Shown here: piece after piece, positions 1 through 45,321 of the stretch
How positions within the stretch are numbered: the stretch's first letter is position 1
Layout: every line of letters starts with the position of its first letter
Sequence record: OR352959.1
From: Escherichia phage AV129
Reading direction: 5' to 3' (one strand)
Length of the DNA stretch: 45,321 nt
Translations under genes and position numbers: made by a program
The notes under the pieces: generated by a model
What the model saw: the letters and a program-made list of their open reading frames with translations, nothing else
The model's database searches: none
Told to the model about the DNA's origin: nothing

Positions 1-33
1 AACCAGTACCACCGGCACAGGAGAGCGAAGAAG

Positions 34-387
34 ATGGCGGGCTTTAATTACGCAGGATTAAAGCGGAAAGTGAATCCGCTGATTAAAAAATTCGGCATGG
101 CCGTTACGGTTACGCGTCCCGGATCGGTTGACCGCGTAGACGGCGACGAAGTGGTAATCCCACCAACGTCGTTTGACGTCATCGGCCTTCGCGAGGAGTA
201 CAAGCCAAGCGAGATCGACGGAACGCGTATCGTTGCCGGTGATGTGAAGTTTTTATGTCGGGCGGGTGAGCAATTGCGGGTTGGCGACCTGGTTAACCTG
301 AACGGCACTGACTACCGGGTCGTCAACCCTAACCCACTGCAACCGGCGGGCACTACCATGCTGTTTCAACTACAGCTAAGGGGCTAA
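34..387 (+). CDS. putative head-tail connector / neck protein
   Basis: 117-aa ORF at the start of the plus-strand neck/tail block; call by position only. Confidence 0.3.
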   Translation: MAGFNYAGLKRKVNPLIKKFGMAVTVTRPGSVDRVDGDEVVIPPTSFDVIGLREEYKPSEIDGTRIVAGDVKFLCRAGEQLRVGDLVNLNGTDYRVVNPNPLQPAGTTMLFQLQLRG

Positions 388-388
388 C

Positions 389-982
389 GTGGCTGAAGTC
401 TACTCATTCGCCGCCACTATTGCTACGTGGGTGGATAAGACGAAGGAGAACAACGATAAGGCGGTGCGGGCGTACGGTATGCAAATACTCGGACGCCTTA
501 TTGAGATCTCCCCGGTGGGCGACCCCCGCCGGTGGAAGATTAACAAGGCTTACGCGCTTGCACGCGAACACGCGAACAAGGTGAACGCCGCACAGCGCCG
601 CAAGAATGGTGGCAAACTGAAGCGAGGGCAGAAGAAGCACGCCAGTGTGCTCGTCTCATTCAAAACTAAAAATGGCAACGTCACGTTCCGCCAGCGTGGC
701 TGGGCCGCGAAGAATTACACCGGCGGGCGCTTCCGTGGTAACTGGCAGGTGACGTTCGACCGCCCGGCTGTTGGCGCTATTGACCGCGTGGACAAGGCCG
801 GAACGGCAACATTAGCCGCGGGGCGTGAAGTGCTGGCACATTACGATTCGAGTGAATACGGGTCGATCTGGTTTACTAACAACGTGCCATACGCGCAGCG
901 CCTGGAGTATGGCTGGAGTAAACAAGCGCCCGCGGGGATTGTTCGCGTAGTAGCGGCAGAAATTAATTCGAAGGTGAAATAA
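389..982 (+). CDS. putative head-tail joining / neck protein
   Basis: 197-aa ORF tightly packed after the previous gene; weak resemblance to HK97 gp10-like neck proteins; mainly positional. Confidence 0.3.
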   Translation: MAEVYSFAATIATWVDKTKENNDKAVRAYGMQILGRLIEISPVGDPRRWKINKAYALAREHANKVNAAQRRKNGGKLKRGQKKHASVLVSFKTKNGNVTFRQRGWAAKNYTGGRFRGNWQVTFDRPAVGAIDRVDKAGTATLAAGREVLAHYDSSEYGSIWFTNNVPYAQRLEYGWSKQAPAGIVRVVAAEINSKVK

Positions 983-1404
983 TGAGCAATACTCTAATCC
1001 GCAAGGCGCTTAACAGCGTAGTAGAAGAGTTATCGGTAAGCCTGAGCACTAGCACGCGCCCGATAAAGGTTAACTGGGAGAACGTGAGCGGCGACCACGC
1101 AAACGGCAGCGGTGTCTACCTGGAACCGTACCTGCTTCCGGCCCCGACCCAGTTTGTGGGCTTCCAGCAGAAGGGACGGATCTATGCAGGCGTGTATCAG
1201 GTTGCCGTGGTATTTCCTGCGGGCACGGGCACACAGTACGCGAGCGAACTGGCGGACGCCATCGCGACGTCTGACAAATGGCGGGCAGTCAAGATCGCTG
1301 GCGCAGCTTTCCAACTTCAGGACGCGCCCTACACCAGTTCAGTGATTGAGGACGTTGACCGTGCCCGCATCGTGGTTACAGTCCCCTACACCTGTTGCGC
1401 CTGA
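982..1404 (+). CDS. putative tail completion / tail terminator protein
   Basis: 140-aa ORF with overlapping stop/start to the upstream gene, immediately before the major tail protein. Confidence 0.3.
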   Translation: MSNTLIRKALNSVVEELSVSLSTSTRPIKVNWENVSGDHANGSGVYLEPYLLPAPTQFVGFQQKGRIYAGVYQVAVVFPAGTGTQYASELADAIATSDKWRAVKIAGAAFQLQDAPYTSSVIEDVDRARIVVTVPYTCCA

Positions 1405-1464
1405 TTTGGCGCAATTCTATGCGTGCGGTATCATTAATCCGTATATCTAAACAGGAGCGTCATT

Positions 1465-2190
1465 ATGGGTTATCAACTTCCTAACGGGTCCAGCGTCCAG
1501 ATTGGGTCCGTACTGGGCAGCGGCATCGCTGTTACGGCAGCTACCAACGCCGCAGCGTCGATCTCTGATCTTACGAAAGGTTGCGTTATTACCTGCGCGG
1601 CTTCTCATGGCCTGAAAGTCGGCGATGTGGTAATGTTCACTAAAACTCCGTGGGTCCGTGCGCTGAACCTAGCGTTCATCGTGGGTAAAGTAGCTACCAA
1701 CGACGTTACGCTGGCGCGCTTCGACACCTCTGACGTGACCAAATATCCTACTGGCGCGTTTGCGGTAGGCACTCCGGGCGAAGTGGTGAAAGTGTCTAGC
1801 TTTATCGACTTCCCGTACATTACCAACGTTGCCGTATCTGGTGGCGACCAGCAGACGACTACCTTCCAGCCGTTGCAGGTGAACACCGCAATCAGTCTGA
1901 ACACCACGAAAAATCCGTTGGTGCAGACTTACACCTTCACCCACGACGAAGAAGACCCGATCCGCCCGATTCTGGAAGACCTGGACGACACACAGAAAAC
2001 CACTGTGATTAAGTTCACTAACCCAGCGGCAGCAAGCGGCAAAGGCGAGATCCGTATTTACCCGGCAAAGGTATCTTTCCAGAAGATTCCTTCCGCTGAA
2101 GTAAACAACGTGGAAACGGTGCAATCCACTCTGACCATGCAGTCTGATATGGTTATCTACCGTAAGGATCTGGTCGAGGCATTGTCTTGA
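1465..2190 (+). CDS. major tail (tube) protein, putative
   Basis: 241-aa ORF with RBS-like caggag upstream, directly upstream of the chaperone pair and tape measure, followed by a strong intrinsic terminator. Confidence 0.55.
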   Translation: MGYQLPNGSSVQIGSVLGSGIAVTAATNAAASISDLTKGCVITCAASHGLKVGDVVMFTKTPWVRALNLAFIVGKVATNDVTLARFDTSDVTKYPTGAFAVGTPGEVVKVSSFIDFPYITNVAVSGGDQQTTTFQPLQVNTAISLNTTKNPLVQTYTFTHDEEDPIRPILEDLDDTQKTTVIKFTNPAAASGKGEIRIYPAKVSFQKIPSAEVNNVETVQSTLTMQSDMVIYRKDLVEALS

Positions 2191-2220
2191 TTTGGTCGCT
2201 TAAGTAGCGAGTGATAATAT

Positions 2221-2246
2221 GGGGCCGGCACGGCCCCTTTTTTATT
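2221..2246 (+). terminator. rho-independent terminator
   Basis: GGGGCCG-gca-CGGCCCC hairpin followed by a T6 run. Confidence 0.7.
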
Positions 2247-2259
2247 GGAGAATACTACA

Positions 2260-2622
2260 ATGGCTAAAGCACCACTCTTCACACTCGACCCTAAGCCAAC
2301 CTTTAAGCTGCCGATTGAGATCCCGCGCCCTGGTGAGAACGAGCCGGGCAAGATGACTTTCACCGTCCGCCACCGCCCGATCGACGAATTTTCGCAAACC
2401 ATGCAGGACACCGAAAGAAAGCTATCGGAATATGACGACAATGACCCGGACGGCTTTAACGTTATGGTCGAGGCCATCATGCACGTCGCGGAAGGCTGGA
2501 ATCTGCCAGACGAATTTAACGCGGAGAACGTCCGCCGCCTGGTGGTCAACTATCCACGCGCGTTCGGTGTGTTCCACACGTCGTACTATCTCGAACTGAT
2601 GGGGTTGCGTGAAAAAAACTAA
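2260..2622 (+). CDS. tail assembly chaperone (lambda G-like)
   Basis: Small ORF between major tail protein and tape measure; ATG at 2260 preceded by GGAGA (the track's 2245 start is a TTG); ends at a slippery site. Confidence 0.7.
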   Translation: MAKAPLFTLDPKPTFKLPIEIPRPGENEPGKMTFTVRHRPIDEFSQTMQDTERKLSEYDDNDPDGFNVMVEAIMHVAEGWNLPDEFNAENVRRLVVNYPRAFGVFHTSYYLELMGLREKN

Positions 2623-2936
2623 TTGAGGCGGCGCGACGCTTTTATGGCCCGCCGCCACCCTCTGAAGATTTAGCCGCAAGTTTATGGGGCGCGGCACCCG
2701 AAGATGTTTGTCCGCCTGTTGCGCTATGGCCCGATAACGCGAAGATAGTCGCAGTCTTCACAGATTGCGCCACGCAATGGCGCACCGGATTTGGTGGCGC
2801 ATACGGCATCGACTACGGCGTGCTGGAGTGGTTATTTAAGATGCACGGTATCGAAAACGAGCAGCGCGCGTTTAAAGATATCAAGCTAATGGAACGCATC
2901 GCGCTTGATGAAATGGCGCAGCAGAACCCCGCATAA
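2260..2936 (+). CDS. tail assembly chaperone frameshift fusion (lambda GT-like), needs -1 ribosomal frameshift
   Basis: The -1 frame is open from the slippery heptamer at 2613-2619 to TAA at 2934-2936 with no ATG start of its own, and its translation is protein-like (GIDYGVLEWLFKMHGIENEQRAF). Confidence 0.6.
2613..2619 (+). promoter_or_regulatory. -1 programmed frameshift slippery heptamer A_AAA_AAC
   Basis: Zero-frame codons GAA AAA AAC TAA; canonical X_XXY_YYZ heptamer immediately before the chaperone stop codon. Confidence 0.6.
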
Positions 2937-2938
2937 TG

Positions 2939-3256
2939 AAGCGGGACAAGCGGGACGTCCCGTTTTGTCCCGCCCCTGTGAAACCGCATACCTACTCACT
3001 TTCATTGCATAATCTAAAAGCGGGACAAGCGGGATGTCCCGTTTTGTCCCGCCCCACAAAAGTGCATACGTATTCAGTTTTATTGCATAAAACAAACGGG
3101 ACAGAAAGCGGGACAAACAAGGGGCGGGACAAAACGGGACAGCACCCCGTCCCCGCCAGTGCTGCCGCGGTTTTTAGCCGATCGGGACAGGCGGGACAAT
3201 CCCCAGTCTTTCAGACTAGACGGGGGGTCAGTGGCCCCCATCGTCTGAGACTGAAT
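2939..3256. repeat. CGGGACA iteron cluster with head-to-head palindromes and a long imperfect hairpin (copy 1 of a duplicated element)
   Basis: At least 12 GGGACA boxes; two near-identical palindromes GCGGGACAAGCGGGAC/GTCCCGTTTTGTCCCGC at 2941-2973 and 3021-3053; 3084-3256 is near-identical to 31893-32060. Confidence 0.7.
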
Positions 3257-3321
3257 AAGGTTTGTTTTGAAATCGCTGATACAATATCCATCGGCAACTG
3301 CATAAAAAAGGGGACTGCATA

Positions 3322-5964
3322 ATGGCAGATCAGGCAGCAGGCATCACGCTAAAGGCTGATGTTGCACAAATCAGAACGGCAAATACTGTGCTGGACTCCT
3401 TCGCACAGAAATCCGAGAACACAGAAAACAAGGTTAAGAAATTAAACGACACCCTCGGCAAGTCCAAAAAGGTGACGAGTGACGCCGCGGGCGGAATGGA
3501 AAAGCTGGCAAACGAATCGCAGCGCGCCGCCGATGGCATGACGAAACAGGAGAGACTCGCCAACAGGTTAGGGATGTCGACTAAAAACCTGGGCTTTGCC
3601 TCGCGTAACGCCGCATTCCAGCTACAGGATATTGCGGTAACGCTTGAGATGGGGATGCCGGTTCACCGCGTCATGCTTCAGCAGTTACCGCAGCTAACTG
3701 GGGCGTTCGGTGGACTGGGTAACACGCTGCGTTATGTTGCGGGCTTCCTCGGCCCAGTAGGGATCGGCCTCGCCGCCGTAACGGCAACGTTAGGCGTGGG
3801 CGTGGCAATTACGTCCCGCGCAGAGAACCAGGTCGCCGCGCTTAACAAGACGCTGGCGCTGTCAGGTAACATTTCCGGCCTCACTGCAAACCAGATCCTG
3901 GTGTTATCCGAGAACGCCGAGCGCATGGGCGGATCATTCCGCAAGACGCGTGACACAATCCAGGCGCTGGCGGCGGCGGGTGTGAAAGCGGGTGGTGACT
4001 TCGGCGCATTGGCTAAGGTAGTTAATGACTTTGCGAAGGTGTCCAGCCAGCCGATCGAGGATGTGGTCGCGGCGGTGGCGAAGCTGTCAACCGACCCGGT
4101 AGGCGGCTTACGGGCATTGGCGGATAAGTATCACGTCGTAAACGAAGCGCAGATCCAGCAGGTACAGTCGCTTGTGGATATGGGTCGCGAGACAGACGCG
4201 GTGGCGCTGGCTAACAAAACCGCCGCGGCGTCGTTCACCACTATGACCAACGATATTAAGTCCAACATGGGTACGCTTGAGCGTTCGATGAACGTCGTCA
4301 CATCGGCAGCTAAATCTATGTGGGATGCCATCCTGGATGTTGGGCGCGCGCAGTCATCGAATGAGTCCGAGATGAAAGCGCGTGAGTCATTGCAGCGGCT
4401 GACCACGGCTTACTATGCCGAGATGAAAGCGGTAAACGCTGCCGGTGGGGTGATGACCGAAGCGCAGAAAGCGCGTATTAACATGCTTTACAGCGAACTT
4501 GTCGCACAGGAGAAGGTGGTGGCGTCGCTCACCCTGCGCAACCGTGCTGAGCGGGAAAACGCCAGCGCCGCGGACGAAGCAGCAAAGGCGAACGAAGAGG
4601 CCAACCGTACCGCCCGCGACCGCGCTGCGTTTGAGAAGGAGTACGCAACAAACGCGAAGAGGCGAGCTGACGAGATCGCCCGCCTCAATTTGCTGAATAA
4701 GCGTGGCGTGATTGACGAGAAAGAACTTGCCGAGGCGGTGAAGCAGGTAAACGAGCGTTACAAAGACCCCGCCCCGAAGAAGGCCGCCGCTGTTCGAGTC
4801 GATGCCGGGCTGAAAATGCTGGAGGTCGCACGGAGCGAACTGGCACAGCTTCGAGAATCAGGCAAGCAGATCGAGGCCAACTCTTCGACGCAGACCAGAA
4901 CGCAACGCGCGCAAGCGGCCCTTAACAAGCTGATTGCCGACAACGAGCAGTTAATCGCTGCGAGCAAAGAAAGGGCGCTGACGGCAGCAGAGAAGCAGCA
5001 ATTAGTCGAGTTCGGGCGCGTGAAGGAAGTCCGCGAGCAGATCGTCGAAGAAGCCAAATTGCTGGACGCGAAAGAGAAGCAGGTCAAGGCGCACGCGCAG
5101 ATCGACGCCTTCGTTAAGAACCAGAACGCCGAGCTAAAAGCCACCGCGGCGGGCTATGCGCTTTCCACTCGCGAAGCGGCAAACCTGCGTGAAGAATTGC
5201 AGCTAATTGACCGCCTTAAGCGGGTGGGCGCTAGCGATACCGATATTGATCTGGCGGTGTCTAAGCTGCGCGAAGTGCAGGAAGCACAGACCGGTGCTAA
5301 CGCCTCGCTATGGGATGGCTTCAGCCGCGGGCTTAAGGATAGCGTGGATGAAATGGGTAACGGCTATACGCAGATGACGTCACTCACAAAATTCACGTTC
5401 GGCGCTATGCAGGACACGATGAACAAGTTTTTCGAGACTGGCAAGCTGAACGCAAAGGATATGGTTAAATCCATCCTTAGCGAATTAATCAAGCTGGCTA
5501 CATCGCAGGCGTTCAAGTCCATCGTTAGCGCTTTCGGCGGTGACGGCGGCAAAAACGGATTGTTCGGCGCTATCTTCTCTGGCCTCACTAAGAATGCGGA
5601 CGGCGGAGCGTACGCAGGAGGCAATCTCGCGGCCTATTCGGGGAAAGTGGTAAGCCAGCCTACCTTTTTCAGTTATGGCGTCCAGGCGTTCGCTAAGGGC
5701 GCAGGATTGATGGGTGAGGCCGGACCCGAAGCCATCATGCCACTGAAGCGCGGGCCGGACGGGAAACTGGGTGTTGCCGCGTCTGGCGCAGGCGGTGGTA
5801 TGGTCGTGACGACTAACGTTTACACGGGGTCCGGTAAAACAGATACCAGTGTCAGCGGGCCGGACCCCCGTACCGCGCAGGCGTTCGGCAAGCAAATCAC
5901 CGAAGCGGTGAAGGCCGAGATCGTGAAAGCGACGAAACCGGGTGGTGTACTTTACAAACGATGA
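3322..5964 (+). CDS. tail tape measure protein
   Basis: 880-aa ORF after the chaperone pair; long helical Ala/Gln/Lys-rich middle and Gly-rich C-terminal region typical of tape measure proteins. Confidence 0.85.
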   Translation: MADQAAGITLKADVAQIRTANTVLDSFAQKSENTENKVKKLNDTLGKSKKVTSDAAGGMEKLANESQRAADGMTKQERLANRLGMSTKNLGFASRNAAFQLQDIAVTLEMGMPVHRVMLQQLPQLTGAFGGLGNTLRYVAGFLGPVGIGLAAVTATLGVGVAITSRAENQVAALNKTLALSGNISGLTANQILVLSENAERMGGSFRKTRDTIQALAAAGVKAGGDFGALAKVVNDFAKVSSQPIEDVVAAVAKLSTDPVGGLRALADKYHVVNEAQIQQVQSLVDMGRETDAVALANKTAAASFTTMTNDIKSNMGTLERSMNVVTSAAKSMWDAILDVGRAQSSNESEMKARESLQRLTTAYYAEMKAVNAAGGVMTEAQKARINMLYSELVAQEKVVASLTLRNRAERENASAADEAAKANEEANRTARDRAAFEKEYATNAKRRADEIARLNLLNKRGVIDEKELAEAVKQVNERYKDPAPKKAAAVRVDAGLKMLEVARSELAQLRESGKQIEANSSTQTRTQRAQAALNKLIADNEQLIAASKERALTAAEKQQLVEFGRVKEVREQIVEEAKLLDAKEKQVKAHAQIDAFVKNQNAELKATAAGYALSTREAANLREELQLIDRLKRVGASDTDIDLAVSKLREVQEAQTGANASLWDGFSRGLKDSVDEMGNGYTQMTSLTKFTFGAMQDTMNKFFETGKLNAKDMVKSILSELIKLATSQAFKSIVSAFGGDGGKNGLFGAIFSGLTKNADGGAYAGGNLAAYSGKVVSQPTFFSYGVQAFAKGAGLMGEAGPEAIMPLKRGPDGKLGVAASGAGGGMVVTTNVYTGSGKTDTSVSGPDPRTAQAFGKQITEAVKAEIVKATKPGGVLYKR

Positions 5965-5971
5965 TAAAATG

Positions 5972-6000
5972 GCCCTCACATCCATCGTGGGGGCTTTTTT
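5972..6000 (+). terminator. putative intrinsic terminator
   Basis: Imperfect hairpin GCCCTCAC/GTGGGGGC followed by T6 right after the tape measure stop. Confidence 0.45.
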
Positions 6001-6600
6001 ATGTCACAAGGTACAATCACATTAACTAAGGGGAGTAAGACCGTTACGGGCGCGGGAACGGCGTTCCTTAGCGAGATCGGGAAGGTACGCGTATTCGCCC
6101 GCATCGACGGCAACGACTACACCGGCAAAATTGCAGCATTCAACTCGAACACGGTCATTACACTGAAAGATAACTGGGCCGGCCCGACAAAAGCCGGTGC
6201 GGCATATGAGCTAATCGAAGCGCACGACCCGCGATCAAACGAATGGCCCTATTACTGGCACATGCAATTGCAGGGCGGCGGCGACGTGCAGTTAGCTTTC
6301 CGATCCGAGGAATTGCAATTCGGTAATGGTTACGGTCAGAACATCGCGGACGGCCCGAACGCCGAGACGAAACAATTTCCCGTGCAATTCATCGGACTGA
6401 CTACTGACAAGTGGTGCGACCCTAAACTGGTTTACAACTTTCTTCGCGGTCACTTCGTCAAACCGTTTGTTGTCACCGCGCCGGATGGCGAAACAGGTTT
6501 ATTCGTGGTCGAGCGTTCGAGCTTGTCGTACACTGACAACGGACACAACACGGCAACGGTGTCCGCCACCCTTAAGACTGCCATTGGATTCGTAAGATGA
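6001..6600 (+). CDS. minor tail protein (gpM-like / distal tail), putative
   Basis: First ORF after the tape measure in a lambda-like order. Confidence 0.45.
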   Translation: MSQGTITLTKGSKTVTGAGTAFLSEIGKVRVFARIDGNDYTGKIAAFNSNTVITLKDNWAGPTKAGAAYELIEAHDPRSNEWPYYWHMQLQGGGDVQLAFRSEELQFGNGYGQNIADGPNAETKQFPVQFIGLTTDKWCDPKLVYNFLRGHFVKPFVVTAPDGETGLFVVERSSLSYTDNGHNTATVSATLKTAIGFVR

Positions 6601-7385
6601 ATAAACTATATCGCGAGGCGACGCGCTTTGACCCGTCGGGACGCGTTCGCCTGATCCACATTGACGCGCAGGACGTGGAGCCTGGCGACGGCGCGATCGG
6701 CGCGGGCCATCACTATTTTCACTATTGCTTTATTCCGCACACTGCCGAGGATATTGCCGCCGCAGGTGGTGACGAGGACAAGCTAAAACCTAAATCCATC
6801 TTCTTCGGCGGGCAGGAGTTCGAATTTTGGCCCTTCGATTTATCCGGTCTTAACTTCTCCACATCAACGGCAGCAGAACCGCAGCTAACCATCGTCGATA
6901 TTGGCGGAATCATCACCCGGTTGTCGCTGAATCACGACCAGCTACTGGGCGCGAAGGTTGAGATCATTGATACGTTCGCGAAGTTCCTTGATAACGGGTC
7001 GGATCCAGACCCGACGCAAAAACGTGTCCAGGAGTATTACATCGACTCACAGGTCGGTCGCAATCCTGGCAAGCAGATCACCTTCGCATTATCCTCACCC
7101 GCGGATATGGAGGGGCAAGTAGTTCCCCGCCGCCAAATAATGAATATGTGCGAATGGGCGCTCAATGGGAAGTACGCCAGCGGGGACGGCTGCACGTGGA
7201 ACCTTGCGAAGCCTGGCATCAAATACTACGACGAGCGCGGTAATGAAGTCATTGCGATGAACATGGACCGATGCGGCGGCTGTTTGTCCGACTGTTATCT
7301 TCGATTTGGGCAAGGGCTTGCGGACCCTAAAGCGGCGGTGCTGGACTTCGGAGGCTTTCCGGGGTCCAGATTAATTAAGGGGTAG
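6597..7385 (+). CDS. minor tail protein L-like
   Basis: Position between the M-like and K-like genes; C-terminal Cys cluster CGGCLSDC as in lambda gpL-type proteins. Confidence 0.55.
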   Translation: MNKLYREATRFDPSGRVRLIHIDAQDVEPGDGAIGAGHHYFHYCFIPHTAEDIAAAGGDEDKLKPKSIFFGGQEFEFWPFDLSGLNFSTSTAAEPQLTIVDIGGIITRLSLNHDQLLGAKVEIIDTFAKFLDNGSDPDPTQKRVQEYYIDSQVGRNPGKQITFALSSPADMEGQVVPRRQIMNMCEWALNGKYASGDGCTWNLAKPGIKYYDERGNEVIAMNMDRCGGCLSDCYLRFGQGLADPKAAVLDFGGFPGSRLIKG

Positions 7386-7387
7386 CC

Positions 7388-8128
7388 ATGCTGACGAAAA
7401 AGGTTAAAAGCGATATCGCCGCACATGTCGCGGCATGTCTGCCGGAAGAAGCCTGCGGCCTTGTCGTCATGGTGGGCCGTAAGCAAGTATTCGTCCCGTG
7501 CCTTAACGTGTTTGAAGACCCGACCGGCGTGCGCTCACGCAAAGACGCTTTCACGATTAGCGATATGGCCTGGATGGATGCCGAGGATATGGGCGACGTA
7601 GTGCGCGTAGTCCACTCGCACCCAGGTCAGCGCGAGTTAACCCCGTCGTTGGGCGACGTTAACGGATGCAACGGCAGCGGCGTCGTCTGGACCATCACTA
7701 ACGAATATGGCGACTTTATCGAGATCGACCCGGAAGACCCGCCGCTGGTGGGTCGCCGATTTGTTCTCGGAATTACGGATTGTTATGGCCTCGTTATGGA
7801 CTGGCACAAAAAGCAGGGAGTAAATTTGCCAGACTTCCGCGTGCCGTACAACTGGTGGGAGACCGGGGAGAACCTGTACATGGATAACTGGTACGGTGCA
7901 GGCTTCAGAGAATGCGAGGAGAATACGCCTGGGGCGATGGTCATCATGCAGATTAGCGCGCCAGTGCCTAACCATGCCGGAATCTACCTTCCGGGCAACC
8001 AACTACTACACCATATCTACGGAAGCCTGTCGAGCGTGATACCCTTCCGGGCAGGATTTTTCCGCGACAATGTGGTTAAATGGGTACGTCATAAAGACCT
8101 ACCGGGGAATATCACAGAATGGCAATGA
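7388..8128 (+). CDS. tail assembly protein K-like (MPN/JAMM + NlpC/P60)
   Basis: JAMM-like motif VVHSHPGQRELTPSLGD and Cys-containing NlpC/P60-like segment GITDCYGLV. Confidence 0.75.
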   Translation: MLTKKVKSDIAAHVAACLPEEACGLVVMVGRKQVFVPCLNVFEDPTGVRSRKDAFTISDMAWMDAEDMGDVVRVVHSHPGQRELTPSLGDVNGCNGSGVVWTITNEYGDFIEIDPEDPPLVGRRFVLGITDCYGLVMDWHKKQGVNLPDFRVPYNWWETGENLYMDNWYGAGFRECEENTPGAMVIMQISAPVPNHAGIYLPGNQLLHHIYGSLSSVIPFRAGFFRDNVVKWVRHKDLPGNITEWQ

Positions 8129-8736
8129 CCACATTTAAATTGTACGGCGTCTTAGGACGTCGTTTTGGTAAAGTGCATAAGCTGGACTGCTTCACACCGG
8201 GCGAGGGTATCACCGGCCTGTGCGTGAAGTTACCCGGCTTACAGGACTTTCTAATGTCGGCCCACCTGGACAACATGATGTTCAAAGTGCGCAAGGGCAA
8301 TCACACTCTGACCGGCTACGATGAGCTAGGCGAGTTCCACGGCAATCGCGTAGTGACCATCGCGCCGGTTATGACTGGTGCAAAAAGCGGACTGGGCCAA
8401 TTGCTGGCGGGTGTAGCAATCGTGGTGGCGTCGTTCTATACCGGCGGGCTTGCGACTGCCGCTTTTGGAGCTTCAGCGGCGACCGCGGCCTCTATCGGCG
8501 CAGCGACGTTTTCGTTCGGGATGTCGATGGCGCTGGGTGGCGTTATGCAATTGTTATCACCGCAACCGAAGGGATTGCAGACAAGGCAGGACGTTGATAA
8601 CAAGGCGTCGTACGCGTTCGGCGGACCGGTAAACACGACCGCGCAAGGCACGGCACTTGGTGTATTATGGGGCGAGCGTGAGATCGGCGGCGCTATTATT
8701 TCCGCCGGAATCGTAACCGAGGACTTGAACGAATGA
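8119..8736 (+). CDS. tail assembly protein I-like
   Basis: 205-aa ORF with a Gly/Ala-rich hydrophobic C-terminal half, between the K-like and J-like genes. Confidence 0.55.
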   Translation: MAMTTFKLYGVLGRRFGKVHKLDCFTPGEGITGLCVKLPGLQDFLMSAHLDNMMFKVRKGNHTLTGYDELGEFHGNRVVTIAPVMTGAKSGLGQLLAGVAIVVASFYTGGLATAAFGASAATAASIGAATFSFGMSMALGGVMQLLSPQPKGLQTRQDVDNKASYAFGGPVNTTAQGTALGVLWGEREIGGAIISAGIVTEDLNE

Positions 8737-11700
8737 CGATTATCTACGATGTCACGGGCCATAAAGGCGGCGGTGGCAAACAGCACACCCCACAGGAGAC
8801 GCCAGACAGCCTGCATTCGCTGGCTAAAATCCGCATCTTGCTCGCGCTGGGCGAAGGTGAGTTCGAAGGCATTACCGACCCTAACGAATTACGGCAGCGC
8901 GTATACCTGGACGGAACACCGATCCAGAACGCCGACCGGTCTGAAAACTTCCCGGGCGCGCGCGTGGAGTTCCGCCCAGGCACGCAGCATCAAGACGTGA
9001 TTCACGGATTTTCAGCGGTGGAAAGTGAACAATCTGTCGGCGTAAAACTGGAAAACGGCACGCCGTGGGTGCGCCAGATTAATGACACCAGTCTTGACGC
9101 CGTGCGCATTCGAATCGGCATTCCGGCCCTGTACACTAACGAAGATAATGGCGACCTGGTGGGCGGGCGCATCGACTATAAGATCGTTGTGTATACGGAT
9201 AACGCCGACCCGCGTGAGTTCAGATTCGCCGCCGTTGGTAAAACAATGTCGCTATATGAGCGCGACCACCGCATCGAATTACCGCCGAACGTGAATACCG
9301 GCTGGCGAGTGGAGGTGCACCGCATAACGGCAGACTCCACATCGGCGAAAGTGGTTAATGATATCCGGGTGCAATCCATCACTGAGATTATCGACGCCCG
9401 CCTGCGTTACCCGCTAACCGCGCTGTTGTTTGTGGAGTTCGACGCCAAAGCGTTCCAGAACATCCCGCGCGTGTCCATCAAGTGCAAAGGCCGCAAAGTT
9501 CTAATACCGAACAACTACGACCCGATTAATCATACCTATTCCGGGGACTGGGACGGCACGTTTAAACGCGCATGGACGGATAACCCCGCGTGGCACTGGT
9601 ACGATATTTGTATTACTGAGCGCTTCGGCCTCGGTCGGCGTATCAAACCGCAAATGTTAAACCGGTACGCGCTCTACCAGATTGCGCAGCGCTGCGATCA
9701 GTTTGTCAGCGACGGCAACGGTGGTCGGGAAATCCGCTTTAAGAATGATATGTACATTCAGTCACAGACGGATGCCTGGACCGTGCTTAAGGATTTAGCC
9801 GCTATCTTTGCCGGTATGACCTGGTGGGGAAATCAGATGTTGAATATCGTCAGTGACCAGCCGGTCGCAGCGGTATCGCACACCATCACCAACGCCTCGG
9901 TCATTGATGGTCGATTCGACTACGCGTCCGGTAGCCAGAAAACCCGGTATTCCACGTTCGCGGTAGCATACGGCAACCCGAAGAACCACTATGAAGATGC
10001 CATCGCAACGGGCCAGCGCGTCGAACTGGTACGCCGCCATAAGATTAACCGTCTGGATATAACGGCGATCGGCTGTACGCGTGAGTCAGAAGCGCAACGA
10101 CGTGGGCACTGGGCGCTAATCTCCAACCAGCTTGACCAGCAAGTTAGCTTTAAGGTTGGCATGGAGGGACTTTTCTTTATTCCGGGTAGCGTAGTCGCGA
10201 TCGCCGATACAAACATTTCTGGCGGCTTCGAGACACGCGGCGGTCGCCTGTTGCCGGACCCTGGCACGCGTACCGTGCTTAACACGGACAGCGAAATCAC
10301 GTTCCGCCCAGGTGATAAATTCCTGGTACGCACCGATAGCGGTAATGTGGAGACTCGCGAGATTGCCAGCGTCAACGGCAACAAGGTCACGCTAAAAACC
10401 GCACTGGATGCCGACCCGATTCCAGACCAACCGTTTTGCGTTGATGGCGACGATATCCAGTTGCAAAAATTCCGCATCACCGACCTGGAATATGACGACG
10501 CCACCAGCACTTTCTCGGTGCGAGGGATTGAGTATAACGATAGCAAATATGATGCCGTCGATAATGGCGCTCGCCTTGACCCTGGCATCTTCACGCAAGT
10601 GCCTGACGGCGTAATGAAGGGGCCGGAATCCGTGACCATAACCCCGTCGCAGATCTCATCGCAAGGCCAGCTAATCACCAACGTGGATATTGTTTTCCCG
10701 CCGGTGAAGGATGCCGTTGTTTATGAAATCCAGTGGCGGCGTACAAGCCTGCAGAATATGGCGATCCAGTGGGGAAACGACTGGGTAAACATCCCCCGCA
10801 CGGCATCTAACGGCGCGCACATTCCTAACGTGTTCTCCGGAAACTATCAGGCGCGCGTCCGTGCGATCGGTATGGGCGAGATTTCATCCCCGTGGGTGTC
10901 GTCCGCCATCACGCCGGTGGAAGGTCGCCTCGGTGGGCTTAACGCACCAATCATCACCAACGCGATTTCTGGTCTGCATCAAATTCTATGGAAGTGGAAC
11001 CACAACAACGCCGCTTCGGATATATCATACACCGAGCTTGAAGTCCGCAAGCGGGGCGAAATGGAATGGAAGTTCTTGACCAACGTCCCATATCCGGGGT
11101 CAGACTATGCGCAAACGTCGCTGGAGTTCGGGATCTACCAGCAGTTGCGCGCCCGTGTAGCAGATAAAATCGGCAACCTGTCGGACTGGTCCGCCCCGTT
11201 TGAAGGCCAGGTGAGTGACAAAGTTGACGAGTACATGAAGGGGCTTGATGACGAGTTCTTGACTTCCGAGGATGGTAAACACTTCCAGGAAGCAATAGAC
11301 ACGATCCCGCAAGGTATCTATGAGTCTATGCTCACCGACGCCCAGCAGATATTCAATGCCCGCGCCGAGTATAAAGGTATTTATGCGGAAATCACGGTGG
11401 CGTATAACGTGGCGACTGACGCCCACAAGGCGGTCGCGCAACTTGAGACGTTGATCGGAACGCGCCTTGACGATGCGGAAGCGTCTATCCACACGTTGCA
11501 GACCGCGCAAAGCACGCACGAACAAGCGTTCGCCCAGTACCAACAAACTGTTGCCGCTAAGTTCGGGGAACAGGAAGCTGCCATCCAGCAAGTACAAACG
11601 GCAACGGCAGACGTAGCGGGCGCACTGGCGGAGTATAAGACCCAGGTCGCGGCGCAGTTCGGGCAGCAGTCCGCAGCTATCGAGCAGAAGATGACGTCCT

Positions 11701-12179
11701 CGTTTAACCATGCGGGCGGTAGTGCCACATACAGCCTTAAGGCTGGCGTGACGTATAACGGGACTTACTACGATGCCGGTATGCAGCTTTCGGTCGTGGC
11801 GGAAGGTGGCGCGGTTAAATCCCGCATCGCGTTCAAGGCGGACCAGTTCTACATCATGCACCCATCTAACGGGTCGCTTTCGTCCGCGTTTATCGTCGAC
11901 GGCGGGCAGGTGTACATCGACACAGCACGTATCAAGAACGCGTCCATCAACTTCGCGCAGATCACAGACACGCTTCAGTCCAATAACTGGAATCCGGGTA
12001 TCAGTGGCTGGCGTATCGCGAAGGATGGCGGGGCGGAGTTCAACAACGTAACGGTACGCGGCAACTTGTTTGCGACCACGGGTAACTTCGGATTCTCCGG
12101 CGGGTCGGTACAGATCGACGCAACCGGCATTAACGTGCCATTACCTGGCGGGGGTAGGGTGAAAGTGGGGACGTGGTGA
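8733..12179 (+). CDS. host specificity protein J-like central tail fiber
   Basis: 1148-aa ORF at the end of the tail tip gene order; N-terminus MTIIYDVTGHKGGGGKQHTPQE is gpJ-like. Confidence 0.85.
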   Translation: MTIIYDVTGHKGGGGKQHTPQETPDSLHSLAKIRILLALGEGEFEGITDPNELRQRVYLDGTPIQNADRSENFPGARVEFRPGTQHQDVIHGFSAVESEQSVGVKLENGTPWVRQINDTSLDAVRIRIGIPALYTNEDNGDLVGGRIDYKIVVYTDNADPREFRFAAVGKTMSLYERDHRIELPPNVNTGWRVEVHRITADSTSAKVVNDIRVQSITEIIDARLRYPLTALLFVEFDAKAFQNIPRVSIKCKGRKVLIPNNYDPINHTYSGDWDGTFKRAWTDNPAWHWYDICITERFGLGRRIKPQMLNRYALYQIAQRCDQFVSDGNGGREIRFKNDMYIQSQTDAWTVLKDLAAIFAGMTWWGNQMLNIVSDQPVAAVSHTITNASVIDGRFDYASGSQKTRYSTFAVAYGNPKNHYEDAIATGQRVELVRRHKINRLDITAIGCTRESEAQRRGHWALISNQLDQQVSFKVGMEGLFFIPGSVVAIADTNISGGFETRGGRLLPDPGTRTVLNTDSEITFRPGDKFLVRTDSGNVETREIASVNGNKVTLKTALDADPIPDQPFCVDGDDIQLQKFRITDLEYDDATSTFSVRGIEYNDSKYDAVDNGARLDPGIFTQVPDGVMKGPESVTITPSQISSQGQLITNVDIVFPPVKDAVVYEIQWRRTSLQNMAIQWGNDWVNIPRTASNGAHIPNVFSGNYQARVRAIGMGEISSPWVSSAITPVEGRLGGLNAPIITNAISGLHQILWKWNHNNAASDISYTELEVRKRGEMEWKFLTNVPYPGSDYAQTSLEFGIYQQLRARVADKIGNLSDWSAPFEGQVSDKVDEYMKGLDDEFLTSEDGKHFQEAIDTIPQGIYESMLTDAQQIFNARAEYKGIYAEITVAYNVATDAHKAVAQLETLIGTRLDDAEASIHTLQTAQSTHEQAFAQYQQTVAAKFGEQEAAIQQVQTATADVAGALAEYKTQVAAQFGQQSAAIEQKMTSSFNHAGGSATYSLKAGVTYNGTYYDAGMQLSVVAEGGAVKSRIAFKADQFYIMHPSNGSLSSAFIVDGGQVYIDTARIKNASINFAQITDTLQSNNWNPGISGWRIAKDGGAEFNNVTVRGNLFATTGNFGFSGGSVQIDATGINVPLPGGGRVKVGTW

Positions 12180-12186
12180 ATGCGAA

Positions 12187-12206
12187 GGGGCCATCCGGCC
12201 CCTTTT
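12187..12206 (+). terminator. rho-independent terminator at a convergent gene junction
   Basis: GGGGCC-atcc-GGCCCC hairpin followed by TTTT. Confidence 0.6.
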
Positions 12207-13179
12207 AATATATGTTAGGAATGACGAGTAACGGGGTTGGTACTGCAATATTTTTACCCGGCATTTGGAATTGTTGCCGTGAGTAGTTGCCAATGACGCG
12301 GTTTTTAGCTATGCGCACATTATTGCCCGCCATTCGTATACCGTTCATGCGTACGTGGTTATAGCCGCCGTTGTTCTCAATAAGCGCGCCGGTGTATGAA
12401 AGCTGGACCAGGCTGTTACCGATGTACTGATCGCCGCCGCCGATATTAATAAGGCGGTCATAAACAAACGGCTTATTCACAGTTGAGAACGTGACCTGAC
12501 CCTGGTTGTTTGTCATGGTGATGCCGTTCCCAGGGGTGGGCGGCGTATTGTTGAATATAACCAAGTCCATTTCAACAGCCGCGCCTACGTCGTCAATCCC
12601 ACCATAGGATGCATTACGGACGATAATACTTCCGCCATCGAAGCCGACAGACACGTTTCCGTCGTCCCAGCGCGCGAATGGGACACCGCCTACTGGTAAC
12701 GGCATACTTCCGTTCACCCACACGCGCTGCGCATATTGGCAGGTCATTAGCCTGGACACATTGGATATAGCGGTGAAGTCCGTCGAATTCGCCACCAGTA
12801 AGCCAGCGTTGCGCGATCCCACCGGCAGCACTTCCATAATCACCCCGCCCCATGATGGAAGCCCGCTATATGCGTTATACGCGTCCTCACCGCGCAAGGT
12901 GATTCCGCTATCCCCATTACGCTGTATTGACGTTATGTAAAACGGATCTGGCAAGACCAGTGTCTGGTCGAAGACTTCCATCACTTCAACGGGACTTGTT
13001 AGCACGACGACCAGATCTGACCCCGGCGTTAGCGGAGTGTTAATAGTTAGCGTCTTGTCAGACTGGCAGCGCTGATAGAATGATGTACAGAATGACGGCG
13101 CGCGTAGCCCAGCGGTTATCTCCATAACCGGTCGCCCGTCGTTGTAGTCGATAAGTATCCCAGCGCCCATTATTACCAC
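12205..13179 (-). CDS. putative tail-associated / receptor-binding beta-rich protein
   Basis: 324-aa Gly/Asn/Thr-rich ORF on the opposite strand between the J-like gene and the side fiber, translationally coupled to an upstream lipoprotein gene. Confidence 0.3.
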   Translation of the reverse strand: MVIMGAGILIDYNDGRPVMEITAGLRAPSFCTSFYQRCQSDKTLTINTPLTPGSDLVVVLTSPVEVMEVFDQTLVLPDPFYITSIQRNGDSGITLRGEDAYNAYSGLPSWGGVIMEVLPVGSRNAGLLVANSTDFTAISNVSRLMTCQYAQRVWVNGSMPLPVGGVPFARWDDGNVSVGFDGGSIIVRNASYGGIDDVGAAVEMDLVIFNNTPPTPGNGITMTNNQGQVTFSTVNKPFVYDRLINIGGGDQYIGNSLVQLSYTGALIENNGGYNHVRMNGIRMAGNNVRIAKNRVIGNYSRQQFQMPGKNIAVPTPLLVIPNIY

Positions 13180-13394
13180 TCCCGTGATTTAACTGATACC
13201 GTACCCGAGAAGTTGCCGTCGCTATCGGCAGACAGACCAGTGAAGCGCATATCCACATCTCCGGCTGGCACTTTCTTCCCGTCGACGTAGCGCAACATGC
13301 AGCTACCGTAGGCAACCGTAATGCAATCGCCGTTGTTGCGTTCTACAGCACAACCGGACAACAGAACCGCACAAATCATAATTAAAGTTTTCAT
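13173..13394 (-). CDS. small lipoprotein, putative superinfection-exclusion (Cor/Llp-like)
   Basis: ATG at 13394 with GGAGA RBS; signal peptide MKTLIMICAVLLSG followed by lipobox Cys; ~73 aa; sits next to the receptor-binding genes. Confidence 0.5.
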   Translation of the reverse strand: MKTLIMICAVLLSGCAVERNNGDCITVAYGSCMLRYVDGKKVPAGDVDMRFTGLSADSDGNFSGTVSVKSREW

Positions 13395-13474
13395 GGTATC
13401 ATCTCCTATATTTGGTTGAGTTTTAGTATTACACCGCTCGATCAAGAATGCAACCAATTTACGAGGATTTAGCT

Positions 13475-15298
13475 ATGGCAGCGGGTACTCTATCCGTAAC
13501 GAATAACAGCAAGGCGGTTGTCGGGGTAGGCACGACGTTTACCGCGTTTAACGCTGGCGACTTCTTAACGCTGGTGGTAGGGCAAGTCCCCTACACTGTT
13601 GCTATCGCGTCAGTCGAAAGCGACACCGCGCTTACGCTGGTGCTGCCGTTCGACGGCCCCACGGCAACCGATCTCGCGTGGGATGGCGTTAAGCGCGATA
13701 CCATGTCACTGGCGACGATGGGCGTAACCGTACAGGCACAGAAAGCATTGCGCTTGATGATTGCAGATGAAAACAACTGGCGTGCAATCTTCGGCGACGC
13801 TGAAGAAATAACTGTGACGTTGCCTAACGGGCTGGTAATGCAGGGTATGTCATGGGGATATCTGTCGCAGTTGATGAAACAGGTCGACCCAGTTGAGATG
13901 CGCAACCTGCAACAGCAAGCCGCCGCATCTGAAGCAGCCGCGCAGGGATACCGGAACGAGGCCGAAGGCTTCAAGACCGAGACGGCGGGCATTCGCGACG
14001 CCACCAATCAGATTAAGGCGGATACGCAGGCGATCCACGACGCCACTAATACCATCAAGACGCAGACTGACCAGATTAAGACTGATACTCAGGCCATCAA
14101 GGACCAGACGAACCAGATCAAGACTGACACCGGCGTTATTCGTGACGAAGCCAATATGGCGAAGGCGGACGCGCAAGCCGCCAGCACTGCCGCGGAGGGA
14201 TTTCGCGACCAGGCCGAGGAATGGGCGCAAAGCGTTAACGCGGATAACCTGCTAACCAAATCCGGCAACCTCGCGGGGCTTGCGGACAAAGGTGCGTCGT
14301 GGGCTAACCTCATGCCGTCCGGCCCGCTTCGAGTAGGCGCTGATCCCGTCGACAATCTGGACGCTGCGACTAGAGGATGGGTGTGGCGCGGTCTTGATGA
14401 CGTGGGGGTGTGGGCCTTACGCAATAACTATGCTTCGGAACCCGCTGGCGGCGCAGAAGTATACGGCGGTCGCTTCGACTCATCTGCGAACGTCGCAGGG
14501 GCCGAAAAATACAGAATGTCGCTGCAACTTCAGGGATTTAATAACGTAGACGCCTGGACACGTTTGGTTACCGCGAACGTCCGCAGCATGGAGAACGCGG
14601 CGACGTGGGACTTTAAGTACGATGGTAAGTTGCTTTTCAACAAAGGATTGGTCCCCACGTCCGCCACGGCGTCGCCGGGTAATACCTACGTCACCCTTGC
14701 GAATACCTGGTATAACGGCCAATACTCGGGCCACGTCGGCTTTGTTGGGGGCGGGGTGGGGACGAGTGGTGGCGGGTGGCGTAACTTTATTTCGTTCGGA
14801 GCGCTGATCCACACGGAGGCCGGTAACTCACACCCCCACGCTATGATTTCGCAGGTCTTTGACTATGATTTGGCGTCGGGGGTACAGCCCAACGGCGATA
14901 TCGTTCGAAACACAACATTCAACCCCGAAGCATATGATATTACCTTCGGCAACAACTCAGGGACTGTTAACTATATTTTCGCAAAGTCACCAGTATCCGA
15001 TAGGGCGCTGAAGCATGATATCGCCAGGATCGATACTCAAGTTGCGTACGATAACGTTATGGCGATGGAATACTCTTCCTTTGTTTATAACTACGACAAA
15101 AAGGAGACGGTCAGACGTGGTTTTATCGCGCAGCAGTTGGAAGAGATCGACCCGCAGTATGTTCGTAAGTACGCCGACGCAACGGGTAAAGAGTTTCTGG
15201 CATTAGATGAAAACGTCCTGTTACTTGACCTTGTCGCGACTGTTCAGCATTTGGCGGCGAAGGTTGAGGCGTTAGAAAGTAAGTTAGCGGAGAAATGA
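13475..15298 (+). CDS. side tail fiber with C-terminal intramolecular chaperone (peptidase S74-like)
   Basis: Nine heptad-like repeats (xIKxDTQ type) in the shaft; C-terminal SDRALKHDIARID...LESKLAEK resembles self-cleaving fiber chaperone domains; ATG at 13475 with gagga RBS. Confidence 0.7.
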   Translation: MAAGTLSVTNNSKAVVGVGTTFTAFNAGDFLTLVVGQVPYTVAIASVESDTALTLVLPFDGPTATDLAWDGVKRDTMSLATMGVTVQAQKALRLMIADENNWRAIFGDAEEITVTLPNGLVMQGMSWGYLSQLMKQVDPVEMRNLQQQAAASEAAAQGYRNEAEGFKTETAGIRDATNQIKADTQAIHDATNTIKTQTDQIKTDTQAIKDQTNQIKTDTGVIRDEANMAKADAQAASTAAEGFRDQAEEWAQSVNADNLLTKSGNLAGLADKGASWANLMPSGPLRVGADPVDNLDAATRGWVWRGLDDVGVWALRNNYASEPAGGAEVYGGRFDSSANVAGAEKYRMSLQLQGFNNVDAWTRLVTANVRSMENAATWDFKYDGKLLFNKGLVPTSATASPGNTYVTLANTWYNGQYSGHVGFVGGGVGTSGGGWRNFISFGALIHTEAGNSHPHAMISQVFDYDLASGVQPNGDIVRNTTFNPEAYDITFGNNSGTVNYIFAKSPVSDRALKHDIARIDTQVAYDNVMAMEYSSFVYNYDKKETVRRGFIAQQLEEIDPQYVRKYADATGKEFLALDENVLLLDLVATVQHLAAKVEALESKLAEK

Positions 15299-15304
15299 GA
15301 ATAA

Positions 15305-15328
15305 GGGGCCATACGGCCCCTTTTTTTT
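15305..15328 (+). terminator. rho-independent terminator
   Basis: GGGGCC-atac-GGCCCC hairpin followed by T8. Confidence 0.7.
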
Positions 15329-15902
15329 AGTTTGAGTTTTCCCAGTCCATTTTGCGCCGCACCAGCGGGCTTTCAAAGTATTCCTTGCCCTCAACTTCCA
15401 CCAAAGGCCAGTCGTTCACAATTACGTACGGCTCCGCGATATCCTCAATCACTCCGTGCGCGCTTTGTGGCCCTAACGACACACCAACCAGGATAACCCC
15501 GGCAACGCGACGTGATAGATATTCGCGAGCGCAACGCGCCTCAACCAGTCCGCGACGGATGCCGCTGGTGGCCTTAACCTCGTAGGTCCATACGGCATCG
15601 ATCACATGCTCGCGGAAGTCTGGACCGGACTTAACCTTGCGCTTTCCTACCATGATAATATCTCCGCGGTCGATGGTGTTGGCGCTAAACAGGCCGGTAC
15701 GCATTAGTAAGCCTTGCGGTATGCAACTACGCCCGCCCGCCTGCCCCTCAAGGTACATGCCTGCAAACATTTCGCCCAGCACACCGACCAGTCGGCTTTG
15801 CTTGCACGCGTCAGACTTTAAGCGCCACTGGTCAAACTCGATGCTTGCTATCATTGCCGCCAGGTGGAATTGTTTACCAGATATTTCGTATTCGCCGTAC
15901 AT
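15327..15902 (-). CDS. hypothetical protein (possible PD-(D/E)xK-type nuclease)
   Basis: 191-aa ORF; GPDF...YEVK resembles a PD-(D/E)xK core; weak. Confidence 0.3.
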   Translation of the reverse strand: MYGEYEISGKQFHLAAMIASIEFDQWRLKSDACKQSRLVGVLGEMFAGMYLEGQAGGRSCIPQGLLMRTGLFSANTIDRGDIIMVGKRKVKSGPDFREHVIDAVWTYEVKATSGIRRGLVEARCAREYLSRRVAGVILVGVSLGPQSAHGVIEDIAEPYVIVNDWPLVEVEGKEYFESPLVRRKMDWENSN

Positions 15903-15944
15903 TGTGGATCCTTCATTGATGCGGGCCGAAGCCCGCTATTAGCA

Positions 15945-16616
15945 TTATTTAAGTGCGCCAGTCACCAGTGTTTTTTCCATGTTACGGAAATCTTCCTGCG
16001 TCATGAGGATTTTCGATCCGTCTTCGCCGGTGAGCACGACCATAGGCTGTCCGTCCTGGGCTACAACTCCAAAATCGCGGGCCTTAACAGTCTTGCTGAA
16101 CGAGGCTACCGTGTCCTCTGCAACGCGAATTGCGCTGTTATACGCATTAATTTCACCGTCGAGACGCACGGACAGGTCCGAAGGTTTGAACGCGCCGCCT
16201 GTCTTGATAGGCCAACCCTTGAGGCTGTCGAATTGCGCTGCCGTTGTATCGATCTGAATCTCGTCATGCACGGTCATGTAAGACTCGCCCAGCAGGGCGG
16301 CATACGCCACCAGATCCACGATGTTATCTTCCTGGTGCTTACGGTGCTGGCGCACCAGCTTCAGGCAGATCAAGAAGGTCCAGGCTTCTTGCTCGGTAAG
16401 GTCGCGACCGGTAAGCGCGTTAAACACGGCGGCGATTTGTTTAGCACTGCGCTCCTCTTTCTCGTTGTCATAGCCGTTTTCTTTTCCGCGCTGTTCCATA
16501 GTGGTGGCGGCGTTTTTGCAGTATTCGTATGCTTTCACAGTATTACCCTTTTTTAGCGAGGGGGCTGTACTGCCCCCGACACGTTTACTATAGTGCAACC
16601 AACCTATTGGTTGCAA
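15945..16616 (-). CDS. hypothetical protein
   Basis: 223-aa ORF with protein-like composition; start uncertain (internal ATG at 16499). Confidence 0.4.
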   Translation of the reverse strand: MQPIGWLHYSKRVGGSTAPSLKKGNTVKAYEYCKNAATTMEQRGKENGYDNEKEERSAKQIAAVFNALTGRDLTEQEAWTFLICLKLVRQHRKHQEDNIVDLVAYAALLGESYMTVHDEIQIDTTAAQFDSLKGWPIKTGGAFKPSDLSVRLDGEINAYNSAIRVAEDTVASFSKTVKARDFGVVAQDGQPMVVLTGEDGSKILMTQEDFRNMEKTLVTGALK

Positions 16617-17074
16617 GTGAATTTTGCAACGTTTATTGCGTAAATTTTCGGGACCAAATCACCACACGCCCGACGAATTGCCGCGATGTTCTTCTCGCAA
16701 TCTTCAATGATGACCAGTTCAGACACGTCCGCGTAGACGACCATTTTGAACACGGCGCACGCCTTAAACTCTGGCGGCGGGGTGTCGTCTAGCATGTGGC
16801 GCATGAACAACCTGCCTGTCGGGAATACTTCCAGTTGCTCGGCGGTGGTCTCCCAACATTCTCGCTGCCGGTTTGTCAGATACGCTATCTCGAAGCCTTG
16901 CTCTTTGTACATGCGCAGCAGCGGCAGCATATCCATGTTCAGGTCTTCGCGGACGTGCGCTTTGTGCCACTTTGCCCAAAAGGTTGATTTCGTTTTTATA
17001 CCCGGCACCAGGTCAGCGCGTGCATCACTCGAACCATTAATAACGCCATCAAGATCACAAATCAGTAGTTTCAT
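16604..17074 (-). CDS. HAD-superfamily phosphatase (nucleotidase-like)
   Basis: N-terminal HAD motif I LLICDLDGVI. Confidence 0.55.
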   Translation of the reverse strand: MKLLICDLDGVINGSSDARADLVPGIKTKSTFWAKWHKAHVREDLNMDMLPLLRMYKEQGFEIAYLTNRQRECWETTAEQLEVFPTGRLFMRHMLDDTPPPEFKACAVFKMVVYADVSELVIIEDCEKNIAAIRRACGDLVPKIYAINVAKFTCNQ

Positions 17075-17295
17075 TTTAAGCTCTCAATAAGGGTGTATCG
17101 GACGCTGCGCGCGGAAAACTTGTTACACACAAGATGCCAACTGGCGGTTATGACAAGCCAGCCGGTAAGATCCAGGCCCCGGATATATTCTGGACGTGAC
17201 ACTCGCTTCACGCGATTGCGGCGCGGGTCGATGTTATAGTCTCTTTGCATTTGGTCTACTACCGCGGGGTCGCGGTCAACGATTAAGATATTCAA
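17071..17295 (-). CDS. hypothetical protein
   Basis: 74-aa ORF packed between the HAD and methyltransferase genes. Confidence 0.3.
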   Translation of the reverse strand: MNILIVDRDPAVVDQMQRDYNIDPRRNRVKRVSRPEYIRGLDLTGWLVITASWHLVCNKFSARSVRYTLIESLK

Positions 17296-17761
17296 GGAGT
17301 TCTCCTTCGCTCATTATTTCAATTTGTGCGCTGCCGATGGGCGGCGCTTCGTCAAATATTATCAATTGCTGGCACTTGTTATTGCTCGGCCCGACTTCAC
17401 CGGTGACAGCGTGAATAAATCTAATCCGCCAGTCCAGAAGAATTATCAGGTTTGCAGTCTTCCGGGCCAACTTCGCCCACTTAGTCGACGTGTCCTGATT
17501 CAGCAGCATGACCGTCCGGCGCCCGTACGCTGCGCACTTGACCCACGGCAGCGGATCTGAATACGGCGGATTGCACCACTTCCACCCTTTCAACTCTGCC
17601 CAGTCCTCATCAAGCGCGCTGTGCTCCGCCGTGAAGTAACGCGGTAGCAGGTGGTTTGCATCGCTTGCCGCCATATCGTAACGGAATCGGTACTTCCGAC
17701 GAAGCGGTTTAAATAAAGCTGGCGGCGTGCGCCAGCTATCTTTTTGCTCACTCTTCTGCAT
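17276..17761 (-). CDS. DNA N6-adenine methyltransferase (phage Dam-type)
   Basis: Catalytic motif NPPY (WCNPPYSD) in a 161-aa protein. Confidence 0.7.
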   Translation of the reverse strand: MQKSEQKDSWRTPPALFKPLRRKYRFRYDMAASDANHLLPRYFTAEHSALDEDWAELKGWKWCNPPYSDPLPWVKCAAYGRRTVMLLNQDTSTKWAKLARKTANLIILLDWRIRFIHAVTGEVGPSNNKCQQLIIFDEAPPIGSAQIEIMSEGELLEYLNR

Positions 17762-18212
17762 GATCTTGGTCTATCGCACACAGGGCAGTCTTTTCGCCTT
17801 TCTTCCGGATTCGCTGTAATCGCAGCGACTCCGACACCCCCAAAGGGCGCTCATCCGGGTAGAAGCTGCCGTTAGTGTTATTGCGCCACGCTATCAGCAC
17901 CAGATCTTTCCGGTCGATCTTAGACTGGCGACCTTTGGGGCGCACGTACTCCTCGGCACGTTTGCAATGCTCGCGCAGACCTTCGGCAGTGATGCGGTTT
18001 AGCGCGACGGTGGTGGTGTATCCGGTGCGCTGCATAATACCCATCAACTCATACAGCAGATCGAAGCGCTCCTCTAATTCCTTGCGCGCCTTCTCCTCGC
18101 CTTCATAGCTCGCCAGGTAGGTGTCTGCCAGCGCGCTAACACGTTCGACCTGTTCGCGGGCTTCGAGGCATTGCGCGGCCCAGTAATTTTTCTCTTCTTG
18201 TAAAATTTTCAT
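17748..18212 (-). CDS. hypothetical protein
   Basis: 154-aa ORF rich in charged helix-like segments. Confidence 0.35.
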   Translation of the reverse strand: MKILQEEKNYWAAQCLEAREQVERVSALADTYLASYEGEEKARKELEERFDLLYELMGIMQRTGYTTTVALNRITAEGLREHCKRAEEYVRPKGRQSKIDRKDLVLIAWRNNTNGSFYPDERPLGVSESLRLQRIRKKGEKTALCAIDQDHAEE

Positions 18213-18455
18213 TTATTTAATCTCCGTAGTGCGGATTTCCTTGCGCGGAATAAATTTGCCGTCTTTCTCGACCCAGCAAGTTCCGAAACGCCATTGGGTA
18301 TTACGGCCTGTTTGCTCGGCATACACGGTCTTGCATTCGTAGCGTTCCGTGTAGTAAATAGCCGCGGTAGGTACGAAAATACAAACGGCAAACATGAGGG
18401 TGAGTATCACCCAAAATCGAAGGTCGCCGTCGTAGTCGAAAAATAATGATCTCAT
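18213..18455 (-). CDS. small membrane protein
   Basis: 80-aa ORF with one strongly hydrophobic segment WVILTLMFAVCIFVPTAAIYY. Confidence 0.4.
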   Translation of the reverse strand: MRSLFFDYDGDLRFWVILTLMFAVCIFVPTAAIYYTERYECKTVYAEQTGRNTQWRFGTCWVEKDGKFIPRKEIRTTEIK

Positions 18456-18536
18456 CGTGTTGTCTCCAGGTATTAAAAAGGGCGTCCAAACCGGACACCC
18501 TCAATATAATGCAACCAATATGATTATGCAACCAAT

Positions 18537-18860
18537 TCACGCATAAAAATTCGGGTCGCGCGCGACGTCTACCAGGTAAAGGTTGCTTATGCGGTTGCCG
18601 TAGTGCCCTGGAGTGCGCTGGCGGCACACAACGGCGAAGCCGGGAGGGATTGTATTGCCCGTCTCAATAATCCACGCCACGCGTGCGCCAGACAGCGTCT
18701 TTCCGTTGCATTCGATACGTGTTCCGCCGTCGGCGGTATTGAGGTTGCCAATCTTGCAGCCGGTGGACTTCAGACGGATGACTCCGGTTTTGCTGTCGTA
18801 GGTGAATAGCTGGTTAGTCATTGCGACCGAAAAATCGATGGTTTCGTATGTAGCGTTCAT
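18537..18860 (-). CDS. hypothetical protein (weak HNH-like resemblance)
   Basis: 107-aa ORF; C-terminal GHYGNRISNLYLV is faintly HNH_3-like but the canonical His is not evident. Confidence 0.3.
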   Translation of the reverse strand: MNATYETIDFSVAMTNQLFTYDSKTGVIRLKSTGCKIGNLNTADGGTRIECNGKTLSGARVAWIIETGNTIPPGFAVVCRQRTPGHYGNRISNLYLVDVARDPNFYA

Positions 18861-19552
18861 TTTAAATTTTCCTCGTTAACCGCTATCGCGAAGCCGCGCG
18901 GAGTGAGTGAGCGGATTAATTTTGTACGAGCGGATTTACCACCGAGGCGACTATACTGTTTCGAGTATCCTTTTTCAACGAAAACAGGTTTCTTCTCTGG
19001 CATACGGAAGCCGTTGCCGGTCCATAAGCAAGTCAGCTTCGGATATGAATCGCGGGCGTTGATGTATTCCGGGAAGAGCGGGTGTACGTCATCCTCCGGC
19101 AGATACCCCCCATACTCCCACGGGTCGAACGAGTGATCCGGCTTGCGCCACTGGGTGGAAAGCACACTGCGCGGATTCTAAATCATATATGGCACTTCGA
19201 AGAAGTCACCCAGGTAAGCGGCGATCTTCGCGGTGCGCACCGCCTTAAGCTGAAAGGCTGGGTCTTTAGCCCGCTTGCGCGGGAAAGCTGGCGCGCCGCT
19301 CACTGCCAGATCCGTGCACGGAGGAAACGCATAGATGATATCGGGCGTACCGAAATCACCATTCATCGCGCGGTCAACGAAGTCCAGATCGATAAACTCA
19401 TTGCGATACCGGATTCCGCGACCATAAATCCGGTAGTCAAGGTAAGACCCGTGATCGGCTTCGGAGTAGTTGAAGCAATAACACTTATGCCCCATCTCGG
19501 CAGCACGCTCAATCATCAAACCGCTGCCGTCAAACAATGACCAGATTATCAT
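18857..19552 (-). pseudogene. ORF interrupted by one in-frame amber codon; possible methyltransferase-like protein
   Basis: ORFs 19178..19552 and 18857..19165 are in the same frame, separated by TAG at 19178-19180 plus 4 sense codons; N-terminal part has LFDGSG and FPPC motifs. Confidence 0.45.
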
Positions 19553-21063
19553 TTGCGCGCCTTTTTAGCTTTCATGTATTCCATCAAGTCGTCCTGTATA
19601 TCTCGCTTACTGTCTCGACGCTCAGCGACCAATTCGTCCAGTGTCCCGCGAGCCTGGATAATGTAGACGAATACCGGTCGTGGGTGTCCGGCCTGCATCT
19701 GGCGAACCGGCCCGATACGTTCAACGATCTGCGAAAAGTGCTCAAAGTTCCAGGTGTCTGAGAAGATTGCCAGGTGATGACCGCCGTCCTGCAAGTTAAG
19801 GCCGTGGCCCGCCGATGCCGGGTGTGCAAACATGATGGGGATCTCGCCCCTGTTCCATGCTTCCATATCCTTATTGCCCTGCTTTCCTTTACCCAACGCA
19901 ACGCCGTGCGGAAATTTCTTCTTAAGACGAGCCAGGTCATGTTTATACTGATACGCAACAAGCAACGGCGCCCCGTTCAGCTCCTCAACGATACTTTCCA
20001 GCGCGTCCAGCTTCGCGTCGTGAATCTTCACCCACTCGTCGGTCCGTTCGCCGTCTTCGTCCACCTTATACACCGCGCCGGAAGCAAGCTGAAGGCACTT
20101 AATTGTCTTCGATGCCGCGTTCGCCGCTTCCACTGTTCCGCTTTCCAGTTCGGCAAATAGCTCGCTTTCAAACTGGTCGTAAATCTTGCGGGCTTTCTTC
20201 GGCAGATCCACAACAACCGGCGTATATATTGGCTTGTCACATCCGAAGTATTCAGCCGCGTCAACGGTTAGTGATACGTCAGACAGGCGTTGTTGTATTT
20301 CTTTCTCGGAGTTCTTTAGCGGGGCGTGCTGCATCGTGAAGCTGCCAGGCTTAACAGGCTTGCTAATAAACCAGCGATCGGTAAATGCCTTATAGCTACT
20401 GCCGAGGCGTTCGCCACCGTCGACAAACCACGTCTGACCCCATAAGTCTTTTAGCCCGTTTGGCGCTGGTGTGCCGGTAAGGTTAATCCAGCGCTTGACG
20501 TGTTTATGTGCAATCGCTGCCAGTGCGCGGGCGCGCTTGCTCCCCTGCTTGCTACGATAGCCTTTCAGCTTAGTCGATTCATCGGCAACAACGACCGTAA
20601 AGGGCCACGCATCGCCGTAATAGTCAACCAACCACTCAACAACATCATAGTTAACACAAACCACGTTAGCGTCGCTCTCAAGCGCGGCAATACGGTCCTT
20701 CTCAGGTCCAGTGCCGTCTACGACCAGCAGGGATGAGAATCGCCATTTCTCCTGCTCCGGTGGCCAGGTGCCGGACGCAACGCGCAGCGGGGCCAGCACC
20801 AGTACGCGGTCCTCATGATGGGACAGGACGCCAGTCTGGAACATTTTATTCAGCGCCCACATTGTCGCGCCGGTTTTACCGGATCCCATTGTCGCCCATA
20901 TATTACATCGCTTATGCTTGAGGATGAACGCGGTTATCAACTTCTGATATTCGCGGCGTCGGAATCTTGCCATGTCTTTATTCCGCCTTTTTCCAGACTT
21001 CTGTCTCACTGTTCCAGTTCCTTTTTGTGGCGTCGTAGTTGGTGGCGTGTCCGATGTGGACAC
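19549..21063 (-). CDS. SF2 helicase (DEXD/H-type)
   Basis: Walker A ATMGSGKTGAT and DExx box VVADESTKL; true start may be the internal Met at about 20973. Confidence 0.7.
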   Translation of the reverse strand: MSTSDTPPTTTPQKGTGTVRQKSGKRRNKDMARFRRREYQKLITAFILKHKRCNIWATMGSGKTGATMWALNKMFQTGVLSHHEDRVLVLAPLRVASGTWPPEQEKWRFSSLLVVDGTGPEKDRIAALESDANVVCVNYDVVEWLVDYYGDAWPFTVVVADESTKLKGYRSKQGSKRARALAAIAHKHVKRWINLTGTPAPNGLKDLWGQTWFVDGGERLGSSYKAFTDRWFISKPVKPGSFTMQHAPLKNSEKEIQQRLSDVSLTVDAAEYFGCDKPIYTPVVVDLPKKARKIYDQFESELFAELESGTVEAANAASKTIKCLQLASGAVYKVDEDGERTDEWVKIHDAKLDALESIVEELNGAPLLVAYQYKHDLARLKKKFPHGVALGKGKQGNKDMEAWNRGEIPIMFAHPASAGHGLNLQDGGHHLAIFSDTWNFEHFSQIVERIGPVRQMQAGHPRPVFVYIIQARGTLDELVAERRDSKRDIQDDLMEYMKAKKARK

Positions 21064-21202
21064 CGGTAGCCCGGAAGCTCTTAAATTTTTGCCAGCACAC
21101 CGTCAACGGCAGCGGGTAATTCATGCCTGCGATAAACCACACGCGATCGCCCGGTTTACATTCGCCCAGCTTGGTGAGTCGGTAATGTTCTTTCATCGTC
21201 AT
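20978..21202 (-). CDS. hypothetical protein
   Basis: Start set at MTMKEHYRL (ATG at 21202) with GAGAGAGA RBS-like sequence. Confidence 0.3.
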   Translation of the reverse strand: MTMKEHYRLTKLGECKPGDRVWFIAGMNYPLPLTVCWQKFKSFRATGVHIGHATNYDATKRNWNSETEVWKKAE

Positions 21203-21220
21203 GTCTCTCTCTAAAAATGG

Positions 21221-21237
21221 CGGGACAAGCCCGCCGT
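21221..21237 (-). terminator. putative minus-strand intrinsic terminator
   Basis: GGCGGG-acaa-GCCCGCC hairpin with a T-run on the minus strand. Confidence 0.45.
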
Positions 21238-21242
21238 ATTGA

Positions 21243-21476
21243 TTATTCTTGTTCTGCGCGATAGCGGCGCTGCCGTTCGCGCTCTTTCTTATTGCGGCAC
21301 GACTTGCACTCGGCCCGATGACCGTCTGGACTTCGCGCAGTCTTGCCGGTGTACTTGTGGAACTGGGATAGCGGCTTGATGCATCCGCAATTACTACAAC
21401 GTTTTTCTTCAATCATTTCTAAAATCCTCGATAGTGCCAACCTGCACACTATACCGCTACGCGACCAATTCAGCAA
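21243..21476 (-). CDS. zinc-ribbon protein
   Basis: C-x2-C ... C-x2-C arrangement (CSNCGC ... CKSCR) and basic C-terminus; start may be internal. Confidence 0.4.
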   Translation of the reverse strand: MLNWSRSGIVCRLALSRILEMIEEKRCSNCGCIKPLSQFHKYTGKTARSPDGHRAECKSCRNKKERERQRRYRAEQE

Positions 21477-21735
21477 CCAATAAATCGCAGTCGGCTATGT
21501 TGTCGATAACGCGAACGTCAGCACCGCGGCGGGCCATCCGTTCATGTTCGCGCACCTGGTGCGGCTTCGGTTTCCCACCTGGGCGCTTCACTTCGACGAA
21601 CACTATTTTGCCGTTGATGATAATAATAAGGTCGGGCGCACCTGCGCGCCCCTCCCATGCCAGTTTTCGGCAGAATCCCCCAACGGCTTTAACCAGCTTC
21701 ATCAGGTGACTTTGTATCTTGCCTTCTGGTGTCAT
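21457..21735 (-). CDS. VRR-NUC domain nuclease
   Basis: GAPDLIII...VEVKRPGGKPKPHQ matches the VRR-NUC PD-(D/E)xK core. Confidence 0.65.
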   Translation of the reverse strand: MTPEGKIQSHLMKLVKAVGGFCRKLAWEGRAGAPDLIIIINGKIVFVEVKRPGGKPKPHQVREHERMARRGADVRVIDNIADCDLLVAELVA

Positions 21736-21968
21736 TTGGTCTGCAACTCCACGTTACGCAGACGAAGGTCTACCGGTATATCCGACCGGCCGGTTAGTGC
21801 CAGCGCCAGGTTTTCAGGCGTGACGAGTGCCGTAATGGTCTTGCCACGTTCCAGTCTAATGACGATTCTAATCTCGTCATTGTCCGTCGCGCCAGCGCGC
21901 ATAATGCTCATTTCTGCTTTCATAATCTTACTTCCTGTACCTGTACATAATGTCGCCTTCGGCGGCAA
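21732..21968 (-). CDS. hypothetical protein
   Basis: Small ORF immediately downstream of the polymerase gene; start uncertain. Confidence 0.3.
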   Translation of the reverse strand: MPPKATLCTGTGSKIMKAEMSIMRAGATDNDEIRIVIRLERGKTITALVTPENLALALTGRSDIPVDLRLRNVELQTK

Positions 21969-24900
21969 GTGGGAAGCCTTTCGCCCAAATAGGCAGGTCG
22001 CACATCAGCGCGCAAAGCTCCTCGGTCGTGTAGTCGTCGGTGTCCGGCACTTCTGTGATCAATTCGTCGTGTACTGACAGGACGATTTCATACCCCGCAG
22101 CTTCAACGCCAGGCATGGACCATGCGAGAATATCGCGACACAACGCCTGTACGATGTTCTCCGTCAGTTTGCCGCCGTAGGTATACTGGAATCCCCACTG
22201 GCGCGTCGTCTGATTCTCGCCCTGATATTTAATGCGTGTGCTGGTGCGCTTCTTGCCGGTGTCTTCGTCAATCTCGGTAGTGACAGACAGCGCGATGCCG
22301 GGGTAGCTCATGATGCGCCCCGACGGCAACTCAATTTTCAACCACCACCCAGCGGCGTTCGGGTCGTCGCGCTCCTCGTCAAAGGTTGGGTCGTGCTTCG
22401 CCTTCGTACGGACAATCTTGAGCGCTTTTCTACCGTCCGGGCGAACGTTCGCGCCAGCCCAGTATGCTTTACCAGGATTGCGGATTGCACACAACACCGC
22501 GTCCTCAAGCTCTGCCCAAAAGGCTACCGTCTTCGGGTGAGCCTCACGCCACATACGTTTGATCGCGTCACAGGTAAGCCATACGTTTTTCGGCAGTAAG
22601 TAGGTTGGGCGCTCGTCCTTCTTGCCGGGCTTCGGCGGGCGCTTCGCTTCGTTAATGCGAGCGTACTCATAACCACGTTTCGCCGCCGCCCAAATGTGAT
22701 CCGGGAACGTGCCTTTCATGACGTCAGCCATAGTGTAAAGGTCGAGGCCCAGGTTTTTAGCGAACTGCAAGAACGCCGCGACGCCGCCACCGTAGCCCAG
22801 ACCAAGCTCGCAGTTATGCGCCACCAGAAAACCAGACTTAGACGCAATAAGGAACCGGTTTCCGTCTTCCACATCAATCAGGTCGTAAACCGGCTCGCAA
22901 TAGGTTAACTTCCCGTTCCAGTTCAGCAATGCGGGTAAGGGCTTCATCGTACTTTCGCTGAAGCTCGGGCACGCTGCGCCGGTTACGGCAGTTTTCCGAA
23001 CGGCTGACAAACCGAAGGTTTCCAGGCTCATAGTTGCCGTCTGTATCGATCCGGTCCATTTCGAAGTCTGGCTTATCCCAGCCGTCCAGCGTTTGAACGT
23101 AGAGAAGAAACGACCTTTTATCTCTCTTCCATTCGTCACATACGGCAATCCCACGACCGCCGTAGTTTTTATACCCTTTAGCGCGGGGGTTTGCCGTTCG
23201 TGATATTGCCGCTGACAGCCGGTTGAGCAGCCGCGTTCTGTGCGCATCGTCTGGCATTGCGTCATCGTAGCAAAAATACTGTTTACGATACCGCTTTGTC
23301 GCTTCAATTGCGCAGAGGTTGCATTGGGATGTTTTACCCCTTCGGACGTTGTCATACCCGACGCGTCCTGGCATCGCTCCGCAATCACATTGGGCCAGCA
23401 GTTGTCTGTGCCCCTGTCGTTTTGGTAATTCGCGCAGGATAACCAGGCGTCCATACCTCTCGCCAGGGCGCGGACCATCGTGCACCTGTCTGAAACGAGT
23501 TGCCTTGCCTCCTTCCATGAATGCGTCAAGATTTTGTGGTCTTCTGTCATCAAGACCCCGTCCACGTCTATCACTGGTTTCCACCCCATAAGGTGCGCGC
23601 CTTTTGTACTCACCCATTTTTCGCCGTTCCATACTTTATCCGTTGATGTTACGGCCATAATATCCTTGAACCCGCCATTGGTCAATACTTGGGTATGGCG
23701 GTGCAAGCAAGCCTTCCCTATCTGGCGTAAATCCTTGCGGTTGGCTTTGATGTAATCCGGGTCAAGGCCAAACATCTTACCGGCAGTTTCACAATAGATA
23801 TCGCGACCGGCCTTAAACACCATTAGCGCGGTTTTCTCGCCTGCGGTCCAGGCAAGTCCACGCCCTTCCACGTTGGAGTAGTCCGCTACGACAAACTTCT
23901 TGCCCTTAGCCGGGATAATGCACCCGCGAACGGTCGAGGCTGTTAGCTTAGATATGTCATACGCCCAGTGCGCGGTCCCGCGTAACAGGGAATTGATGCC
24001 GTTGGTGAGCATGTGCGACCGGACCCAAAAAGCAACGTCGCTCTCGCCTTCGCGGCGCTTAATCTTCCCTTCGTGATCGTCGCTATACTCGCCGCGTGCC
24101 AGGTTTTGAGGCTGGAAGCCTTTACCCGCCCAGCGCAGCGTGCGCTTTGCGCCACCATACTGAAGACACCCACGGCGGCGACCATCTGCGGATAAGCCGT
24201 TAACTAACGGATTGTACTTAGTCGATGCCGTTGATGACGCACCGAGGCGCATTTCGATAAGCGCTTTGCCTTCGTCGGGGAAGTCCGGGTCTTCAAGCAG
24301 GTCGTTAAGTGTGGATTTCTGCGCGTTGTGGATTGTGAACGCAGGCGCGAGGTCGCGCAGCGCTGGCAGGAAGTCATTGCCGGTCAGCTTACCGCCGAAG
24401 CGCTCCCATGCTTCTTCCTTCAATTCTTCCTTATGCGCCTGCACCGCTTTGATCGCGGCGTTCGCCAGGTCAACGTCCACATAGAAGCCGCGGTCATTGA
24501 TCAACTGGTCAATAAGCAGGATTTCGTCTTCCTTCGGCGTGTTACCCCAGTCCGGTATGCGCCAGTAGACTTCCCTCATCGCTATAATATCCAGTGCGGC
24601 ATAGCGCAGGAATTTAGCCCATTCCTCGGGGTGCGTCTCGCGCGTATAGCGACGGATTTTGTAGGTCTTAGGGGTGGGCTTACAGAATCGTTTGATCAGC
24701 GCCTTGCCAGCCTTATCCTTCGCGTGCTCTGCGTCGACGCCCAACACCTGGCACTGCATATCGAGGCTACCCGGCAGCGCGTGTCGAAAGGCCATAATCA
24801 TGGTGTCTTCGATCTGGACTACCGGCAGGTCAATGCCCCACTTCTCGCGAATAACCAGGCGGTCAAACAGGAGGCCGTTAGCCATCACGATTTTTGCTTT

Positions 24901-25116
24901 CTTGCGGGATACCCGGCGGAGCGCCTTGCGCAGTTCACGCGGCATTGTGGGGGACTCGGTGCAATCCCATGTCTGCACGCGGCCCTCGTCGATGGCGTAT
25001 GTGCAAATCATAATCTCGGTAGTTGGGTGTTCCGCGTAGGCGTACGCCCCAACTTTCTTCAGGTCCACCCCGCTAAATGTCTCGGTGTCGAGAAACAGGC
25101 GTTCGAAGTCTTTCAT
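21928..25116 (-). CDS. DNA polymerase, family A with 3'-5' exonuclease domain, intein-containing
   Basis: Exo motif FLDTETFSG, motif A ADYSNVEGR, motif B split as RQIGKA / CELGLGYGGG around a ~299-codon insertion; C-terminal VHDE motif C. Confidence 0.85.
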   Translation of the reverse strand: MKDFERLFLDTETFSGVDLKKVGAYAYAEHPTTEIMICTYAIDEGRVQTWDCTESPTMPRELRKALRRVSRKKAKIVMANGLLFDRLVIREKWGIDLPVVQIEDTMIMAFRHALPGSLDMQCQVLGVDAEHAKDKAGKALIKRFCKPTPKTYKIRRYTRETHPEEWAKFLRYAALDIIAMREVYWRIPDWGNTPKEDEILLIDQLINDRGFYVDVDLANAAIKAVQAHKEELKEEAWERFGGKLTGNDFLPALRDLAPAFTIHNAQKSTLNDLLEDPDFPDEGKALIEMRLGASSTASTKYNPLVNGLSADGRRRGCLQYGGAKRTLRWAGKGFQPQNLARGEYSDDHEGKIKRREGESDVAFWVRSHMLTNGINSLLRGTAHWAYDISKLTASTVRGCIIPAKGKKFVVADYSNVEGRGLAWTAGEKTALMVFKAGRDIYCETAGKMFGLDPDYIKANRKDLRQIGKACLHRHTQVLTNGGFKDIMAVTSTDKVWNGEKWVSTKGAHLMGWKPVIDVDGVLMTEDHKILTHSWKEARQLVSDRCTMVRALARGMDAWLSCANYQNDRGTDNCWPNVIAERCQDASGMTTSEGVKHPNATSAQLKRQSGIVNSIFATMTQCQTMRTERGCSTGCQRQYHERQTPALKGIKTTAVVGLPYVTNGREIKGRFFSTFKRWTAGISQTSKWTGSIQTATMSLETFGLSAVRKTAVTGAACPSFSESTMKPLPALLNWNGKLTYCEPVYDLIDVEDGNRFLIASKSGFLVAHNCELGLGYGGGVAAFLQFAKNLGLDLYTMADVMKGTFPDHIWAAAKRGYEYARINEAKRPPKPGKKDERPTYLLPKNVWLTCDAIKRMWREAHPKTVAFWAELEDAVLCAIRNPGKAYWAGANVRPDGRKALKIVRTKAKHDPTFDEERDDPNAAGWWLKIELPSGRIMSYPGIALSVTTEIDEDTGKKRTSTRIKYQGENQTTRQWGFQYTYGGKLTENIVQALCRDILAWSMPGVEAAGYEIVLSVHDELITEVPDTDDYTTEELCALMCDLPIWAKGFPLAAEGDIMYRYRK
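22813..23709 (-). other. intein inserted in polymerase motif B
   Basis: Insertion starts with Cys (CLHRHTQVL), has block B-like VLMTEDHKILT, ends YDLIDVEDGNRFLIASKSGFLVAHN followed by +1 Cys. Confidence 0.7.
22874..23632 (-). CDS. HNH homing endonuclease, nested in the intein in a different reading frame
   Basis: Zinc-finger-like QCDCGA...SQCNLC, then YKNYGGRGIAVCDEW and DRIDTDGNYEPGNLRFVSRSEN; frame differs from the polymerase frame; likely start near 23518 (MEGGKATRF). Confidence 0.75.
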   Translation of the reverse strand: MERRKMGEYKRRAPYGVETSDRRGRGLDDRRPQNLDAFMEGGKATRFRQVHDGPRPGERYGRLVILRELPKRQGHRQLLAQCDCGAMPGRVGYDNVRRGKTSQCNLCAIEATKRYRKQYFCYDDAMPDDAHRTRLLNRLSAAISRTANPRAKGYKNYGGRGIAVCDEWKRDKRSFLLYVQTLDGWDKPDFEMDRIDTDGNYEPGNLRFVSRSENCRNRRSVPELQRKYDEALTRIAELEREVNLLRAGLRPD

Positions 25117-25283
25117 TGCTTTATCCTCACTACGGCGTCAGCGCTGCCGATCATGGAGAAGATGCCGTCTGACAGGGCGATCTCCTCGCCGTTGTTGCGA
25201 ATCTCGGCAACGGTGAAATATTCCCCCAGCAATTTGGACCATACCTGCATTCCGACTTTTACTTCGCTGGCTTTAATGCGCAT
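25113..25283 (-). CDS. small hypothetical protein translationally coupled to the polymerase
   Basis: 56-codon ORF (MRIKASEVKVGMQVW...) not in the supplied track; its TGA overlaps the polymerase ATG. Confidence 0.3.
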   Translation of the reverse strand: MRIKASEVKVGMQVWSKLLGEYFTVAEIRNNGEEIALSDGIFSMIGSADAVVRIKQ

Positions 25284-25303
25284 TTTTCATTGTCCTATTA
25301 AAA

Positions 25304-25322
25304 AGCCCGCATTAAGCGGGCT
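25304..25322 (-). terminator. minus-strand intrinsic terminator
   Basis: AGCCCGC-attaa-GCGGGCT hairpin with a T-run on the minus strand, downstream of the SSB-like gene. Confidence 0.55.
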
Positions 25323-25341
25323 TGAATAGTGGGTCTTGCCC

Positions 25342-26064
25342 TTAACGGCGGCGACGTTTGCGTGGCGCTTCGTCTTCGTCGTCGTCCTCATCTTCGTCAT
25401 CGCGAGGCTTACGACGTTTGCGAGGTTTTTCATCTTCCTCATCGTCATCACGACGTTTTGACTTTTTGGACTTACGCGGGCTTTCGTCTTCGTCATCGTT
25501 GCCCAAGTCTTCGTCGGAACATGAAGACCCGCCACCTCCGAAGGCTTCTCCGTCTTCACGGAATCGCAGACCCAGCAAGCCTGCCCCGAGTCCCTTGCCG
25601 TTGGTATTGTTCCACGCCCAAATATCAAGGGACACGTTACAATAACAACCAGAGTAGATCTCCTGGCCTTCAATCTCGTCGCCGTCGATGGTCAGACCCT
25701 GTTCAGTCTGCTTCTCGCCGAGTGACGTTTGAATGATAGGCTGTTTGAACGATTTGGCGTTGATGTACAACATGCCTTCGAATTCTTCGGTTACTTCGTC
25801 GCGCTCGTCGCCGTCGCGAACTGCACATTCCTTAGAATCCTGGGCGTAGTGGCGGTCCATCCACTTATCGGCATTCTTCTCGGATTTCAGCTTGTCGGTG
25901 AGCACTGCGCGCGCTGCCGCTTCCACTTTGTCCACCTGCGGGTCTTCTTTATCCAGAAGAATAACGGCACGGTATGCCGGTTTTTGTCCATCCTGTTTCG
26001 GGGTATCACGTTCCCAGATTTTCAGGAAGCATACGCGCACTTTTTTCAGGTTGACTTTAGCCAT
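25342..26064 (-). CDS. ssDNA-binding protein-like (T7 gp2.5 / DUF2815-like), with mixed-charge repeat tail
   Basis: Start MAKVNLKK with gagga RBS; adjacent to the DUF2800-like exonuclease; C-terminal alternating acidic/basic blocks ending KRRRR. Confidence 0.45.
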   Translation of the reverse strand: MAKVNLKKVRVCFLKIWERDTPKQDGQKPAYRAVILLDKEDPQVDKVEAAARAVLTDKLKSEKNADKWMDRHYAQDSKECAVRDGDERDEVTEEFEGMLYINAKSFKQPIIQTSLGEKQTEQGLTIDGDEIEGQEIYSGCYCNVSLDIWAWNNTNGKGLGAGLLGLRFREDGEAFGGGGSSCSDEDLGNDDEDESPRKSKKSKRRDDDEEDEKPRKRRKPRDDEDEDDDEDEAPRKRRRR

Positions 26065-26154
26065 TTTCCAATTCCTCATTTTCACATGTATCGGGGTTAT
26101 TGGAAGCCACCCCGTTCGGCTTGGTTGCTAATTTACTTGGTTGCGCCTAAGCGG

Positions 26155-26397
26155 TCAAGCATTTTCATTAAAAAGATTTCTGGTCACGTAGTTGGTAGCG
26201 TTCTCGATCCAGCTTAACGGCGGGCGTTCGATGTTCTTCCCCACCCAATCGGCGGCAGCTTCGCTATAGCCGTCATCCAGCCAGCGGGTCGGATGTCGAA
26301 TCATCCACGCCACCATTAACACGCCTTGCACACAATTCAGGATAAAGCCCAGCGCGCCGATAACAAACATCAATAAGATTGCAAATACTTTATTCAT
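26155..26397 (-). CDS. small membrane protein
   Basis: 80-aa ORF with N-terminal hydrophobic segment AILLMFVIGALGFILNCVQGVLMVAWMI. Confidence 0.4.
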   Translation of the reverse strand: MNKVFAILLMFVIGALGFILNCVQGVLMVAWMIRHPTRWLDDGYSEAAADWVGKNIERPPLSWIENATNYVTRNLFNENA

Positions 26398-27820
26398 CGC
26401 TTAAGTCCTCGTCAGTAGCTTCAGACCACGCAGGGCGCGGGTCGTCGATGGGTGCTAATACCGGTTTGGCCGGTGCGCGCGTGATTTTATCACACAGCTT
26501 CGCCCACACTTTCGGTTTCTCATCCTTCAATACCTTCTCGGCATCCGTAGGACTGAGCAATGTTTCTTTGTACATCACGTCGCGTTTGATCCGGGCCTTC
26601 GTGAAGATTTCAATCACTTCGCTCTCGTCCGCCCACTTGCGATTCCCTTCCTTACCGGCAACCATCTTGAGGCCCAGCGATTCACCATCACCCGCCATGA
26701 CCGCCTTGAATACCGCGGACTCGATAGCCTTGATGTGCTGGCGCATTGCGTCTAAACCTTCATATGCCTTGCGCAGTTCTGCGGCGGTCATAGCGCCTGG
26801 GGCCGCTTCTTTCTTACCACGCTTCGCGCGTCGTGCCGCTTTGCGGGCTTCGCGGGCCATATTGCGGTCGTGATTGGCGCATTCTTCCTCTGTCGCAATA
26901 CTCACGTCGTCGCCCAGGTCTTCGTCTGTTGCCGTTGGCGGGGCCATCGTGTCGATTGCAGCCTTAGCGCGGGCGCTACACTGATCCGCAAATCGGCACC
27001 ACTGACACGCATCAACGCTCGGTCGGAAGTCGGCACGGGTGAGTCCTTTCTTACCGCGGGCATACGCTTCCAGGGCGGCGATAGCACGCTTGGACGCAAA
27101 CTTCGCGAATATCTCCAGGGCTTCTACCGAAATATCCCACTCAGACGCCCCGCCACAATACGGCTGGAAGATAACCAGGCGCACGGTCGTGATGTCGTAC
27201 ATGGATTGCAGCTTGCGCAGCAGGCCGAGCGCATACAACATAAGCTGTTTGTTTTCTTTCGCCTCGACCTTATGTCGCCCAGTCTTCAGGTCTCCAACAA
27301 TCAGCATGTACGTGCCGTCGGTCTTCTTCATGACCATGACCATATCGGCAGTGCCGAACGTCTTAACCCTGTTGCCGTCGATCTCGAAGCCAGAGTGTAG
27401 GACGCGGGTAAGATCGGCGCGCATCTCAAGCTGGACAAACTCCGCCACTTCGAGGAGCGGGCGCCAGTGGTCGATGTATGCGTCGCACTGTTTCACCATA
27501 TCGTCGTTGACCAGTACGCCGCCTTTCGGCGCTTTCGGGTGTGCCTTTACTGGCCCCTTACCTTCGTTCTCGACGTAGCACCCTTTGTAAGTCTTCGCGG
27601 TTATCAGCTTCTCACCGGCAATGATGCGGTTGAGCACGACTTCAGATACGGTGTGCATACTCGTACCGTTAATCGCCGCTTGCCCGGATTCGTTCGGGAT
27701 ACCTTGTTCTACCACCAGGGCGGCTGGGCAACCCATCCATTTTTTAGCACCGGATGGGCCGAGTAATGAATGCTCCGTGTTGCTACCGGATTGCGTTTTA
27801 CGTTTTGGTTTAATCGCCAT
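26390..27820 (-). CDS. PD-(D/E)xK exonuclease (DUF2800 / Cas4-like)
   Basis: 476-aa protein with C-terminal Cys cluster CQWCRFADQC and internal nuclease-like D...E.K segments. Confidence 0.6.
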   Translation of the reverse strand: MAIKPKRKTQSGSNTEHSLLGPSGAKKWMGCPAALVVEQGIPNESGQAAINGTSMHTVSEVVLNRIIAGEKLITAKTYKGCYVENEGKGPVKAHPKAPKGGVLVNDDMVKQCDAYIDHWRPLLEVAEFVQLEMRADLTRVLHSGFEIDGNRVKTFGTADMVMVMKKTDGTYMLIVGDLKTGRHKVEAKENKQLMLYALGLLRKLQSMYDITTVRLVIFQPYCGGASEWDISVEALEIFAKFASKRAIAALEAYARGKKGLTRADFRPSVDACQWCRFADQCSARAKAAIDTMAPPTATDEDLGDDVSIATEEECANHDRNMAREARKAARRAKRGKKEAAPGAMTAAELRKAYEGLDAMRQHIKAIESAVFKAVMAGDGESLGLKMVAGKEGNRKWADESEVIEIFTKARIKRDVMYKETLLSPTDAEKVLKDEKPKVWAKLCDKITRAPAKPVLAPIDDPRPAWSEATDEDLSDE

Positions 27821-28008
27821 TATTCCACCCTTGAAAATTGAGCAATGTAATAGTCGTGTTTAACATTGGCCCGCTTCGCGGCTTCGTTCATGGTCGATGC
27901 CAGTTCTCGGGCTTGCGTCCAGCAGCAATTCCAGTTTTGATTCATAACAATTTCTGGTTGCTCGTCGCCGGTGATACGGCAACGAAATAAAACAAAGAAT
28001 ATAGCCAT
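27820..28008 (-). CDS. hypothetical protein
   Basis: 62-aa ORF in the operon. Confidence 0.3.
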   Translation of the reverse strand: MAIFFVLFRCRITGDEQPEIVMNQNWNCCWTQARELASTMNEAAKRANVKHDYYIAQFSRVE

Positions 28009-28260
28009 TTATTTTGTCTCCCAGCGGTCGATTGTTTTTGCTTCGGATGCAACAGCGAAGCGAACAAATTCCAGATTGGAATCCGCCCAAATATAAAAGT
28101 CGGGATTAATAAAGGTGGTGCGCTTAATTTGCGCGGGGGTATTGCGGCGTTTGTCTATTACGGCAACGCGTGACTGAAAATTGCCGATGCGTTCGAATAG
28201 CCAATAATATGGGCGCTGGTCGCGTGAGTCCACCGCCTCGATTAGCGTGAAGCGTGCCAT
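28009..28260 (-). CDS. hypothetical protein
   Basis: 83-aa ORF with protein-like composition. Confidence 0.35.
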   Translation of the reverse strand: MARFTLIEAVDSRDQRPYYWLFERIGNFQSRVAVIDKRRNTPAQIKRTTFINPDFYIWADSNLEFVRFAVASEAKTIDRWETK

Positions 28261-28280
28261 TGTCTCGTCCTCTAAAAAGA

Positions 28281-28300
28281 GGCCCGCTAATCTGCGGGCC
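28281..28300 (-). terminator. minus-strand intrinsic terminator
   Basis: GGCCCGC-taatct-GCGGGCC hairpin with a T-run on the minus strand. Confidence 0.55.
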
Positions 28301-28308
28301 GGAATATA

Positions 28309-28737
28309 TTAGTCTTCCAGTTCGAAATAGGTTTCGACGATTTCTTTTAGCTCTTTGTGGAAGTCTTCGACGTCGTCATCTTCCAGCTTGGCGATTGATT
28401 TGATCTCGAACGATTCCAGCAGGTCGTCGAATTCGTCGTTCGCATCGTCGTCGTCACCACCGGCAATAATCGCGGCATACTGTTTGATCTCGTCGCGCAT
28501 CTCTGCCAGCGGATCGGCATCTTTCTTACCTTTGCCTTTCGCCGGTGCTTTTTTAGCTTTAGCCGGTTTTTCGTCTTCGGCTTCATCGTCGCCATCTTCG
28601 ACAACTTCTTTTTTGGCCTTAGACGGCTTCTTGTCGTCCTGCTTACCAACGGCAGCGCCAACGGTTTCATAATGCTTTGCGATGGTTTCCAGTGCTACTA
28701 CGCCGCGAGTGATCAGGTTTACGATTTGCTCAAACAT
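28309..28737 (-). CDS. highly acidic early protein (possible host-takeover / DNA mimic)
   Basis: Start MFEQIV (ATG at 28737) with GGAGA RBS; Lys-rich linker then Asp/Glu-rich C-terminus; first gene of the leftward early transcript. Confidence 0.4.
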   Translation of the reverse strand: MFEQIVNLITRGVVALETIAKHYETVGAAVGKQDDKKPSKAKKEVVEDGDDEAEDEKPAKAKKAPAKGKGKKDADPLAEMRDEIKQYAAIIAGGDDDDANDEFDDLLESFEIKSIAKLEDDDVEDFHKELKEIVETYFELED

Positions 28738-29078
28738 GGTATATCTCCGATTGGTTAAGTTTAGGTGTCGGCAGTTAACTTCGTCGGTGGCCTTAACATA
28801 TTGCCAGGTTACGCGTTCTCCCGTTCGGGTAGTGGACCTGGTTATATAATCACGGTTGGGAATCCTGACACTTCGATCCGGCCCCTGCGTTGCCCCTCTC
28901 CAGTTTGCGTCCTGCATCCTGTCGACGGGGTGAATAATAGATTGGTTGCAGGATGGGTGTCAACAACTAATTTCAAAAAAAAGCGCCGAGGCAAAATGCG
29001 ACGGCGCTAACCAATAAGAGACAATGAGACGGGAATTATTATTACACGCGTGCGCGCCCGTTTCAATATCCAAAGGAT

Positions 29079-29127
29079 TTGACACCTTGCGGTTTTAGGT
29101 GTAGTTTCGTTGGTCATTAACCAACTG
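29079..29127 (+). promoter_or_regulatory. sigma70-like early promoter with overlapping palindromic operator
   Basis: TTGACA, 17-nt spacer, TAGTTT, then inverted repeat GTTGGT-n-ACCAAC just upstream of the HTH regulator gene. Confidence 0.4.
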
Positions 29128-29138
29128 AGGGCAGAGCA

Positions 29139-29468
29139 ATGAATGTAAACGACGCAATCGAAATGTTAACGAAGACTGTTAGCAGTGAAACAAGCCGGTC
29201 ATGGGCTTATACCGATGCCGTGGGGGCGGTGTTATTTGAAATCGAACGACTGCGGCTTACCGAAAAAGAATTGCGCGCGAAGCTGGAATTACTCAACGGT
29301 ACGGCAGCCAGCAAGCTGCAAAAGCACAATGAAGAAATGGAAGAATACAAAAAGCAGGTTATCCGTTTGCGCAATGAGGGAAAGTCATGGGCAATGATCG
29401 CCGAGTTGACCGGAATTAATCAGAGCACAGTGCGCTCCTGGGTACGCAATAATAAAACTTCAAAGTAA
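29139..29468 (+). CDS. HTH DNA-binding regulator
   Basis: C-terminal GKSWAMIAELTGINQSTVRSWV helix-turn-helix; first gene of the rightward early operon. Confidence 0.55.
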   Translation: MNVNDAIEMLTKTVSSETSRSWAYTDAVGAVLFEIERLRLTEKELRAKLELLNGTAASKLQKHNEEMEEYKKQVIRLRNEGKSWAMIAELTGINQSTVRSWVRNNKTSK

Positions 29469-29478
29469 GGCAACGGCA

Positions 29479-31743
29479 ATGAGCTTGATTAAATTCGCTG
29501 TAACACGACCCGCTAAAAAAGGCGAAAAAGCCAGGGCGGAAAACTTCCAGATGACTACCGAAGAGTTTTTCGAATTTATCAAAGATGCGAAAGAAATCTC
29601 CTCGGTGCATATCAACAAGACGGAAGATAAAGCCGAGTATGCGCGCCGCAAGCGTAAGGCCGATGGTATCGTGGCTTATACCAGTGATGGGCTGCGCCGC
29701 AAGACCAGTGCCGTGGACCGTTCGATCCTGTTCTTCGATATCGACCGTACCGACACCCGCACCCTGCGCCGCTGCCGTAAGGCGTTCATCGACGCGGGAC
29801 TGGAGCACGTCTTCCACACCACAACCGGCGACCGCCACCCGCTGAAAGGCGGCACGCGTTGCGCTCGTTTCCTGGTGCTCACTGACAAGCCTGTACCGGC
29901 AGAAGACCTGGGCCGCGTCCAGTATGCACTATTACACCAACTGGGTCTGTCAGATGTGGACTTCGACGATTGTACTAAAGACACAAACCGCCTTATGTAC
30001 CTGCCACACCAGCAGTCTGTTATTAAATGCCATTACGGCAAACGTGCCCGCGTCCGTCGTCTGCTTCGCCTGGCGGATAAGCTGGGAGTGGAAAAAGAGG
30101 AAGTACGCCGCGAACTAACCCAGGGCGATGACGGCGTGGCGGACGGTATTCTGGATTGGTGCTTCCAGGCAGGATTCGAACCGCTGTCGTCCGGTCGTGG
30201 CTATGAAGTGCCATGCCCGAACGAACACCTGCACAGTGGTGAAGGGTCCACCGCTATCATGGTTAAGGATGGCGAGATCCGTTTCAAGTGTATGCACACC
30301 GGCAACGAGTGCTGTTCCGAACTGAACAGACACCAGCACCTGGCGCTACGTCTTATCGGGATCCCGGACCACTTGAACGTCGAACCGCACAACATGTCAC
30401 GTAAGCAAATCGCCGCCATCCTTCCGGGACTGGACGATGAGGAAGTGGAATCGTGCTATGCGCATATCGTTGACGCGGTTGGCGACGGCGAAGAATATGG
30501 CGTGTGCACCGATGCGGATCTGGATAACGAGCCGGTTGCGCTGTTCAGTAAGCACGACCCGATCATCGAGGGGTTGATTAACTTTAAATCGACCTGGTAT
30601 ATGGCGGGCGAGTCGAACATCGGTAAATCGTTCTACGTGCTGGGGCAAATGGGCGCTGTTGCCGCCGGTATTCCGTTCGGTGGTGCGAAGGTTGTCCAGT
30701 CGCATTGCTTCTATTTCGATGCGGAAGGTGGCGAAGCCTCCAACCAGCGTAAGGAAGCATTGCAGATCAAATATGAGCACGACCTCGACAAGCTGCACAT
30801 TATCGACCTGCAATCACGCGGCTGGGATATCACCAGCAAGTCAGGATTGCGTGAAGTTATCAGCTTCATCAACCGCACCGCTAACGGCGAACCGGTTGGC
30901 CTGGTGGCGTTCGACTCACTCAACCAGACTGTTGCGTTGCGGTCCGCCGATGCTAAACCGTTCGACGAGAACAACGCCAGCGATATGGGCGAAGTGGTCA
31001 AAGCGCTGAAGGCCATCGCGGAAAATACAGGCGGCAGTGCGGGAGTCATCCACCACCCGGCGAAAGGTGCAAACGGCAGCAGATCCCCCCGCGGGTCCGG
31101 CGCGCTGCATGGTGCTGTTGATTCGGCGTTCTTCCTTGAGCAACCGGACGACAACCAACCAGGCCAATTGAACCTGTATCACGAAAAGGCACGTAACGGC
31201 ATCAAGCAAGCGCCGCGCGGATTCGTCCTGCTCAAGTGCAAGGTTAAGGTGGATCTCCGCAAGTCCGAGGCGTTCGAAGCCCACCAGTCCACCAGCACCG
31301 GGCCGGACTTCGGCGATGTGGTTGCCGGTTGGGACGTCAAGCCAATTGCATCCACGCCACGCGACGAGACTCTTTACCTCGTACCGGTCGCCCTGGCACC
31401 GTTCGCCATTGAGCAGGCGAAGTCCGCGGGCAAAGCAGCAGTTAAAGAAGAGAACACTGCCGGACCGCGCAACGAAAAAGAGAAAGTGCTTTATGCGGCA
31501 CTGGAAAAACTGATGGAAGATAACCCGGACCATACCGGATTCAGTAAATCGGCAATTGTCCGCCAGGCTGGATTGGCAAAAGGAGGAACATCGACGAAGG
31601 CAATCGACGATATGGTCGAGCGCGGAGTGTTAGGTTTTTATACCGATCCGCACACCGGGGCCATCTATGGGTCGTCGAATATCGTCATAAAAACGAATAT
31701 ACCCATCACGCTTTCGGCGACCGACGACGACTTAAAAGATTAA
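29479..31743 (+). CDS. DNA primase-polymerase / helicase
   Basis: N-terminal prim-pol-like region (FFDIDRTD) and RecA-like NTPase with Walker A GESNIGKS. Confidence 0.8.
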   Translation: MSLIKFAVTRPAKKGEKARAENFQMTTEEFFEFIKDAKEISSVHINKTEDKAEYARRKRKADGIVAYTSDGLRRKTSAVDRSILFFDIDRTDTRTLRRCRKAFIDAGLEHVFHTTTGDRHPLKGGTRCARFLVLTDKPVPAEDLGRVQYALLHQLGLSDVDFDDCTKDTNRLMYLPHQQSVIKCHYGKRARVRRLLRLADKLGVEKEEVRRELTQGDDGVADGILDWCFQAGFEPLSSGRGYEVPCPNEHLHSGEGSTAIMVKDGEIRFKCMHTGNECCSELNRHQHLALRLIGIPDHLNVEPHNMSRKQIAAILPGLDDEEVESCYAHIVDAVGDGEEYGVCTDADLDNEPVALFSKHDPIIEGLINFKSTWYMAGESNIGKSFYVLGQMGAVAAGIPFGGAKVVQSHCFYFDAEGGEASNQRKEALQIKYEHDLDKLHIIDLQSRGWDITSKSGLREVISFINRTANGEPVGLVAFDSLNQTVALRSADAKPFDENNASDMGEVVKALKAIAENTGGSAGVIHHPAKGANGSRSPRGSGALHGAVDSAFFLEQPDDNQPGQLNLYHEKARNGIKQAPRGFVLLKCKVKVDLRKSEAFEAHQSTSTGPDFGDVVAGWDVKPIASTPRDETLYLVPVALAPFAIEQAKSAGKAAVKEENTAGPRNEKEKVLYAALEKLMEDNPDHTGFSKSAIVRQAGLAKGGTSTKAIDDMVERGVLGFYTDPHTGAIYGSSNIVIKTNIPITLSATDDDLKD

Positions 31744-32275
31744 ATTTTGCGCGCATTGGTTGCCGATATGGGAATTCCCATATCGCTAAAAGATTAATTT
31801 GTGCGCGCATTGGTTGCCATTTTGAGTGTTTTTATCTGGTCGTATTGGTTGCCGTGTAGCGTAGACGCAATGAATAGTTATGCAGATTTCGTGCATAAAC
31901 CAAACGGGACAGAAAGCGGGACAAACAAGGGGCGGGACAAAACGGGACAGCACCCCCGTCCCGCCCCGGATGGCGCGGCCTGGAGAGGCGCGGGACAAGC
32001 GGGACAAACCCCAGTCTTTCAGACTAGACGGGGGTCAACGGCCCCCCTCGTCTGAGACTGCATAAAATCCGGGATTGCAAAATACACGGCAGCATGTTGC
32101 GGATTGCGGTCGTCACTGGACTAGGCAACCAATGCGAGTTGCTGAATGGTGGGTAGAAAATGCAGTTTGCAGTTGCAGCAGATAGCGATCAACTTTTTCA
32201 TGCGCGTGATTAATATTGGTTGCATTCACCCCGGCACCTTGCTATATTGGTTGCGCACCAACAGGAGGGCGGAAC
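31744..32275. repeat. repeat-rich ori-like intergenic region (contains copy 2 of the iteron/hairpin element)
   Basis: 532 bp non-coding: 22-nt direct repeat x2, 22-bp perfect palindrome at 31764-31785, GGGACA iterons and long hairpin at 31893-32060, several TTGGTTGC boxes. Confidence 0.55.
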
Positions 32276-32455
32276 ATGAAAACCGAAATGGTTAACAAGC
32301 GCGAAATCAAGATCGGCGATACGGTAGTCCACAACGGGGAGCTTCGCACTGTGTGCAAGCGAGCGTTTAGCATTGATGAATTTATGGGCCTGCTACTTTG
32401 GGGCGACAGCTATCGTTTAGGGTGTAAACTGGTTGAGAGGGTTACGGAACTATGA
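32276..32455 (+). CDS. hypothetical protein
   Basis: ATG at 32276 preceded by AGGAGGG; 59 aa. Confidence 0.35.
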   Translation: MKTEMVNKREIKIGDTVVHNGELRTVCKRAFSIDEFMGLLLWGDSYRLGCKLVERVTEL

Positions 32456-32778
32456 AAGCGATTATCTGGAATTACGCAATGGCTATGGCGGCGGCACAAG
32501 AAGCGGCGGAGTTCGCCGGTGAGGGAGCGGAAGCGGTCGAAAGACTATCGGCAGCGTGGTCCGTTGTTCGCATCACGCAGCAGGCCATCGCCTGTATGCT
32601 TGAGCGCCGCTTCGACACTATGGCGGAGATACAGCCGTTGGCGAACGCCATCCAGGACTACGCGCTCGCATTTGCCCGTGAGCGCCTGGCGTATCGCTTC
32701 GGGATCGGCGAGACGGCAGTGACAAACGTCGCCCGGATTAAAGCACAGCGCGAACTATTCGCCCAGCTTGCGAAATAA
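32452..32778 (+). CDS. hypothetical protein
   Basis: 108-aa ORF with overlapping stop/start. Confidence 0.4.
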   Translation: MKAIIWNYAMAMAAAQEAAEFAGEGAEAVERLSAAWSVVRITQQAIACMLERRFDTMAEIQPLANAIQDYALAFARERLAYRFGIGETAVTNVARIKAQRELFAQLAK

Positions 32779-32787
32779 GAGGCCAAA

Positions 32788-33057
32788 ATGAGCCGTAGAC
32801 GCGCAAAACAGCTTTCGTGGCATATTCCCCTGCATTGCATACGAATATGGGCTAAGAATGCGGTTGAGGGCGAATCTGTATTCTGGAGCTATCGCGACGA
32901 CGTTAAGCCGTTGACGCAGACTCGCTACTTGCACCAGTTCGCAGCACAACACGATTTCAGGGTGCGGACCTCCTTGCAACCAATGGGGATCCGTATTACC
33001 TTACGCCGGAAGCCCGCCGTTGAGCGGGTAGGCAAACACTGGAGGCTGAGCAAATGA
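32788..33057 (+). CDS. hypothetical protein
   Basis: 89-aa ORF. Confidence 0.3.
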   Translation: MSRRRAKQLSWHIPLHCIRIWAKNAVEGESVFWSYRDDVKPLTQTRYLHQFAAQHDFRVRTSLQPMGIRITLRRKPAVERVGKHWRLSK

Positions 33058-33202
33058 CACCAATGCAAAGAGCGCTAATGGCTGGATTCTCGCAGAAGTT
33101 TATTTCAGTAGACGCCTGCATAGCTGATTATGAGATGGACGGCATCGCTACGGTATGCGATGGCGACACGAAGACTATCGACGAGCTTGAGGAGACAGAG
33201 CA

Positions 33203-33757
33203 ATGAAATTACTATTCCGCCGTAAAGCTGACGGGCGCATCCTGAAGCCGATACAGACCCTGGCCGCATACGTGCGCCTACACCACGCCGCAAGCGATCG
33301 TGTCTGGTGGGCGAAGCAAGACAAGCTGCCGGCAAACTTTGACGTACTCACTCACGATATTGAGCGCGGCGATGTGCTGCGTGATATCCGCGACGGTAGT
33401 ATGTGGATCGTGGAGCACACCCACCAGCACGGCTTGCGGTTGAAGTCCGGAATCTTGCTAAAGGGTATGACGTACTTCGGGCTAATCAACTACGAGCGAG
33501 TGGGCCGCAAATACAGCCTCCGCAAACGCCAGCCGCATGAGCGCGTCGAGTTCCGCAAGTCGCAGCCCGCGTATGCCACCTACGACGCGAGCAAAGTGAT
33601 GGAGCCGATCCGCCATGCCACGCGTGAGATAGTCAATCGCTTTGATGCCGTGACGAATGCACAGCGCCATGCGCAGGAATACGGCGTTGGATTCATCCGT
33701 GTCGAACAGGACGGCAGCATGAAGGCCATCGACCCGCGCTCGGTGATTCTGAAATGA
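33203..33757 (+). CDS. hypothetical protein
   Basis: 184-aa ORF. Confidence 0.4.
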   Translation: MKLLFRRKADGRILKPIQTLAAYVRLHHAASDRVWWAKQDKLPANFDVLTHDIERGDVLRDIRDGSMWIVEHTHQHGLRLKSGILLKGMTYFGLINYERVGRKYSLRKRQPHERVEFRKSQPAYATYDASKVMEPIRHATREIVNRFDAVTNAQRHAQEYGVGFIRVEQDGSMKAIDPRSVILK

Positions 33758-33878
33758 GTGCGTCTATCCGTGATATGCTGATGCACAACCGCTTTGAGAT
33801 AGGCGGTCGGGTATTTCGCAATTACTTCGTGGCGCGTGCCTGGGCGCGCCATATTGGCAAACCAGAAGGGGCAATACG

Positions 33879-34166
33879 ATGCTACACGATTTGATATATT
33901 GGTTTGGGTTGGCCTGCGGGCTATGCCTTATCACTGCGTCGCTTGGCGTAATATGGGTATTCCTGGTATGGCCCGCGGTGGAAGCTGCCAGCATTACCCG
34001 CATGACGTTCCAGATATACAAGCGCCGCGGAATCACAGAGCACCCGACCAGGTTGCGAATGTGGTGGCTATGGTATCGGGATATGATAGGGGGCAGGATG
34101 TTCGAGGCCGTCCGATCGGAAGGGTGGGAGTGGAAAGGCGTCGGCAAGTGGTCCATTTTCGATTAA
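33879..34166 (+). CDS. membrane protein
   Basis: N-terminal hydrophobic segments (WFGLACGLCLITASLGVIWVFLVW). Confidence 0.35.
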   Translation: MLHDLIYWFGLACGLCLITASLGVIWVFLVWPAVEAASITRMTFQIYKRRGITEHPTRLRMWWLWYRDMIGGRMFEAVRSEGWEWKGVGKWSIFD

Positions 34167-34218
34167 TTATGCAAGCGTGATATAGTCCCAGTGAGCTAAA
34201 ACTTACTGGGACTTTTTT

Positions 34219-34509
34219 ATGGATAAGCTAAACGAGTGGTTATTTGCCATCGCGTGTCTGGCTGGCGGCTTCGTAGGCGCACGCATTCACGGCGAAGCTG
34301 CGAAAGGGCCGCTAAACTTCGTTTTATATATCGTAGTTGGCTTCCTGTGTGCCATATTTGGTGCGCCAGCTATCGCCGAATGGGCGGGCTTATCGGGCGA
34401 GCGCACTGTCGCCGGTTTGGGCTTCGTAACCGCAATCTTCTGGATGCCAATAGCCGCCCGGATCAGGGAGACTATTGAGTCGTTCCGACTTCCGGGGGGC
34501 GCAAAATGA
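34219..34509 (+). CDS. holin-like membrane protein
   Basis: 96-aa protein with multiple hydrophobic segments and charged C-terminus, directly upstream of the endolysin. Confidence 0.5.
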   Translation: MDKLNEWLFAIACLAGGFVGARIHGEAAKGPLNFVLYIVVGFLCAIFGAPAIAEWAGLSGERTVAGLGFVTAIFWMPIAARIRETIESFRLPGGAK

Positions 34510-34751
34510 TTATCTCCGTCCTGTTGTTTGTTATCATAGGGGCTTCGTCCCTGTTTAACGTGTATGCGCCGTCCGTCCGGGATGGCTTCTTCGGTCGGGT
34601 GTTATATCTGCTAACGGCGATGATCTGCGTTATCGGATTGTTGCAAACAGGAGACGTATCTGACACCACCTGGACCGCGTTAATCTGGCTGTTTGCATTG
34701 CGCACGCTGCGTAATGCTGTTTTGAATGGGGTAAAACATGCGATTCAGTGA
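34506..34751 (+). CDS. holin/antiholin-like membrane protein
   Basis: 81-aa protein with two hydrophobic segments, overlapping the neighbouring genes. Confidence 0.45.
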   Translation: MIISVLLFVIIGASSLFNVYAPSVRDGFFGRVLYLLTAMICVIGLLQTGDVSDTTWTALIWLFALRTLRNAVLNGVKHAIQ

Positions 34752-35229
34752 CAACGGTCTACGATTTACGGCAGCATGGGAGACTTTCAGCCCAGTGCCG
34801 TATTTCGCGACTAAGAAAGAGCAGGCCCGCGGCCTGTACACCTGGGGCTATGGGCACACCGGCACTAACCCGCCGCGGAGCATTACCCGTGCGGAAGCAC
34901 TGGAGCTACTCAAGCGCGACGTGGTGTATGCCGAGAACTGGGTGAACAAGTACGCACATCCGAGCATTAACCAGGCGCAATTCGACGCGCTGGTGGACCT
35001 GGTTATCAATGCCGGTCCGGGTCCGATCATGCCGGACGACGTAGCCGGTGACTTCGACGATGCGATCCGCCTGGGTGACTGGGCGAAGGTCCGTGCTACT
35101 CTGCCACAGTTCCGCAAGCAAGGCGGGGAAGTGCTGAAAGGGCTGGTCCGCCGAGCAATCGGCAGACAAGCGCTATTTGATGGTAAGCAGTGGGACGTTG
35201 CCGAGCGAATCGGGCGTAACGCAGCATAA
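34738..35229 (+). CDS. endolysin (phage lysozyme-type glycoside hydrolase)
   Basis: Catalytic-region pattern FTAAWETFS ... GLYTWGYGHTG typical of T4/lambda-type lysozymes. Confidence 0.8.
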   Translation: MRFSDNGLRFTAAWETFSPVPYFATKKEQARGLYTWGYGHTGTNPPRSITRAEALELLKRDVVYAENWVNKYAHPSINQAQFDALVDLVINAGPGPIMPDDVAGDFDDAIRLGDWAKVRATLPQFRKQGGEVLKGLVRRAIGRQALFDGKQWDVAERIGRNAA

Positions 35230-35245
35230 TACGGGGAAACACAGT

Positions 35246-35413
35246 ATGTTAAAAAGTATTCTTGATCATAACGCCGACGCGCTCGCCGCGCTGGCTAAAA
35301 CCGAAGACCCAGGCGCACGCGCCATTATCGCGGACACTATCAGTCATGCTGGCGTCTTTGACGCGAAGCTGCCGAGTCCGCCACCGCCGGAAGAACCAGG
35401 CCCAGCGGCCTAA
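35246..35413 (+). CDS. hypothetical protein
   Basis: 55-aa ORF after the endolysin, Pro-rich C-terminus. Confidence 0.3.
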   Translation: MLKSILDHNADALAALAKTEDPGARAIIADTISHAGVFDAKLPSPPPPEEPGPAA

Positions 35414-35416
35414 ACA

Positions 35417-35446
35417 CGAAGCCCGGTTAATTCCGGGCTTTTTATT
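35417..35446 (+). terminator. rho-independent terminator
   Basis: GCCCGG-ttaatt-CCGGGC hairpin followed by a T-run. Confidence 0.7.
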
Positions 35447-35650
35447 GCTTGACTTGCAACCAACATAGACGCCATACTGCGACCAATCAACAAGAGGAGT
35501 ATTACACTATGGCACGTAATGATATTTGGGTATTGGCAATCTGGTCCGCCGCGGGATTTATCGGTATGGTTATTTGCGAATTGCTATAACCCGCCGCAAT
35601 AGGGACCGTGGTATATTGTCCCCGGTCCCATAATCAGGAAGTGGATTAAT

Positions 35651-36793
35651 ATGCACCCGCAAACTAAAATCACCGACGAGCAATTGATCGCCGAGTTGCA
35701 ATCCGGCACTACCGCGAAAGAGATTGCGAAGAAGTACGGCCTTTCCCTACGAAATGTCTACATGCGCAAAGCCCGCCTGTCGAAGAAAGGTATTGGTCAC
35801 GGTAACGATGCCGTAATTCGTAAGCGCGTTGCCGATGGCTTCGGTGTTAAGCGCGTATCCGCCCTGGTGCGCGGCAATGGCGAAGAGGTCATGTCGTGGG
35901 TTATCACTGAGCAGGACAAAGAGCGCCAGCTTGAAGCAATGCGCGCCGTTGTCGAAGGTATGAACAGCGAAATCACTCCGGCAGCACCAGTAAGCGCCCC
36001 GCCTGTCCCGATCCAGGCGCTCGACCTACTCAACCTGTACACCGTGTCCGACTTCCACCTGGGCATGTTGGCCTGGGGAGAGGAGACTGGAGAAGACTGG
36101 GATATGGCGATTGCCGAAGACCTGTTCCACCGCTGGTTTGTCGAAGCCTTCGCACGCGCACCGGACGCAGGCACTGCCGTAATTAATATCCTCGGTGATA
36201 TGGCGCACTTTGATAGCCTTGACGCCGTCACACCGGCAAGTGGTCACGTACTGGACGCGGATACACGCTACCAGAAGCTGGTCCGCTACATGATTCGCAT
36301 GGTGCGCAACGTGGTAGAACTGGCGCTGCAAAAACACCACAAAGTCAAACTGCTAATCGTCCAGGGGAATCATGACGAGTCTGGCATGATTTGGCTGGCT
36401 GAAATGTTCAATACCCTGTACGAGAACGAGCCGCGTGTCGATGTGGATACGTCCCCGGACGTATACAAAATGGTGCAACACGGCAAGACCACGCTATTCT
36501 TCCACCACGGGCATAAGGCACGTTTTGACGCTATTGAAACCGTCATGATTTCAAAATTCAGACAAGCGTTCGGATCCAGCGAGTATAGCTACGCGCATGT
36601 AGGCCACTTGCACCACCAGAAGATTGTAGAATCCCGCAACATGATTGTTGAACAGCACCGGACCCTCGCAGCGAAAGACGCATATGCCAGCCGCGGCGGT
36701 TGGATGTCCGGTCGTAGCGCCAACGTCATCACCTATAGCGCCAACTACGGCGAAGTAGCGCGCTTAACCATTAGCCCGGAAATGTTGAAATGA
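35651..36793 (+). CDS. HTH-domain metallophosphoesterase
   Basis: N-terminal HTH-like TAKEIAKKYGLSLRNV; metallophosphatase motifs GDMAHFD, GNHDE, HHGH, GHLHH. Confidence 0.55.
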   Translation: MHPQTKITDEQLIAELQSGTTAKEIAKKYGLSLRNVYMRKARLSKKGIGHGNDAVIRKRVADGFGVKRVSALVRGNGEEVMSWVITEQDKERQLEAMRAVVEGMNSEITPAAPVSAPPVPIQALDLLNLYTVSDFHLGMLAWGEETGEDWDMAIAEDLFHRWFVEAFARAPDAGTAVINILGDMAHFDSLDAVTPASGHVLDADTRYQKLVRYMIRMVRNVVELALQKHHKVKLLIVQGNHDESGMIWLAEMFNTLYENEPRVDVDTSPDVYKMVQHGKTTLFFHHGHKARFDAIETVMISKFRQAFGSSEYSYAHVGHLHHQKIVESRNMIVEQHRTLAAKDAYASRGGWMSGRSANVITYSANYGEVARLTISPEMLK

Positions 36794-37002
36794 TTAGACA
36801 AGTATTCATGAGCACGCAGGCCACCCGCCTGAAAGAGCTACGCAAACAACTCGAAGGCTTGCGCCGATTCGAACGAACGGCAGCGGCAATAGGCATGTCT
36901 ATCAGTGAGCGGATCGAGATACTATCTCAAATACGCTACACAGAAGGCGCAATACGCGAAGTAGAAAGCATGTTAACCAGATACCACGGTCGCGCCGTTT
37001 AA
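36790..37002 (+). CDS. hypothetical protein
   Basis: 70-aa helical ORF. Confidence 0.35.
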   Translation: MIRQVFMSTQATRLKELRKQLEGLRRFERTAAAIGMSISERIEILSQIRYTEGAIREVESMLTRYHGRAV

Positions 37003-37027
37003 TCCTCCCAGCCCGCCGATTTGGTGG
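37001..37027 (+). terminator. putative intrinsic terminator / attenuator
   Basis: AGCCCGCC-gattt-GGTGGGCT imperfect hairpin followed by T6. Confidence 0.4.
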
Positions 37028-37098
37028 GCTTTTTTGTGCCTGTTATAATCCCCCTTAGATGGCAGGGCCGTCTCCTATGTTGCCGATGGTCGGCGCAT

Positions 37099-37671
37099 AT
37101 GAACAAAAGGGCATATATCATGGCAGAAATCAAAGTTAAGGGCCGACGCGCCAAACTGGACGGACGAGTAGCAGTTACCCCACGCCGTAAACCAGGAGAG
37201 CAAACCGAGCATACCAATCTCGGACCTGAAATCGAGTACGGCAAGCGCCGTAAAGGCGGCAAATGTGGACGCCCTACTGACTACAGATCCGTTTACTGCG
37301 ACCAGCTTCGCCGCTATTTTGCCGACGCCGACGCCTGGCAGGTCAACTACTCCGATAAAGGCGCTGCGCAAGTAATCCCACGCAACAAAATGCCAACCTT
37401 CGGTCGATTTGCCGCGGAAATCGGTGTGGGCGTAGCTTGCCTGTATCGCTGGGCGCGCGCACATGAGGAGTTCGCCGAGGCGATGGCGGATGCTATGGAG
37501 TTGCAGAAAACTTTCCTGATGGAAGCTGGTGGCGTGACCATCGCGGCTGGCTTCGCTACGTTCCTGCTTAAAGCCAACCACGGCGTCCGCGACGATGCTC
37601 CACTGGATGACGACGAAGATGATAACGGCGACGTCGTTGTCGAACCTACCGGAAAAGGTCAGGGCGAATAA
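37099..37671 (+). CDS. terminase small subunit
   Basis: Immediately upstream of and overlapping the large terminase; HTH-like region FGRFAAEIGVGVACLYRWARAH; acidic C-terminus. Confidence 0.55.
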   Translation: MNKRAYIMAEIKVKGRRAKLDGRVAVTPRRKPGEQTEHTNLGPEIEYGKRRKGGKCGRPTDYRSVYCDQLRRYFADADAWQVNYSDKGAAQVIPRNKMPTFGRFAAEIGVGVACLYRWARAHEEFAEAMADAMELQKTFLMEAGGVTIAAGFATFLLKANHGVRDDAPLDDDEDDNGDVVVEPTGKGQGE

Positions 37672-39056
37672 TGCGTAACTATGCGGCAGAACACCGCGCC
37701 CTCGAACGGGCGATCGCAAAGCGAAATCGACCGCCGCGACCGACACGCGTTGCGCAGGCCGTCCGCCTGTATCAGCCTGATTGCCTTCCGCACCAGGTGG
37801 AACTACTGCGTGACACAAAGACCAAAATACTCGGCCTGTGTTCCGGCTTCGGTGGCGGAAAGTCATGGGTAGCGGCACGTAAGGTCATCCAGCTTCTGAC
37901 ACTGAATCCGGGTCACGACGGAATTGTGACAGAACCTACTATTCCACTCCTGGTCAAAATCATGTACCCGGAACTGGAGAAGGCTTTCGACGAGGCAGGC
38001 TTCCGGTGGAAGTTCAATAAGCAGGACAAGATCTATAACGTGCTGGTGAAAGGCAAATGGACCCGCGTAATCTGCGAGTCAATGGAGAACTACACGCGTC
38101 TTATCGGTGTTAACGCCGCGTGGATTGTTGCCGATGAGTTCGACACCACGAAGCAAGACGTCGCAATGGCGGCTTATCACAAATTGCTCGGTCGTCTACG
38201 TGCTGGCTTCGTCCGCCAGTTCGTCATCGTGTCCACCCCGGAAGGCTACCGGGCGATGTACCAGATTTTCGAAGTGGAGAAGGATAGCCAGAAGCGTTTG
38301 ATCCGGGCGAAGACTACCGATAACCACCACCTACCGGCAGACTTCATCGACACGCTGCGCAGTCAGTACCCAGCTAACCTGATCGACGCGTACCTGAACG
38401 GCCTGTTTGTCAACCTTACGTCGGGCGCGGTATACAAGATGTTTAACCGTGAGGAGAACGCAAGCACCGAAGAAGTGCAGCCGGAAGACACGCTGATTAT
38501 CGGTATGGACTTTAACGTCACGAAGATGGCGGCGGTCGTGTACGTAAGACGGCAGCGCATCACCGAAAACAAGGAGTTCCTCGACGAGATACACGCAGTG
38601 GATGAATTTGTGGATCTGTTTGATACCCCGGCTATGATTGAGGCGATCGAAGAGCGCTACCCCGATCATTGTGCCGCCGGCCGGGTCGTTGTTTACCCGG
38701 ATAGCAGCGGCAAGTCTCGCAAGACTGTCAACGCATCGTCGTCAGATATCGCACAACTGGAAGACGCTGGCTTCGAGGTGGAGTACGACAGCGTTAACCC
38801 GCCTGTGAAAGACCGATTGATCGCGATGAATACGATGATGTGCAACTCGAAGGGCGTGCGCCAGTATTTTGTCAACCTGGATAAATGCCCTACACTAGCG
38901 AAATGTCTGGAACAGCAGGTTTACGACCTGAAGAAAGGCGAGCCGGATAAAACCGCCGGTGTGGACCACATGAACGATGCCGCGGGCTATCCAATTGCGC
39001 ACCTGTTCCCAGTGATTCGCCCAATCGCCGTTGTTCCAACTGTAGACTTCTACTAA
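37671..39056 (+). CDS. terminase large subunit
   Basis: Walker A GFGGGKS and Walker B WIVADEFD, followed by a nuclease-type C-terminal half. Confidence 0.85.
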   Translation: MRNYAAEHRALERAIAKRNRPPRPTRVAQAVRLYQPDCLPHQVELLRDTKTKILGLCSGFGGGKSWVAARKVIQLLTLNPGHDGIVTEPTIPLLVKIMYPELEKAFDEAGFRWKFNKQDKIYNVLVKGKWTRVICESMENYTRLIGVNAAWIVADEFDTTKQDVAMAAYHKLLGRLRAGFVRQFVIVSTPEGYRAMYQIFEVEKDSQKRLIRAKTTDNHHLPADFIDTLRSQYPANLIDAYLNGLFVNLTSGAVYKMFNREENASTEEVQPEDTLIIGMDFNVTKMAAVVYVRRQRITENKEFLDEIHAVDEFVDLFDTPAMIEAIEERYPDHCAAGRVVVYPDSSGKSRKTVNASSSDIAQLEDAGFEVEYDSVNPPVKDRLIAMNTMMCNSKGVRQYFVNLDKCPTLAKCLEQQVYDLKKGEPDKTAGVDHMNDAAGYPIAHLFPVIRPIAVVPTVDFY

Positions 39057-39066
39057 GGAAACGACC

Positions 39067-40587
39067 ATGACCGTTAACGTTGACAACCAGCACCCACTTT
39101 ATGCGCGCATCGCGCAAGAGTGGAAAATGATCCGTGACTGTGTAGCAGGGGAGCGCGCCGTGAAGGCGTGCGGCCCCTTGTACCTGCCTCATCCCGCCAG
39201 TGGCGACAACACTGACCCGAAAGCACGGGCGCGGTATAAGGCGTATAAGCAGCGCGCTGTATTCCTGAACGCCACCGCCCGCACACTTAACGCGCTGTTA
39301 GGCGTTGCCTTTGCTAAACCGGTAAGTCTGGACCTTTCCGGGGCGATGGCTGACCTTATTGACGACGTAGACGGCAGCGGTATGCCGCTGCCGCAACTCC
39401 TGCGCGGTGCTATGTCCGAAGTTCTGCAATCAGGCCGTGCGGGCTTTATGGTGGACTACGATCGCCAGGCGCATTTTGATGAACTGGGTAACGTAGTGCC
39501 GCAGACCGCCGCTGAGATGGCGTCACACCGCCCGCTTATCCGCCTGTACACGGCAGAACAGATCATCAACTGGCGGCAGACCCACGGCGTCGATACGCTA
39601 ATTGTGCTGAAGGAAACGGACGAAATCAGCACCGAAGACCCGGACGACTTCGCAAACCACGAAGTAACAATCTGGACCGAGCTTCGCATGATTAACGGTG
39701 CGGCACACGCCCGCCGCTGGTTTTATAACGCGGACACGTCCGATGTGCAAATGGACTTACCGCGTGGATTCACCCGCACCGATCTTGTGCCGCTGGTGGA
39801 TGCTACCGGTAAGGCGCTGACACAACTTCCGTTTTGCTGGTGTGGCGCGGTGGACAACAACGCAACGCCAGACGCCGCTCCGCTGGCGGATATCGCATCC
39901 ATCAACATTAAGCACTACAACGCCGAAGCGGACGTCGCCGAGATCGCGCACATCGTGGGCCAACCTACCCTGGTTGCGACGGGCTTGACTCAATCATGGG
40001 CGGATAAAAACCTGAAAGGCGGCATCGCGCTCGGAGCGACTAAGGGCGTTATTCTGGGTCAGAACATGGACGCTAAACTGATCCAGGCTGAGGAGAGAAA
40101 CCTGTCAGTTGCGCTGTGTGAGCGTCGCGAATTGCAAATGGCTAAACTTGGTGCGGCCCTGGTTGAGAAGGGGACCGCACCTAAGACGGCAACAGAGGCG
40201 GCCTACGATGCGCAGACTGATAACAGTATCCTGTCGCTTATTGCCGGTAACGTTGAGAAGGCGTTCAACCGTGCGCTGCAAATCGTCCAGCTATTCACGG
40301 GCGACACCGCCGACCAGCGTGTGACGCTGAATAAGTTCTACACCGAAATCACGGTTGATGCGCAGCTTATGACCGCGATGATGTCTGGTGTGCAGACTGG
40401 TACGGTCCGACTGGCTGACTTCATCAAGTGGATGATGGCGCAGGGCGTTATCGACGACTCGCAAACCGTCGAGCAGGTGGAAGACGAATTGCGAAATCAG
40501 AATCCATTGCCCCAAATGTCCCCCGATGCGGTAGAATCTACCGAAGAAGACCCGGACAAGGTAGCGGACAATGGCGAAGACAATTAA
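39067..40587 (+). CDS. portal protein
   Basis: 506-aa ORF directly after the large terminase; acidic C-terminus. Confidence 0.75.
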   Translation: MTVNVDNQHPLYARIAQEWKMIRDCVAGERAVKACGPLYLPHPASGDNTDPKARARYKAYKQRAVFLNATARTLNALLGVAFAKPVSLDLSGAMADLIDDVDGSGMPLPQLLRGAMSEVLQSGRAGFMVDYDRQAHFDELGNVVPQTAAEMASHRPLIRLYTAEQIINWRQTHGVDTLIVLKETDEISTEDPDDFANHEVTIWTELRMINGAAHARRWFYNADTSDVQMDLPRGFTRTDLVPLVDATGKALTQLPFCWCGAVDNNATPDAAPLADIASINIKHYNAEADVAEIAHIVGQPTLVATGLTQSWADKNLKGGIALGATKGVILGQNMDAKLIQAEERNLSVALCERRELQMAKLGAALVEKGTAPKTATEAAYDAQTDNSILSLIAGNVEKAFNRALQIVQLFTGDTADQRVTLNKFYTEITVDAQLMTAMMSGVQTGTVRLADFIKWMMAQGVIDDSQTVEQVEDELRNQNPLPQMSPDAVESTEEDPDKVADNGEDN

Positions 40588-41674
40588 TCAATATATGGCG
40601 GATCGAATGATTCGCCGTCACATCTTCACCCAGCGCTTGAGCAATGATCAGGCGCGGAGGGTGCTGGCTATGTGGGAGAAATTCAGGCCCACTTTACTGG
40701 GTAAGCTGACCGAGTTACTTGATGGCAAAAAGTCCATGAACAACAAGGCACTTACCACACTGTTAACGCAACTCGACAAGACCGTCAAAACGGAACTGCG
40801 CACCGAGTTTAAGGCGCTGGCTGAAAGCCTTCAGGAGTTCGCCGACACCGAGGCTGATTATCTAGCCGACACATTAATGGCAGCGATCCAGCCTGCGGTT
40901 GCCGTACCGGCTGTTGAGGTTGTGAGCGTTGTAACCGGCGCGCAGATTGCCGCAACGGCAATGAAAAACCCGTTCCAGGGTAACACCATGATGCAATGGC
41001 CTGACTCACTTTCCGAGTGGACCAGGACGCAGATCGGCAATCAGGTGCGCGCTGGATTCATCCAGGGCAAGCCAACGATGGAAATTATTGCGGACGTGAG
41101 GCGCGCGCTAGGCGGTCGTAGTGCGCAAGCAATCTCAAGCGTTGTTAAGTCCGCAGTCAACCACTATGCGGCGACCGCCCGCGAATTAATGGTGAAAGCT
41201 AATGAAGATATTCTCGAAGGTCGCCAATGGTTGGCTACATTGGACACTCATACCTCCCCTATGTGCCAGCTACGCGACCGCCTGTTTTACCCTGTGGGCG
41301 TCACTCCCGAGACCAAAGGAAAGCGCGGCGGAAAAGTGGTGGCTGGATCGCAGTATGGCGCTGGTCCGGGCAAGCTGCATTATTGCTGCCGTTCGACGGA
41401 GACGTGGGAAGTCAAAGGTATGGAAGACTGGCCCAGTGGTAAGCGTCCGGCACTGAAGGCTGACGCGGGTCGGTTGCTGAGTGAACAGGTAGACGCGCAG
41501 ACTGATTTCTTCTCATGGGTGCAGCGCCAGCCGCGCCATATCCTGGAAGAATTATACGGGGTGCAACGCGCCGACCAGATTATGCGCGGTGTGAAAGTGC
41601 CGAAGATGTTCACCGATACGGGCGAACTAATGACTATTGCGCAGCTTAAAAACAGGGGGCTATGGCGTGATTAA
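40571..41674 (+). CDS. head morphogenesis / minor head protein (Mu F-like)
   Basis: 367-aa ORF overlapping the portal stop. Confidence 0.55.
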   Translation: MAKTINQYMADRMIRRHIFTQRLSNDQARRVLAMWEKFRPTLLGKLTELLDGKKSMNNKALTTLLTQLDKTVKTELRTEFKALAESLQEFADTEADYLADTLMAAIQPAVAVPAVEVVSVVTGAQIAATAMKNPFQGNTMMQWPDSLSEWTRTQIGNQVRAGFIQGKPTMEIIADVRRALGGRSAQAISSVVKSAVNHYAATARELMVKANEDILEGRQWLATLDTHTSPMCQLRDRLFYPVGVTPETKGKRGGKVVAGSQYGAGPGKLHYCCRSTETWEVKGMEDWPSGKRPALKADAGRLLSEQVDAQTDFFSWVQRQPRHILEELYGVQRADQIMRGVKVPKMFTDTGELMTIAQLKNRGLWRD

Positions 41675-41975
41675 GTATGCAGCGATTGGGCTGGTAATAG
41701 GCCTGGCGGTTGGATTCTGGCAGGGGGATTCCTACCGCACTGGCGTTGTGGCGAGAGCGGCGCAAGAAGCGCAAGCGAAAGCCCAACGGCAGCAAACTAA
41801 GGTCGTCGAGGGGGCAGTGCAAGCAGAACAGACCCGCGACGTAGAATACCGGACTATAACGAAAGAGGTTGTTAAATATGTTACGCGCCCTAACCGCCCT
41901 GATTGTAGTTTTGATGCTGAGCGCGTGCGGATCAAGCAACGTGCCGTTGATGCCGCTAACGGAGTCGGTCTATAG
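41667..41975 (+). CDS. i-spanin (Rz-like)
   Basis: GTG at 41667 after SD-like cagggggc; N-terminal TM segment IKYAAIGLVIGLAVGFW, Gln/Ala-rich coiled region, C-terminal Cys. Confidence 0.55.
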   Translation: MIKYAAIGLVIGLAVGFWQGDSYRTGVVARAAQEAQAKAQRQQTKVVEGAVQAEQTRDVEYRTITKEVVKYVTRPNRPDCSFDAERVRIKQRAVDAANGVGL

Positions 41976-42108
41976 ACCGCCTTGCACCTTTGAGAATGCC
42001 TCGGCAGATCCAGACGAAGACTTGCTGGTTGATGTTAAGAATATGGAGTGTGGTGCTAAGCTAAGGGCGCAAGTGCTGGAGTTACAGAAAATAATTCGGG
42101 GGCCGTGA
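41869..42108 (+). CDS. o-spanin (Rz1-like lipoprotein), overlapping the i-spanin in another frame
   Basis: Signal peptide with lipobox LSAC, Pro-rich mature region; starts inside the Rz-like gene in a different frame. Confidence 0.6.
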   Translation: MLNMLRALTALIVVLMLSACGSSNVPLMPLTESVYRPPCTFENASADPDEDLLVDVKNMECGAKLRAQVLELQKIIRGP

Positions 42109-42122
42109 TGGCCCCCTTTTTT
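42097..42122 (+). terminator. rho-independent terminator
   Basis: GGGGGCC-gtgat-GGCCCCC hairpin followed by T6. Confidence 0.7.
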
Positions 42123-42127
42123 GTTAG

Positions 42128-42646
42128 CTACAAACGCATCGGCATGATAACAAGGAAGGCACCGCCTTTGAACAGCACACGGGTCGCCTTGTCTACTCCC
42201 TGAAATTCCAGTTTTAAGCTATCAAACTTACGGTCGAACAATTTAGCAATTTTGCAGGCGTCTGACAGGTATACCCCGGCAAACCCTATAGCTTCCACTT
42301 TAGCGCTATCGAAAGACGTAACTCTACTCCAGTCTGGGAATCGGCCGTCTACGATCTCTACGGGTATGGTACCGATTAATACGTCTTTACTATCAAAGAA
42401 CGCAGCGGAGGTGCCGTCTATGTTGCAGTATTCGAATTTAGTAGGTAAGCGGCCTTTAATTGCTACTATTTTACTTTCACCTTCGGGAACAACCGCGGAC
42501 CCGCAGAACAAACGATGACCGTCGGTGGACACGATGAATCCTTTCTCGTCGAAAAATACACCGTTCAGACAGTATCGCACGTCATTAGTCGCGGCGCACA
42601 TCATAGCGGCTTTAAGATCGGCATAGTTAACTTTAATCATTGTCAT
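42128..42646 (-). CDS. truncated DnaN-like protein (beta sliding clamp domain II plus C-terminal remnant)
   Basis: DVRYCLNGVFFD, STDGHRL, VDGRFPDWSRV and C-terminal VIMPMRL match conserved segments of bacterial beta clamp as I recall them; only 172 aa; start MTMIKVNY. Confidence 0.7.
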   Translation of the reverse strand: MTMIKVNYADLKAAMMCAATNDVRYCLNGVFFDEKGFIVSTDGHRLFCGSAVVPEGESKIVAIKGRLPTKFEYCNIDGTSAAFFDSKDVLIGTIPVEIVDGRFPDWSRVTSFDSAKVEAIGFAGVYLSDACKIAKLFDRKFDSLKLEFQGVDKATRVLFKGGAFLVIMPMRL

Positions 42647-42788
42647 TTCCTCGTTGTTGGTGTGCAACCAATATATGCAACCAATACGCGGATTGCAAGC
42701 GAATTTTGCGATTATTTTTATCACTGATAATATTAGAGGCGTGAAGTCGAGCGGGTGGCCCGCTCTGCCACAATCCCAGGGGGATAGC

Positions 42789-43493
42789 ATGAAACTTACT
42801 AAAGCAGAATATGACGCGTTGCCGGAAGGTATGAAGGCGCTTTTTGTTGCCGATGGTGACGGGTATAAATCAACGTTCATGACCGCAGAAGAAGTACAAG
42901 CGGAAATCAAGGGTCTGAAAGACAACAACGCGAAGCTGGTGAGCGAGAAGAAAGCAGAAGCTGAACGTCGCGCCGAAGCCGAGCGCCTTGCGAAAGAGAA
43001 AGAGGAAGCCGCCGCGCGCAAAAATGGCGACCTCGAAGCGATCGATAAGTCCTGGAAGGATAAGTTTGCGAAACACGAAGCAGATACATCGGGAAAAATC
43101 GAAGCCTACCGCAAGCAGATCCACGATCTAACCATCGGCAGCGCTGCCAAAGACCTGGCGTCGAAGCTGTTCGGTAAGAATGCAGGCATCATGCAACGTC
43201 ACGTTATGGATCGCCTAACGCTGGAAGACGGCGAAGACGGCAGCTTGAAAGTGCGGGTATTGCAGGATGGCAAACCGTCCGCGCTGACTATGGAAGAGCT
43301 TGAAAAAGAGTTCCGTAATAACGCCGATTTTGCATCCGTCCTGGCTGGCACGCCAGCCGGTGGCGCGCCTAGCAAACCGACGCAGGTTGTCGAAGATGTG
43401 AAGTCGAAAATCACTATGGGCCATAGCTTCGGCATCACTGACCTTACGAAACAGGCAGGTGATATCATCGCTAAGATGGGCGACGACGAGTAA
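42789..43493 (+). CDS. scaffolding protein, putative
   Basis: ATG at 42789; Glu/Lys/Ala-rich coiled segment; sits between the portal/morphogenesis genes and the major capsid gene. Confidence 0.5.
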   Translation: MKLTKAEYDALPEGMKALFVADGDGYKSTFMTAEEVQAEIKGLKDNNAKLVSEKKAEAERRAEAERLAKEKEEAAARKNGDLEAIDKSWKDKFAKHEADTSGKIEAYRKQIHDLTIGSAAKDLASKLFGKNAGIMQRHVMDRLTLEDGEDGSLKVRVLQDGKPSALTMEELEKEFRNNADFASVLAGTPAGGAPSKPTQVVEDVKSKITMGHSFGITDLTKQAGDIIAKMGDDE

Positions 43494-43497
43494 GCAG

Positions 43498-43524
43498 ATT
43501 GCCCGCGAAAGCGGGCAATTTTGC
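43498..43524 (+). terminator. putative intrinsic terminator
   Basis: TTGCCCGC-gaaa-GCGGGCAA hairpin followed by TTTTG. Confidence 0.5.
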
Positions 43525-43590
43525 GAGCGCGTAAATCTAAGGTAACATTAACGTCACTGGGCGAATGCTCACAACTCAAAGGATTTCGAT

Positions 43591-44691
43591 ATGTCTTTAA
43601 CAGTGTTCCAGCGTAAACTCGTTACCGCGGTTACGCAAATGATCCCCGATAACCTGAACGTTTTCAACGCCGCCGCCAATGGCGCTGTTGTTCTCGGTAC
43701 TGGTGAAGTGCTGAAGGATGTTGTAGAGAAAATGTCCGTAGGCTTGATCGCCAACCTCGTTACCGACCGTAACGCCTATGCCCCTGTCGGTACTCCGGCG
43801 ACCGCTAAAGTGCTGGCGCGTATGCTGACCAACTCCGTTAACCTATCCGCGAAAGTGGGTCCGGTAGCGATCACTAAGGCTATGATGGCTAAAATCGAAA
43901 CCAACGTTAACAGCGTTGCGGCTGAGATTGCGGCGCAGGCTACTCAAGCGATTATGCTGCACTACCTGAAAGCGGGTATCGGCGCGGGTAAAGCGGCGAT
44001 CGAAAGCAACGCAGCGGCAAAATACACCCAACCGGCGCGCGTTGACGGCGTTGGCGGTCGTACCTTCCCGACCCTGGCAGACTTCCCGCTGGCGGCTTCT
44101 AAGTTCGGCGATCAGGCGTCTTTGATTAAATCCTGGTTTATGGACGGCGTTACCTGGGCAAACTTCATTGCGTACCAGGCACTCCCTTCCGCGGAACAGG
44201 TATTCGCAATTGGCGATCTCCAGGTAATGGGCGATGGCCTGGGCCGCCGCTTCATTATCTCCGATGCCGCTGCCGATGCTATGGGCACGGGTAACATGCT
44301 GGGTCTGGTCCCTGGCGCGGTTGCCGTTACCACCAACGGCCTCGATATGCTGGCGCAGGAGAAAGGCGGTAACGAGAACATCGAACGCTGGTGGCAGGGC
44401 GAGTTCGACTTCAACGTGGCTGTTAAAGGCTATCGTCTGAAGGCGTCCGCTCGTACCCCGATCGAAGGCGTCCGCTCATTCAAGCTGGACGATATCACCA
44501 CTTCCGCTAACTGGGAACTGGACCAGGGCCAGGTAGACAACGCACCGGCAACCGTTCAGGACGTTGGCGCTGTTGGTGATGGCGACACTAAAGGCCGTCG
44601 TAAGACCCAGGCCGCACAGGCAGTGCCTACCCGTCACATCAAGGAAACCGCTGGCGTACTGGTTACGCTGACTGCGACCACCGCGTCTTAA
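43591..44691 (+). CDS. major capsid protein, putative
   Basis: 366-aa ORF with aagga RBS, after the scaffold and followed by a strong terminator. Confidence 0.65.
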   Translation: MSLTVFQRKLVTAVTQMIPDNLNVFNAAANGAVVLGTGEVLKDVVEKMSVGLIANLVTDRNAYAPVGTPATAKVLARMLTNSVNLSAKVGPVAITKAMMAKIETNVNSVAAEIAAQATQAIMLHYLKAGIGAGKAAIESNAAAKYTQPARVDGVGGRTFPTLADFPLAASKFGDQASLIKSWFMDGVTWANFIAYQALPSAEQVFAIGDLQVMGDGLGRRFIISDAAADAMGTGNMLGLVPGAVAVTTNGLDMLAQEKGGNENIERWWQGEFDFNVAVKGYRLKASARTPIEGVRSFKLDDITTSANWELDQGQVDNAPATVQDVGAVGDGDTKGRRKTQAAQAVPTRHIKETAGVLVTLTATTAS

Positions 44692-44711
44692 AGGGCGCAC
44701 ATCCCAAAGGG

Positions 44712-44735
44712 GCGGGCTTATGCCCGCCTTTTTTA
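44712..44735 (+). terminator. rho-independent terminator
   Basis: GGCGGGC-ttat-GCCCGCC hairpin followed by T6. Confidence 0.7.
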
Positions 44736-44749
44736 TAGGAGTGAATACA

Positions 44750-45250
44750 ATGTATGGCGACCCGCAAACTTTTGTCGATTATGCCGCTGCGCGAGGCGTT
44801 GAAATTACGCTGGGAGATGCAACGCGACACCTTACCATCGTTAATGACTTCCTTAACGGCATCAACTGGATCGGCGAACAAGCGGACCAGACCGGAATCG
44901 ACGCATGGCCCCGCATCAATTACCCATCGGACGGTAGGCCGGTGCGCGACACGCTAACCGAAGTTGTGGCGGTAGTGCCTGCCGGACACATCGTAGACTT
45001 TGCATCAATCCCCGTCGCCGTTGAGCAAGCCGTTTACCGGCTGGCGCTGTTGGTGGCAGACGAGATCGATATTTCTCCGGTCGGCGATGGTAAAGAGACT
45101 ATCCGCGAAACGGTTGGCCCGATCACGATGGAGTATGACGCCGCGTCGATTGGAGGCGGGGTATCGTTCCCGTGGTGGGATGGCTTGTTAGGGCACTGGG
45201 TTGATTCTGGCGGCAACGCCGCAGGCAATTTCGACGTATTCAGGGGGTAA
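44750..45250 (+). CDS. putative head completion / head-tail connector protein
   Basis: ATG at 44750 with aggagtg RBS (the track's 44720 start lies inside the terminator hairpin); first gene after the capsid gene. Confidence 0.3.
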   Translation: MYGDPQTFVDYAAARGVEITLGDATRHLTIVNDFLNGINWIGEQADQTGIDAWPRINYPSDGRPVRDTLTEVVAVVPAGHIVDFASIPVAVEQAVYRLALLVADEIDISPVGDGKETIRETVGPITMEYDAASIGGGVSFPWWDGLLGHWVDSGGNAAGNFDVFRG

Positions 45251-45321
45251 TATGAATCCTGCATTACTCGCGGCGATAATCGCCGCCAACACTAAACGGC
45301 AACCAGTACCACCGGAGCCAG

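Follow-up and report, generated by a model that had tools for sequence, protein, structure and literature searches.

The iteron of the satellite phage P4 is reportedly present in two cis regions that lie kilobases apart; one of them, crr, is said to adjoin the α gene, and both regions are said to be needed. In staphylococcal pathogenicity islands, an iteron origin is reportedly located directly 3′ of a helicase-type initiator gene, and the iteron sequence and the specificity of the initiator are said to vary together between lineages. The P4 α protein carries primase and helicase in one polypeptide, and its C-terminal winged helix binds the origin repeats (PMC4234260, PMC2777425). The ORF904 protein of the archaeal plasmid pRN1 comprises prim-pol, helicase and winged-helix parts; the origin is situated immediately 3′ and needs an intact stem–loop, and a small DNA-binding protein is encoded just 5′ in the same operon (PMC4234260). 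The oriV of the IncQ plasmid RSF1010 employs RepC iterons, the RepA helicase and the hairpins ssiA and ssiB, which serve for single-strand initiation and are used by the RepB′ primase (PMC4234260).

The DNA considered here, referred to as the window, is the whole 45,321-nt stretch of Escherichia phage AV129 (OR352959.1). BLAST searches with the tail and helicase regions assign it to the genus Dhillonvirus, which comprises HK578/SO-1-like virulent coliphages with genomes of about 45 kb. Dhillonviruses are frequently met among the coliphages of phage-therapy screens and of collections such as BASEL. No mapped origins of Dhillonviruses, or of phages with RepA-like primase–helicases generally, were found in the literature. 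The window contains two repeat-rich loci, regions A and B, and these repeats are not a new observation. The record of the closely related Sodalis phage SO-1 (GQ502199), deposited in GenBank in 2009, already annotates the same two loci as repeat regions named ‘region A’ and ‘region B’; the portion of its note available here speaks of ‘direct, inverted and palindromic repeat sequences’, of their mutual similarity and of a ‘possible ...’ role. Other GenBank records label parts of region A as ‘terminator’ or ‘repeat_region’, and beyond such notes the searchable literature yielded nothing on the function of the Dhillonvirus/HK578/SO-1 repeats or on their distribution outside the genus. What is newly added to this already noticed feature is a well-supported functional reading, namely that of an iteron and hairpin origin module tied to a RepA-like primase–helicase.

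Region A in the tail operon

Region A (2937..3321, + strand) separates the genes of the tail assembly chaperone (GT) and of the tape measure as a non-coding insert; it contains the second copy of the module and two extra palindromic clusters. Chaperone G (2245–2622, +) is a Phage_TAC_4 protein. Its −1 frameshift extension, chaperone T (DUF1799, +), arises at the slippery heptamer A_AAA_AAC (2613–2619) and ends at 2936. The stop codon of T at 2934–2936 and the ATG of the tape measure gene (3322..5964, +) at 3322 confirm the 385-nt gap that a reading made from the letters of the DNA (the sequence-only reading) had described as odd for this gene pair. In a more distant relative (L150, 43% identity of the major tail protein), the chaperone stop indeed adjoins the tape measure start. 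In L148 (60% identity) the gap is occupied by unrelated genes and holds no boxes, and in relatives at 75–92% identity (L146, L139) region A is present, accompanied in one of them by an additional ORF. By this comparison of genomes, region A appears to be a genus-specific extra copy.

The gap had also been called non-coding. This stands, as it harbours no conserved frame and no protein family, with the one correction that a 128-aa ORF (2936–3322) does fill it exactly in the window, with a TAATG overlap at each end. The translation of this ORF is unlike a protein and had no match in Pfam or PHROG; in each of 17 other Dhillonvirus genomes examined, with gaps of 382–406 nt, the frame is interrupted. 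The ORF was rejected as a gene and is best regarded as a chance open frame, since it belongs to no Pfam or PHROG family and is open in this window only.

The region begins with two near-identical palindromes, as had been claimed. Palindromic box cluster 1 (2941..2973) is built from two direct and two inverted GGGAC boxes and folds as DNA into a hairpin of −13.7 kcal/mol (z = −4.9); cluster 2 (3020..3052) lies downstream at an offset of 79 nt, and the identity between 2939–2976 and 3018–3055 is 97%. Beside the clusters lie two A+T-rich spacers, one at 2977..3016 (GC 0.375) with TGCATAA at its end, a candidate unwinding segment, and one at 3057..3096 (GC 0.275), which also contains TGCATAA and in which the shared module begins. 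Such 40-nt windows beside the box clusters have a GC content of 0.275–0.375 versus 0.545 for the genome, although they are short. Four tandem CGGGACA iterons follow (3097..3141, +) with spacings of 12, 16 and 10 nt, at almost exactly the place previously given for them (3098–3141), and this array is invariant among 33 module copies. It is closed by an inverted box, GTCCC (3149..3153, −). Two more CGGGACA boxes, 9 nt apart (3183..3198, +), are located directly 5′ of an imperfect hairpin with a G5/C5 core (3204..3253), the arm sequences of which hardly vary, whichever copy or genome is considered.

Region B and the shared module

Region B (31744..32275, +) is an intergenic region directly 3′ of the stop codon of the primase–helicase gene. 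Two 32-nt direct repeats, 54 nt apart and each with TTGGTTGC at its end, occupy 31733..31818 (+); depending on the genome, the 32-nt repeat is found in one or two copies. Region B also has a pair of TTGGTTGC motifs that resembles a promoter and precedes the next gene. Just 5′ of the boxes is a dyad, TTATGCA-N7-TGCATAA (31878..31898). Copy B of the module then comprises four tandem CGGGACA iterons (31905..31949, +), again spaced by 12, 16 and 10 nt, an inverted box (31958..31962, −), two boxes 9 nt apart (31991..32006, +) and a hairpin (32012..32060). Regions A and B are 28.8 kb apart in the layout of the window, and 16.5 kb apart the other way if the genome is circular or concatemeric.

The module common to A and B thus amounts to about 180 nt with four tandem CGGGACA boxes, one inverted box, two boxes and a hairpin of about 50 nt. 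The second copy had been placed at 31893–32060, and pairwise alignment bears this out: 3063–3239 and 31871–32047 are 82% identical without gaps, and the longest identical run has 56 nt (3093–3148 = 31901–31956). A genome-wide scan, proposed along with that claim, showed that the boxes are concentrated in the two regions. CGGGACA occurs 20 times in the window versus 6.4 expected, a count reached by none of 100 shuffles; 11 of these occurrences lie in region A and 6 in region B, which makes 17 of the 20. Pentamers GGGAC number 15 in A (39/kb) and 7 in B (13/kb), versus 1/kb elsewhere. At least three direct repeats at roughly helical spacing, as expected of an iteron origin, are present in both copies.

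Several other features were sought in A and B. Neither 13-mer-type repeats nor DnaA boxes are found in the two regions, and the lack of DnaA boxes counts against the origin reading. So does the cumulative GC skew, which follows the direction of transcription, has its minimum at 28662 and its maximum at 15308, and marks neither A nor B. Scans of the + strand for promoters and terminators gave nothing in either region. An intrinsic terminator was rejected as a candidate: the matches of the scan belong to the − strand, and what looks like their ‘T run’ is the next box. A search of E. coli, which the sequence-only reading had proposed, found no match to the module in 5,426 genomes and 72,556 plasmids.

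Folding of the hairpins

The imperfect hairpin of about 50 nt that had been noted at 3203–3253 is present at 3204–3253; as DNA it has a folding energy of −13.5 kcal/mol (z = −2.9), and its counterpart in copy B (32012–32060) one of −13.3 kcal/mol (z = −3.6). Both hairpins fold well in single-stranded form on either strand, with z about −3. A search of the whole window against Rfam at the gathering score gave 0 matches, relaxed scans of both strands returned sub-threshold microRNA hairpin models only, and a tRNA/tmRNA search gave nothing meaningful. Over 19 distinct hairpin sequences the stems are nearly invariant, and covariation says nothing on the hairpin for this reason. One apparent compensatory change from A–T to G–C, missed by the alignment, can be seen by eye in u050407_A.

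The primase–helicase

The gene preceding region B (29479..31743, +) encodes a 754-aa protein with a central AAA_25 domain, which belongs to phrog_3228 (‘replicative helicase-primase’). The protein comprises an AEP PrimPol-like N-terminus, a zinc motif, an AAA_25/RepA-like helicase domain and a predicted C-terminal winged helix. The model of the N-terminal 350 residues has a pLDDT of 83.8 and matches the AEP domain of cyanophage S-2L PrimPol (E 4.7e-6). For the whole protein, the best sequence match in the PDB is RSF1010 RepA (1g8y), which is weak (E 0.46).

The predicted winged-helix domain spans residues ~666–739 (31474..31695, +) according to AlphaFold2 and Foldseek. Modelling of the last 165 residues from a 32-sequence alignment gave the order helix–strand–helix–helix–strand–wing–strand with a pLDDT of about 80–89. 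The Foldseek matches of this C-terminal part are all winged-helix DNA binders (MarR/MepR, histone H1, LexA, ORC), with weak scores (E ≥ 7e-3). The linkage of the array to an initiator gene with a DNA-binding domain, here the predicted C-terminal winged helix, is another feature expected of an iteron origin.

Box arrays beyond the genus

IMG/VR was searched with an exact 16-mer of two boxes, CGGGACAAAACGGGAC, and with no protein query. Box arrays were found in 21 non-Dhillonvirus loci on unrelated contigs. In 16 of these 21, an ORF encoding an AAA_25 helicase overlaps the array or ends at most ~50 nt from it; of the remaining five loci, three are cut by the locus ends. The array-linked helicases are about 25% identical to the Dhillonvirus protein. 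The distant arrays share a design in which three to nine direct GGGACA boxes with a period of about 10 nt are followed by a palindrome and then by inverted boxes. The palindrome has a short loop and is usually G+C-rich, as in GGGGGCCCCTC-AAA-GAGGGGGGCCCC and C11-TAAA-G9.

A triple-box pattern was also searched in bacterial genomes, one per species. At least 120 loci in many phyla contain it, versus about 0.5 expected by chance. Clustering of the flanking ORFs among the matches listed yielded a single real family, the primase–helicase (21 ORFs at 20 loci), and 19 of these 21 listed helicase ORFs carry the array at the 3′ end. About 100 of the 120 matches listed show no detectable helicase in the stored flank, which counts against the origin reading, and some of the listed bacterial matches are another repeat, for example seven loci of one Phycisphaerae MAG. 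Across 30 helicase–array loci, no conserved neighbouring protein other than the helicase was found; a conserved small neighbour as the true binder of the boxes was accordingly rejected.

Three kinds of primase module occur in the helicases that are linked to GGGACA arrays: Prim-Pol, Toprim plus Zn ribbon, and BT4734-like_N. The helicase together with the C-terminal part is the constant portion of these proteins. Since the primase domain varies, the specificity is not in the primase. Comparison of the Dhillonvirus winged helix with the C-terminal domains of the other helicases next to GGGACA arrays gave no significant homology: E was 0.15 with the HMM, and hhalign aligned them in the expected register with P 0.016 and a probability of 2.9%. 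The GGGACA box is thus shared by helicases in whose C-terminal domains no homology to that of the Dhillonvirus protein is detectable, and this counts against the origin reading. The C-terminal fragment alone, used as a protein query, gave one partial match only.

Closer to the genus, the Cornellvirus helicase (44% identity) is followed at the homologous site by GGGGAGA boxes and a G+C-rich hairpin, which form the sole array of that genome. Fifty-odd more distant helicases (L071–L132) have a different winged-helix-like C-terminus, and a repeated 8-mer peculiar to each subfamily is found within the 600 nt that follow the gene, for example CTATGATC in ten copies or CCCTTACC in four. Jerseyvirus and Kagunavirus relatives (32–35% identity) have no array after the helicase gene, which counts against the origin reading. 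A primase–helicase gene followed by its own iteron array therefore appears to be a general arrangement and not a universal one, because several lineages have repeats of their own and the Jerseyvirus and Kagunavirus relatives have none.

Conservation of the two copies

Region A is matched in about 158 records, and the helicase at ≥80% identity in 156. The search of related phages suggested by the sequence-only reading thus found the module in essentially all of the ~156 Dhillonvirus records. The position of A is fixed in every Dhillonvirus record, and none of the 158 is without it. Each record has a third BLAST match place, which is presumably due to alignment of the palindromes with the opposite strand. 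Mean column identity over 15 genomes is 0.86 for region A, 0.94 for the boxes, 0.93 for the hairpin and about 0.9 for the 3′ part of the module; for third codon positions of the flanking genes in 15 genomes it is 0.73–0.80. The module part of A (3097–3321) is clearly above the conservation of synonymous sites, a level that the two leading palindromic units do not exceed.

Copies of A group with their A orthologues and copies of B with their B orthologues, and each has its own conserved 26-nt spacer. The two regions evolve as orthologous loci, since each keeps copy-specific spacers. In the most divergent genome, u050407, the copy most similar to A is the B of the same genome, which indicates a degree of gene conversion or co-evolution.

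Proposed function and alternative explanations

Four possibilities had been put forward for the duplicated module: replication origins, binding arrays for a phage DNA-binding protein, a small structured RNA and a MITE-like mobile insert. The first two are merged here and gain support because the same arrays abut the 3′ ends of distant primase–helicase genes; the last two did not hold up. We consider it probable, on the whole, that A and B are origin modules acting at the level of DNA, B being the ancestral origin and A a Dhillonvirus-specific duplicate kept by selection. From the linkage, architecture and conservation of the arrays we infer how binding, melting and priming might proceed. The primase–helicase would bind the CGGGACA boxes, probably through its winged helix, and would oligomerise on the array. 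Adjacent A+T-rich or palindromic DNA would then be melted by it, and the extruded hairpin could serve as a loading or priming site, like the RSF1010 ssi hairpins or the pRN1 stem–loop. For each of these steps, P4 α, pRN1 or RSF1010 provides a precedent with experimental support (PMC4234260, PMC2777425). Region B, directly 3′ of the helicase stop, would be the ancestral origin. Its duplicate would have settled at a junction in the tail operon that tolerates insertions, and been retained there as a second origin or as a distant cis partner of B, comparable with the crr–ori pair of P4. Region A may act as a second origin, as a helper site or as a mere titrator of the protein.

The arrays could instead be operators of a separate phage transcription regulator and serve the control of transcription rather than replication. 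The candidates would be a 109-aa HTH protein encoded just 5′ of the helicase (29139–29468) and an HTH–phosphoesterase (35651–36793); A would throttle read-through from chaperone to tape measure, and the operon that follows the helicase gene would be under the control of B. Such a role would suit the location of both modules within + strand transcription units, the HTH proteins encoded nearby, the TTATGCA-N7-TGCATAA dyad and repeated TGCATAA beside the boxes, and the annotation of part of A as a terminator in several GenBank records. We hold it to be unlikely: beside distant arrays neither HTH protein has a homologue and only the helicase does, the arrays are found at the 3′ end of the helicase gene, which they sometimes overlap, and not at promoters, and no T runs follow the + strand palindromes. 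Very unlikely, in our estimation, is a function of the module as RNA, either as a cis element in two mRNAs (a processing site, a stabiliser or an antiterminator like HK022 put) or as a small RNA. No Rfam family is recognised at threshold, a covariation signal is absent, the − strand hairpin folds equally well, and neither a promoter nor an intrinsic terminator brackets the module. Moreover, inverted box arrays around a perfect palindrome form a symmetric arrangement of the kind designed for duplex DNA. These points stand against the stability of the hairpin, the orientation of both copies with the surrounding transcription, and the tolerance of a T–G pair in the inner stem (+ strand) together with loop bases that are free to vary, all of which an RNA would explain.

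The remaining alternatives concern the way in which the second copy arose. Region A might be a neutral or selfish duplicate of the origin that arose by recombination or gene conversion and survives because it does no harm at a permissive intergenic site; only B would then work. The chaperone/tape measure junction does look like an insertion hot spot (the extra ORF in L146, the unrelated genes in L148), gene conversion is indicated by the likeness of A to its own B in u050407, the two leading palindromic units of A are conserved no better than synonymous sites, and a single array suffices in Cornellvirus. Neutrality is nonetheless rather unlikely, as it agrees poorly with the conservation of the module (3097–3321) above synonymous sites, with boxes and a hairpin that are near-invariant in every genome, including relatives at 66–75% protein identity, with the loss of A in 0 of 158 records and with the retention of an A-specific spacer. 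A two-copy, non-coding, repeat-rich element with one oddly placed copy might suggest a mobile insert, MITE-like or other, which had spread to two positions. This is hardly credible: terminal inverted repeats and a target-site duplication are lacking, E. coli genomes and plasmids hold no copy and both positions are fixed across the genus, where the element has two copies only, so that a MITE is excluded; outside the genus the element always travels with the helicase gene.

The origin-module reading has a wider form, which is possible and at present rather doubtful. The arrays of GGGACA iterons and palindromes may represent an undescribed, very widespread class of origins associated with RepA-like primase–helicases in many bacterial phyla, of which the Dhillonviruses would have a two-site version, with A pairing physically with B in the manner of P4 ori and crr, or acting as a late origin. 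If this were true, a late origin A, switched on by transcription of the late operon, would couple replication to the expression of tail genes. The copy in the tail operon poses the question of whether a small virulent phage has two origins or a pair resembling ori and crr; if either is the case, the chaperone/tape measure junction would be no neutral insertion site for phage engineering. As a candidate the module is concrete: the box is short, the hairpin is defined and there is one candidate for the binding protein. Since its design recurs next to highly divergent helicases from many phyla, a single experiment would allow origins to be annotated in numerous genomes. What merits such an experiment is the two-site arrangement, together with the wide spread of the GGGACA design.

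Comparison with known systems

The likeness to P4 lies in a single protein with primase, helicase and C-terminal winged helix, the last predicted in the Dhillonviruses, and in the two-site layout; the Dhillonvirus sites, however, are 28.8 kb apart, and one of them is in the late operon. The initiators are of different types, P4 α having a DnaG/Toprim primase and an SF3 helicase and the Dhillonvirus protein an AEP fold and a RecA-like AAA_25 helicase. The P4 iteron, TGTTCACC, is absent from A and B, and P4 itself has no hairpin element. Homologous membership of the P4 ori/crr type was rejected on account of the other type of initiator and the absence of TGTTCACC, and the likeness is functional only.

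With pRN1, and also with Bordetella phage BIP-1, the Dhillonviruses share a protein that combines prim-pol, helicase and winged helix (the last predicted in the Dhillonviruses), with the origin, in the Dhillonviruses a proposed one, directly 3′ of its gene and a small DNA-binding protein encoded just 5′. The pRN1 helicase is of the SF3 type, and pRN1 has a single origin without iterons (PMC2777425, PMC4234260), whereas iterons dominate in the Dhillonvirus module and the hairpin has only about 50 nt. The module resembles the oriV of RSF1010 in having iterons beside short hairpins and a RepA-type AAA_25 helicase, the PDB match to which is weak (E 0.46). In RSF1010, by contrast, three separate proteins are involved, the iterons differ in length and sequence from those of the Dhillonviruses, and the ssi sites are on opposite strands, whereas both Dhillonvirus hairpins have the same orientation.

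The staphylococcal islands, in which the origin is likewise said to follow the initiator gene directly, have a different helicase family and a single origin, and their iterons flank an A+T-rich centre, in contrast to the G+C-rich hairpin of the Dhillonviruses. The likeness to the islands is that the repeats downstream of the helicase gene differ between Dhillonvirus, Cornellvirus and the other helicase subfamilies.

Chaperone–tape measure junction

Within the clade, the boundary where the tail chaperone gene meets that of the tape measure is an insertion hot spot. In one relative (L150) the two genes meet without a gap (3936–3938); a second (L148) carries unrelated genes on the minus strand (3944–4838), and in a third (L146) region A, the origin-like module at this junction, is accompanied by an additional minus-strand ORF (3968–4795). 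The gap in AV129 is fitted exactly by a 128-aa ORF (2936–3322), with a TAATG stop/start overlap at each end. Its reading frame is intact in the AV129 genome alone, so gene callers could wrongly annotate this stretch as a gene.

Several Dhillonvirus assemblies are also linearised within region A, at the equivalent of window positions ~3150–3250, which are found at the end of LR990702.1 and OX460974.1 and at the start of NC_073059.1; the start point of further assemblies lies only a few hundred bases away. The two-copy repeat likely caused the assemblies to break here, although the record ends may instead mark a physical end of the DNA.

GGGACA boxes in other genomes

A triple GGGACA-box pattern is present on seven contigs (L223–L229) of one Phycisphaerae MAG, and no helicase was found near the pattern on any of the seven. 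These sites represent a different, genome-wide repeat that contains the same boxes by coincidence. In G+C-rich contigs, one frame of the box arrays remains free of stop codons, and the arrays become part of long ORFs (L046, 4112–4458; L052, 594–900; L029, 4362–4464), encoding peptide repeats such as SGTNGTSGT and GTSGTSGT. Helicase C-termini in such G+C-rich genomes may have been mis-annotated as extended.

DNA polymerase insert and a putative cassette

The family A DNA polymerase ORF (21928–25116, minus strand) encodes 1062 aa, compared with 763 aa in phage HK578, and contains a nested ORF (22874–23632). A distant homologue aligns to residues 7–468 and 849–1062 only. The record of Sodalis phage SO-1 labels the insert as an ORF-containing group I intron. 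However, since the polymerase frame is uninterrupted through the whole insert, an intein and a group I intron are equally possible.

Two terminator-like hairpins that are 95% identical (AAGGGGCCATCCGGCCCCTTTT; 12185–12206 and 15303–15324) enclose a minus-strand ORF (12205–13179) and a plus-strand ORF (13448–15298); the pair looks like a cassette boundary.

A second over-represented motif

The motif TTGGTTGC occurs at 20 sites in the window, against 1.8 expected, including 13450, 16595–16614, 18511–18535, 26121–26144, 28942, 35456 and 42664–42684. The majority seem to be intergenic, frequently as pairs or palindromes. Six flank region B, the module following the primase-helicase gene (31756, 31810, 31845, 32125, 32216 and 32247); the last two, 31 nt apart, overlap a promoter-like site, TTGCAT-N17-TATATT, ahead of the gene at 32276. 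The motif, also found in relatives L146 and L148, is probably one of the phage's promoter or regulator motifs.

Replication operon

Immediately 3′ of the helicase stop codon, Dhillonviruses carry either one or two copies of a 54-nt-spaced repeat (31733–31818; region B loci L054–L070), and the hairpin anchor is offset by exactly 54 nt between the one- and two-copy genome groups. Located 10 nt upstream of the primase-helicase gene is a gene for a 109-aa HTH protein (29139–29468), HTH_23/Sigma70_r4-like and labelled ‘transposase’ in PHROGs; this protein is a candidate for controlling the replication operon. The layout of these two genes is identical to that of the orf56 repressor and orf904 pair of the archaeal plasmid pRN1.

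Follow-up and report, generated by a model that had tools for sequence, protein, structure and literature searches.

The two leftward genes that break the rightward run of tail genes in Escherichia phage AV129 very probably constitute the LptD-type receptor-specificity module of a Dhillonvirus. The window, that is, the whole stretch of 45,321 nucleotides analysed here (sequence record OR352959.1), is a complete and typical Dhillonvirus-type coliphage genome, and the module in it is already known from structural and genetic work on close relatives: with it, Dhillonviruses and T1-like coliphages attach to LptD, the LPS exporter of the outer membrane. One gene encodes a 321-aa protein of the DUF6453 family, predicted to be the terminal receptor-binding protein for the outer-membrane protein LptD, and the other a small lipoprotein of the Rtp45 type, predicted to exclude superinfecting phages (Table 1). 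An earlier note, made from the letters of the sequence alone, had interpreted the locus as an exclusion lipoprotein paired with a possible receptor-binding protein, and this interpretation was essentially right.

Table 1. Features of the receptor-specificity locus and of its two neighbouring fibre genes in the AV129 window
Feature	Coordinates	Strand	Basis
J-like central tail fibre / tail tip protein, 1148 aa	8733..12179	+	Pfam matches; J-like tail tip annotation in Oekolampad
Allele-specific J C-terminal tail, about aa 1086-1148	11989..12176	+	DNA homology break; left end of cassette
GC-rich hairpin, 9-bp, AAGGGGCC-ATCC-GGCCCCTT	12184..12205	both	In the gap where the J and receptor-binding protein genes converge
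Receptor-binding protein gene, 321 aa, DUF6453, predicted LptD-specific	12205..13170	-	PF20051, 9rpt_C, identity to Oekolampad
Rtp45-type superinfection-exclusion lipoprotein gene (predicted)	13173..13394	-	PF24052, phrog_4281, 9rps_D, Rtp45 BLASTP
Signal peptide and lipobox codons, MKTLIMICAVLLSGCA	13348..13394	-	Conserved right flank of cassette, common with Cor-type genes
Candidate leftward promoter	13403..13453	-	TTGCAT (13453-13448), 17-nt spacer, TGtAATACT, then AGGAG
Lateral tail fibre gene	13475..15298	+	Pfam Peptidase_S74 3.2e-11, phrog_1980 1.5e-123

Both minus-strand ORFs were found between J and the lateral fibre, in agreement with the leftward two-gene unit of that note. The stop codon of J lies 25 nt from that of the receptor-binding protein gene, the lipoprotein gene is immediately upstream of the latter gene, and the lateral fibre gene, whose start was placed at 13475 through the Bas84 annotation, is divergent from the cassette and encodes a fibre with a C-terminal intramolecular chaperone domain. 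J itself matches Pfam FNIII-A_GpJ (2.2e-39), Phage_Tail_Tip (1.4e-37, residues 982-1118) and Phage-tail_3 (5.6e-17). The DNA of the locus (12100-13500) is 98% identical to phages TH11 and TH13 and 96% identical to JohannBuxtorf/Bas84, the corresponding loci of Bas83-85 show 88-96% identity, and gene order and orientation in Oekolampad, Bas84 and Rtp (rtp43/rtp44/rtp45) are identical to those in AV129. Because the 321-aa protein scores 400.6 bits (cut-off 25; 5.4e-120) against Pfam PF20051, DUF6453, the lipoprotein scores 75.6 bits (cut-off 27; 2.9e-21) against PF24052, 'Phage_lipoprotein', and a DNA-level search found the gene pair in 63 phage records, the pair is far beyond chance. Searches of NCBIfam and PADLOC with the two proteins gave no match for either.

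The true start of the second gene in the unit is almost certainly ATG 13170, because it is preceded at a distance of 8 nt by GGGAG (13183-13179), MGAGIL is the annotated N-terminus of homologues, and the Oekolampad protein that was expressed and solved begins likewise. The earlier note had given this protein 324 aa, with a start overlapping the stop of the lipoprotein gene, but GTG 13179 is only the start in the ORF list and the real protein has 321 aa; with the start at ATG 13170, the two genes do not overlap but are separated by a 2-nt gap, and their coupling is still tight. The description of the protein as Gly/Asn/Thr-rich holds for Gly (11.5%) and Asn (8.7%) but not for Thr, which at 6.5% is unremarkable (V, 10.0%; S, 6.5%). 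Its alignment to PF20051 pairs residues 4-297 with positions 1-290 of the 291-position model, and a search of the PDB matched chain 9rpt_C from end to end (residues 1-321, E 9.2e-189). The protein is 88% identical to Oekolampad bas18_0025 over its full length (321 aa), 99% identical to Bas84_0026 and 32.8% identical to rtp44 over 100% of its length. 9RPT is the structure, solved by cryo-EM, of LptDE from Shigella flexneri with the receptor-binding protein of Oekolampad (Bas18) (Dunbar et al., PNAS 2025, PMC12685063). The suggestion that the partner of the lipoprotein could be a receptor-binding or accessory tail protein is thus supported, as a prediction, by the full-length match to this chain and by the identity to the Oekolampad receptor-binding protein, and all the sequence-level comparisons made place it in the DUF6453 family of LptD receptor-binding proteins. 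The 88% identity to the solved chain likewise suggests a beta-rich fold; structure prediction, which the earlier note had proposed, gave a single-sequence AlphaFold2 model with a mean pLDDT of 29.3, too low to be used.

Public annotation points elsewhere for this gene. The label of phrog_1265 reads 'membrane protein; moron, auxiliary metabolic gene and host takeover', the Bas84, SU10 and C119 records carry the same membrane-protein/moron label, and placement on the opposite strand is unusual for a structural gene, so that the product might be a host-takeover membrane protein or moron instead of a virion protein. This is very unlikely, as the protein has no transmembrane segment (maximum 19-residue Kyte-Doolittle average, 1.26) and no signal peptide, its 88%-identical Oekolampad homologue proved soluble on purification and binds LptDE at the extracellular face (Dunbar et al., 2025), and the allele at the DUF6453 locus follows receptor specificity across families. 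The public label is not supported by these properties.

The receptor, which the earlier note had left unnamed, is predicted to be LptD. The locus is the 'bona fide RBP locus' that Maffei et al. (2021), and again Dunbar et al. (2025), described downstream of gpJ, and its alleles tracked the receptor without exception in Drexlerviridae, Dhillonvirus, Nonagvirus and Seuratvirus; lptD resistance mutants were found for Oekolampad (Maffei et al., 2021). In E. coli, resistance maps to EL4, EL5 and EL11 of LptD. The interface between the Oekolampad receptor-binding protein and LptDE measures about 1,700 Å2 and contacts EL3-5 and EL11, and Gln299, which is hydrogen-bonded to LptD Ser350 in this complex (Dunbar et al., 2025), is conserved in the AV129 protein. 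Binding to LptDE in vitro was very slow and needed a degraded LptD jellyroll domain (Dunbar et al., 2025). Bas83-85 were predicted to be LptD-specific in a preprint (10.64898/2026.04.02.716166), in which identity above 30% is the criterion for the LptD-specific family; Bas83 and Bas84, the nearest relatives, were assigned to LptD there by locus structure only, their screens having given no clear phenotype.

The homology also leaves room for a protein of the same fold and architecture whose specificity has shifted, the 12% divergence from Oekolampad having retargeted it to another outer-membrane protein or to the LptD variants of other hosts. The two proteins differ at 40 of 321 residues, half of which (20) fall within the first 110, and among Dhillonviruses the cassette is more diverged (identity mostly 80-90%) than its flanks (mostly 90-95%). 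Moreover, single point mutations in LptD abolish binding, so the interface is sensitive. Such a shift is nevertheless improbable, since relatives in the family with no more than 33% identity (Rtp44/Bas01 type) still have LptD as receptor, identity above 30% suffices for the LptD-specific family in the preprint, and the C-terminal 60 residues, Gln299 included, are almost invariant.

The lipoprotein gene begins with ATG 13394, 8 nt downstream of a Shine-Dalgarno sequence AGGAG (13407-13403), and ends with TAA 13175-13173. A longer TTG-started ORF from 13457 was rejected, as this start is unused in annotated homologues. The 73-aa precursor, MKTLIMICAVLLSGC/AVERNN..., is the small lipoprotein with signal peptide and lipobox Cys that the sequence had first suggested: the n-region MK and a hydrophobic core are followed by the lipobox L-S-G-C (LLSG/C), in which Cys15 is the residue to be lipidated, and Ala stands at +2. 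The type II signal peptide, MKTLIMICAVLLSG-C15-A16, can be read directly from the sequence and has no Asp at +2, consistent with sorting to the outer membrane; the mature protein has 59 aa and 6.3 kDa. In addition to PF24052, the lipoprotein matches phrog_4281 (4.5e-33), PDB chain 9rps_D, which is Rtp45 (E 2.2e-8), and Rtp45 in BLASTP (36% identity, E 6e-13), and it is 97% identical to Oekolampad bas18_0026 over 73 aa, with 2 substitutions. Cys24 and Cys32 align with the disulfide-forming Cys30 and Cys38 of Rtp45 at the same 8-residue spacing. Judged by these alignments, the lipoprotein is a member of the Rtp45-type (PF24052) family. A reading as an o-spanin was also considered and discarded on the position of the gene between two fibre genes and on the homology to Rtp45.

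Membership of the Rtp45 family supports, at the level of prediction, the view that the lipoprotein is a superinfection-exclusion factor; its classification as Cor- or Llp-type in the earlier note holds for function only. Cells carrying cloned rtp45 reportedly became resistant to Rtp in the original description of Rtp45 by Wietzorrek and colleagues in 2006. Structure 9RPS contains LptDE-LptM with Rtp45 of phage Rtp on the periplasmic side and with EL4 displaced (Dunbar et al., 2025). The same study named bas18_0026 as the exclusion lipoprotein of Oekolampad, although its expression failed; the mechanism for the Oekolampad-type lipoprotein would thus be carried over by analogy from Rtp45, at 35-36% identity.

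A literal Cor or Llp kinship would have a different consequence, namely that the lipoprotein blocks FhuA and that the phage uses FhuA as receptor. It would be in line with a match to phrog_1119, 'Cor superinfection exclusion protein' (E 5.8e-4), and with the use of the same promoter and signal peptide by Cor-annotated genes in many Dhillonviruses. However, this match covers only the signal peptide (residues 1-30) and the sequences diverge directly past the lipobox, for which membership of the Cor family was rejected; the mature part has no relationship to its Cor-type counterparts in mckay and SM_W22. Furthermore, the PDB-wide phmmer searches returned Rtp45 for the lipoprotein, and neither Llp nor pb5 chains up to E 10 for the lipoprotein and E 1 for the receptor-binding protein. 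Finally, in mckay and SM_W22 this slot holds a Cor-type exclusion gene together with two different rightward genes (100-aa and 224-aa) where DUF6453 sits in AV129, and no DUF6453. With the alignments contradicting it in this way, use of FhuA is scarcely conceivable, and an exclusion lipoprotein of the Rtp45 type acting on LptD is the preferred prediction.

A single leftward transcript would cover both genes, starting from a promoter that stands back-to-back with the lateral fibre gene and ending at the hairpin shared with J. The elements of the candidate promoter (-10 hexamer at 13430-13425) were read straight off the sequence and are kept in mckay and Oekolampad in the alignment; the putative promoter is weak by consensus and falls below the scan threshold. 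Indeed, a consensus promoter/terminator scan reported neither this intergenic candidate nor the hairpin between J and the receptor-binding protein gene, and its promoter-like matches, 4 against 2.0 ± 1.2 by chance, were near expectation and all within coding sequence. The hairpin folds with -16.9 kcal/mol on the + strand (z -2.25) and -15.7 kcal/mol on the - strand (z -3.06) and is followed by TTTTAATATA on the + strand. Terminators are annotated at its place in the WFI and SU57 records, and it is probably a bidirectional intrinsic terminator for J and the 321-aa gene.

A small addition by this analysis is the extent of the exchangeable cassette, which begins at about residue 1086 of J and ends with the codon that follows the lipobox. 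Between the AV129 DNA and that of the Dhillonviruses mckay and SM_W22, homology breaks off at 11988, near J residue 1086, and is found again from 13348, and in tblastn these two phages match J only at aa 1069-1099. The 1,359-bp cassette occurs in 63 phage records only, whereas 124 records, many of them annotated Cor, have the 127-bp segment 13348-13474 that holds promoter, ribosome-binding site and signal peptide. In both protein and DNA alignments, the 16-residue leader MKTLIMICAVLLSGCA is identical between AV129 and the Cor-type proteins of mckay and SM_W22 through Cys15-Ala16, and the sequences are unrelated thereafter; this common leader explains why the weak PHROG Cor match is limited to residues 1-30. 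At the other end, the C-terminal tail of J co-varies with the cassette. LptD-type J tails, namely those of AV129, Oekolampad and Rtp43, share the segment RGNL(F/Y)A..G.F.F.G (RGNLFATTGNFGFSG), which is absent from the J of mckay, and this tail is presumed to be the docking site for the receptor-binding protein. Receptor-specific C-terminal tips of GpJ have been reported (preprint 10.64898/2026.04.02.716166), and an LptD-type J tail borne on the cassette agrees with the published view that GpJ tip and locus-encoded receptor-binding protein have to match. Citrobacter phage HCF1, which matches residues 1-34 of the 321-aa protein only, was considered as an example of a modular N-terminal adaptor and rejected, as its record is UNVERIFIED_ASMBLY and the gene is apparently truncated against J.

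From the solved complexes and these alignments, the following course can be proposed. The 321-aa DUF6453 protein, a separate polypeptide, would dock on the allele-matched C-terminal tip of J as the terminal receptor-binding protein and, by homology, insert deep into the extracellular lumen of open LptDE, and this engagement of the receptor would commit the phage to DNA ejection. The lipoprotein precursor would be exported, lipidated at Cys15 and, with Ala at +2, delivered to the outer membrane's inner leaflet. There it would bind LptDE from the periplasm, between LptE and LptM, push a hairpin up the barrel lumen, displace EL4 by up to 20 Å and lock LptD in a shape that the receptor-binding protein cannot bind because of the displaced EL4. 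As an outcome, infected cells would be shielded from superinfection and progeny virions from wasted adsorption to debris. For AV129 itself, the dependence on LptD, the activity in exclusion, the docking of the receptor-binding protein on J and the leftward promoter are all predictions from sequence.

This arrangement can be compared with four known systems. First, Oekolampad (Bas18; 9RPT/9RPW/9RQI) belongs to the same genus and has J rightward, receptor-binding protein and lipoprotein leftward and lateral fibre rightward, as in AV129; its receptor-binding protein differs at 40 residues, its lipoprotein at 2, and its lateral fibre is a different one. Second, Rtp, a member of Drexlerviridae (rtp44/rtp45; 9RPS), has the same two Pfam families in the same order, lipoprotein first and then receptor-binding protein, convergent with the J homologue rtp43, and shares the disulfide cysteines and the type of J tail. 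Rtp belongs to another phage family, however, its signal peptide is unrelated, and identity is down to 33% for the receptor-binding protein and 36% for the lipoprotein. Third, T5 likewise has a separate monomeric receptor-binding protein, pb5, on the central fibre tip, and next to it encodes Llp, a small lipoprotein facing the periplasm that inactivates the same receptor from inside, but this receptor is FhuA, and Llp acts by long-range allostery whereas Rtp45 physically displaces EL4; as far as the sequences tell, T5 is similar in its logic alone. Fourth, the Cor-type lipoproteins (mckay gp24, SM_W22 cor and Envy; phi80, T1 and N15) share with the AV129 gene the genomic slot, divergent promoter, ribosome-binding site and 16-residue leader, while Cor-type Dhillonviruses have an unrelated mature domain, different rightward partner genes and a different J tail.

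Distant homologues of both AV129 proteins were found by tblastn in podophages of Gordonclarkvirinae, where they are unlinked in Kuravirus. SU10 RefSeq gp019 (343 aa), annotated as 'membrane protein', is a DUF6453 protein with a score above threshold (2.2e-23) and is 26% identical to the 321-aa protein (E 2e-14). Immediately before it stands gp018 (322 aa), to judge by gene order and numbering the tail needle published as gp18, which shares the Phage_Tail_Tip domain with the C-terminus of J; gp19 goes unmentioned in the paper on the SU10 structure. The C-terminal end of this needle was examined as a possible LptD-type J tail and dismissed, since it is without the RGNLFATTGNFGFSG segment, like J of the FhuA type. 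In phiEco32, phi32_106 among the early genes matches PF24052 (2.4e-36) and is 43% identical to Rtp45. For these phages the LPS core is assumed to be the terminal receptor (Humolli, 2025), and a literature search found no paper that links Kuravirus or phiEco32 to LptD. The Kuravirus homologues, which are another addition by this analysis, should be taken as a sequence-derived lead and not as a result.

Taken together with the cassette boundaries, this lead would allow a wider reading, which is held tentatively and at slightly less than an even chance, that J-tip adaptor, DUF6453 receptor-binding protein and PF24052 lipoprotein make up a portable kit of three parts for LptD recognition, of which the AV129 cassette would be one copy. 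In Dhillonviruses, its recombination junctions would be fixed, one inside J at about residue 1086 and the other exactly after the lipobox codon, and the constant promoter, ribosome-binding site and signal-peptide leader would serve any exclusion domain plugged in. The kit would also reach beyond siphophages: Kuravirus-type podophages (SU10, phiEco32 and Bas87) encode a DUF6453 protein directly behind the needle with its J-type Phage_Tail_Tip domain, as well as an early-region lipoprotein with 43% identity to Rtp45, and LptD would be their terminal receptor.

Binding to the open state of LptDE and exclusion through loop displacement have been published already, and the main value of the present analysis is one of annotation: records call the gene 'hypothetical', 'membrane protein' or 'moron', while it most probably encodes the terminal receptor-binding protein. 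A phage can in this way be assigned to an essential outer-membrane protein, LptD, by its sequence alone, and such an assignment is useful for the design of phage cocktails and for receptor swapping. The precise boundaries of the cassette, with the shared signal-peptide leader, suggest a recipe for receptor-module swaps between Dhillonviruses. The Kuravirus homologues are a testable lead on the terminal receptor of those podophages, and if the reading as a portable kit is true, LptD would have an unrecognised role as the terminal receptor of the Kuravirus-type podophage subfamily.

The LptD cassette, with its leftward pair of a DUF6453 receptor-binding protein gene and an exclusion lipoprotein gene of Rtp45 type (PF24052), is flanked on the right by a 127-bp leader that contains the candidate leftward promoter region, a ribosome-binding site and 16 codons for a signal peptide plus lipobox. 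This leader is common to 124 Dhillonvirus-like records with a DNA identity of about 88–100%, and is kept with either mature exclusion domain, Rtp45-type or Cor-type; the recombination junction falls exactly 3′ of the lipobox codon. In TheodorHerzl (Bas14, NC_073062.1), which Maffei et al. report to be LptD-dependent, the match is confined to bases 34–127 of the leader and homology across the signal-peptide codons is therefore absent. This suggests a second LptD-type sub-allele, the right-hand junction of which differs.

An apparently truncated locus is found in Citrobacter phage HCF1 (MN545971.1), which has an exclusion lipoprotein homologue (53% identical) but a receptor-binding protein gene that stops after its first 34 codons, where it runs into the convergent J gene for the central tail fibre. 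Because the record is flagged UNVERIFIED_ASMBLY, the short gene reflects either a deletion or faulty assembly. E. coli Dhillonvirus-type loci or Drexlerviridae-type homologues also occur in records labeled Acinetobacter phage NJ01 (DNA identity, 85.5%) and Campylobacter phage A1xx (several; A144 has 91% identity across the leader). These host labels look doubtful, and contamination or mis-assignment is likely to lie behind them.

Coordinates of the features discussed
Feature	Position	Strand	Remarks
Shared leader	window 13348-13474		
Lateral tail fibre gene	window 13475-15298	(+)	middle section coiled-coil-like; C-terminal Peptidase_S74 chaperone domain
Conserved 191-aa ORF	window 15327-15902	(-)	phrog_10558, 2.6e-117
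HCF1 locus	MN545971.1 2772-3102		
Kuravirus-type locus, SU10	NC_027395.1 2689-4690		
Kuravirus-type locus, Bas87	5659-6690		
Kuravirus-type locus, phiEco32	3968-4249		

The lateral tail fibre gene starts at 13448 in the ORF listing and at 13475 according to its homologues. In mckay and SM_W22 nothing matches its central and C-terminal part (about 13983–15290) at the DNA level, and in Bas84 and Oekolampad the same holds for the stretch from about 14218/14254 to 15290. This variable part is a second host-range module, distinct from the LptD cassette. Convergent with the fibre gene is a 191-aa ORF, for which Pfam gave no match and which has counterparts in both Oekolampad (bas18_0028) and mckay (gp22), whatever the receptor allele.

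A DUF6453 protein is also encoded in Kuravirus/Gordonclarkvirinae podophages (SU10 gp019, 2.2e-23). The gp019 gene lies directly 3′ of gp018, which matches the published tail needle and the product of which bears a J-type Phage_Tail_Tip domain. These podophages also carry a PF24052 lipoprotein gene in the early region, unlinked to the DUF6453 gene, the product of which has 43% identity to Rtp45; the 43% refers to the lipoprotein. The SU10 structure paper nowhere mentions gp19, and the literature searched yielded no link between these podophages and LptD. LptD may be an unrecognised terminal receptor of the Kuravirus/Gordonclarkvirinae podophages.

Follow-up and report, generated by a model that had tools for sequence, protein, structure and literature searches.

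Several described systems use short DNA sites in ways that bear on the locus reported here. The C1 repressor of the temperate phage P1 acts through many dispersed asymmetric operators, each 17 bp long. DnaA boxes are 9 bp long and asymmetric, are each read by one helix-turn-helix (HTH) domain, and form a cluster at the origin while serving at promoters as well. The alpha protein of P4 is a primase-helicase whose C-terminal winged-helix origin-binding domain recognises the type I repeats, 8 bp long, of ori and crr. Mu Mor/C, PhoB and T4 MotA/AsiA are activators that replace or assist sigma region 4 at poor -35 hexamers. The window analysed here (the whole stretch of 45,321 nucleotides from Escherichia phage AV129, sequence record OR352959.1) is a complete Dhillonvirus genome of the HK578/SO-1 type and carries many copies of a 9-base box, GCAACCAAT. 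We tentatively propose, at somewhat less than an even chance, that this box is the recognition site of a sequence-specific DNA-binding protein of the phage, likely gp47, which would repress transcription. The box map provides a regulatory map for this little-studied phage genus.

A search of both strands showed 15 exact copies of GCAACCAAT compared to 0.41 expected from dinucleotide-preserving shuffles (shuffle maximum 2), an enrichment of about 36-fold, and a one-mismatch search gave 28 matches compared to 12.2 expected. The site set used below consists of the 15 exact copies and six one-mismatch variants that are conserved and promoter-proximal, 21 sites in all (Table 1). ATTGGTTGC is the commonest 9-mer of the whole window, and GCAACCAA is the top intergenic 8-mer, present in eight intergenic regions. 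By the curated gene map the non-coding fraction is 5.8% of the window, and 12 of the 15 exact boxes are wholly non-coding (binomial P = 5.6e-13). The recurrent intergenic box of the original prediction is real; its coordinates were within 0-3 nt of the true ones, but 32976 and 35479 had been missed, and close pairs are 11-23 bp apart from start to start rather than 13-17 bp. Boxes 16606 and 21473 each fall within the final codons of a gene, and the promoter of the next gene is located there (16606 doubles as the last three codons of gene 16604-17074), and 32976 is the only exact box deep within a gene.

Table 1. Boxes, predicted promoters and associated features, in window coordinates
Feature	Position	Strand or direction	Description
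Exact copies of GCAACCAAT	13450, 16606, 18511, 18528, 21473, 28941, 31755, 31809, 31844, 32125, 32215, 32246, 32976, 42664, 42677	both strands searched	
One-mismatch variants (n = 6)	16595, 21461, 26120, 26136, 35456, 35479		conserved and promoter-proximal
Exact box	13450..13458	+	conserved in 6 genomes; 16 nt upstream of side-fibre ATG at 13475
Promoter	13453..13425	minus, leftward	TTGCAT-17-AATACT; TTGC of -35 hexamer supplied by box 13450
Genes served by promoter 13453..13425	13394..12205		lipoprotein/membrane gene pair
Inverted box pair	16595..16614		GCAACCAAC at 16595 (+), GCAACCAAT at 16606 (-)
Promoter (consensus scan)	16616..16587	leftward	TTGCAA-18-TATAGT; contains inverted pair 16595/16606
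Two exact boxes, 17 bp apart	18511..18536	+	arrangement also in L011
Promoter	18531..18503	minus	TTGCAT-17-TATATT; box 18528 forms -35 hexamer TTGCAT, box 18511 the spacer
GCGACCAAT at 21461 and exact box at 21473	21461..21481	+	last codons of VRR-NUC gene 21457-21735
Promoter	21476..21448	leftward	TTGCTG-17-TATAGT; -35 hexamer and spacer formed by boxes 21461/21473
Two GCAACCAAG variants	26120..26144	-	one in spacer abutting -10 hexamer, other starting 1 nt past -10
Promoter (consensus scan)	26158..26130	leftward	TTGACC-17-TAAATT; upstream of ssDNA-binding protein gene; holds the GCAACCAAG variants
Exact box	28941..28949	-	spacer (-22..-14) of PL
PL, strong early promoter (consensus scan)	28963..28934	leftward	TTGACA-18-TATTAT
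PR, early promoter	29079-29107	+, rightward	TTGACA-17-TAGTTT
Degenerate box TTAACCAAC	29117-29125	+	5'-UTR of gp47, downstream of PR
gp47	29139-29468	+	109 aa; first gene of rightward early operon
gp48, primase-helicase	29479..31743	+	AAA_25 domain (RecA/DnaB-like helicase)
Four-box cluster	31755..32133		ATTGGTTGC on + at 31755, 31809, 31844; GCAACCAAT on + at 32125
GCGGGACAA iterons (GGGACA-type)	31905-32010		regular repeats of origin-like locus
Hairpin	32012-32060		roughly 50 nt; flanked by origin-proximal boxes
Two exact boxes	32215..32254	-	one forms -35 hexamer, other lies over -10 hexamer and start site
Promoter	32220-32248	rightward	TTGCAT-17-TATATT; upstream of small-gene and lysis operon
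Exact box	32976..32984	+	deep in gene 32788-33057; conserved with gene in close relatives; no promoter found
GCAACCAAC at 35456, GCGACCAAT at 35479	35456..35487	+	directly after -35 and -10 hexamers, respectively
Promoter (consensus scan)	35449-35478		TTGACT-18-CATACT; 3' of a terminator; drives phosphoesterase/terminase operon
Two exact boxes, 13 bp apart	42664..42685	+	spacer and -10 hexamer/start site of promoter 42698..42670
Promoter (consensus scan)	42698..42670	minus	TTGCAA-17-TATATT; drives variable cargo gene 42646..42128

The logo of the 21 sites showed a sharply defined, asymmetric core of 9 bp, (A)TTGGT(T)GC, with GCAACCAAT on the other strand, which occurs in both orientations. Its information (about 17 bits) is confined to the 9 bp and none is found in the flanks, indicating that the copies are not duplicated modules. 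The logo has no partner half-site and so lacks the dyad symmetry of a palindromic operator of the Cro/CI type. The extended arrangement TTGCAAG(T/C)GAATTTTGC that had been described at two places was found at 16611-16629 and 42692-42710, and it is the common -35 and upstream region of promoters 16616..16587 and 42698..42670, both leftward and clearly paralogous over about 45 nt.

Sixteen of the 21 sites fall on nine predicted sigma70-like promoters, where they overlap a hexamer (-35 or -10), the spacer or the start site; five of these promoters were obtained from a consensus scan and four read by hand, the latter with a 17-bp spacer in each. Relative to the start, boxes were found at -40..-32, -34..-26, -29..-21, about -23..-13, -9..-1, -6..+4 and about +3..+11, in both orientations. 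A core sigma70 element keeps one orientation and one distance to its partner hexamer; the position of the box (-40 to about +11) and its orientation vary, which is not expected of a core promoter element. Boxes coincide with ordinary TTGACA/TATAAT-like -35/-10 pairs, and the scanned non-structural proteins (Pfam, PHROGs) yielded neither an RNA polymerase nor a complete sigma factor. The original prediction had offered a phage-regulator site or a non-sigma70 promoter element; for the reasons above the latter, like a promoter for a phage polymerase, was not supported. The evidence favours a protein-binding operator, which would account for a site that is short and asymmetric, has uninformative flanks, is used in both orientations, overlaps core promoters and, in relatives about 71% identical, either persists or is replaced in place. 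Because the box overlaps nearly all predicted promoters and clusters beside the likely origin, it is very probably the docking site of a phage DNA-binding protein.

Comparison with related genomes showed that six further Dhillonviruses have 13-16 copies each at orthologous places, kept even upstream of different cargo genes. In four metagenomic relatives, about 71% identical, ATTGGTTGC is still the top 9-mer and is found at the same promoters; invariant columns make up 61/108 in the boxes compared to 205/773 in the remaining columns of these intergenic alignments (P = 1e-9). In these diverged relatives second boxes shift position but remain inside the core promoter, PL has two tandem boxes compared to one in the window, and the 5'-UTR of gp47 has a perfect GCAACCAAT or GCAACCAAC where the window has TTAACCAAC. 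In overlapping core promoters and in being conserved beyond their flanks, the boxes have properties expected of operators.

Two HTH proteins had been suggested as binders. The result showed that gp47 carries an HTH, with Pfam HTH_23, Sigma70_r4_2 (26.2 bits, cut-off 25.7) and HTH_28 above cut-offs and a match to NCBIfam ECF sigma region 4 (E = 3e-4). The other, 35651-36793, was rejected, as it is a calcineurin-like metallophosphoesterase (PHROG 'DNA repair exonuclease') in which no HTH was detected. gp47 is the sole HTH protein among about 33 non-structural proteins scanned. It scored 16.8 bits against HTH_3, below the cut-off of 23, and is not a member of the Cro/C1 (HTH_3) family. The AF2 model (pLDDT 85) has a long helix followed by two helices, and the architecture predicted for gp47 is a long helix (coiled coil) with a basic HTH at the C-terminus. 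The C-terminus (pI 9.9 over 63 aa) is conserved and under purifying selection (19-25 synonymous compared to 8-9 non-synonymous codon differences), and the N-terminal 45 aa are hypervariable. gp47 was present in 11 of 11 genomes or loci bearing ATTGGTTGC and absent from phiEap-2, Tsm2 and TS6, and within the covered region the phyletic pattern of the exact box was matched by just two proteins, gp47 and a membrane protein. Judged from sequence, gp47 is most likely the best candidate for the box binder in this genome.

If gp47 is the binder, each asymmetric box would be read by one DNA-binding domain. Most boxes come in pairs, with flexible spacing and orientation. Because the boxes sit on the -35 hexamer, spacer, -10 hexamer or first transcribed bases, a protein bound there would compete with the RNA polymerase of the host and thereby lower phage transcription, as Cro does. 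Autoregulation would be included, through the degenerate box in the 5'-UTR of the early rightward operon whose first gene is gp47. Two points count against repression: the four boxes in a fixed register (-40..-32) at weak -35 hexamers would fit activation too, and the use of a repressor on late-operon promoters as well is not obvious.

Two features were absent from the original prediction, namely a box cluster by an origin-like element and related boxes in phages without gp47. The cluster, four of the 21 sites with spacings of 54, 35 and 281 bp and mixed orientation, flanks an iteron and hairpin element just 3' of the primase-helicase gene. No convincing promoter was found at these four boxes, which counts against the operator reading. 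The possibility that the boxes are themselves replication-origin iterons was rejected, as they are neither tandem nor regular and are not concentrated at one locus. In Serratia phage Tsm2, in which no gp47 homologue was detectable, GCAACCAA occurs 12 times compared to 1.0 expected; GCAACCAAC boxes are nevertheless present and cluster in the primase-helicase gene, with four GCAACCAA copies within 120 nt inside its 3' end, in two reading frames. phiEap-2 and TS6 have a related box, CAGCCAAC, at the same location. Boxes in phages that lack gp47 point to a putative binder that predates gp47 and would be common to Guernseyvirinae.

An explanation that starts from this cluster, and which we consider unlikely but not negligible, is that the boxes are sites of a replication initiator (gp48 or a conserved partner), the origin-proximal cluster being primary and the promoter boxes secondary, for feedback control or for helicase loading where promoter DNA melts readily; the cluster would then resemble the short iterons of P4 alpha or DnaA boxes. 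Dhillonvirus, the diverged relatives, Tsm2, phiEap-2 and TS6 have just one feature in common, a box cluster that lies in the 3' end of the primase-helicase gene or immediately beyond it; this cluster always adjoins lineage-specific iterons and a conserved hairpin, and gp48 is found in all these lineages. The gp48 C-terminal domain has a predicted helix-strand-helix-helix-strand-strand order that is winged-helix-like. Also in its favour, the mutations of HK578 mutants that escape OLD defence lie in the helicase-primase and in this operon's promoter, and the authors read both as related to replication initiation (bioRxiv 10.64898/2026.07.10.737580). However, the C-terminal domain has an acidic pI of 5.0-5.6 in three lineages, D, D and E occur in its putative recognition helix, and its structure model is of low confidence (pLDDT 49.6). 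Dhillonvirus and Tsm2 have the same box core, yet their versions of the domain are only about 25% identical, and the domain differs between the window and L011/L012 despite the exact box in both. Moreover, the nearby GGGACA-type iterons are at least an equally good candidate target of an initiator, and 16 of the 21 sites lie on promoters rather than at the origin.

A less probable explanation is that the box is a positive promoter element, at which an activator bound at -40..-32 replaces or assists sigma region 4 at poor -35 hexamers and directs the RNA polymerase of the host to middle or late promoters of the phage. In line with this, ATTGGTTGC lies in identical register at four promoters (13453..13425, 18531..18503, 21476..21448 and 32220-32248), where TTGC starts a 3-of-6 -35 hexamer, the spacer measures 17 bp and the -10 hexamer matches at 4-5 of 6 positions (fair to good); the register is kept in 3 of 3 such promoters recovered in diverged relatives. 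The gp47 HTH scores as sigma70 region 4, and a candidate late rightward promoter (scaffold/capsid, 42706-42733) has boxes 42664/42677 at about -57 to -78. However, the fixed-register promoters also hold a second box in the spacer or over the -10/start site, which should block polymerase, and at promoters with a good TTGAC-type -35 hexamer the box is reversed and lies in the spacer or at +1, so that neither position nor orientation is fixed. No match to the MotA, AsiA or Mor families was found among the proteins scanned; with the fixed register at only four window promoters, a T4 MotA-type middle promoter was rejected.

It is more doubtful still that gp47 is a free-standing sigma-region-4-like module that reads ATTGGTTGC in place of a -35 hexamer at one promoter class, blocks polymerase at another and marks the origin. 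If so, a single small protein would switch host RNA polymerase between phage promoter classes in a manner coupled to replication, and its hypervariable N-terminus would be a surface evolving against host partners or defences. Binding by a host protein conserved in Enterobacterales and exploited by the phage seems very improbable: the box core is common to E. coli and Serratia phages with different early HTH proteins, but no E. coli factor is known to have this consensus, and a different box is found in phiEap-2 and TS6, which have closely related hosts. That the boxes are functionless, as leftovers of duplicated promoter modules (for which the paralogous promoter pair might speak) or a by-product of -35-like TTG strings, is scarcely credible, because it is contradicted by the conservation statistics, the boxes being preserved or substituted in place where overall identity is about 71% and kept in two reading frames within a gene in Tsm2, as well as by the enrichment and by the lack of information beyond 9 bp.

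The proposed gp47 operators share features with several of the systems introduced above. As with the T4 MotA box and Mu Mor/C, four promoters have a fixed-register box over a weak -35 hexamer, and gp47 is small, has its HTH at the C-terminus and may dimerise through a predicted long-helix region; unlike in those systems, other boxes are reversed or at variable positions within the spacer or at +1. As with P4 alpha, a fused primase-helicase gene with a winged-helix-like predicted C-terminal domain is followed by short asymmetric repeats of variable orientation. However, the gp48 helicase is RecA/DnaB-like (AAA_25), its C-terminal domain is acidic, a second repeat family (GGGACA) competes for the iteron role, and no sequence or fold match between gp48 and P4 alpha was obtained. 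Like DnaA boxes, the boxes are 9-bp, asymmetric, present in both orientations, clustered by an origin-like region and single or paired on promoters, a distribution that fits dual use at a putative origin and at promoters; unlike them, most lie at promoters, their sequence is unrelated (DnaA TTATCCACA compared to ATTGGTTGC), and this phage has no AAA+ initiator carrying DnaA domain IV.

Compared to the P1 C1 operators, the boxes are likewise asymmetric, many, dispersed, often paired, in either orientation and on promoters of unrelated operons, but they are 9 bp rather than 17 bp long and also cluster by an origin-like element, and no homology was seen between gp47 and C1. Compared to lambda Cro/CI, the box is an asymmetric 9-mer rather than a 17-bp palindrome, lies over at least nine promoters genome-wide rather than in two operator regions, and would be bound by a protein outside the HTH_3 family in a virulent phage. 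As in lambda, sites lie over core elements of divergent early promoters, and the candidate regulator is, as in the early lytic turn-down by Cro, the product of the first rightward early gene, whose own promoter carries a site; the Guernseyvirinae relatives have true Cro/C1-type HTH proteins encoded at this gene position.

The window was found to be a complete, permuted Dhillonvirus genome of 45.3 kb, that of an HK578/SO-1-like virulent E. coli siphovirus. Its nearest matches had approximately 92–93% identity over 8 kb; at least 80% of the query was covered by 122 phage records. A gene map was compiled from the ORF list and the annotations of SO-1, HK578, TheodorHerzl, Haito, rolling and Sponge, and is given in the table together with promoters and leader strings.

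Genes, box-bearing promoters and leader strings of the window (box positions are relative to the predicted start)
Feature	Position (nt)	Strand or direction	Box position and remarks
Tail genes	1–12179	+	
Two membrane or lipoprotein genes	12205–13394	−	
Side fibre gene	13475–15298	+	
Block for replication and nucleotide metabolism	15327–28917	−	
Rightward block	starts 29139	+	gp47 HTH protein (29139–29468), then gp48 primase-helicase (29479–31743)
Region B	after gp48		532 nt, non-coding; in rightward block
Rest of rightward block			in order: small genes, lysis cassette, metallophosphoesterase, terminase, portal, head genes
Cargo gene	42128–42646	leftward	scaffold and capsid genes come next
PL (leftward early promoter)	28963..28934	leftward	box −22..−14
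Promoter	26158..26130	leftward	boxes −21..−13 and −5..+4
Promoter	35449–35478	rightward	boxes −29..−21 and −6..+3
Fixed-register promoter	13453..13425		box −40..−32; spacer 17 bp
Fixed-register promoter	18531..18503		box −40..−32; spacer 17 bp
Fixed-register promoter	21476..21448		box −40..−32; spacer 17 bp
Fixed-register promoter	32220–32248		box −40..−32; spacer 17 bp
Paralogous promoter	16616..16587		−35 TTGCAA; box ~−23..−14, additional box −34..−26
Paralogous promoter	42698..42670		−35 TTGCAA; box ~−23..−14, additional box −9..−1
ACCAAC/ACCAAA leader strings	32255–32270, 42650–42663, 29119–29127, 13405–13416		equivalents in L029 (TS6) and L008 (metagenomic relative)

The Dcm-like cytosine methyltransferase gene (18857–19552, minus strand), which is 696 nt in SO-1, has an in-frame stop at 19178–19180 (...VPYMI*NPRSV...); this could reflect a pseudogene, a sequencing error or read-through. 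The DNA polymerase gene (21928–25116, minus strand) is about 900 nt longer than the HK578 and TheodorHerzl versions and, as in SO-1, contains an HNH endonuclease ORF (22874–23632) in another frame. The insert is termed a group I intron in the SO-1 record; the polymerase ORF of the window runs unbroken through it, and Rfam returned no group I intron in it at the gathering threshold. A 74-aa ORF (17071–17295, minus strand) between the Dam methyltransferase and phosphatase genes is, judged by position and length, the homologue of the Dhillonvirus protein Ksap1, for which triggering of KpAvs2 defence has been shown (PMC11564622). A 52-nt stretch (28850–28901) within the 5′ end of gene 28309–28917 showed 92% identity to several Drexlerviridae-type phages (JK16, JLBYU07 and others), in which the position is mostly unannotated; no further match to those phages was found elsewhere in the 8-kb query.

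The results showed that GCAACCAAT, with 15 exact copies against 0.41 expected and a maximum of 2 in shuffled sequences, is the commonest 9-mer of the window. Twelve of the exact copies lie in non-coding DNA, which makes up 5.8% of the window (binomial P = 5.6e-13), so that both the recurrence and the intergenic preference claimed in the original prediction were borne out. Two others (16606 and 21473) lie within the final codons of a gene, at the promoter of the next, and 32976 is the sole exact copy deep within a gene. GCAACCAA is the intergenic 8-mer with the widest spread (16 of 20 copies non-coding, over 8 intergenic regions). Six one-mismatch variants occupy conserved promoter positions (16595, 21461, 26120, 26136, 35456 and 35479). 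Alignment of all 21 sites showed a sharp-edged core, (A)TTGGT(T)GC, beyond which there is practically no information and no dyad partner; the copies are therefore independent short sites and not relics of duplicated modules. The exception is the pair of promoters 16616..16587 and 42698..42670, which have ~45 nt in common; this explains the extended arrangement reported there in the original prediction. A paired-box search of viral contigs returned mostly unrelated matches, by chance or from tandem repeats.

Read along the direction of transcription, the boxes coincide with sigma70-like promoters of two groups. Where the −35 is a good TTGAC-type one (PL, 26158..26130 and 35449–35478), GCAACCAAT lies within the spacer or right behind the −10 hexamer; where the −35 hexamer is weak (the fixed-register and the paralogous promoters), the box has the opposite orientation, ATTGGTTGC. 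At the four fixed-register promoters, the −35 hexamer begins with the TTGC of the box, and in all but one of them a second box falls between −28 and −1. At PR (29079–29107), the rightward early promoter of gp47 and gp48, the only box is a degenerate TTAACCAAC within the 5′-UTR. Nearly every promoter has at least one box within the RNA polymerase footprint region. The box had been proposed to be a regulator site or a non-sigma70 promoter element; its varying orientation and position rule it out as a core promoter element in its own right, and it failed the tests for such an element, for a palindromic Cro/CI operator, for classical iterons and for a MotA-type box.

Between PR and PL, at 29066..28968 (minus strand), lies a further sigma70-like promoter (TTGAAA-17-AATAAT, with TG ahead of the −10), followed ~30 nt on by a canonical intrinsic terminator (GCGCCGTCGCATTTTGCCTCGGCGC plus T8; fold z-score −2.2). 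This promoter–terminator element is kept in six genomes, includes the near-box TTATTGGTTAGC, and may yield a transcript of ~60 nt or serve as an insulator. Directly 3′ of the box promoter 35449–35478, a 26-aa ORF (35510–35590, plus strand; MARNDIWVLAIWSAAGFIGMVICELL) with a good ribosome-binding site is kept in relatives and resembles a single-pass membrane peptide. Several 5′-UTRs have an ACCAAC or ACCAAA string 1–10 nt upstream of the Shine-Dalgarno sequence (e.g., GCACACCAACAGGAGG), with conservation that extends to Salmonella phage TS6 (ACACCAACAGAGGAG); the string may be either a weak box or a leader element of its own that acts in RNA.

Six further Dhillonviruses were found to have 13–16 exact boxes each at orthologous positions. 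Among the Dhillonviruses compared, the spacers differ yet the boxes are invariant, and the box-bearing promoter is retained ahead of differing cargo genes. In four metagenomic relatives (L007, L008, L011 and L012; ~71% identity over alignable sequence, gp48 66–69% identical), ATTGGTTGC remains the top 9-mer and is found at the same promoters. The −40..−32 register is retained in these diverged relatives, tandem boxes are present as a pair at PL, a perfect box lies at about +3..+11 of PR, and second boxes are shifted within the spacer, a case of site turnover. In six intergenic regions aligned with these relatives, 61 of 108 columns within window boxes were invariant versus 205 of 773 others (P = 1e-9).

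A Pfam scan of about 33 non-structural proteins showed gp47 to be the sole HTH protein among them, with scores above the cut-off for HTH_23 (28 bits), Sigma70_r4_2 (26.2 bits) and HTH_28 (26 bits), and its residues 56–103 align with ECF sigma factor region 4 (NCBIfam, E = 3e-4). The AF2 model (pLDDT 85) consists of a single long helix and then a two-helix HTH end, and the C-terminal part is basic (pI 9.9). Foldseek with this model returned generic HTH domains alone, none significant (all E > 1), namely serine-recombinase DNA-binding domains, LuxR/GerE and sigma region 4, and profile search gave no informative PDB match. The family was found solely in Dhillonvirus-like genomes, and across 23 members residues 47–106 are almost invariant and the N-terminal 45 hypervariable. 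Codon differences in the C-terminus against the 71% relatives were 19–25 synonymous and 8–9 non-synonymous, an excess indicating conservation at the protein level. The N-terminus occurs as many unrelated alleles, with an extended 142-aa form in HK578; this variation suggests diversifying selection or module swapping at a partner-binding end. In the phages phiEap-2, Tsm2 and TS6, the gene position of gp47 is held by Cro/C1-type HTH proteins, which supports a regulator role for the gene at that place. In a phyletic comparison over the stretch that all loci cover, gp47 and the membrane protein 33879–34166 alone were present in every ATTGGTTGC genome and missing from phiEap-2 and Tsm2. Several of these properties fit a DNA-binding regulator. 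No lineage combining a changed gp47 HTH with a changed box was found, the HTH being conserved in the family. The label 'DNA recombination nuclease inhibitor gamma', given to gp47 in several records, was unsupported by Pfam, PHROGs and NCBIfam, and gp47 was rejected as a duplicated initiator domain since it shows no similarity to gp48.

The box also occurs in phages without gp47, and the primase-helicase gp48 is a serious rival as its binder. phiEap-2, Tsm2 and TS6 are Guernseyvirinae with a shared replication module (gp48 43–46% identical). In Tsm2, 12 copies of GCAACCAA were counted, mostly as GCAACCAAC, where shuffles averaged 1.0 and reached at most 4. Four of them fall in a 120-nt stretch within the 3′-terminal part of the primase-helicase coding sequence, in two reading frames, implying selection on the DNA; among the others, one stands behind a −10-like TATTAT and another in the region of the divergent early promoters. 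phiEap-2 (nine copies) and TS6 (five copies) have CAGCCAAC instead, located inside or immediately past the 3′ end of the gene for the primase-helicase and close to where the next operon has its promoter. These related boxes, CA(A/G)CCAA(C/T), with an origin-proximal cluster in gp47-less phages, imply that the box family predates gp47. gp48 is favoured as binder by the window cluster, which follows its gene at an origin-like element and has no convincing promoter, and by a winged-helix-like secondary-structure pattern (low confidence) in its C-terminal 90 residues; however, its C-terminal domain is acidic (pI 5.0–5.6 in three lineages) and poorly conserved among lineages with a common box. HK578 mutants escaping OLD defence are reported to map to the helicase-primase and to the gp47–gp48 operon promoter, both loci being linked to replication initiation by the authors (2026 preprint, bioRxiv 10.64898/2026.07.10.737580); these data fit the operon structure and are silent on the boxes.

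Within the coding sequence of the primase-helicase C-terminal tail, related boxes were seen in Tsm2 (L013, 9374–9496), where GCAACCAAC is used in two frames, and in phiEap-2 (L010, 39838–39969), where CAGCCAACA codes Q-P-T twice, so that a cis-acting cluster sits inside the coding sequence of the likely initiator. Tsm2 gp19 (109 aa, C-terminal HTH) resembles gp47 only weakly (hhalign E = 0.004, probability 9%) and lacks counterparts elsewhere. Among other candidate binders, gp53 is a membrane protein despite its agreement with the phyletic pattern, gp46 (28309–28917) was rejected for want of a full-length match in Haito, which yet has 13 boxes, and no DNA-binding signature was found in gp45 or gp44. 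The product of 35651–36793, originally taken for a second HTH protein, proved to be a calcineurin-like metallophosphoesterase (PHROG 'DNA repair exonuclease').

The window cluster (31755, 31809, 31844 and 32125) flanks GCGGGACAA iterons and a conserved hairpin of ~50 nt. The core of region B (31870–32110) is paralogous to region A (2937–3321), a non-coding stretch between the tail-chaperone and tape-measure genes from which the GCAACCAAT box is absent. The order in both is TGCATAA, GCGGGACAA repeats and the ~50-nt hairpin (CAGTCTTTCAGACTAGACGGGGG...CCCC..GTCTGAGACTG), and 11 of the 12 exact GCGGGACAA copies in the window lie in the two regions. Related elements were seen in phiEap-2 (39930–40170), in L008 (3150–3400) and 3′ of the primase-helicase gene in TS6; the hairpin is conserved out to phiEap-2, and the repeats vary by lineage (GGGACA, GGTGCC, CGGACA, GTGCGGAA in Tsm2 and GGGGGAGA in TS6). 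Regions A and B may be two origins or another cis-acting element; the SO-1 record marks region B merely as a repeat region. At 31734–31818, the last primase-helicase codons and one box form a 54-nt tandem duplication, AAAAGATTAA(A)TTT(T)G(T)GCGCGCATTGGTTGCC, with a perfect 22-nt palindrome (CGATATGGGAATTCCCATATCG) behind the first copy; the box count there is one in SO-1, two in HK578 and three in the window.

Taken together, the box is very probably a protein-binding site. It would act mainly as an operator through which a phage protein competes with RNA polymerase for almost every promoter of the phage, that of its own gene among them, and would have a second role at the origin-like region. 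gp47 is the leading candidate for the reader, a tentative choice; the primase-helicase or another conserved protein comes next and is rather unlikely. Repression as the net effect is favoured over activation. The reading of the box as a site of activation or sigma appropriation is alive, drawing on the fixed −40..−32 register over a weak −35 and on the sigma-region-4-like HTH of gp47. The whole-window Rfam scan returned no RNA family and thus no explanation at the level of RNA. A nut-like or translational role in RNA was dropped because the boxes point either way with respect to transcription and are mostly placed ahead of the likely starts, and a CytR (GTTGCATT) or sigma54-like site was rejected because the conserved portion is ATTGGTTGC and not the adjacent bases.

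Dhillonviruses (HK578, SECphi18 and the BASEL phages Bas14–18) are widely used to probe bacterial immunity, and we know of no description of their transcription programme. No description of the box motif was found in the searchable literature, and database records annotate at most three promoters, all generic (three in the HK578 record). The boxes provide a ready map of about ten transcription units and a shortlist of testable regulators (gp47 and gp48), and indicate the likely origin region; the map is useful for engineering Dhillonviruses and for reading escape mutants in the gp47–gp48 operon. The origin-proximal cluster common to Guernseyvirinae suggests an older regulatory system, elaborated in Dhillonvirus. 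The finding is real and biologically meaningful, yet of an expected kind. The box system is alike in logic to the lambda Cro operators and to P1 C1, the operators of which are dispersed and asymmetric, but belongs to neither family; and although the box is not a member of the DnaA box family, it is likewise 9 bp and asymmetric, and is located at an origin-like region and at promoters.

Follow-up and report, generated by a model that had tools for sequence, protein, structure and literature searches.

Organization of the dcm locus in phage AV129

Escherichia phage AV129 is a Dhillonvirus (GenBank OR352959; 45,321 bp; 54.5% G+C) that was obtained from pig waste by enrichment on the wild ESBL Escherichia coli strain ESBL49 and was sequenced on the MiSeq platform (2x250) with de novo assembly (Vitt et al., PMC10844046). 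The phage is part of a collection proposed for the biocontrol of ESBL E. coli, and the paper describing it makes no mention of methyltransferases (PMC10844046). The window analyzed here is the whole stretch of 45,321 nucleotides. On its minus strand, positions 18857..19552 hold a gene of 231 codons plus a stop that is assigned, on the evidence given below, to the dcm-like C5-cytosine DNA methyltransferases, as an orphan enzyme, and that is very probably a pseudogene now in AV129. The upstream neighbor (19549..20973, minus strand) encodes a SNF2-type DNA helicase, for which PF00176 was found on an identical protein. The downstream neighbor (18537..18860, minus strand) is an HNH or homing-endonuclease-like gene; it had no Pfam match and is called HNH by annotation in relatives.

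The three genes are tightly packed. The TGA of the helicase gene overlaps the ATG of dcm (ATGA), an arrangement suggesting that translation of dcm is coupled to that of the helicase gene. The TGA of dcm overlaps the ATG of the HNH-like gene in the same manner (ATGA), and a GAGG lies ∼10 nt 5′ of that ATG. Any coupling from dcm into the HNH-like gene is abolished by the premature stop described next.

As read from the sequence and the list of open reading frames (ORFs), dcm begins with the minus-strand ATG at 19552-19550 and runs for 124 codons to a TAG at 19180-19178. The TAG is followed by AAT CCG CGC AGT (N P R S) and then, in the same frame, by a GTG at 19165-19163, which opens an ORF of 102 codons terminated by the TGA at 18859-18857. 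An earlier note, made from the sequence alone, had described two minus-strand ORFs in one frame, parted by the TAG and NPRS before a GTG, and had proposed a read-through product of about 231 residues; the sequence and ORF list bear out the arrangement, and when 19552..18857 is translated, its 231 codons include one internal stop. The N-terminal fragment, as translated (19181..19552, minus strand; 124 aa), includes methyltransferase motifs I and IV and lacks motif VI onward. The remainder of the gene past the stop, with the 102-aa GTG-initiated ORF (18857..19165, minus strand), includes the conserved segments TCLWTGNGFRMP and TPRGFA. This ORF is identical to GenBank WPK38546.1, which is annotated as a "hypothetical protein" in the AV129 record, whereas relatives annotate a Dcm-like C5-cytosine methyltransferase. 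An exact protein look-up with the 124-aa N-terminal fragment returned no record.

Single stops with an open stretch of ≥90 codons on each side occur 17 times in the window, compared with ∼2.3 times in shuffles, and most of the 17 are neighboring genes or antisense frames. The split-ORF geometry is by itself not diagnostic, and it is the comparison with homologs that carries the case.

Assignment to the C5-cytosine methyltransferases

The gene product matched PHROG 757 ("DNA methyltransferase"; E=2e-82). The repaired protein, in which the glutamate at codon 125 is restored, aligned over its full length with the Dcm of phage KarlJaspers (Bas06), the product of a 711-bp Dcm-like gene, at 54% identity (E=1e-86). 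In this alignment, C82, E128, and K175 of KarlJaspers Dcm correspond to C79, E125, and K172 of AV129. Across alignments of diverse relatives, the invariant positions are C79 within FPPC, the triplet E125-N126-P127, K172, and the TCLWTGNGFRMP block. AlphaFold2 modeled a 99%-identical relative with a pLDDT of 91.5 and a pTM of 0.90, and the best 50 Foldseek matches in the PDB were all catalytic domains of DNMT3A, 3B, 3C, or DNMT1 (best E=1.5e-7), with TM values of 0.45 to 0.55 against the DNMT-type catalytic domains. When the family profile was compared with M.HhaI by hhalign, FDGSG and FPPC paired with motif I (DLFAGLGG) and motif IV (GFPC, Cys81), respectively; the alignment covered motifs I to IV only (E=0.033) and did not reach the ENV of motif VI. 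The suggestion in the earlier note that LFDGSG (residues 6 to 11) and FPPC (residues 76 to 79) faintly resemble motifs I and IV is supported by the alignments of relatives, the KarlJaspers alignment, Foldseek, and hhalign; in C5-cytosine methyltransferase terms, the two segments represent motifs I and IV.

Libraries that work from sequence alone hardly detect this small family. No match to Pfam PF00145 at E≤1 was obtained with the repaired protein or with its halves, the same model matched 3/11 relatives (best E, 0.025), and a few database relatives bear a precomputed PF00145 match. An NCBIfam scan of the repaired protein and both halves gave no match. Searches of the PDB sequences with phmmer and with a profile returned weak matches to ToxD kinase and KtrA, which were judged spurious. 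The family assignment, which draws on the motifs, the predicted fold, and a preprint on the 54%-identical homolog (bioRxiv 10.1101/2023.08.16.553469), makes the gene a probable member of the C5-methyltransferase family by descent, with a product in AV129 that lacks the motif VI glutamate and is predicted to be inactive.

The dcm product resembles DNMT3A, DNMT3B, DNMT1, and M.HhaI in its fold, motif I, and PC motif. Unlike these enzymes, it has only 231 aa and is undetected by PF00145, the Dhillonvirus enzyme carries ENP in place of ENV as motif VI, and the canonical QxRxR of motif VIII is not recognizable. The motif VI glutamate, which is Glu119 in M.HhaI and E756 in DNMT3A, is needed for catalysis. 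The Cys-to-Glu spacing in the dcm product is 46 residues, equal to that between C710 and E756 of DNMT3A. Judged from the alignments, the stop sits on the glutamate of this ENV-type (here ENP) motif, so that in AV129 a stop as the motif VI glutamate codon is a further difference from the DNMTs and M.HhaI.

A single base change in an otherwise intact gene

The dcm region of AV129 is 97% identical to those of the Dhillonviruses slur05, JLBYU60, Oekolampad, and Sodalis phage SO-1, and the gene is collinear with their intact genes across all 696 nt. In these four phages and in Pubbukkers, dcm is a single coding sequence (CDS) of 231 or 236 aa between the helicase and HNH genes, and the same undivided CDS is seen at 30 IMG/VR loci and at 11/12 metagenome loci. 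The gene and its locus are shared with Oekolampad (Bas18 gp36), slur05 (gp02), SO-1 (gp32), and Pubbukkers (gp37), and the common order is helicase, dcm, HNH, and later Dam. Over its first 25 kb, AV129 has ≤93% identity to any phage-collection record. The search for a near-clonal sibling genome found none, and the best DNA match was 98.25% identical over 2.9 kb. Wherever a relative has an undisrupted copy, the two halves form one continuous CDS and are not independent genes, which answers the question that the earlier note had proposed to address by alignment to homologs.

The amber codon (19178..19180, minus strand) stands in place of GAG (Glu125) and corresponds to a G>T change at 19180 (C>A on the plus strand). 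The earlier note had also proposed a check of other isolates for a sense codon, and every relative in which the codon is retained has GAG there. Over 121 nt, the GAG/TAG change is the sole difference between AV129 and slur05, JLBYU60, or Oekolampad, and SO-1 also has GAG in the alignment. At the protein level, Glu125 is kept in 35/35 relatives checked, down to 32% identity, and in 40/40 loci scored as full length and intact. An 81-mer centered on the stop had no exact match among phage records and matched 24 records at 80/81 positions; an exact-pattern scan of IMG/VR for a 34-mer with the amber codon found none.

The age of the change can be gauged from the rest of the gene. With codon 125 read as glutamate, the AV129 protein is 98 to 100% identical to those of its Dhillonvirus relatives, and it is 100% identical to the protein of seven metagenomic loci. 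Comparison with relatives gives as many as 58 synonymous differences against 1 to 3 nonsynonymous ones. No nonsynonymous change past the stop is private to AV129, and dN/dS is 0.016 to 0.03 on both sides of the stop. Similarly low dN/dS on both sides, together with identity to natural proteins, shows that strong purifying selection acted on dcm almost up to the present day and that the amber mutation is very recent. The first of the explanations raised in the earlier note, a recent nonsense mutation, accordingly stands: there is a single GAG-to-TAG change, the repaired protein equals natural proteins, and there is no decay past the stop. We regard it as highly probable that AV129 carries a genuine, recent G>T nonsense loss-of-function allele of a known phage dcm-like gene. 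The identity of the gene, the point mutation, its conserved active-site position, and its recency come from the sequence comparisons, from which we infer the loss of activity. As a class, the lesion is ordinary, and it is precisely placed on the catalytic glutamate.

Predicted consequence and persistence of the amber allele

The G>T transversion, which turns codon 125 from GAG (Glu) to TAG, would halt translation after 124 residues. The resulting fragment would retain the AdoMet-binding motif I and the catalytic Cys79 of motif IV and would lack the C-terminal half and the motif VI glutamate, which contacts and activates the flipped cytosine. Since the glutamate and the C-terminal half would both be absent, AV129 is predicted to make no active Dcm. 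Three routes to further product would probably leave the enzyme unrestored: re-initiation at the GTG at 19165 would give a product that still lacks Glu-Asn-Pro, the suppressors supE, supD, and supF would place Gln, Ser, or Tyr at the strictly conserved glutamate, and basal read-through would be tiny.

The allele could persist in either of two ways. Most E. coli strains are dcm+, and the phage Dcm may be redundant in such hosts. Dcm could therefore be dispensable on dcm+ wild E. coli, with the allele rising by drift or hitchhiking through enrichment and plaque purification. Alternatively, loss of Dcm could be advantageous, either because a host defense senses phage cytosine methylation or because the methyltransferase is toxic. 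We take as the default that the allele was fixed neutrally or by hitchhiking in the course of enrichment and plaque purification.

Recurrent disruption of dcm in other Dhillonviruses

About ten different dcm disruptions were found in other Dhillonviruses, some of which may be artifacts and some of which may reflect shared ancestry. The deletions include one of 56 nt that shifts the frame in JohannBuxtorf (Bas84), one of 10 nt in an ENA scaffold, and two that keep the frame, of which the first spans 108 nt and takes out residues 91 to 126 and the second takes out 71 aa; in a double deletion, the PPC motif is lost. A deletion of ∼510 nt between copies of the imperfect repeat CGGCA(G/A)CGGCTT is present in vB_EcoD_Opt212, vB_EcoD_Teewinot, and Shigella phage 1b, and one further contig has a deletion of this type with a different junction. 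The remaining lesions are a second amber codon (S141, TCG>TAG), seen in two sequencing runs; a +1 frameshift within a G-run, where coverage is low (8x); and two 77-nt tandem duplications in L2P5, whose 88.6-kb record is possibly misassembled. The pattern of recurrent loss calls for a proper census, the figure of about ten being a count of lesions rather than of independent events.

Retron Ec86 and the possibility of adaptive loss

The closest functional precedent is the Dcm of phage K42, a 95%-identical strain of KarlJaspers in the Drexlerviridae. K42 Dcm methylates CCWGG in the msDNA of retron Ec86, which triggers the retron, and the 5-methylcytosine placed on the msDNA at CCWGG was detected by LC-MS (bioRxiv 10.1101/2023.08.16.553469). 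All 4/4 Ec86 escaper phages had lost dcm function, with a premature stop among the alleles, and Dcm was encoded by 34/35 Ec86-sensitive phages, "Siphoviridae" members included (bioRxiv 10.1101/2023.08.16.553469). The same study reported that overexpression of Dcm is toxic and mutated C82, E128, and K175, which are catalytic or substrate-binding residues of K42 Dcm, to obtain an inactive control (bioRxiv 10.1101/2023.08.16.553469). The AV129 amber codon hits the residue equivalent to E128 of K42 Dcm and is a predicted loss-of-function lesion in a homolog of the trigger. The identity of the replaced motif VI glutamate, the recurrent breakage in the genus, and the relation of the family to a known retron trigger were points that the earlier note had missed.

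These observations raise the possibility that the amber allele was selected, because the phage Dcm is sensed by a host defense such as retron Ec86 (Eco1), in whose msDNA it methylates CCTGG, or is costly in itself; AV129 would then be an escaper that arose in nature. The 54%-identical K42 enzyme, which is homologous over the full length and matches AV129 at all three key residues, triggers Ec86, its escapers were disrupted in dcm, nearly all of the Ec86-sensitive phages have the gene, and its overexpression is harmful, all of which favor this explanation. It is also favored by the accumulation of about ten disruptions in Dhillonviruses despite a dN/dS of ∼0.02 in intact copies. Against it, an exact match to the Ec86 ncRNA was present in only 48/5,426 complete E. 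coli genomes (0.9%), mostly B-lineage laboratory strains; the query sequence matches BL21 and REL606 at 100%. A deletion hotspot combined with conditional dispensability could, moreover, yield the same pattern without positive selection. The two settings also differ: the K42 escapers belong to another phage family and arose by laboratory selection on an Ec86 plasmid, whereas AV129 is an environmental isolate with no known exposure to Ec86, and CCWGG, at which the 5mC made by K42 Dcm was measured, is a putative target for the AV129 enzyme. We therefore hold selection for loss of Dcm to be a tentative explanation, and the view of the AV129 amber codon as one case of recurrent adaptive dcm loss in wild Dhillonviruses to be possible rather than probable.

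McrBC-type restriction of Dcm-methylated DNA was also considered as the selective agent. McrBC needs R-5mC, and C-5mC-WGG lacks that context, so this candidate was set aside.

If adaptive loss does occur, Dcm would be kept over the long term, presumably for anti-restriction, and would be shed repeatedly in hosts whose defenses, for instance Eco1-like retrons, sense phage cytosine methylation, or where the enzyme is toxic. This would be a natural trade-off, recorded as numerous short-lived knockouts on the terminal branches of the phylogeny.

Alternatives to a loss-of-function allele

An error of sequencing or assembly, in which the real phage has GAG and the consensus T is wrong, would also account for a single-base difference within an otherwise wild-type allele. 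G>T is a known read artifact of oxidative damage, and some of the other broken alleles look error prone, as in the G-run at 8x coverage and the L2P5 record of 88.6 kb. The AV129 sequence, however, is a de novo consensus of MiSeq 2x250 reads from purified phage, in which substitution errors seldom reach the consensus, and the amber site is not a homopolymer. The independent S141 amber, recovered in two separate runs, indicates that dcm nonsense alleles do occur. An artifact is accordingly unlikely, and there is a small chance of a mixed AV129 stock.

The earlier note had offered an amber-suppressing host as a second explanation, under which full-length protein would be made during propagation and the gene would be functional. 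Amber is the classic suppressible stop, and TAG is the rarest natural terminator in AV129 (3/46 genes). The propagating strain ESBL49, however, is a wild livestock ESBL E. coli rather than a sup laboratory strain, no tRNA genes were found in the AV129 genome, and mid-gene amber codons are absent from the other conserved genes: when ∼58 Pubbukkers genes were mapped, dcm alone among the well-conserved ones had a mid-gene stop. Recoding of amber codons across the genome and a suppressor tRNA encoded by the phage were ruled out on the same two grounds, the lack of tRNA genes and of other mid-gene stops in conserved genes. The mapping also turned up a TAG in a spanin-like gene, which is that gene's own terminator placed six codons early, and a TGA that falls in a poorly conserved segment. 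The residues inserted by supE, supD, and supF are Gln, Ser, or Tyr, and Glu125 is never substituted in the relatives checked. AV129 does resemble the classical phage amber mutants in that one in-frame UAG interrupts a phage gene; it differs from those mutants, grown on sup hosts, in that the gene is nonessential, the isolate and host are wild, and suppressors would not restore the required glutamate. Suppression is very unlikely.

A functional two-subunit enzyme, composed of the N-terminal fragment and a fragment re-initiated at the GTG at 19165, would resemble M.AquI and M.EcoHK31I. C5 methyltransferases tolerate splitting and natural heterodimers exist (PMC3404938), and in AV129 an in-frame GTG lies four codons past the stop. 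As in M.AquI, M.EcoHK31I, and split M.SssI and M.HhaI, two polypeptides would together span a C5 methyltransferase. The natural splits of M.AquI and M.EcoHK31I and the engineered ones of M.SssI and M.HhaI, however, fall after motif VIII and not within motif VI (PMC3404938). Splits of the M.AquI type retain all motifs, whereas the break in AV129 removes motif VI, leaving both fragments without the conserved Glu-Asn-Pro, and is not conserved: no relative is divided at codon 125. Inspection of the sequence 5′ of the GTG found nothing resembling a Shine-Dalgarno sequence. A split enzyme is thus extremely improbable.

Programmed or regulated read-through that yields a low level of methyltransferase, the last explanation in the earlier note, agrees with the in-frame geometry and can be dismissed with near certainty, given that the stop is present in 0 of >50 relatives, its flanks are identical to those of GAG-bearing relatives, the 96 nt 3′ of it fold no better than shuffles (z=-0.44), and Glu is seldom inserted by read-through.

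Implications for AV129 and the Dhillonviruses

With a recent nonsense allele of dcm as the preferred reading, the AV129 annotation should merge the two "hypothetical" ORFs into a single, disrupted dcm gene. Presumably lacking cytosine methylation of its own, AV129 may not share the sensitivity of its relatives to restriction enzymes that cut CCWGG and may also differ from them in resistance to defenses that sense phage methylation, as extrapolated in both cases from the 54%-identical homolog. Because the lesion falls on the catalytic glutamate, AV129 offers a naturally occurring, clean null of dcm that can be set against relatives nearly isogenic with it. With about ten breakages on one side and strong purifying selection on intact copies on the other, the proposed balance between an anti-restriction benefit and an immune-trigger cost of phage Dcm becomes testable on natural genomes.

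Recurrent lesions in dcm

About 10 different disruptions of dcm, the gene for the Dcm-like C5-cytosine DNA methyltransferase, were found in other Dhillonviruses, a count of distinct lesions rather than of independent events, some of which may be artefacts. The lesions comprise in-frame and frameshifting deletions, tandem duplications, a +1 frameshift, and a second amber codon at S141. They are located at the related loci L005 (Bas84), L039/L044, L040, L057/L058, L059, L006, and L054-L056 (Opt212, Shigella phage 1b, and Teewinot), and in the proteins P0004, P0011, P0113, and P0134. Despite the many disruptions, dN/dS among the intact dcm copies is ∼0.02.

An imperfect 13-nt direct repeat, CGGCA(G/A)CGGCTT, is present in AV129 dcm on the minus strand (window positions 19516-19528 and 19006-19018), where its two copies specify, respectively, DGSG in motif I and GNG in TGNGF. 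Because the same repeat lies at the junction of a ∼510-nt dcm deletion in three GenBank phages (position ∼730 in L054-L056), the site is a probable hotspot for deletion by microhomology. Directly upstream of dcm, the mechanically called helicase ORF (19549-21063, minus strand) starts at a GTG at 21063 and spans 504 aa. The 30 additional N-terminal codons are probably not translated, since every helicase homolog begins at the ATG corresponding to 20973 (474 aa).

Variable loci elsewhere in the genome

A 74-aa ORF (17074-17295, minus strand), flanked by a Dam methyltransferase gene and a phosphatase-like gene, sits where Ksap1 is located, the protein described as the trigger of KpAvs2 (PMC11564622). 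Given just 61% identity to its homolog in the related phage Pubbukkers, the ORF is a predicted variable immune-target gene. The receptor-binding locus (window ∼12030-13475) appears to have been exchanged: counterparts of Pubbukkers gp25 and gp26 are absent from AV129, the match to gp27 is limited to 16 residues, and the C terminus of the long tail-fibre protein differs between the two phages. The family A DNA polymerase (21931-25116, minus strand) is 1,062 aa in AV129 and also in Pubbukkers, where it is annotated as "intein-containing," whereas several relatives encode a 763-aa version. Pfam detected only a short PolA stretch in the AV129 protein, and an intein or an insertion are candidate explanations for the ∼300-aa size difference.

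Retron Ec86/Eco1 and Dcm target sites

The ncRNA of retron Ec86/Eco1, a defence triggered by the homologous K42 Dcm, was identified at ≥99% identity in 48/5,426 complete E. coli genomes, in all cases on the chromosome. The examples listed are for the most part B, BL21, and REL606-type strains, and the gene overlapping the ncRNA is annotated as a "retron St85 family effector protein." The Dcm target site CCWGG occurs 145 times in the whole window, compared to 70.6 ± 8.7 expected from dinucleotide shuffles, and is enriched approximately twofold rather than avoided. This excess may result from a host-like oligonucleotide bias or from methylation conferring long-term protection.

Follow-up and report, generated by a model that had tools for sequence, protein, structure and literature searches.

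The endonucleases of phage group I introns, as in phage T4 and in T7-like polymerase introns, are 'genes within genes' with expression signals of their own. At the protein level, perhaps the closest described counterparts of the element considered here are actinobacteriophage inteins that carry out-of-frame, EndoVII-like endonucleases, reported in a 2025 preprint in which invasion of the intein by a free-standing gene was proposed. Related arrangements include the ShiLan domain, an HNH insertion hidden out of frame in the DNA methylase of a mycobacteriophage, for which the mode of HNH translation is an open question (PMC11855218), and the so-called fractured genes, in which split inteins have a free-standing homing endonuclease gene between their halves (Dassa et al., 2009, PMC2677866). 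The P45 DNA polymerase of phage APSE-1 contains an intein with a nested gene, P46, and this intein has been known since van der Wilk et al. (1999; cited in PMC549080). Our search of the open literature brought up this APSE-1 intein and the papers of 2025 on out-of-frame endonucleases, but no description of the polA/HNH family treated below or of its expression signals.

The locus described here belongs to Escherichia phage AV129 (OR352959.1) and lies on the minus strand of the 45,321-nucleotide stretch of DNA that was analysed, referred to as the window. According to a sequence-only reading, an intein here has a free-standing homing endonuclease gene nested within it and overprinted on it, and every test run agreed. 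The insertion is most probably a two-part mobile element, in which the same DNA encodes both a splicing intein and an HNH gene that is expressed separately.

The Polymerase Gene and Its Insertion

The family A DNA polymerase precursor of AV129 (Pfam DNA_pol_A), which is 95% identical to the polymerases of Dhillonvirus phages, is encoded by an ORF of 1062 codons (21928..25116, minus strand) that runs unbroken through the insertion. An insertion of about 299 codons exactly inside polymerase motif B had been claimed, and both coordinates and content are as described. The N-extein (aa 1-469; 23710..25116) ends in DLRQIGKA, the C-extein (21928..22812) opens with the +1 Cys and supplies the remainder of motif B as CELGLGYGGG, and between them lies an intein of 299 codons, or 897 nt, running in the polymerase frame from Cys1 to His-Asn299 (22813..23709). 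Within these 897 nt the polymerase frame has no stop and the third frame has 25. The intein starts with CLHRHTQVLT, contains VLMTEDHKILT and ends in GFLVAHN followed by Cys; the canonical termini attributed to it (Cys1, the HN end and the +1 Cys) are all present. In alignment, K468 of the N-extein is the counterpart of the motif B lysine of Taq pol I (the K of RRAAKTINFGVLYG), and the insertion point falls one residue past this lysine, splitting the O-helix. Removal of the insertion in silico yields a protein of 763 aa that aligns without gaps, at 99.1% identity, with the intein-less polymerase of phage welsh, shares with it an identical junction (RQIGKA|CELGLGYGGG) and, when aligned with Taq pol I, matches motif B across that junction, so that motif B is restored as anticipated. 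The Pfam DNA_pol_A score rises from 49 bits with the insertion to 58 bits after in-silico splicing.

Selection in Two Reading Frames

Three parts can be distinguished within the intein. The Hint-N half (intein aa 1-74; 23488..23709), delimited by polymerase-frame dN/dS and profile matches, comprises block A (the CLHRHTQVLT start) and block B (VLMTEDHKILT), while the Hint-C half (aa 262-299; 22813..22926), delimited by polymerase-frame dN/dS and the conserved HN end, comprises blocks F and G (...VYDLIDVEDGNRFLIASKSGFLVAHN). The linker (about aa 75-261; 22927..23487) is, by dN/dS and stop counts, an off-frame reading of an HNH gene. The latter appears in the ORF list, and in PHROG matches, as an HNH-family endonuclease ORF in the -1 frame (22874..23632), 252 codons long from its first ATG and ending in a TGA stop at 22876-22874. 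Its reported position, wholly inside the insertion and in another phase, is confirmed by an offset of 1484 nt from the polymerase ORF, equivalent to frame +2/-1. About 250 polymerase codons had been described as looking off-frame; this is true of the middle ~190 codons, but the region of the first ~38 codons of the nested ORF is genuine Hint-N. There it is the nested ORF that is an off-frame reading, and its homologous core starts near 23518.

Substitution patterns divide the element along the same lines. In Hint-N, dN/dS is 0.07-0.09 in the polymerase frame vs. 1.0-1.3 in the HNH frame, and in Hint-C the polymerase-frame value is 0.04-0.05; in the middle region the relation is reversed, with 0.12-0.15 in the HNH frame and 0.93-1.21 in the polymerase frame. 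The switch falls exactly at the Hint/HNH borders and is also visible in the periodicity of substitutions. In the polymerase frame the linker is kept free of stops and is otherwise unconstrained. When the HNH gene of AV129 was permuted among synonymous codons, the polymerase frame stayed open in only 21 of 20000 trials, and for Jersey-type copies in 3-10 of 20000. All 74 distinct family members have 0 stops in this frame, compared with a permuted mean of 4.06 (median P(open) 0.0013), and seven free-standing HNH homologues have 3-16 stops in the equivalent frame. The openness of the polymerase frame is thus as improbable by chance as had been supposed, and stop avoidance agrees with the dN/dS frame switch in pointing to selection that keeps the intein frame readable.

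The Nested HNH Gene and Its Mobility

The best PHROG match of the nested ORF is phrog_374 'HNH endonuclease' (E 1.1e-46). Four more nuclease families match at E<=1e-20, three of them annotated 'HNH endonuclease' and one 'restriction endonuclease', and endonuclease VII is only a weak match. A search recovered 2193 homologues of the HNH protein, and the hits in IMG/VR number 331; free-standing relatives with 29-34% identity are found in Staphylococcus, Bacillus, Ralstonia, Pseudomonas and Arthrobacter phages. AlphaFold2 models the protein with a pLDDT of 88.5, and the predicted structure is a weak structural match to HNH nucleases. The HNH motif reads EMDRIDTDGNYEPGNLRFVSRSENCRN. The first strand does not end in the canonical catalytic His, and at the place expected for it an invariant D155-R156 replaces the usual D/H-His; N167, N176 and N179 are likewise invariant in the family. 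The structure of PacI is said to be that of an HNH enzyme without the canonical His.

The out-of-frame layout is widespread. Both the 897-nt length and the frames are identical in five other Dhillonvirus records, and Jerseyvirus and Kagunavirus phages have the same layout, as does every one of 83 metagenomic relatives, with HNH identities as low as 42%. In all 83 the HNH+1 frame is open within a stop-free stretch of 377-1126 codons (some reaching contig ends), and stops close the third frame in the HNH region; the length of the insertion in relatives is always a multiple of three. The family occupies at least three insertion points in polA motif B and one distant polA site. Both alternative frames occur, the APSE-1, GB2A and Javan113 lineages having the HNH gene in the other one, and among the relatives no copy with Hint-HNH-Hint in a single frame was found. 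The layout is kept at several polA sites and in both alternative frames among lineages whose HNH proteins are 42-55% identical. Annotation of the element is inconsistent among the records of Jerseyvirus, Dhillonvirus, Kagunavirus and APSE phages: it is variously called an intron, called an intein with no endonuclease, or left unannotated.

Within Dhillonvirus, presence of the element is patchy. Intein-less alleles, for which a comparison of related phages had been suggested, do exist, and most Dhillonviruses are without the insertion. Intein-plus phages include EP23 as well as AV129. Among those that have it the intein is 99% identical, as against 92-95% for the flanking exteins; between Dhillon and Jersey types the corresponding values are 83% and 65-70%. 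Intein-plus and intein-less alleles show only four fixed differences, each of them synonymous, at -1, +6, +8 and +11 (positions 23710, 22806, 22804 and 22801, flanking the insertion point within 22801..23710), all within 12 nt of the insertion point, with no other in 2292 nt. The flanks read GCT|TGCGAGCTTGGY in six intein-plus alleles and GCG|TG(C/T)GA(A/G)TTGGGR in six intein-less alleles; the intein-less polymerase site is GGTAAGGCG|TGCGAATTGGGA, and the intein-plus flank variants are GCT|TGCGAGCTTGGC. Situated next to the insertion point, these differences have the appearance of a homing signature left by co-conversion. The element has spread horizontally.

An element that splices but has ceased to home is unlikely. 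In such a case the nested gene would have lost catalysis, or would serve in DNA binding only, and the intein would be inherited mainly by vertical descent. The replacement of the general-base His by Arg in D155-R156 and the weak structural match to HNH nucleases are what such a loss might leave behind. The Arg, however, is invariant across the family and is not a recent lesion, and the low dN/dS of the HNH frame and the conservation of start and promoter signals (see below) speak for a functioning gene, as do the patchy presence of an intein more conserved than its exteins and a flank signature linked to the target site. Retained homing is consequently the preferred reading.

Candidate Expression Signals Within Hint-N

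Candidate signals for expression of the nested gene are found within the Hint-N codons. A sigma-70-like promoter (23657..23685, minus strand) has a -35 element TTGACC (23685-23680), a 17-nt spacer and a -10 element TATTAT (23662-23657). At the same intein position, 40 of 57 distinct inteins match the promoter template at 9 or more of its 12 positions, of which the amino-acid sequence alone already yields 7. The mean promoter score of 8.67 over the 57 inteins compares with 7.02 +/- 0.11 under synonymous resampling, a statistic that, like those for the ATGs below, counts 57 related sequences as independent. A Shine-Dalgarno-like GGAACGG (23624..23630), formed from W-N/D-G codons and reading GGGAYGG in most relatives, lies 6 nt upstream of an HNH-frame ATG (23615..23617) and may serve in its initiation. 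This conserved ATG overlaps the Trp32 codon of Hint-N (AAA-TGG read as A-ATG-G); a second HNH-frame ATG (23632-23630) overlaps the codon for Trp27. Counted in the same way, an A precedes W32 in 48 of 57 inteins (18.3 expected) and W27 in 42 of 57 (9.5 expected). The ATG at 23617 is the sole upstream ATG common to AV129 and Jersey-type copies and is the probable start of the HNH protein, giving 247 aa. The putative promoter, the Shine-Dalgarno-like element and the ATGs occupy synonymous positions of Hint-N codons and are conserved across the family, and we infer that promoter and start codon are used for separate expression of the HNH protein.

Alternatively, the HNH core might be reached by programmed ribosomal frameshifting, -1 near 23490 and back again near 22900, so that the nested ORF would be a domain of a Hint-HNH-Hint protein. 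The HNH frame is indeed -1 relative to the polymerase and is open well upstream of the HNH core. Such a mechanism would nevertheless give no reason for ~190 stop-free polymerase-frame codons in 83 of 83 relatives. Inspection by eye, which was non-exhaustive, revealed no X XXY YYZ heptamer at the Hint-N/HNH junction, an Rfam frameshift-element match is noise (13 bits vs. a gathering score of 70), and the conserved ATG, Shine-Dalgarno-like element and promoter point to independent initiation. Frameshifting as the principal route is therefore very improbable, although a minor frameshift product may exist besides the separate HNH protein.

Separate expression bears on how the layout itself is to be understood. 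The chances seem evenly balanced that it is a stably selected two-gene design, rather than a short-lived step toward a fused intein-endonuclease, with the HNH gene as an autonomous transcription and translation unit whose signals reside in synonymous positions of Hint-N. If so, separate expression would be required, for example to uncouple nuclease dose or timing from that of the polymerase, and the element would be the protein-splicing counterpart of a group I intron with its endonuclease 'gene within a gene'.

The Predicted Splicing Domain

The residues expected of a splicing domain are conserved throughout the family. Cys1 of block A is invariant in 31 of 31 aligned members, as are T55 and H58 of the block B T-x-x-H (T55-E-D-H58 in AV129) and, in mini-intein numbering, H111-N112; among 83 scanned relatives the C-terminus is HN|C in 82, the one exception having HN|S. 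A profile of the mini-intein family has as its top match the N fragment of the Neq Pol split intein (NEQ068; E 7.6e-5), with weaker matches to Spl DnaX, a VWA intein and PI-MtuI (E 0.05-0.2). Intein or Hint models are matched by some individual members: TIGR01445 by 19 of 31 (best 2.7e-4), Pfam Vint by 9 and Hint_2 by 3. Profile searches had been suggested for both domains. Matches came through family-level profiles and PHROG; with AV129's own sequence, Pfam gave no match to Hint or HNH, whether the query was the polymerase, the nested ORF or the intein, and PDB searches with the single AV129 HNH and mini-intein sequences gave only noise. The Hint and HNH assignments accordingly rest on motifs, family-level profile matches and PHROG, support for Hint being modest and at the level of the family. 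Only five proteins matched the 299-aa intein in a database search, and the structure that AlphaFold2 predicted from this 5-sequence alignment for the polymerase-frame intein has a pLDDT of 35 and is uninformative on Hint fold or linker disorder. The linker is rich in T, S, A and R, with a net charge of +11 and a hydropathy equal to that of the Hint parts; selection for disorder, sought through its composition, gave no clear signal, and the linker is not especially hydrophilic.

It might also be supposed that nothing is spliced, and that the polymerase works with all 299 residues retained as a tolerated insertion hiding an HNH gene. Hidden out-of-frame HNH insertions without splicing domains do exist, ShiLan being the example (PMC11855218). 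At the AV129 locus, however, the O-helix would be split one residue past the motif B lysine; C1, TxxH and HN+Cys are invariant, polymerase-frame dN/dS is 0.04-0.09 at the two ends, and the profile searches recover inteins. This explanation is marginally weaker still than frameshifting. The remaining two are practically negligible. Two compensating indels, whether sequencing errors or recent mutations, in an ordinary in-frame HNH intein could produce frame switches near the Hint/HNH borders, as seen here; such an artefact is excluded by the identical frames and 897-nt length in six independently sequenced Dhillonviruses, by the same layout in Jerseyvirus, Kagunavirus and all 83 metagenomic relatives with no in-frame relative found, by the other alternative frame in the APSE-1, GB2A and Javan113 lineages, and by a stop-free polymerase frame that would not arise from accident. 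A group I intron with an HNH homing endonuclease ORF, for which one might cite the 'type I self-splicing intron' annotated in the Sodalis phage SO-1 record and the well-known HNH genes in such introns of phage DNA polymerase genes (PMC3428280), is contradicted by the lack of any Rfam match to one even at E<=10 in 22500-24000 (three sub-threshold matches being treated as noise), by a host frame that is open through an insertion of a length divisible by three in every relative, and by conserved Hint blocks encoded at both ends under purifying selection in the polymerase frame.

Proposed Mechanism and Implications

The two-part mobile element would function as follows. Its first gene, read in the polymerase frame, would be a class-1 intein consisting of a 74-aa Hint-N, a ~190-aa off-frame linker and a 38-aa Hint-C. 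After translation the Hint halves would excise the 299 residues and rejoin ...RQIGKA to CELGLGY..., rebuilding the O-helix of motif B, on which the polymerase depends. The second gene, in the -1 frame, would specify a separate ~247-aa protein, an endonuclease of the HNH (His-Me finger) family, expressed from the candidate signals in the Hint-N codons (promoter 23685-23657, Shine-Dalgarno-like element 23630-23624, ATG 23617 or 23632). When relatives infect the same cell, this enzyme presumably cuts their intein-less polymerase alleles at the motif B site, and repair of the cut by recombination would copy the intein along with the endonuclease gene (homing). Splicing, nuclease activity and nuclease target are predictions. 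Selection on the locus is threefold, acting on the polymerase-frame protein at the ends, on the HNH protein in the middle and, because a truncated polymerase would be lethal, against stops and frame-breaking indels in the middle of the polymerase frame.

Several consequences follow if this is correct. For the origin of mobile inteins, the family provides a large natural data set on free-standing endonuclease genes invading splicing-only inteins, in which the two partners are still separate genes and their pairing is old and stable. As a case of overlapping coding it has ~190 codons in two frames, one selected for protein and the other only for absence of stops, with the transcription and translation signals of the inner gene hidden in codons of the outer one. 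For intein engineering, the arrangement implies that a Hint domain may be able to splice around ~190 residues of arbitrary sequence. For annotation, the element is present in the well-used phage groups Jerseyvirus, Dhillonvirus, Kagunavirus and APSE.

Comparison With Known Systems

The AV129 element shares features with each of the systems described at the outset. As in a group I intron with its endonuclease, a splicing element and an endonuclease that is probably expressed independently form one mobile unit, with co-conversion of the flanks as its apparent trace. Group I introns are spliced at the RNA level and the host frame need not stay open, whereas in AV129 splicing is expected at the protein level, so that the host frame has to stay open beneath the overprinted endonuclease gene. 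Like ShiLan, AV129 has an HNH gene in another frame inside an open host ORF, together with a homing-like pattern of occurrence. ShiLan differs in having no detectable splicing domain and is thought to be retained as a loop; AV129 has Hint blocks A, B, F and G, which are under selection, and an insertion left permanently at its site in motif B would hardly be tolerated. Fractured genes also combine an intein with a free-standing endonuclease gene whose coding end overlaps the downstream intein half, and they support the model of endonuclease genes invading inteins. Their host gene is divided into two ORFs joined by trans splicing, in contrast to the single continuous 1062-codon ORF of AV129, which has a continuous counterpart in 83 of 83 relatives.

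The APSE-1 intein is a more direct relative. Its Hint domain is homologous, with 41% identity over 93% of the mini-intein, and an HNH homologue, annotated in RefSeq as an HNH endonuclease, is nested out of frame within it. Unlike AV129, APSE-1 has its insertion at the polA site YGGKS|C...HN|CENICQA and its HNH gene in the +1 rather than the -1 frame, the two HNH proteins being 30% identical. The 2025 actinophage inteins correspond to AV129 in that their splicing blocks enclose an endonuclease ORF of the same orientation, in reading frame 3 relative to the intein, while the intein frame stays open; their endonucleases too are related to free-standing phage endonucleases, and their distribution suggests continuing transfer. 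They differ in their hosts (Actinobacteria) and in their EndoVII-like endonucleases, where AV129 has a strong match to phrog_374 'HNH endonuclease'. The AV129 family is further distinguished by its several polA sites, its use of both alternative frames and its conserved promoter, Shine-Dalgarno and ATG candidates; the terms promoter, Shine-Dalgarno and start codon are all absent from the text of the preprint. The out-of-frame endonuclease intein was already reported in 2025, and the polA/HNH elements represented by AV129 are a new and much larger family of that type.

The polymerase gene and its insertion

The family A DNA polymerase gene of the window is a minus-strand ORF of 1062 codons (ORF call, 21928-25116), and a second minus-strand ORF of 252 codons (22874-23632) lies wholly within it, offset by 1484 nt and so in the -1 (+2) frame. 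The insertion comprises 897 nt, or 299 codons (22813-23709, minus strand); its first residue is Cys (CLHRHTQVLT), VLMTEDHKILT lies inside it, and it ends ...GFLVAHN, followed by Cys. Across it the polymerase frame has no stops and the third frame 25, the long ORF occupying the remaining frame. This recount of frames and stops bears out the insertion and nested ORF, coordinates included, as the sequence-only reading described them. Removal of the 299 codons in silico yields a 763-aa polymerase that aligns without gaps, at 99.1% identity, to that of the intein-less phage welsh, whose site reads RQIGKACELGLGYGGG. Alignment with Taq pol I (solved structures) also runs through the junction, with RKDLRQIGKACELGLGYGG opposite PLMRRAAKTINFGVLYGM, placing the insertion point one residue past the motif B lysine; the predicted restoration of motif B in the spliced extein is thus upheld by both alignments. 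The Pfam DNA_pol_A match grows from 393-469 (49 bits) unspliced to 393-482 (58 bits) spliced in silico. Upstream of the polymerase lies a gene for a Gp2.5-like single-strand DNA-binding protein (25342-26085, minus strand) with a long, highly charged, K/R/D/E-rich tail (...DDEDESPRKSKKSKRRDDDEEDEKPRKRRKPRDDEDEDDDEDEAPRKRRRR), across which the opposite-strand ORF is poly-Ser.

The layout in close relatives

The window phage is a Dhillonvirus-like coliphage, with a polymerase gene about 95% identical to those of Pubbukkers, SO-1, P-GXEC-L2P5, PS2, and EP23. For the other close relatives among the matches listed, only 71-72% of the gene is matched because the 897 nt are missing. All five intein-bearing Dhillonvirus records have the identical 3189-nt ORF, 897-nt insertion, and frames. 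A tblastn search with the HNH protein returned about 138 additional phage records at 80-90% identity, from Salmonella Jerseyvirus phages and one E. coli Kagunavirus phage; the ten listed all fall within 'DNA polymerase' features. Four, re-examined, carry 299 codons at the same site; in each the polymerase frame has no stop and the HNH ORF is read in -1. Two compensating indels, a possibility raised when the element was first described, do not account for frames and lengths shared by five Dhillonvirus and four Jersey/Kaguna-type records, and the layout is not a sequencing or assembly artefact. Two records appear anomalous in themselves: MG065648, 'Campylobacter phage A144', is 94% identical to a coliphage Dhillonvirus polymerase, which suggests mislabeling or contamination, and that of P-GXEC-L2P5 (PQ843332), at 88.6 kb about twice a Dhillonvirus genome, suggests a concatenated assembly.

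Selection on the two frames

Between the window and Jersey-type copies (82-84% nucleotide identity), substitutions within the first 219 and last 108 nt of the intein concentrate at third positions of the polymerase frame, and those within the middle 570 nt at third positions of the HNH frame. Counts at HNH codon positions 1/2/3 are 17/5/4, 28/13/64, and 13/1/1 for the first, middle, and last segments. The dN/dS ratios (Nei-Gojobori, per segment and frame) switch accordingly. In the N-terminal splicing half, Hint-N (nt 1-219), they are 0.07-0.09 in the polymerase frame and 1.0-1.3 in the HNH frame; in the middle (nt 220-789), 0.93-1.21 and 0.12-0.15; and in Hint-C (nt 790-897), 0.04-0.05 and above 4. 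Both ends are therefore selected as polymerase-frame protein and the middle as HNH-frame protein, the polymerase-frame amino acids of the middle evolving as though of no consequence.

The polymerase frame of the middle nonetheless stays open. When synonymous codons were permuted within the HNH gene, with the protein unchanged and the gene's existing codon bias retained, that frame was open in 21 of 20000 permutations of the window gene and in 3-10 of 20000 with Jersey-type copies, the mean being 4-6 stops. None of 74 distinct HNH sequences (GC 0.40-0.63) has a stop in the host frame, against a permuted mean of 4.06 (median P(open) 0.0013), and their third frame contains 14.7 on average. The corresponding frame contains 3-16 stops in seven free-standing homologues taken from other phages. 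The earlier suggestion that this openness exceeds chance is confirmed, and selection to keep the intein readable is supported.

Hint and HNH domains

Profile evidence for the Hint domain was found at family level, the window's own intein having no Pfam or PDB match. For a profile built from 31 mini-inteins of the family (Hint-N joined to Hint-C), the best match is NEQ068, a Nanoarchaeum Pol split-intein fragment (E 7.6e-5), followed by the Spl DnaX mini-intein, a VWA intein, and PI-MtuI (E 0.05-0.2). Nineteen of the 31 match TIGR01445 'intein N-terminal splicing region', nine Pfam Vint, and three Hint_2. With C1, TxxH, and HN+Cys invariant in the family alignment, these profile matches lead us to accept the insertion as a predicted class-1 intein. 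For the HNH protein, nuclease activity is rated as putative because an invariant Arg (D155-R156) stands at the usual general-base His position of HNH enzymes.

Candidate expression signals within Hint-N

The only upstream HNH-frame ATG common to Dhillon and Jersey types, at 23617, overlaps the Hint-N Trp32 codon (AAA-TGG); another, at 23632, overlaps Trp27. Among 57 distinct inteins the wobble base is A before Trp32 in 48 (extein codon usage predicts 18.3, and 1000 resamplings reach at most 30) and before Trp27 in 42 (9.5 predicted, at most 18), and C precedes either Trp in none. Between the two, W-D/N-G is encoded as GGGAYGG (in the window, GGAACGG), a Shine-Dalgarno-like sequence 6-7 nt upstream of the Trp32 ATG, the second in reading order. 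A consensus scan also places a sigma-70-like promoter within Hint-N (TTGACC, 17 nt, TATTAT; 23685-23657, minus strand). Taken alone, the window match is at chance level. Across the family, the template at this position scores at least 9/12 in 40 of 57 inteins (mean 8.67); synonymous resampling with the protein fixed gives a mean of 7.02 +/- 0.11 (maximum 7.39) and 7.8 inteins expected at that threshold (maximum 15), and since the 57 inteins are related, neither these nor the ATG resampling figures are true probabilities. The position scores best within the first 160 nt (mean elsewhere 3.08), and the hexamers are built from uncommon codons, TTG-Leu and ATA-Ile among them. The proteins have diverged to about 40% identity, yet the signal is still seen at their synonymous sites. 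From these patterns we infer that the HNH gene has its own promoter and start, which would yield a protein of ~247 aa in which the opening ~35 residues are Hint-N translated off-frame and without constraint.

The wider family

Databases contain 2193 homologues of the HNH protein, and the ~120 nearest are mostly ~247 aa long, on ~1-kb contigs. A search of IMG/VR with an alignment of close HNH homologues gave 80 retained loci (42-99% HNH identity), to which three metagenomic loci from an exact look-up were added. In all 83, frame HNH+1 is open over the full HNH match, within a stop-free stretch of 377-1126 codons (some ending at contig ends), and the third frame is closed over the HNH region; all have the Cys-x4-Thr/Ser start and the W-D-G-x-x-W and T-P-D-H blocks. 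The intein C-terminus is ...HN/Cys in 82 (including one ending at a contig end) and HN/Ser in one. Insertion points vary by a few residues within motif B: GK+1 in 14, GK+2 in three, and GK+5 in 48 of 65 loci. One metagenome contig with a motif B intein and nested HNH, Ga0568918_0000077 (JGI; 2563-5558), also has polA in two ORFs (2563-3711 and 3708-5558, 4-nt overlap), broken just upstream of motif A, the second beginning MKKLVVSDLSNIEGR.

Distant relatives combine a homologous Hint domain with a 30-34% identical HNH homologue read in the remaining alternative frame (+1), at another polA site (YGGKS/C...HN/CENxxQA) in APSE-1 and Caulobacter phage GB2A and at the motif B site in Streptococcus phage Javan113. 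No relative examined has Hint and HNH in one frame. Judged by this distribution, the architecture is ancient and broadly distributed.

Signs of mobility

Among six Dhillonviruses the intein is 99% identical and the flanking exteins 92-95%; between Dhillon and Jersey types it is 83% identical and the exteins 65-70%. Most Dhillonviruses lack it. When six intein-plus alleles with the intein removed in silico were compared with six lacking it (all 2292 nt), sites without a shared allele occurred only at -1, +6, +8, and +11 from the insertion point, all four synonymous: GCT/TGCGAGCTTGGY in intein-plus against GCG/TG(C/T)GA(A/G)TTGGGR in intein-less alleles. This pattern would be expected for homing with short co-conversion tracts, or for target-site changes traveling with the element.

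Other candidate mobile elements lie near the polymerase gene in other phages. SO-1 and P-GXEC-L2P5 (4756-5358 in each) have an additional gene of ~600 nt that separates the polymerase gene from VRR-NUC, annotated in SO-1 as a putative HNH endonuclease and absent from the window (21736-21927) and Pubbukkers; it resembles a second mobile endonuclease gene, free-standing and polymorphic, adjoining the polymerase. In Salmonella phage SAP012 (LC553736, 3001-3495) an unannotated free-standing HNH homologue (32% identity) lies directly past the DNA polymerase I stop, ahead of the VRR-NUC gene, so this endonuclease family also adjoins polA rather than residing only inside it. The helicase gene downstream of Jersey-type polymerases carries a conventional in-frame LAGLIDADG intein (5sent1 5245-6642; Ent1 4852-5927), which the 504-aa SNF2-type helicase of the window (19549-21063) lacks. 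Many HNH homologues occupy contigs of ~0.9-1.1 kb, about intein size, possibly because assemblies break where intein-plus and intein-less alleles coexist.

Alternative explanations

Among the rivals, the one least easily dismissed is that the HNH protein has ceased to drive homing; purifying selection on HNH, the conserved expression signals, and the population pattern speak against it. Programmed frameshifting from the polymerase to the HNH frame and back is unlikely, though it may give a minor product: it would leave the polymerase frame free to close, and inspection of the Hint-N/HNH junction by eye showed no slippery heptamer. An insertion that stays in the protein unspliced, as in ShiLan, is improbable at a site adjoining the motif B lysine, with conserved Hint ends. 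Compensating indels, a fractured gene, and a group I intron are excluded by the layout shared with close relatives, stop avoidance, the family-wide layout, and an Rfam scan of 22500-24000 that gave no group I intron match at E<=10. The original proposal of a free-standing endonuclease gene overprinted on an intein is supported by frame-switching selection, stop avoidance, and the shared layout, and this two-gene explanation is held with considerable confidence; for the specific promoter and start, and for active homing, the balance tips only slightly in favor.

Comparison with known systems

The intein in the APSE-1 polymerase has been on record since 1999 (as cited in PMC549080). GenBank and RefSeq records annotate the pieces of the element inconsistently: SO-1 labels the nested ORF an HNH endonuclease and the element a 'type I self-splicing intron', Ent1 has 'intein encoding splicing domains' with no endonuclease named, RefSeq APSE-1 places P46 (HNH endonuclease) within P45, and several records read 'intein-containing DNA polymerase precursor'. 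Gene finders are also inconsistent at the locus where contigs break nearby, and some metagenomic calls (P0122-P0124) start at a Met in the polymerase-frame linker and extend into the C-extein.

Inteins with a homing endonuclease in another frame were described from actinobacteriophages in 2025, including an EndoVII-like enzyme read in frame 3 and, in antisense orientation, LAGLIDADG and VSR-like enzymes (10.1101/2025.01.02.630785); the terms promoter, Shine-Dalgarno, and start codon are absent from that text. A hidden HNH without splicing was reported for ShiLan, with no detectable ribosome-binding site and leaderless initiation from GTG proposed (PMC11855218). Neither study covers the polA/HNH family of the window, which is a large, deep family of an already published kind. 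The category itself is no longer new; the case is striking and instructive, and what it adds is family-wide stop avoidance, frame-switching dN/dS, embedded expression signals, and the flank signature.

Follow-up and report, generated by a model that had tools for sequence, protein, structure and literature searches.

Iteron-type theta origins, such as lambda ori, P1 oriR, the pSC101 origin and RSF1010 oriV, are built of short, replicon-specific repeats that lie beside a replication gene. A palindrome adjoins the repeats of lambda ori, and RSF1010, whose RepA helicase belongs to an iteron-plus-hairpin origin system, carries the hairpins ssiA and ssiB. In P4, short octamer-like repeats in both orientations are found in two separated genome regions (ori and crr), and a single multifunctional primase-helicase, alpha, has a C-terminal DNA-binding domain; the alpha helicase belongs to a superfamily other than that of the RecA-type AAA_25 core. 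The siphovirus SPP1 (~44 kb) has an initiator-binding repeat module both in its replication cluster and in its late region (oriL/oriR).

The locus described here is a non-coding gap of Escherichia phage AV129, studied within a window of 45,321 nucleotides (the whole stretch of DNA that was analysed) that comes from a Dhillonvirus, or SO-1-like coliphage. It resembles the iteron theta origins in its short, replicon-specific repeats beside a replication gene, in its adjacent palindrome (compare lambda ori), in its hairpins (compare ssiA/ssiB) and in the neighbouring helicase core, which has the RSF1010 RepA fold. It differs from them in that the iterons are 7-8 bp long and spaced irregularly at 9-16 bp, as opposed to the classic 11- or 22-bp phasing, and in lacking a clear AT-rich unwinding element and a canonical DnaA box. 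With P4 it shares the short repeats in both orientations in two separated regions, and a single multifunctional primase-helicase with a (here predicted) C-terminal DNA-binding domain, for which a fold search gave generic winged-helix matches, with no preference for the C-terminal domain of alpha. The two-copy layout is like that of SPP1 by analogy; neither the SPP1 proteins (G38P) nor its boxes are related to those of AV129. With its pair of ~20-bp hairpins, which are intergenic and point the same way within long operons, the phage also recalls the RNase III hairpins of the T7 R sites and the nut/put sites. Those elements, however, have no iteron arrays, and nut/put are sequence-specific in loop or shape, while the loop of the present hairpin varies freely among relatives.

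The record of Sodalis phage SO-1 (GQ502199 / NC_013600) already marks the locus as repeat "region B" (40178-40657), after the gp48 helicase-primase, with a region A (11214-11597) between gp16 and gp17. This is descriptive annotation only, noting direct, inverted and palindromic repeats and a resemblance to region A; the SO-1 locus is without a 54-bp palindrome-bearing unit that is present in AV129. The literature searched on the origins of SO-1, Dhillonvirus, eiAU and Jerseyvirus contained neither a functional study of the region nor, for Dhillonviruses, a mapped origin or an account of the transcription programme, and searches with the box sequences returned primer noise only.

Organization of the gap

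Between the end of the helicase-primase ORF (31743) and the ATG of the next gene (32276) there is a non-coding gap of 532 bp (31744-32275). An earlier, sequence-only reading had placed a long non-coding stretch at these coordinates, correctly, and each of the repeats, palindromes and boxes that it described there was found again on re-check. The gap proves to be a genuine non-coding control region that is under selection, and is best explained as a composite cis-acting region consisting of a variable left arm, a conserved core and the promoter of the downstream operon (Table 1). The core is present in all 158 of 158 Dhillonvirus records, at two or more places per genome in 39 of the 40 records listed, and 14 of the 16 IMG/VR contigs bearing a 22-mer of its hairpin carry this 22-mer twice on the same strand.

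Table 1. Features of the gap, its second copy and the neighbouring genes (positions in the AV129 window)
Feature	Position	Strand	Remarks
Region A	2937..3321	+	Between tail assembly chaperone and tape-measure genes
Small HTH protein	29139..29468	+	HTH_23/Sigma70_r4-like; candidate DNA-binding partner
Helicase-primase gene	29479..31743	+	754 aa; Pfam AAA_25, PHROG 3228
Variable 54-bp duplication	31733..31818	+	32-nt direct repeats around perfect 22-bp palindrome
13-mer box CG(C/T)ATTGGTTGCC	31752-31764, 31806-31818, 31841-31853	+	Three direct copies
14-mer TGAATAGTTATGCA	31871-31884	+	Part of inverted pair
Inverted pair TTATGCA-N7-TGCATAA	31878-31898		Formed by the 14-mer TGAATAGTTATGCA; element spans 31871..31898
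Iteron array, six direct CGGGACA	31905..32006	+	Starts 31905, 31917, 31933, 31943, 31991, 32000
Three-tier hairpin, 49 nt	32012..32060	+	Outer stem 5 bp, middle 6+2 bp, inner 7-bp G/C
TGCATAA box	32059-32065	+	
ACACGGCAGCA box	32084-32094	+	Conserved
Inverted fourth 13-mer copy	32124..32136	-	97% conserved among relatives
Tandem TGCAGTT x2	32161-32174	+	Direct reading; partly conserved among relatives
Promoter region of downstream operon	32189..32275	+	
Putative P1	32189-32216	+	TCAACT, 16-nt spacer, TAATAT
Predicted P2	32220-32225 (TTGCAT), 32243-32248 (TATATT)	+	17-nt spacer
RBS AGGAGG	32263-32268	+	

Several GenBank records annotate CDSs ('hypothetical protein') within the gap, which does contain ORFs of 49-84 aa, one of them (49 aa, 32146-32295) with a match to phrog_23498. 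That these are real small protein-coding genes is nevertheless hardly credible. The remaining ORFs have no PHROG match, the reading frame differs between the region A and region B copies of the core, and relatives differ by single-base indels in region A. The 49-aa ORF is broken or startless in 5 of 15 relatives, and its substitutions, without bias to the third position, fall 29/23/20 on codon positions 1/2/3, against 4/2/15 in the helicase control.

The variable left arm

The left arm carries CGCATTGGTTGCC boxes and, in some phages only, the duplicated 54-bp unit with its palindrome. The sequence-only reading had given prominence to a perfect 22-bp palindrome flanked by two direct copies of a ~22-nt repeat. 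Direct checking confirmed the palindrome (CGATATGGGAATTCCCATATCG, 31764-31785), which is the sole perfect palindrome of at least 16 bp in the window; palindromes of at least 22 bp arose in 3 of 200 Markov-1 simulations. The direct repeat is also real, but it is inexact (the 22-mers differ at two positions) and longer than had been thought, comprising 32 nt at 31733-31764 and 31787-31818 with 30 of 32 positions identical and a 54-bp period; the first copy begins within the last codons of the helicase gene. A check for the repeats in syntenic relatives removed the emphasis placed on the palindrome. One 54-bp unit (the palindrome and the first repeat copy) is absent from 9 of 15 of these relatives, SO-1 among them, so that the palindrome and the duplicated 22-mer are dispensable, an optional extra of the locus; in 4 of the 5 relatives possessing the unit, the symmetry of the palindrome is broken without compensation.

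The 13-mer boxes are peculiar to the gap region, to which all four matches to the 12-mer GCATTGGTTGCC (one mismatch allowed, 0.28 expected) are confined. The inverted 13-mer and the direct copy at 31841-31853 bracket the core. Inverted copies of 13-14 nt (31840-31853 and 32124-32137) around a core found in two places, together with an upstream small HTH protein that several records call a 'transposase' or 'resolvase', might point to selfish or structural DNA, that is, a MITE-like insertion or a recombination or packaging site with no role in replication or transcription. We regard this as very improbable, as region A is without the bracketing 13-mers, the position after the helicase gene is kept in very distant phages with other iterons, and purifying selection on the core is strong. 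Packaging was rejected as a function, the terminase genes being ~5 kb away and the reported cos sequence (ATCTTAAGGG) absent from the gap.

The conserved core and its second copy

The core opens with the 14-mer and its inverted pair, the 7-nt spacer of which varies among relatives. It continues with six direct CGGGACA iterons within 102 bp, where three or more replicon-specific direct repeats denote an iteron cluster; their spacings of 12, 16, 10 and 9 bp are irregular, and an inverted partial iteron is contained in the pair GGGGCGGGAC/GTCCCGCCCC (31929-31938 and 31958-31967). CGGGACA occurs 20 times in the window (6.4 expected), with 17 of the 20 copies in regions A and B. All six copies of the array are invariant in 14 of 15 aligned sequences, and five are intact in the other (L016). 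The 49-nt hairpin that follows has a minimum free energy of -26.2 kcal/mol (z = -4.2). Its conservation amounts to 94.5%, and that of iterons 1-4 to 89.7%, compared with 75.5% at the fourfold degenerate sites of the adjacent gene and 70% in the promoter spacer, which served as an internal neutral control. The core is thus conserved well above the neutral level and is under purifying selection. Tandem TGCAGTT repeats had also been pointed out; there are two copies, and they are unremarkable.

A second iteron/hairpin copy, likewise part of the sequence-only reading, is borne out by region A, where 3063-3239 is 82% identical to 31871-32047. Region A contains 11 CGGGACA copies (seven on the plus and four on the minus strand), the same hairpin (~3204-3253) and TGCATAA boxes. 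The same sequence variants turn up now in the A copy of the core and now in the B copy, which suggests that the two are interchangeable.

The folding of the core raises the question of an RNA function. The two core copies (31871-32083 and 3063-3260) are co-oriented in each genome, the hairpin shape is kept across lineages, and the core folds better than shuffled sequence (z = -2.9 on the plus and -3.2 on the minus strand), all of which would suit either a structured non-coding RNA or a protein sponge made of RNA, in which, for example, the GGA-containing CGGGACA motif would bind an RNA-binding protein. Both strands fold equally well, though, as is expected of DNA inverted repeats, and the scan found no dedicated promoter or terminator for the core. 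Rfam gave no match in the window at gathering thresholds; the sole match at E < 5 is at chance level (17.5 bits against a 45-bit cutoff), and a tRNA/tmRNA scan of the window found none. Within the genus the core is too invariant for covariation to be assessed, and a cross-lineage RNAalifold run, misaligned by MAFFT, was uninformative. An RNA function of this kind is considered improbable.

Predicted promoter and operator-like boxes

The right-hand 90 bp of the gap look like a promoter, with conserved hexamers around a freely drifting spacer: the hexamers and the block upstream are 97.6% conserved, the other flank 86% and the spacer 70%. The predicted P2 shows the conservation and hexamer spacing (within 16-18 bp) of a sigma-70 promoter. 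A generic sigma-70 scan did not call the box promoters; P2 was missed because the scan requires four of six matches per hexamer and TTGCAT matches TTGACA at only three of six.

The sequence-only reading had counted five or more boxes in both orientations, and six TTGGTTGC boxes are indeed found in the gap, at 31756, 31810, 31845, 32216 and 32247 on the plus strand and at 32125 on the minus strand. Those at 32216 and 32247 overlie the -35 and -10 elements of P2, and the same box-promoter layout recurs at 18528, 21473 and 28942. The related 9-mer ATTGGTTGC occurs 15 times in the window (0.47 expected). A TAnnnT hexamer lies 16-18 nt downstream of 4 of 20 TTGGTTGC boxes, compared with a background of 2.9% (P = 0.002). 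The boxes thus appear to mark predicted promoters across the genome and may be operators.

Such an arrangement invites a purely transcriptional account, in which the gap would be a hub at the boundary of early and late operons. The iterons and boxes would be regulator arrays acting on the downstream promoters, and the hairpin, within a read-through transcript, would be an RNase III-like processing site, a 3′-end stabiliser or an atypical terminator; region A would do the same in the late operon, ahead of the tape-measure gene. Regions A and B both run from arrays to hairpin, promoter and genes, co-oriented with transcription, and TTGGTTGC boxes sit on the -35 and -10 elements of ~7 promoters genome-wide. 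The hairpin, with its irregular stem of ~20 bp and free loop, is as expected of a structure-specific RNA site, and the inner stem contains a T-G position, which in plus-strand RNA would pair as U-G. Against this, a U-tract is missing after the hairpin, whichever strand is read: the sequence after 32012-32060 is GCATAAAATCC, so that the G+C hairpin followed by a U-tract of an intrinsic terminator is not seen. The terminator-like sites returned by a consensus scan are on the minus strand only, within the iteron inverted repeat. Moreover, origins are the more typical setting for short lineage-specific repeats that lie in both orientations beside a replicase gene. We consider the transcriptional account possible but on balance rather unlikely, and relatives outside the genus bear on it in both directions.

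The module in distant phages

The same ordered module directly follows the helicase stop codon in L045, L023, L024, L028, L107 and L070, whose helicases can be very distant from that of AV129 (69% identity in L045, 45% in L023, 43% in L024, 37% in L028 and 24% in L107). The exact 14-mer TGAATAGTTATGCA is found just after the helicase gene in L023, L024, L028, L070 and L107, and one base off in L045 (GAATAGGTATGCA); L023 has an additional 13-nt copy (GAATAGTTATGCA). Matches to the 14-mer in IMG/VR were mostly due to chance and were kept only where repeat arrays were adjacent. The iterons differ by lineage, and comprise CGGGACA, GGGATAA, CCGACAG, GGGGATGA, CGGACAA and GGACAT. The hairpins of L045, L023, L024 and L028 are lineage-specific in sequence and have the same three-tier fold, a likeness that rests on folds of the individual sequences. 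A comparable inverted repeat in L070 (AGTCT...AGACT arms) was judged by eye without folding, and in L107 there is no more than a short palindrome. After the hairpin, ACACGGCA(G/A)CA is found in L019, L023, L024, L026 and L028. A second copy of the iteron pair was not seen in the L023 contig, and the A/B duplication may therefore be specific to Dhillonvirus.

In L107 the module lies between separate genes for the helicase (AAA_25, E = 2e-36) and a DnaG-like primase, away from an operon boundary, which argues against a transcriptional hub. In Jersey-like relatives the module is reduced, and is found ~1.3 kb away from the helicase gene and just upstream of the late promoter; the constant neighbour of the module in these phages is the promoter and not the helicase gene, which favours a hub and tells against an origin. 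The Jersey-like module is, on the other hand, placed between divergent genes, and there may escape transcription altogether.

No plasmid match was obtained with the core. The only plasmid-borne full-length homologue of the helicase (CP088689, 34% identity) belongs to a 44-kb phage-like element that is without the module, and hence no precedent for a minimal replicon was found.

The helicase-primase and the small HTH protein

Three parts make up the helicase-primase: primase-like sequence at the N-terminus, then a helicase core of the RepA/AAA_25 type, then a winged helix at the C-terminus (approximately residues 666-737). Its AF2 model matches RSF1010 RepA (TMt 0.64), and the model of the C-terminal domain gives winged-helix matches of the MarR/IclR/H1/ORC2-WH type. 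The winged helix evolves faster than the rest of the protein (identities of 52-59% and 67-70%, respectively; ~29% and ~45% in another comparison). A helix motif GGT-(S/N)T(K/T)AI is common to the two lineages with CGGGACA iterons, the other lineages having GG-RR(P)A. The recognition helices of L023 and L024 are similar and their iterons different, however, which weakens the proposed pairing of winged helix and iteron. Homologues of the small HTH protein were found solely in lineages with CGGGACA iterons, namely Dhillonvirus and L045/L046. As to the iteron-binding protein, the phyletic patterns are suggestive for both the small HTH protein and the winged helix, and clean for neither.

A candidate replication origin

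The sequence-only reading had interpreted the region as a replication origin and early control region. This stands as the best single reading, on grounds other than those first offered: what carries it is the conserved iteron/hairpin core and the promoter. On this reading the core would be an origin of the iteron type, or a site at which the helicase is loaded, and would be joined to the promoter that drives the next operon; we give this about an even chance. An origin is favoured because the iterons and hairpin are conserved above the neutral level and duplicated in Dhillonvirus, because both are recreated, with other iteron sequences, after homologous helicase genes in distant phages, and because the core adjoins a helicase-primase with a winged helix at its C-terminal end, the gap beginning at the stop codon of that gene as linkage in an iteron origin would have it. 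The control function is suggested by the promoter-like right-hand 90 bp and by the TTGGTTGC boxes at promoters genome-wide.

Other tests lend an origin no support. Cumulative GC skew, proposed earlier as a check, has its minimum at 28-29 kb, at a switch of gene strand, with no inflection seen at 32 kb; being confounded by gene orientation, it is uninformative as to an origin. The AT-rich stretch that had been claimed is above the genome mean of ~0.45 but modest, 40-nt windows reaching 0.62-0.65 at the most (31760-31880), and neither AT-rich 13-mer repeats nor a marked unwinding element were found in the gap. The hypothesis of canonical DnaA boxes was rejected, as regions A and B have no exact TTWTNCACA; the single exact box in the whole window (12473) is at chance level, and at best 8 of the 9 positions of the TTATGCAnA box agree with a relaxed DnaA consensus.

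If the core is an origin, its iterons would be bound by a phage protein, either the fast-evolving winged helix of the helicase-primase or the small HTH protein encoded upstream, and the 14-mer by a conserved factor. The helicase-primase would then be loaded and would prime at or near the hairpin, which could act as a long hairpin or a cruciform-capable palindrome. Region A may be a second origin or a replication enhancer, comparable to SPP1 oriL/oriR or P4 ori/crr.

More tentatively, and with a good deal less confidence, the core could be an origin or helicase-loading module, widespread and so far undescribed, of those siphophages whose RepA-like helicases are of the AAA_25 plus winged-helix type. 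In such a module the universal 14-mer TGAATAGTTATGCA would serve a conserved factor, possibly of the host, the lineage-specific iterons would co-evolve with the winged helix of the helicase, and the hairpin, conserved in structure, would be the site of priming or loading. In Dhillonvirus, where the module is duplicated into the tail operon, the two copies would work together as an origin and an enhancer and would also punctuate late transcription.

Significance

Dhillonviruses are among the commonest siphophage isolates of E. coli; therapy cocktails and phage engineering make use of them, and they are represented in the BASEL collection. With regard to annotation, the ORFs called within the gap in many GenBank records, phrog_23498 for example, are probably not genes. 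If the region is a defined cis-acting origin, minimal replicons, origin-targeted engineering and replication studies would become possible. The exact 14-mer together with lineage-specific iterons after RepA-like helicase genes provides a simple signature for candidate origins in several unstudied phage groups, and the module, as it occurs across lineages, offers a natural data set on the co-evolution of initiator and iteron specificity.

A conserved locus after the helicase-primase gene

In Escherichia phage AV129 a 532-bp gap separates the helicase-primase gene from the next start codon (32276). The 4.4 kb around this gap matches 161 phage records; many Escherichia phages belonging to Dhillonvirus, a genus of SO-1-like siphoviruses, are 88-92% identical to it. 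The GenBank entry for Sodalis phage SO-1 already flags the locus, in descriptive terms only. Its counterpart there, behind the gp48 helicase-primase, is a repeat_region, 'region B', with direct, inverted and palindromic repeats and sequence similarity with 'region A', which is annotated between tail chaperone gp16 and tape-measure gp17. No functional study of the locus was found in the searchable literature.

The sequence-only reading had proposed a replication origin and early control region here, stressing a 22-bp palindrome and its flanking repeats, and the features it described are real. The palindrome is perfect and is the only one of at least 16 bp in the window (one of at least 22 bp arose in 3 of 200 simulations). 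The direct repeat also exists but had been drawn too short at 22 nt; it spans 32 nt, with 30 of 32 positions identical and a 54-bp period. Together, the palindrome and one repeat copy make up a unit of 54 bp, present in only 6 of 15 Dhillonvirus genomes aligned across the region and absent from SO-1. Among the relatives that carry it, four of five have single, uncompensated substitutions that break the symmetry. Given this patchy distribution and these uncompensated breaks, the palindrome part is best regarded as an optional tandem duplication. An EcoRI site (GAATTC) forms the palindrome's centre, and the symmetry-breaking substitutions often abolish it (GGATTC, GAATCC). The AT-rich stretch before the next gene is present, but its AT-richness is modest.

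Positions of features in the window and in compared phage sequences
Feature	Position	Remark
Region A	2937-3321	385-bp non-coding insert between tail assembly chaperone and tape-measure genes; holds core twin
Extra palindromic iteron units, region A	2939-2976, 3018-3055	two, 38 nt each
Duplicated stretch of the core, region A	3063-3239
Extended -10 element TGaTACAAT, region A	~3279-3287	in front of tape-measure gene
TTGGTTGC boxes	13450, 16595/16607, 18511/18528, 21473, 28942, 42664/42677	over -35/-10 of about seven promoters, downstream-gene strand
DNA polymerase ORF	21928-25116 (-)	one continuous 1062-aa frame
ORF nested in DNA polymerase ORF	22874-23632
Small HTH protein	29139-29468	just upstream of helicase-primase
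Helicase-primase ORF	29479-31743	754 aa
Region B	31744-32275
Direct repeat	31733-31764, 31787-31818
Palindrome	31764-31785
EcoRI site	31770-31775
Duplicated stretch of the core, region B	31871-32047
49-aa ORF	32146-32295	phrog_23498 match
Clamp-like gene	~42128-42660	minus strand
L044, chaperone/tape-measure gap	42122-43017 and 1-222
L044, promoter-like TTGGTTGC box pair	~42934-42946 (-)	followed by an unannotated ATG
L026, GGCAGCAT boxes	6930-6985	six tandem copies
L045, (CGCACA)n microsatellite	12590-12613	in region B
L107, module and flanking genes	5908-8033	IMGVR_UViG_3300037153_000557

Conservation, coding potential and the promoter

With 4-fold degenerate sites in the neighbouring helicase gene as the neutral yardstick (75.5% identity), conservation is highest in the block upstream of the promoter (97.6%) and in an inverted 13-mer box (97.3%), followed by the hairpin (94.5%) and iterons 1-4 (89.7%), while the 17-nt promoter spacer, an internal neutral control, stands at 70%. 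The conserved TTGCAT and TATATT around this drifting spacer form a predicted promoter signature, and the right-hand end of the gap would be the promoter of the downstream operon. Region B itself reads as non-coding: its core and that of region A lie in different reading frames, and single-base indels occur among relatives in region A. Several Dhillonvirus records list the 49-aa ORF, which overlaps the promoter, as a 'hypothetical protein'. It shows no third-position bias, and 5 of 15 relatives have the ORF disrupted, so an annotation artefact is the probable explanation.

The gap holds repeated boxes, as had been noticed: six of the 15 copies of ATTGGTTGC in the window (0.47 expected) lie there, and the longer form GCATTGGTTGCC is limited to region B, its three direct copies and single inverted copy enclosing the core. 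Genome-wide, TTGGTTGC boxes occupy intergenic promoter positions on the same strand as the genes that follow; each either forms the -35 element or overlaps the -10 element, and a TAnnnT hexamer lies 16-18 nt downstream of 4 of 20 boxes (background 2.9%, P = 0.002). This suggests that a single phage regulator governs the whole promoter class. The boxes at promoters are often paired 13-31 bp apart, or palindromic, and a related box, CAGCCAACA, has the same role in the related phage sequences L028 and L070. As a -35 hexamer TTGCAT is weak, and a generic sigma-70 scan therefore did not call the box promoters.

A twin core in the tail operon

The second iteron/hairpin copy was confirmed: the duplicated stretches of the iteron-hairpin core in regions A and B are 82% identical. 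For such an element, region A is an unusual location. CGGGACA occurs 20 times in the window (6.4 expected), with 6 copies in region B and 11 in region A. The core is present in 158 of 158 Dhillonvirus records and, among those listed, at two or more places in 39 of 40; in IMG/VR the hairpin 22-mer gave 30 hits on 16 contigs: 14 have a co-oriented pair of copies and two have a single copy. Across both copies the TGCATAA box, the four-plus-two CGGGACA arrangement and the hairpin stem are essentially invariant (one L040 copy reads CGGGGCA), whereas variation is found in the hairpin loop and in a middle segment of 25 nt. Loop and last-iteron-pair variants are reassorted between A and B from one phage to the next, which points to equivalent modules that exchange sequence.

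The module in distant phages

Distant relatives were located through the helicase-primase protein and through the 14-mer. The same ordered module follows the helicase stop codon in L045, L023, L024, L028 and L107 (helicase identity 69%, 45%, 43%, 37% and 24%, respectively) and in L070. It opens with the exact 14-mer TGAATAGTTATGCA, which may stand alone, be doubled or form an inverted pair (a one-substitution variant, GAATAGGTATGCA, in L045), followed by a short-repeat array, with copies in both orientations, whose units read, by lineage, CGGGACA, GGGATAA, CCGACAG, GGGGATGA, CGGACAA or GGACAT. Next comes a hairpin of 50-60 nt, differing in sequence but of the same three-tier fold in L045, L023, L024 and L028; the comparable element in L070 was judged by eye only, and L107 has only a short palindrome. 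A TTATTCA/TGCATAA-type box, followed by ACACGGCA(G/A)CA in L023, L024 and L028 (a looser ACGGCAACA in L070), and a promoter complete the module. In the 55-kb phage contig L107, which is otherwise unrelated, separate genes encode the helicase (AAA_25, E = 2e-36) and a DnaG-like primase, and the module lies between them: the helicase gene ends in the exact 14-mer, and GGACAT repeats, the palindrome and the primase gene follow. The conserved GGCAGCAT box, tandemly expanded in L026, and the L045 microsatellite look like points within the module that are prone to local slippage.

Jersey-like Salmonella phages have a reduced module about 1.3 kb downstream, past inserted minus-strand genes and just before a late promoter. 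In Edwardsiella phage eiAU the 900-bp post-helicase gap is crowded with TTGGTTGC boxes and TGCATAA motifs and contains no CGGGACA; boxes also occur in its tail chaperone/tape-measure gap. The record of Edwardsiella phage eiAU-183 (L044) is linearised exactly within that gap, which holds five TTGGTTGC boxes, and the first residues from its box-preceded ATG (MIKSNH...) resemble the start of the clamp-like gene of AV129 (MIKVNY...). In this group of phages, then, the gap would repeatedly serve as an insertion or regulatory site.

Neighbouring proteins

In its AF2 model (pLDDT 77) the helicase-primase has a RecA-type core, best superposed on RSF1010 RepA (TMt 0.64, rmsd 4.6 A), and a C-terminal domain of three helices and two strands that has diverged more rapidly than the other parts of the protein. 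On its own, the modelled domain matches winged helices of MarR, IclR, histone H1 and ORC2-WH types, with weak E-values (0.02-0.3) and high probabilities. Its putative recognition helix is alike in both CGGGACA lineages and unlike in others, yet differs little between L023 and L024 despite their different iterons. The small HTH protein was found only in CGGGACA lineages, and an XRE-type HTH takes its position in other lineages. The iterons could be bound by either the winged helix or the small HTH protein.

Compared with its counterparts in L045 (776 aa) and L046 (769 aa), the DNA polymerase ORF has about 290 extra aa. The SO-1 record labels the insert a group I intron; an Rfam gathering search found no intron in the window, and the extra segment may have been inserted in frame, for instance as an intein or homing endonuclease.

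Candidate origin or control element

Several observations count against an origin: GC skew tracks gene orientation without any signal at 32 kb, iteron spacing is irregular, neither a clear unwinding element nor a canonical DnaA box was found, and no plasmid with this replicase and module was found as a minimal-replicon precedent. Because a promoter follows the module in both copies, a serious rival is that the region acts only in transcription or that the hairpin works at the RNA level. The origin reading draws on the lineage-specific short repeats in both orientations, the structure-conserved palindrome and invariant 14-mer, the tight linkage to RepA-like helicase genes with a variable winged helix, and strong purifying selection. 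What was proposed as an origin and control region is thus partly supported, by the iteron-hairpin core and not by the 22-bp palindrome. The second copy in the tail operon is reminiscent of SPP1 oriL/oriR and P4 ori/crr. Conservation of the ordered module across genera appears not to have been described before, and the chances are about even that the locus in AV129 would act as an iteron-type origin or helicase-loading site joined to a promoter region.
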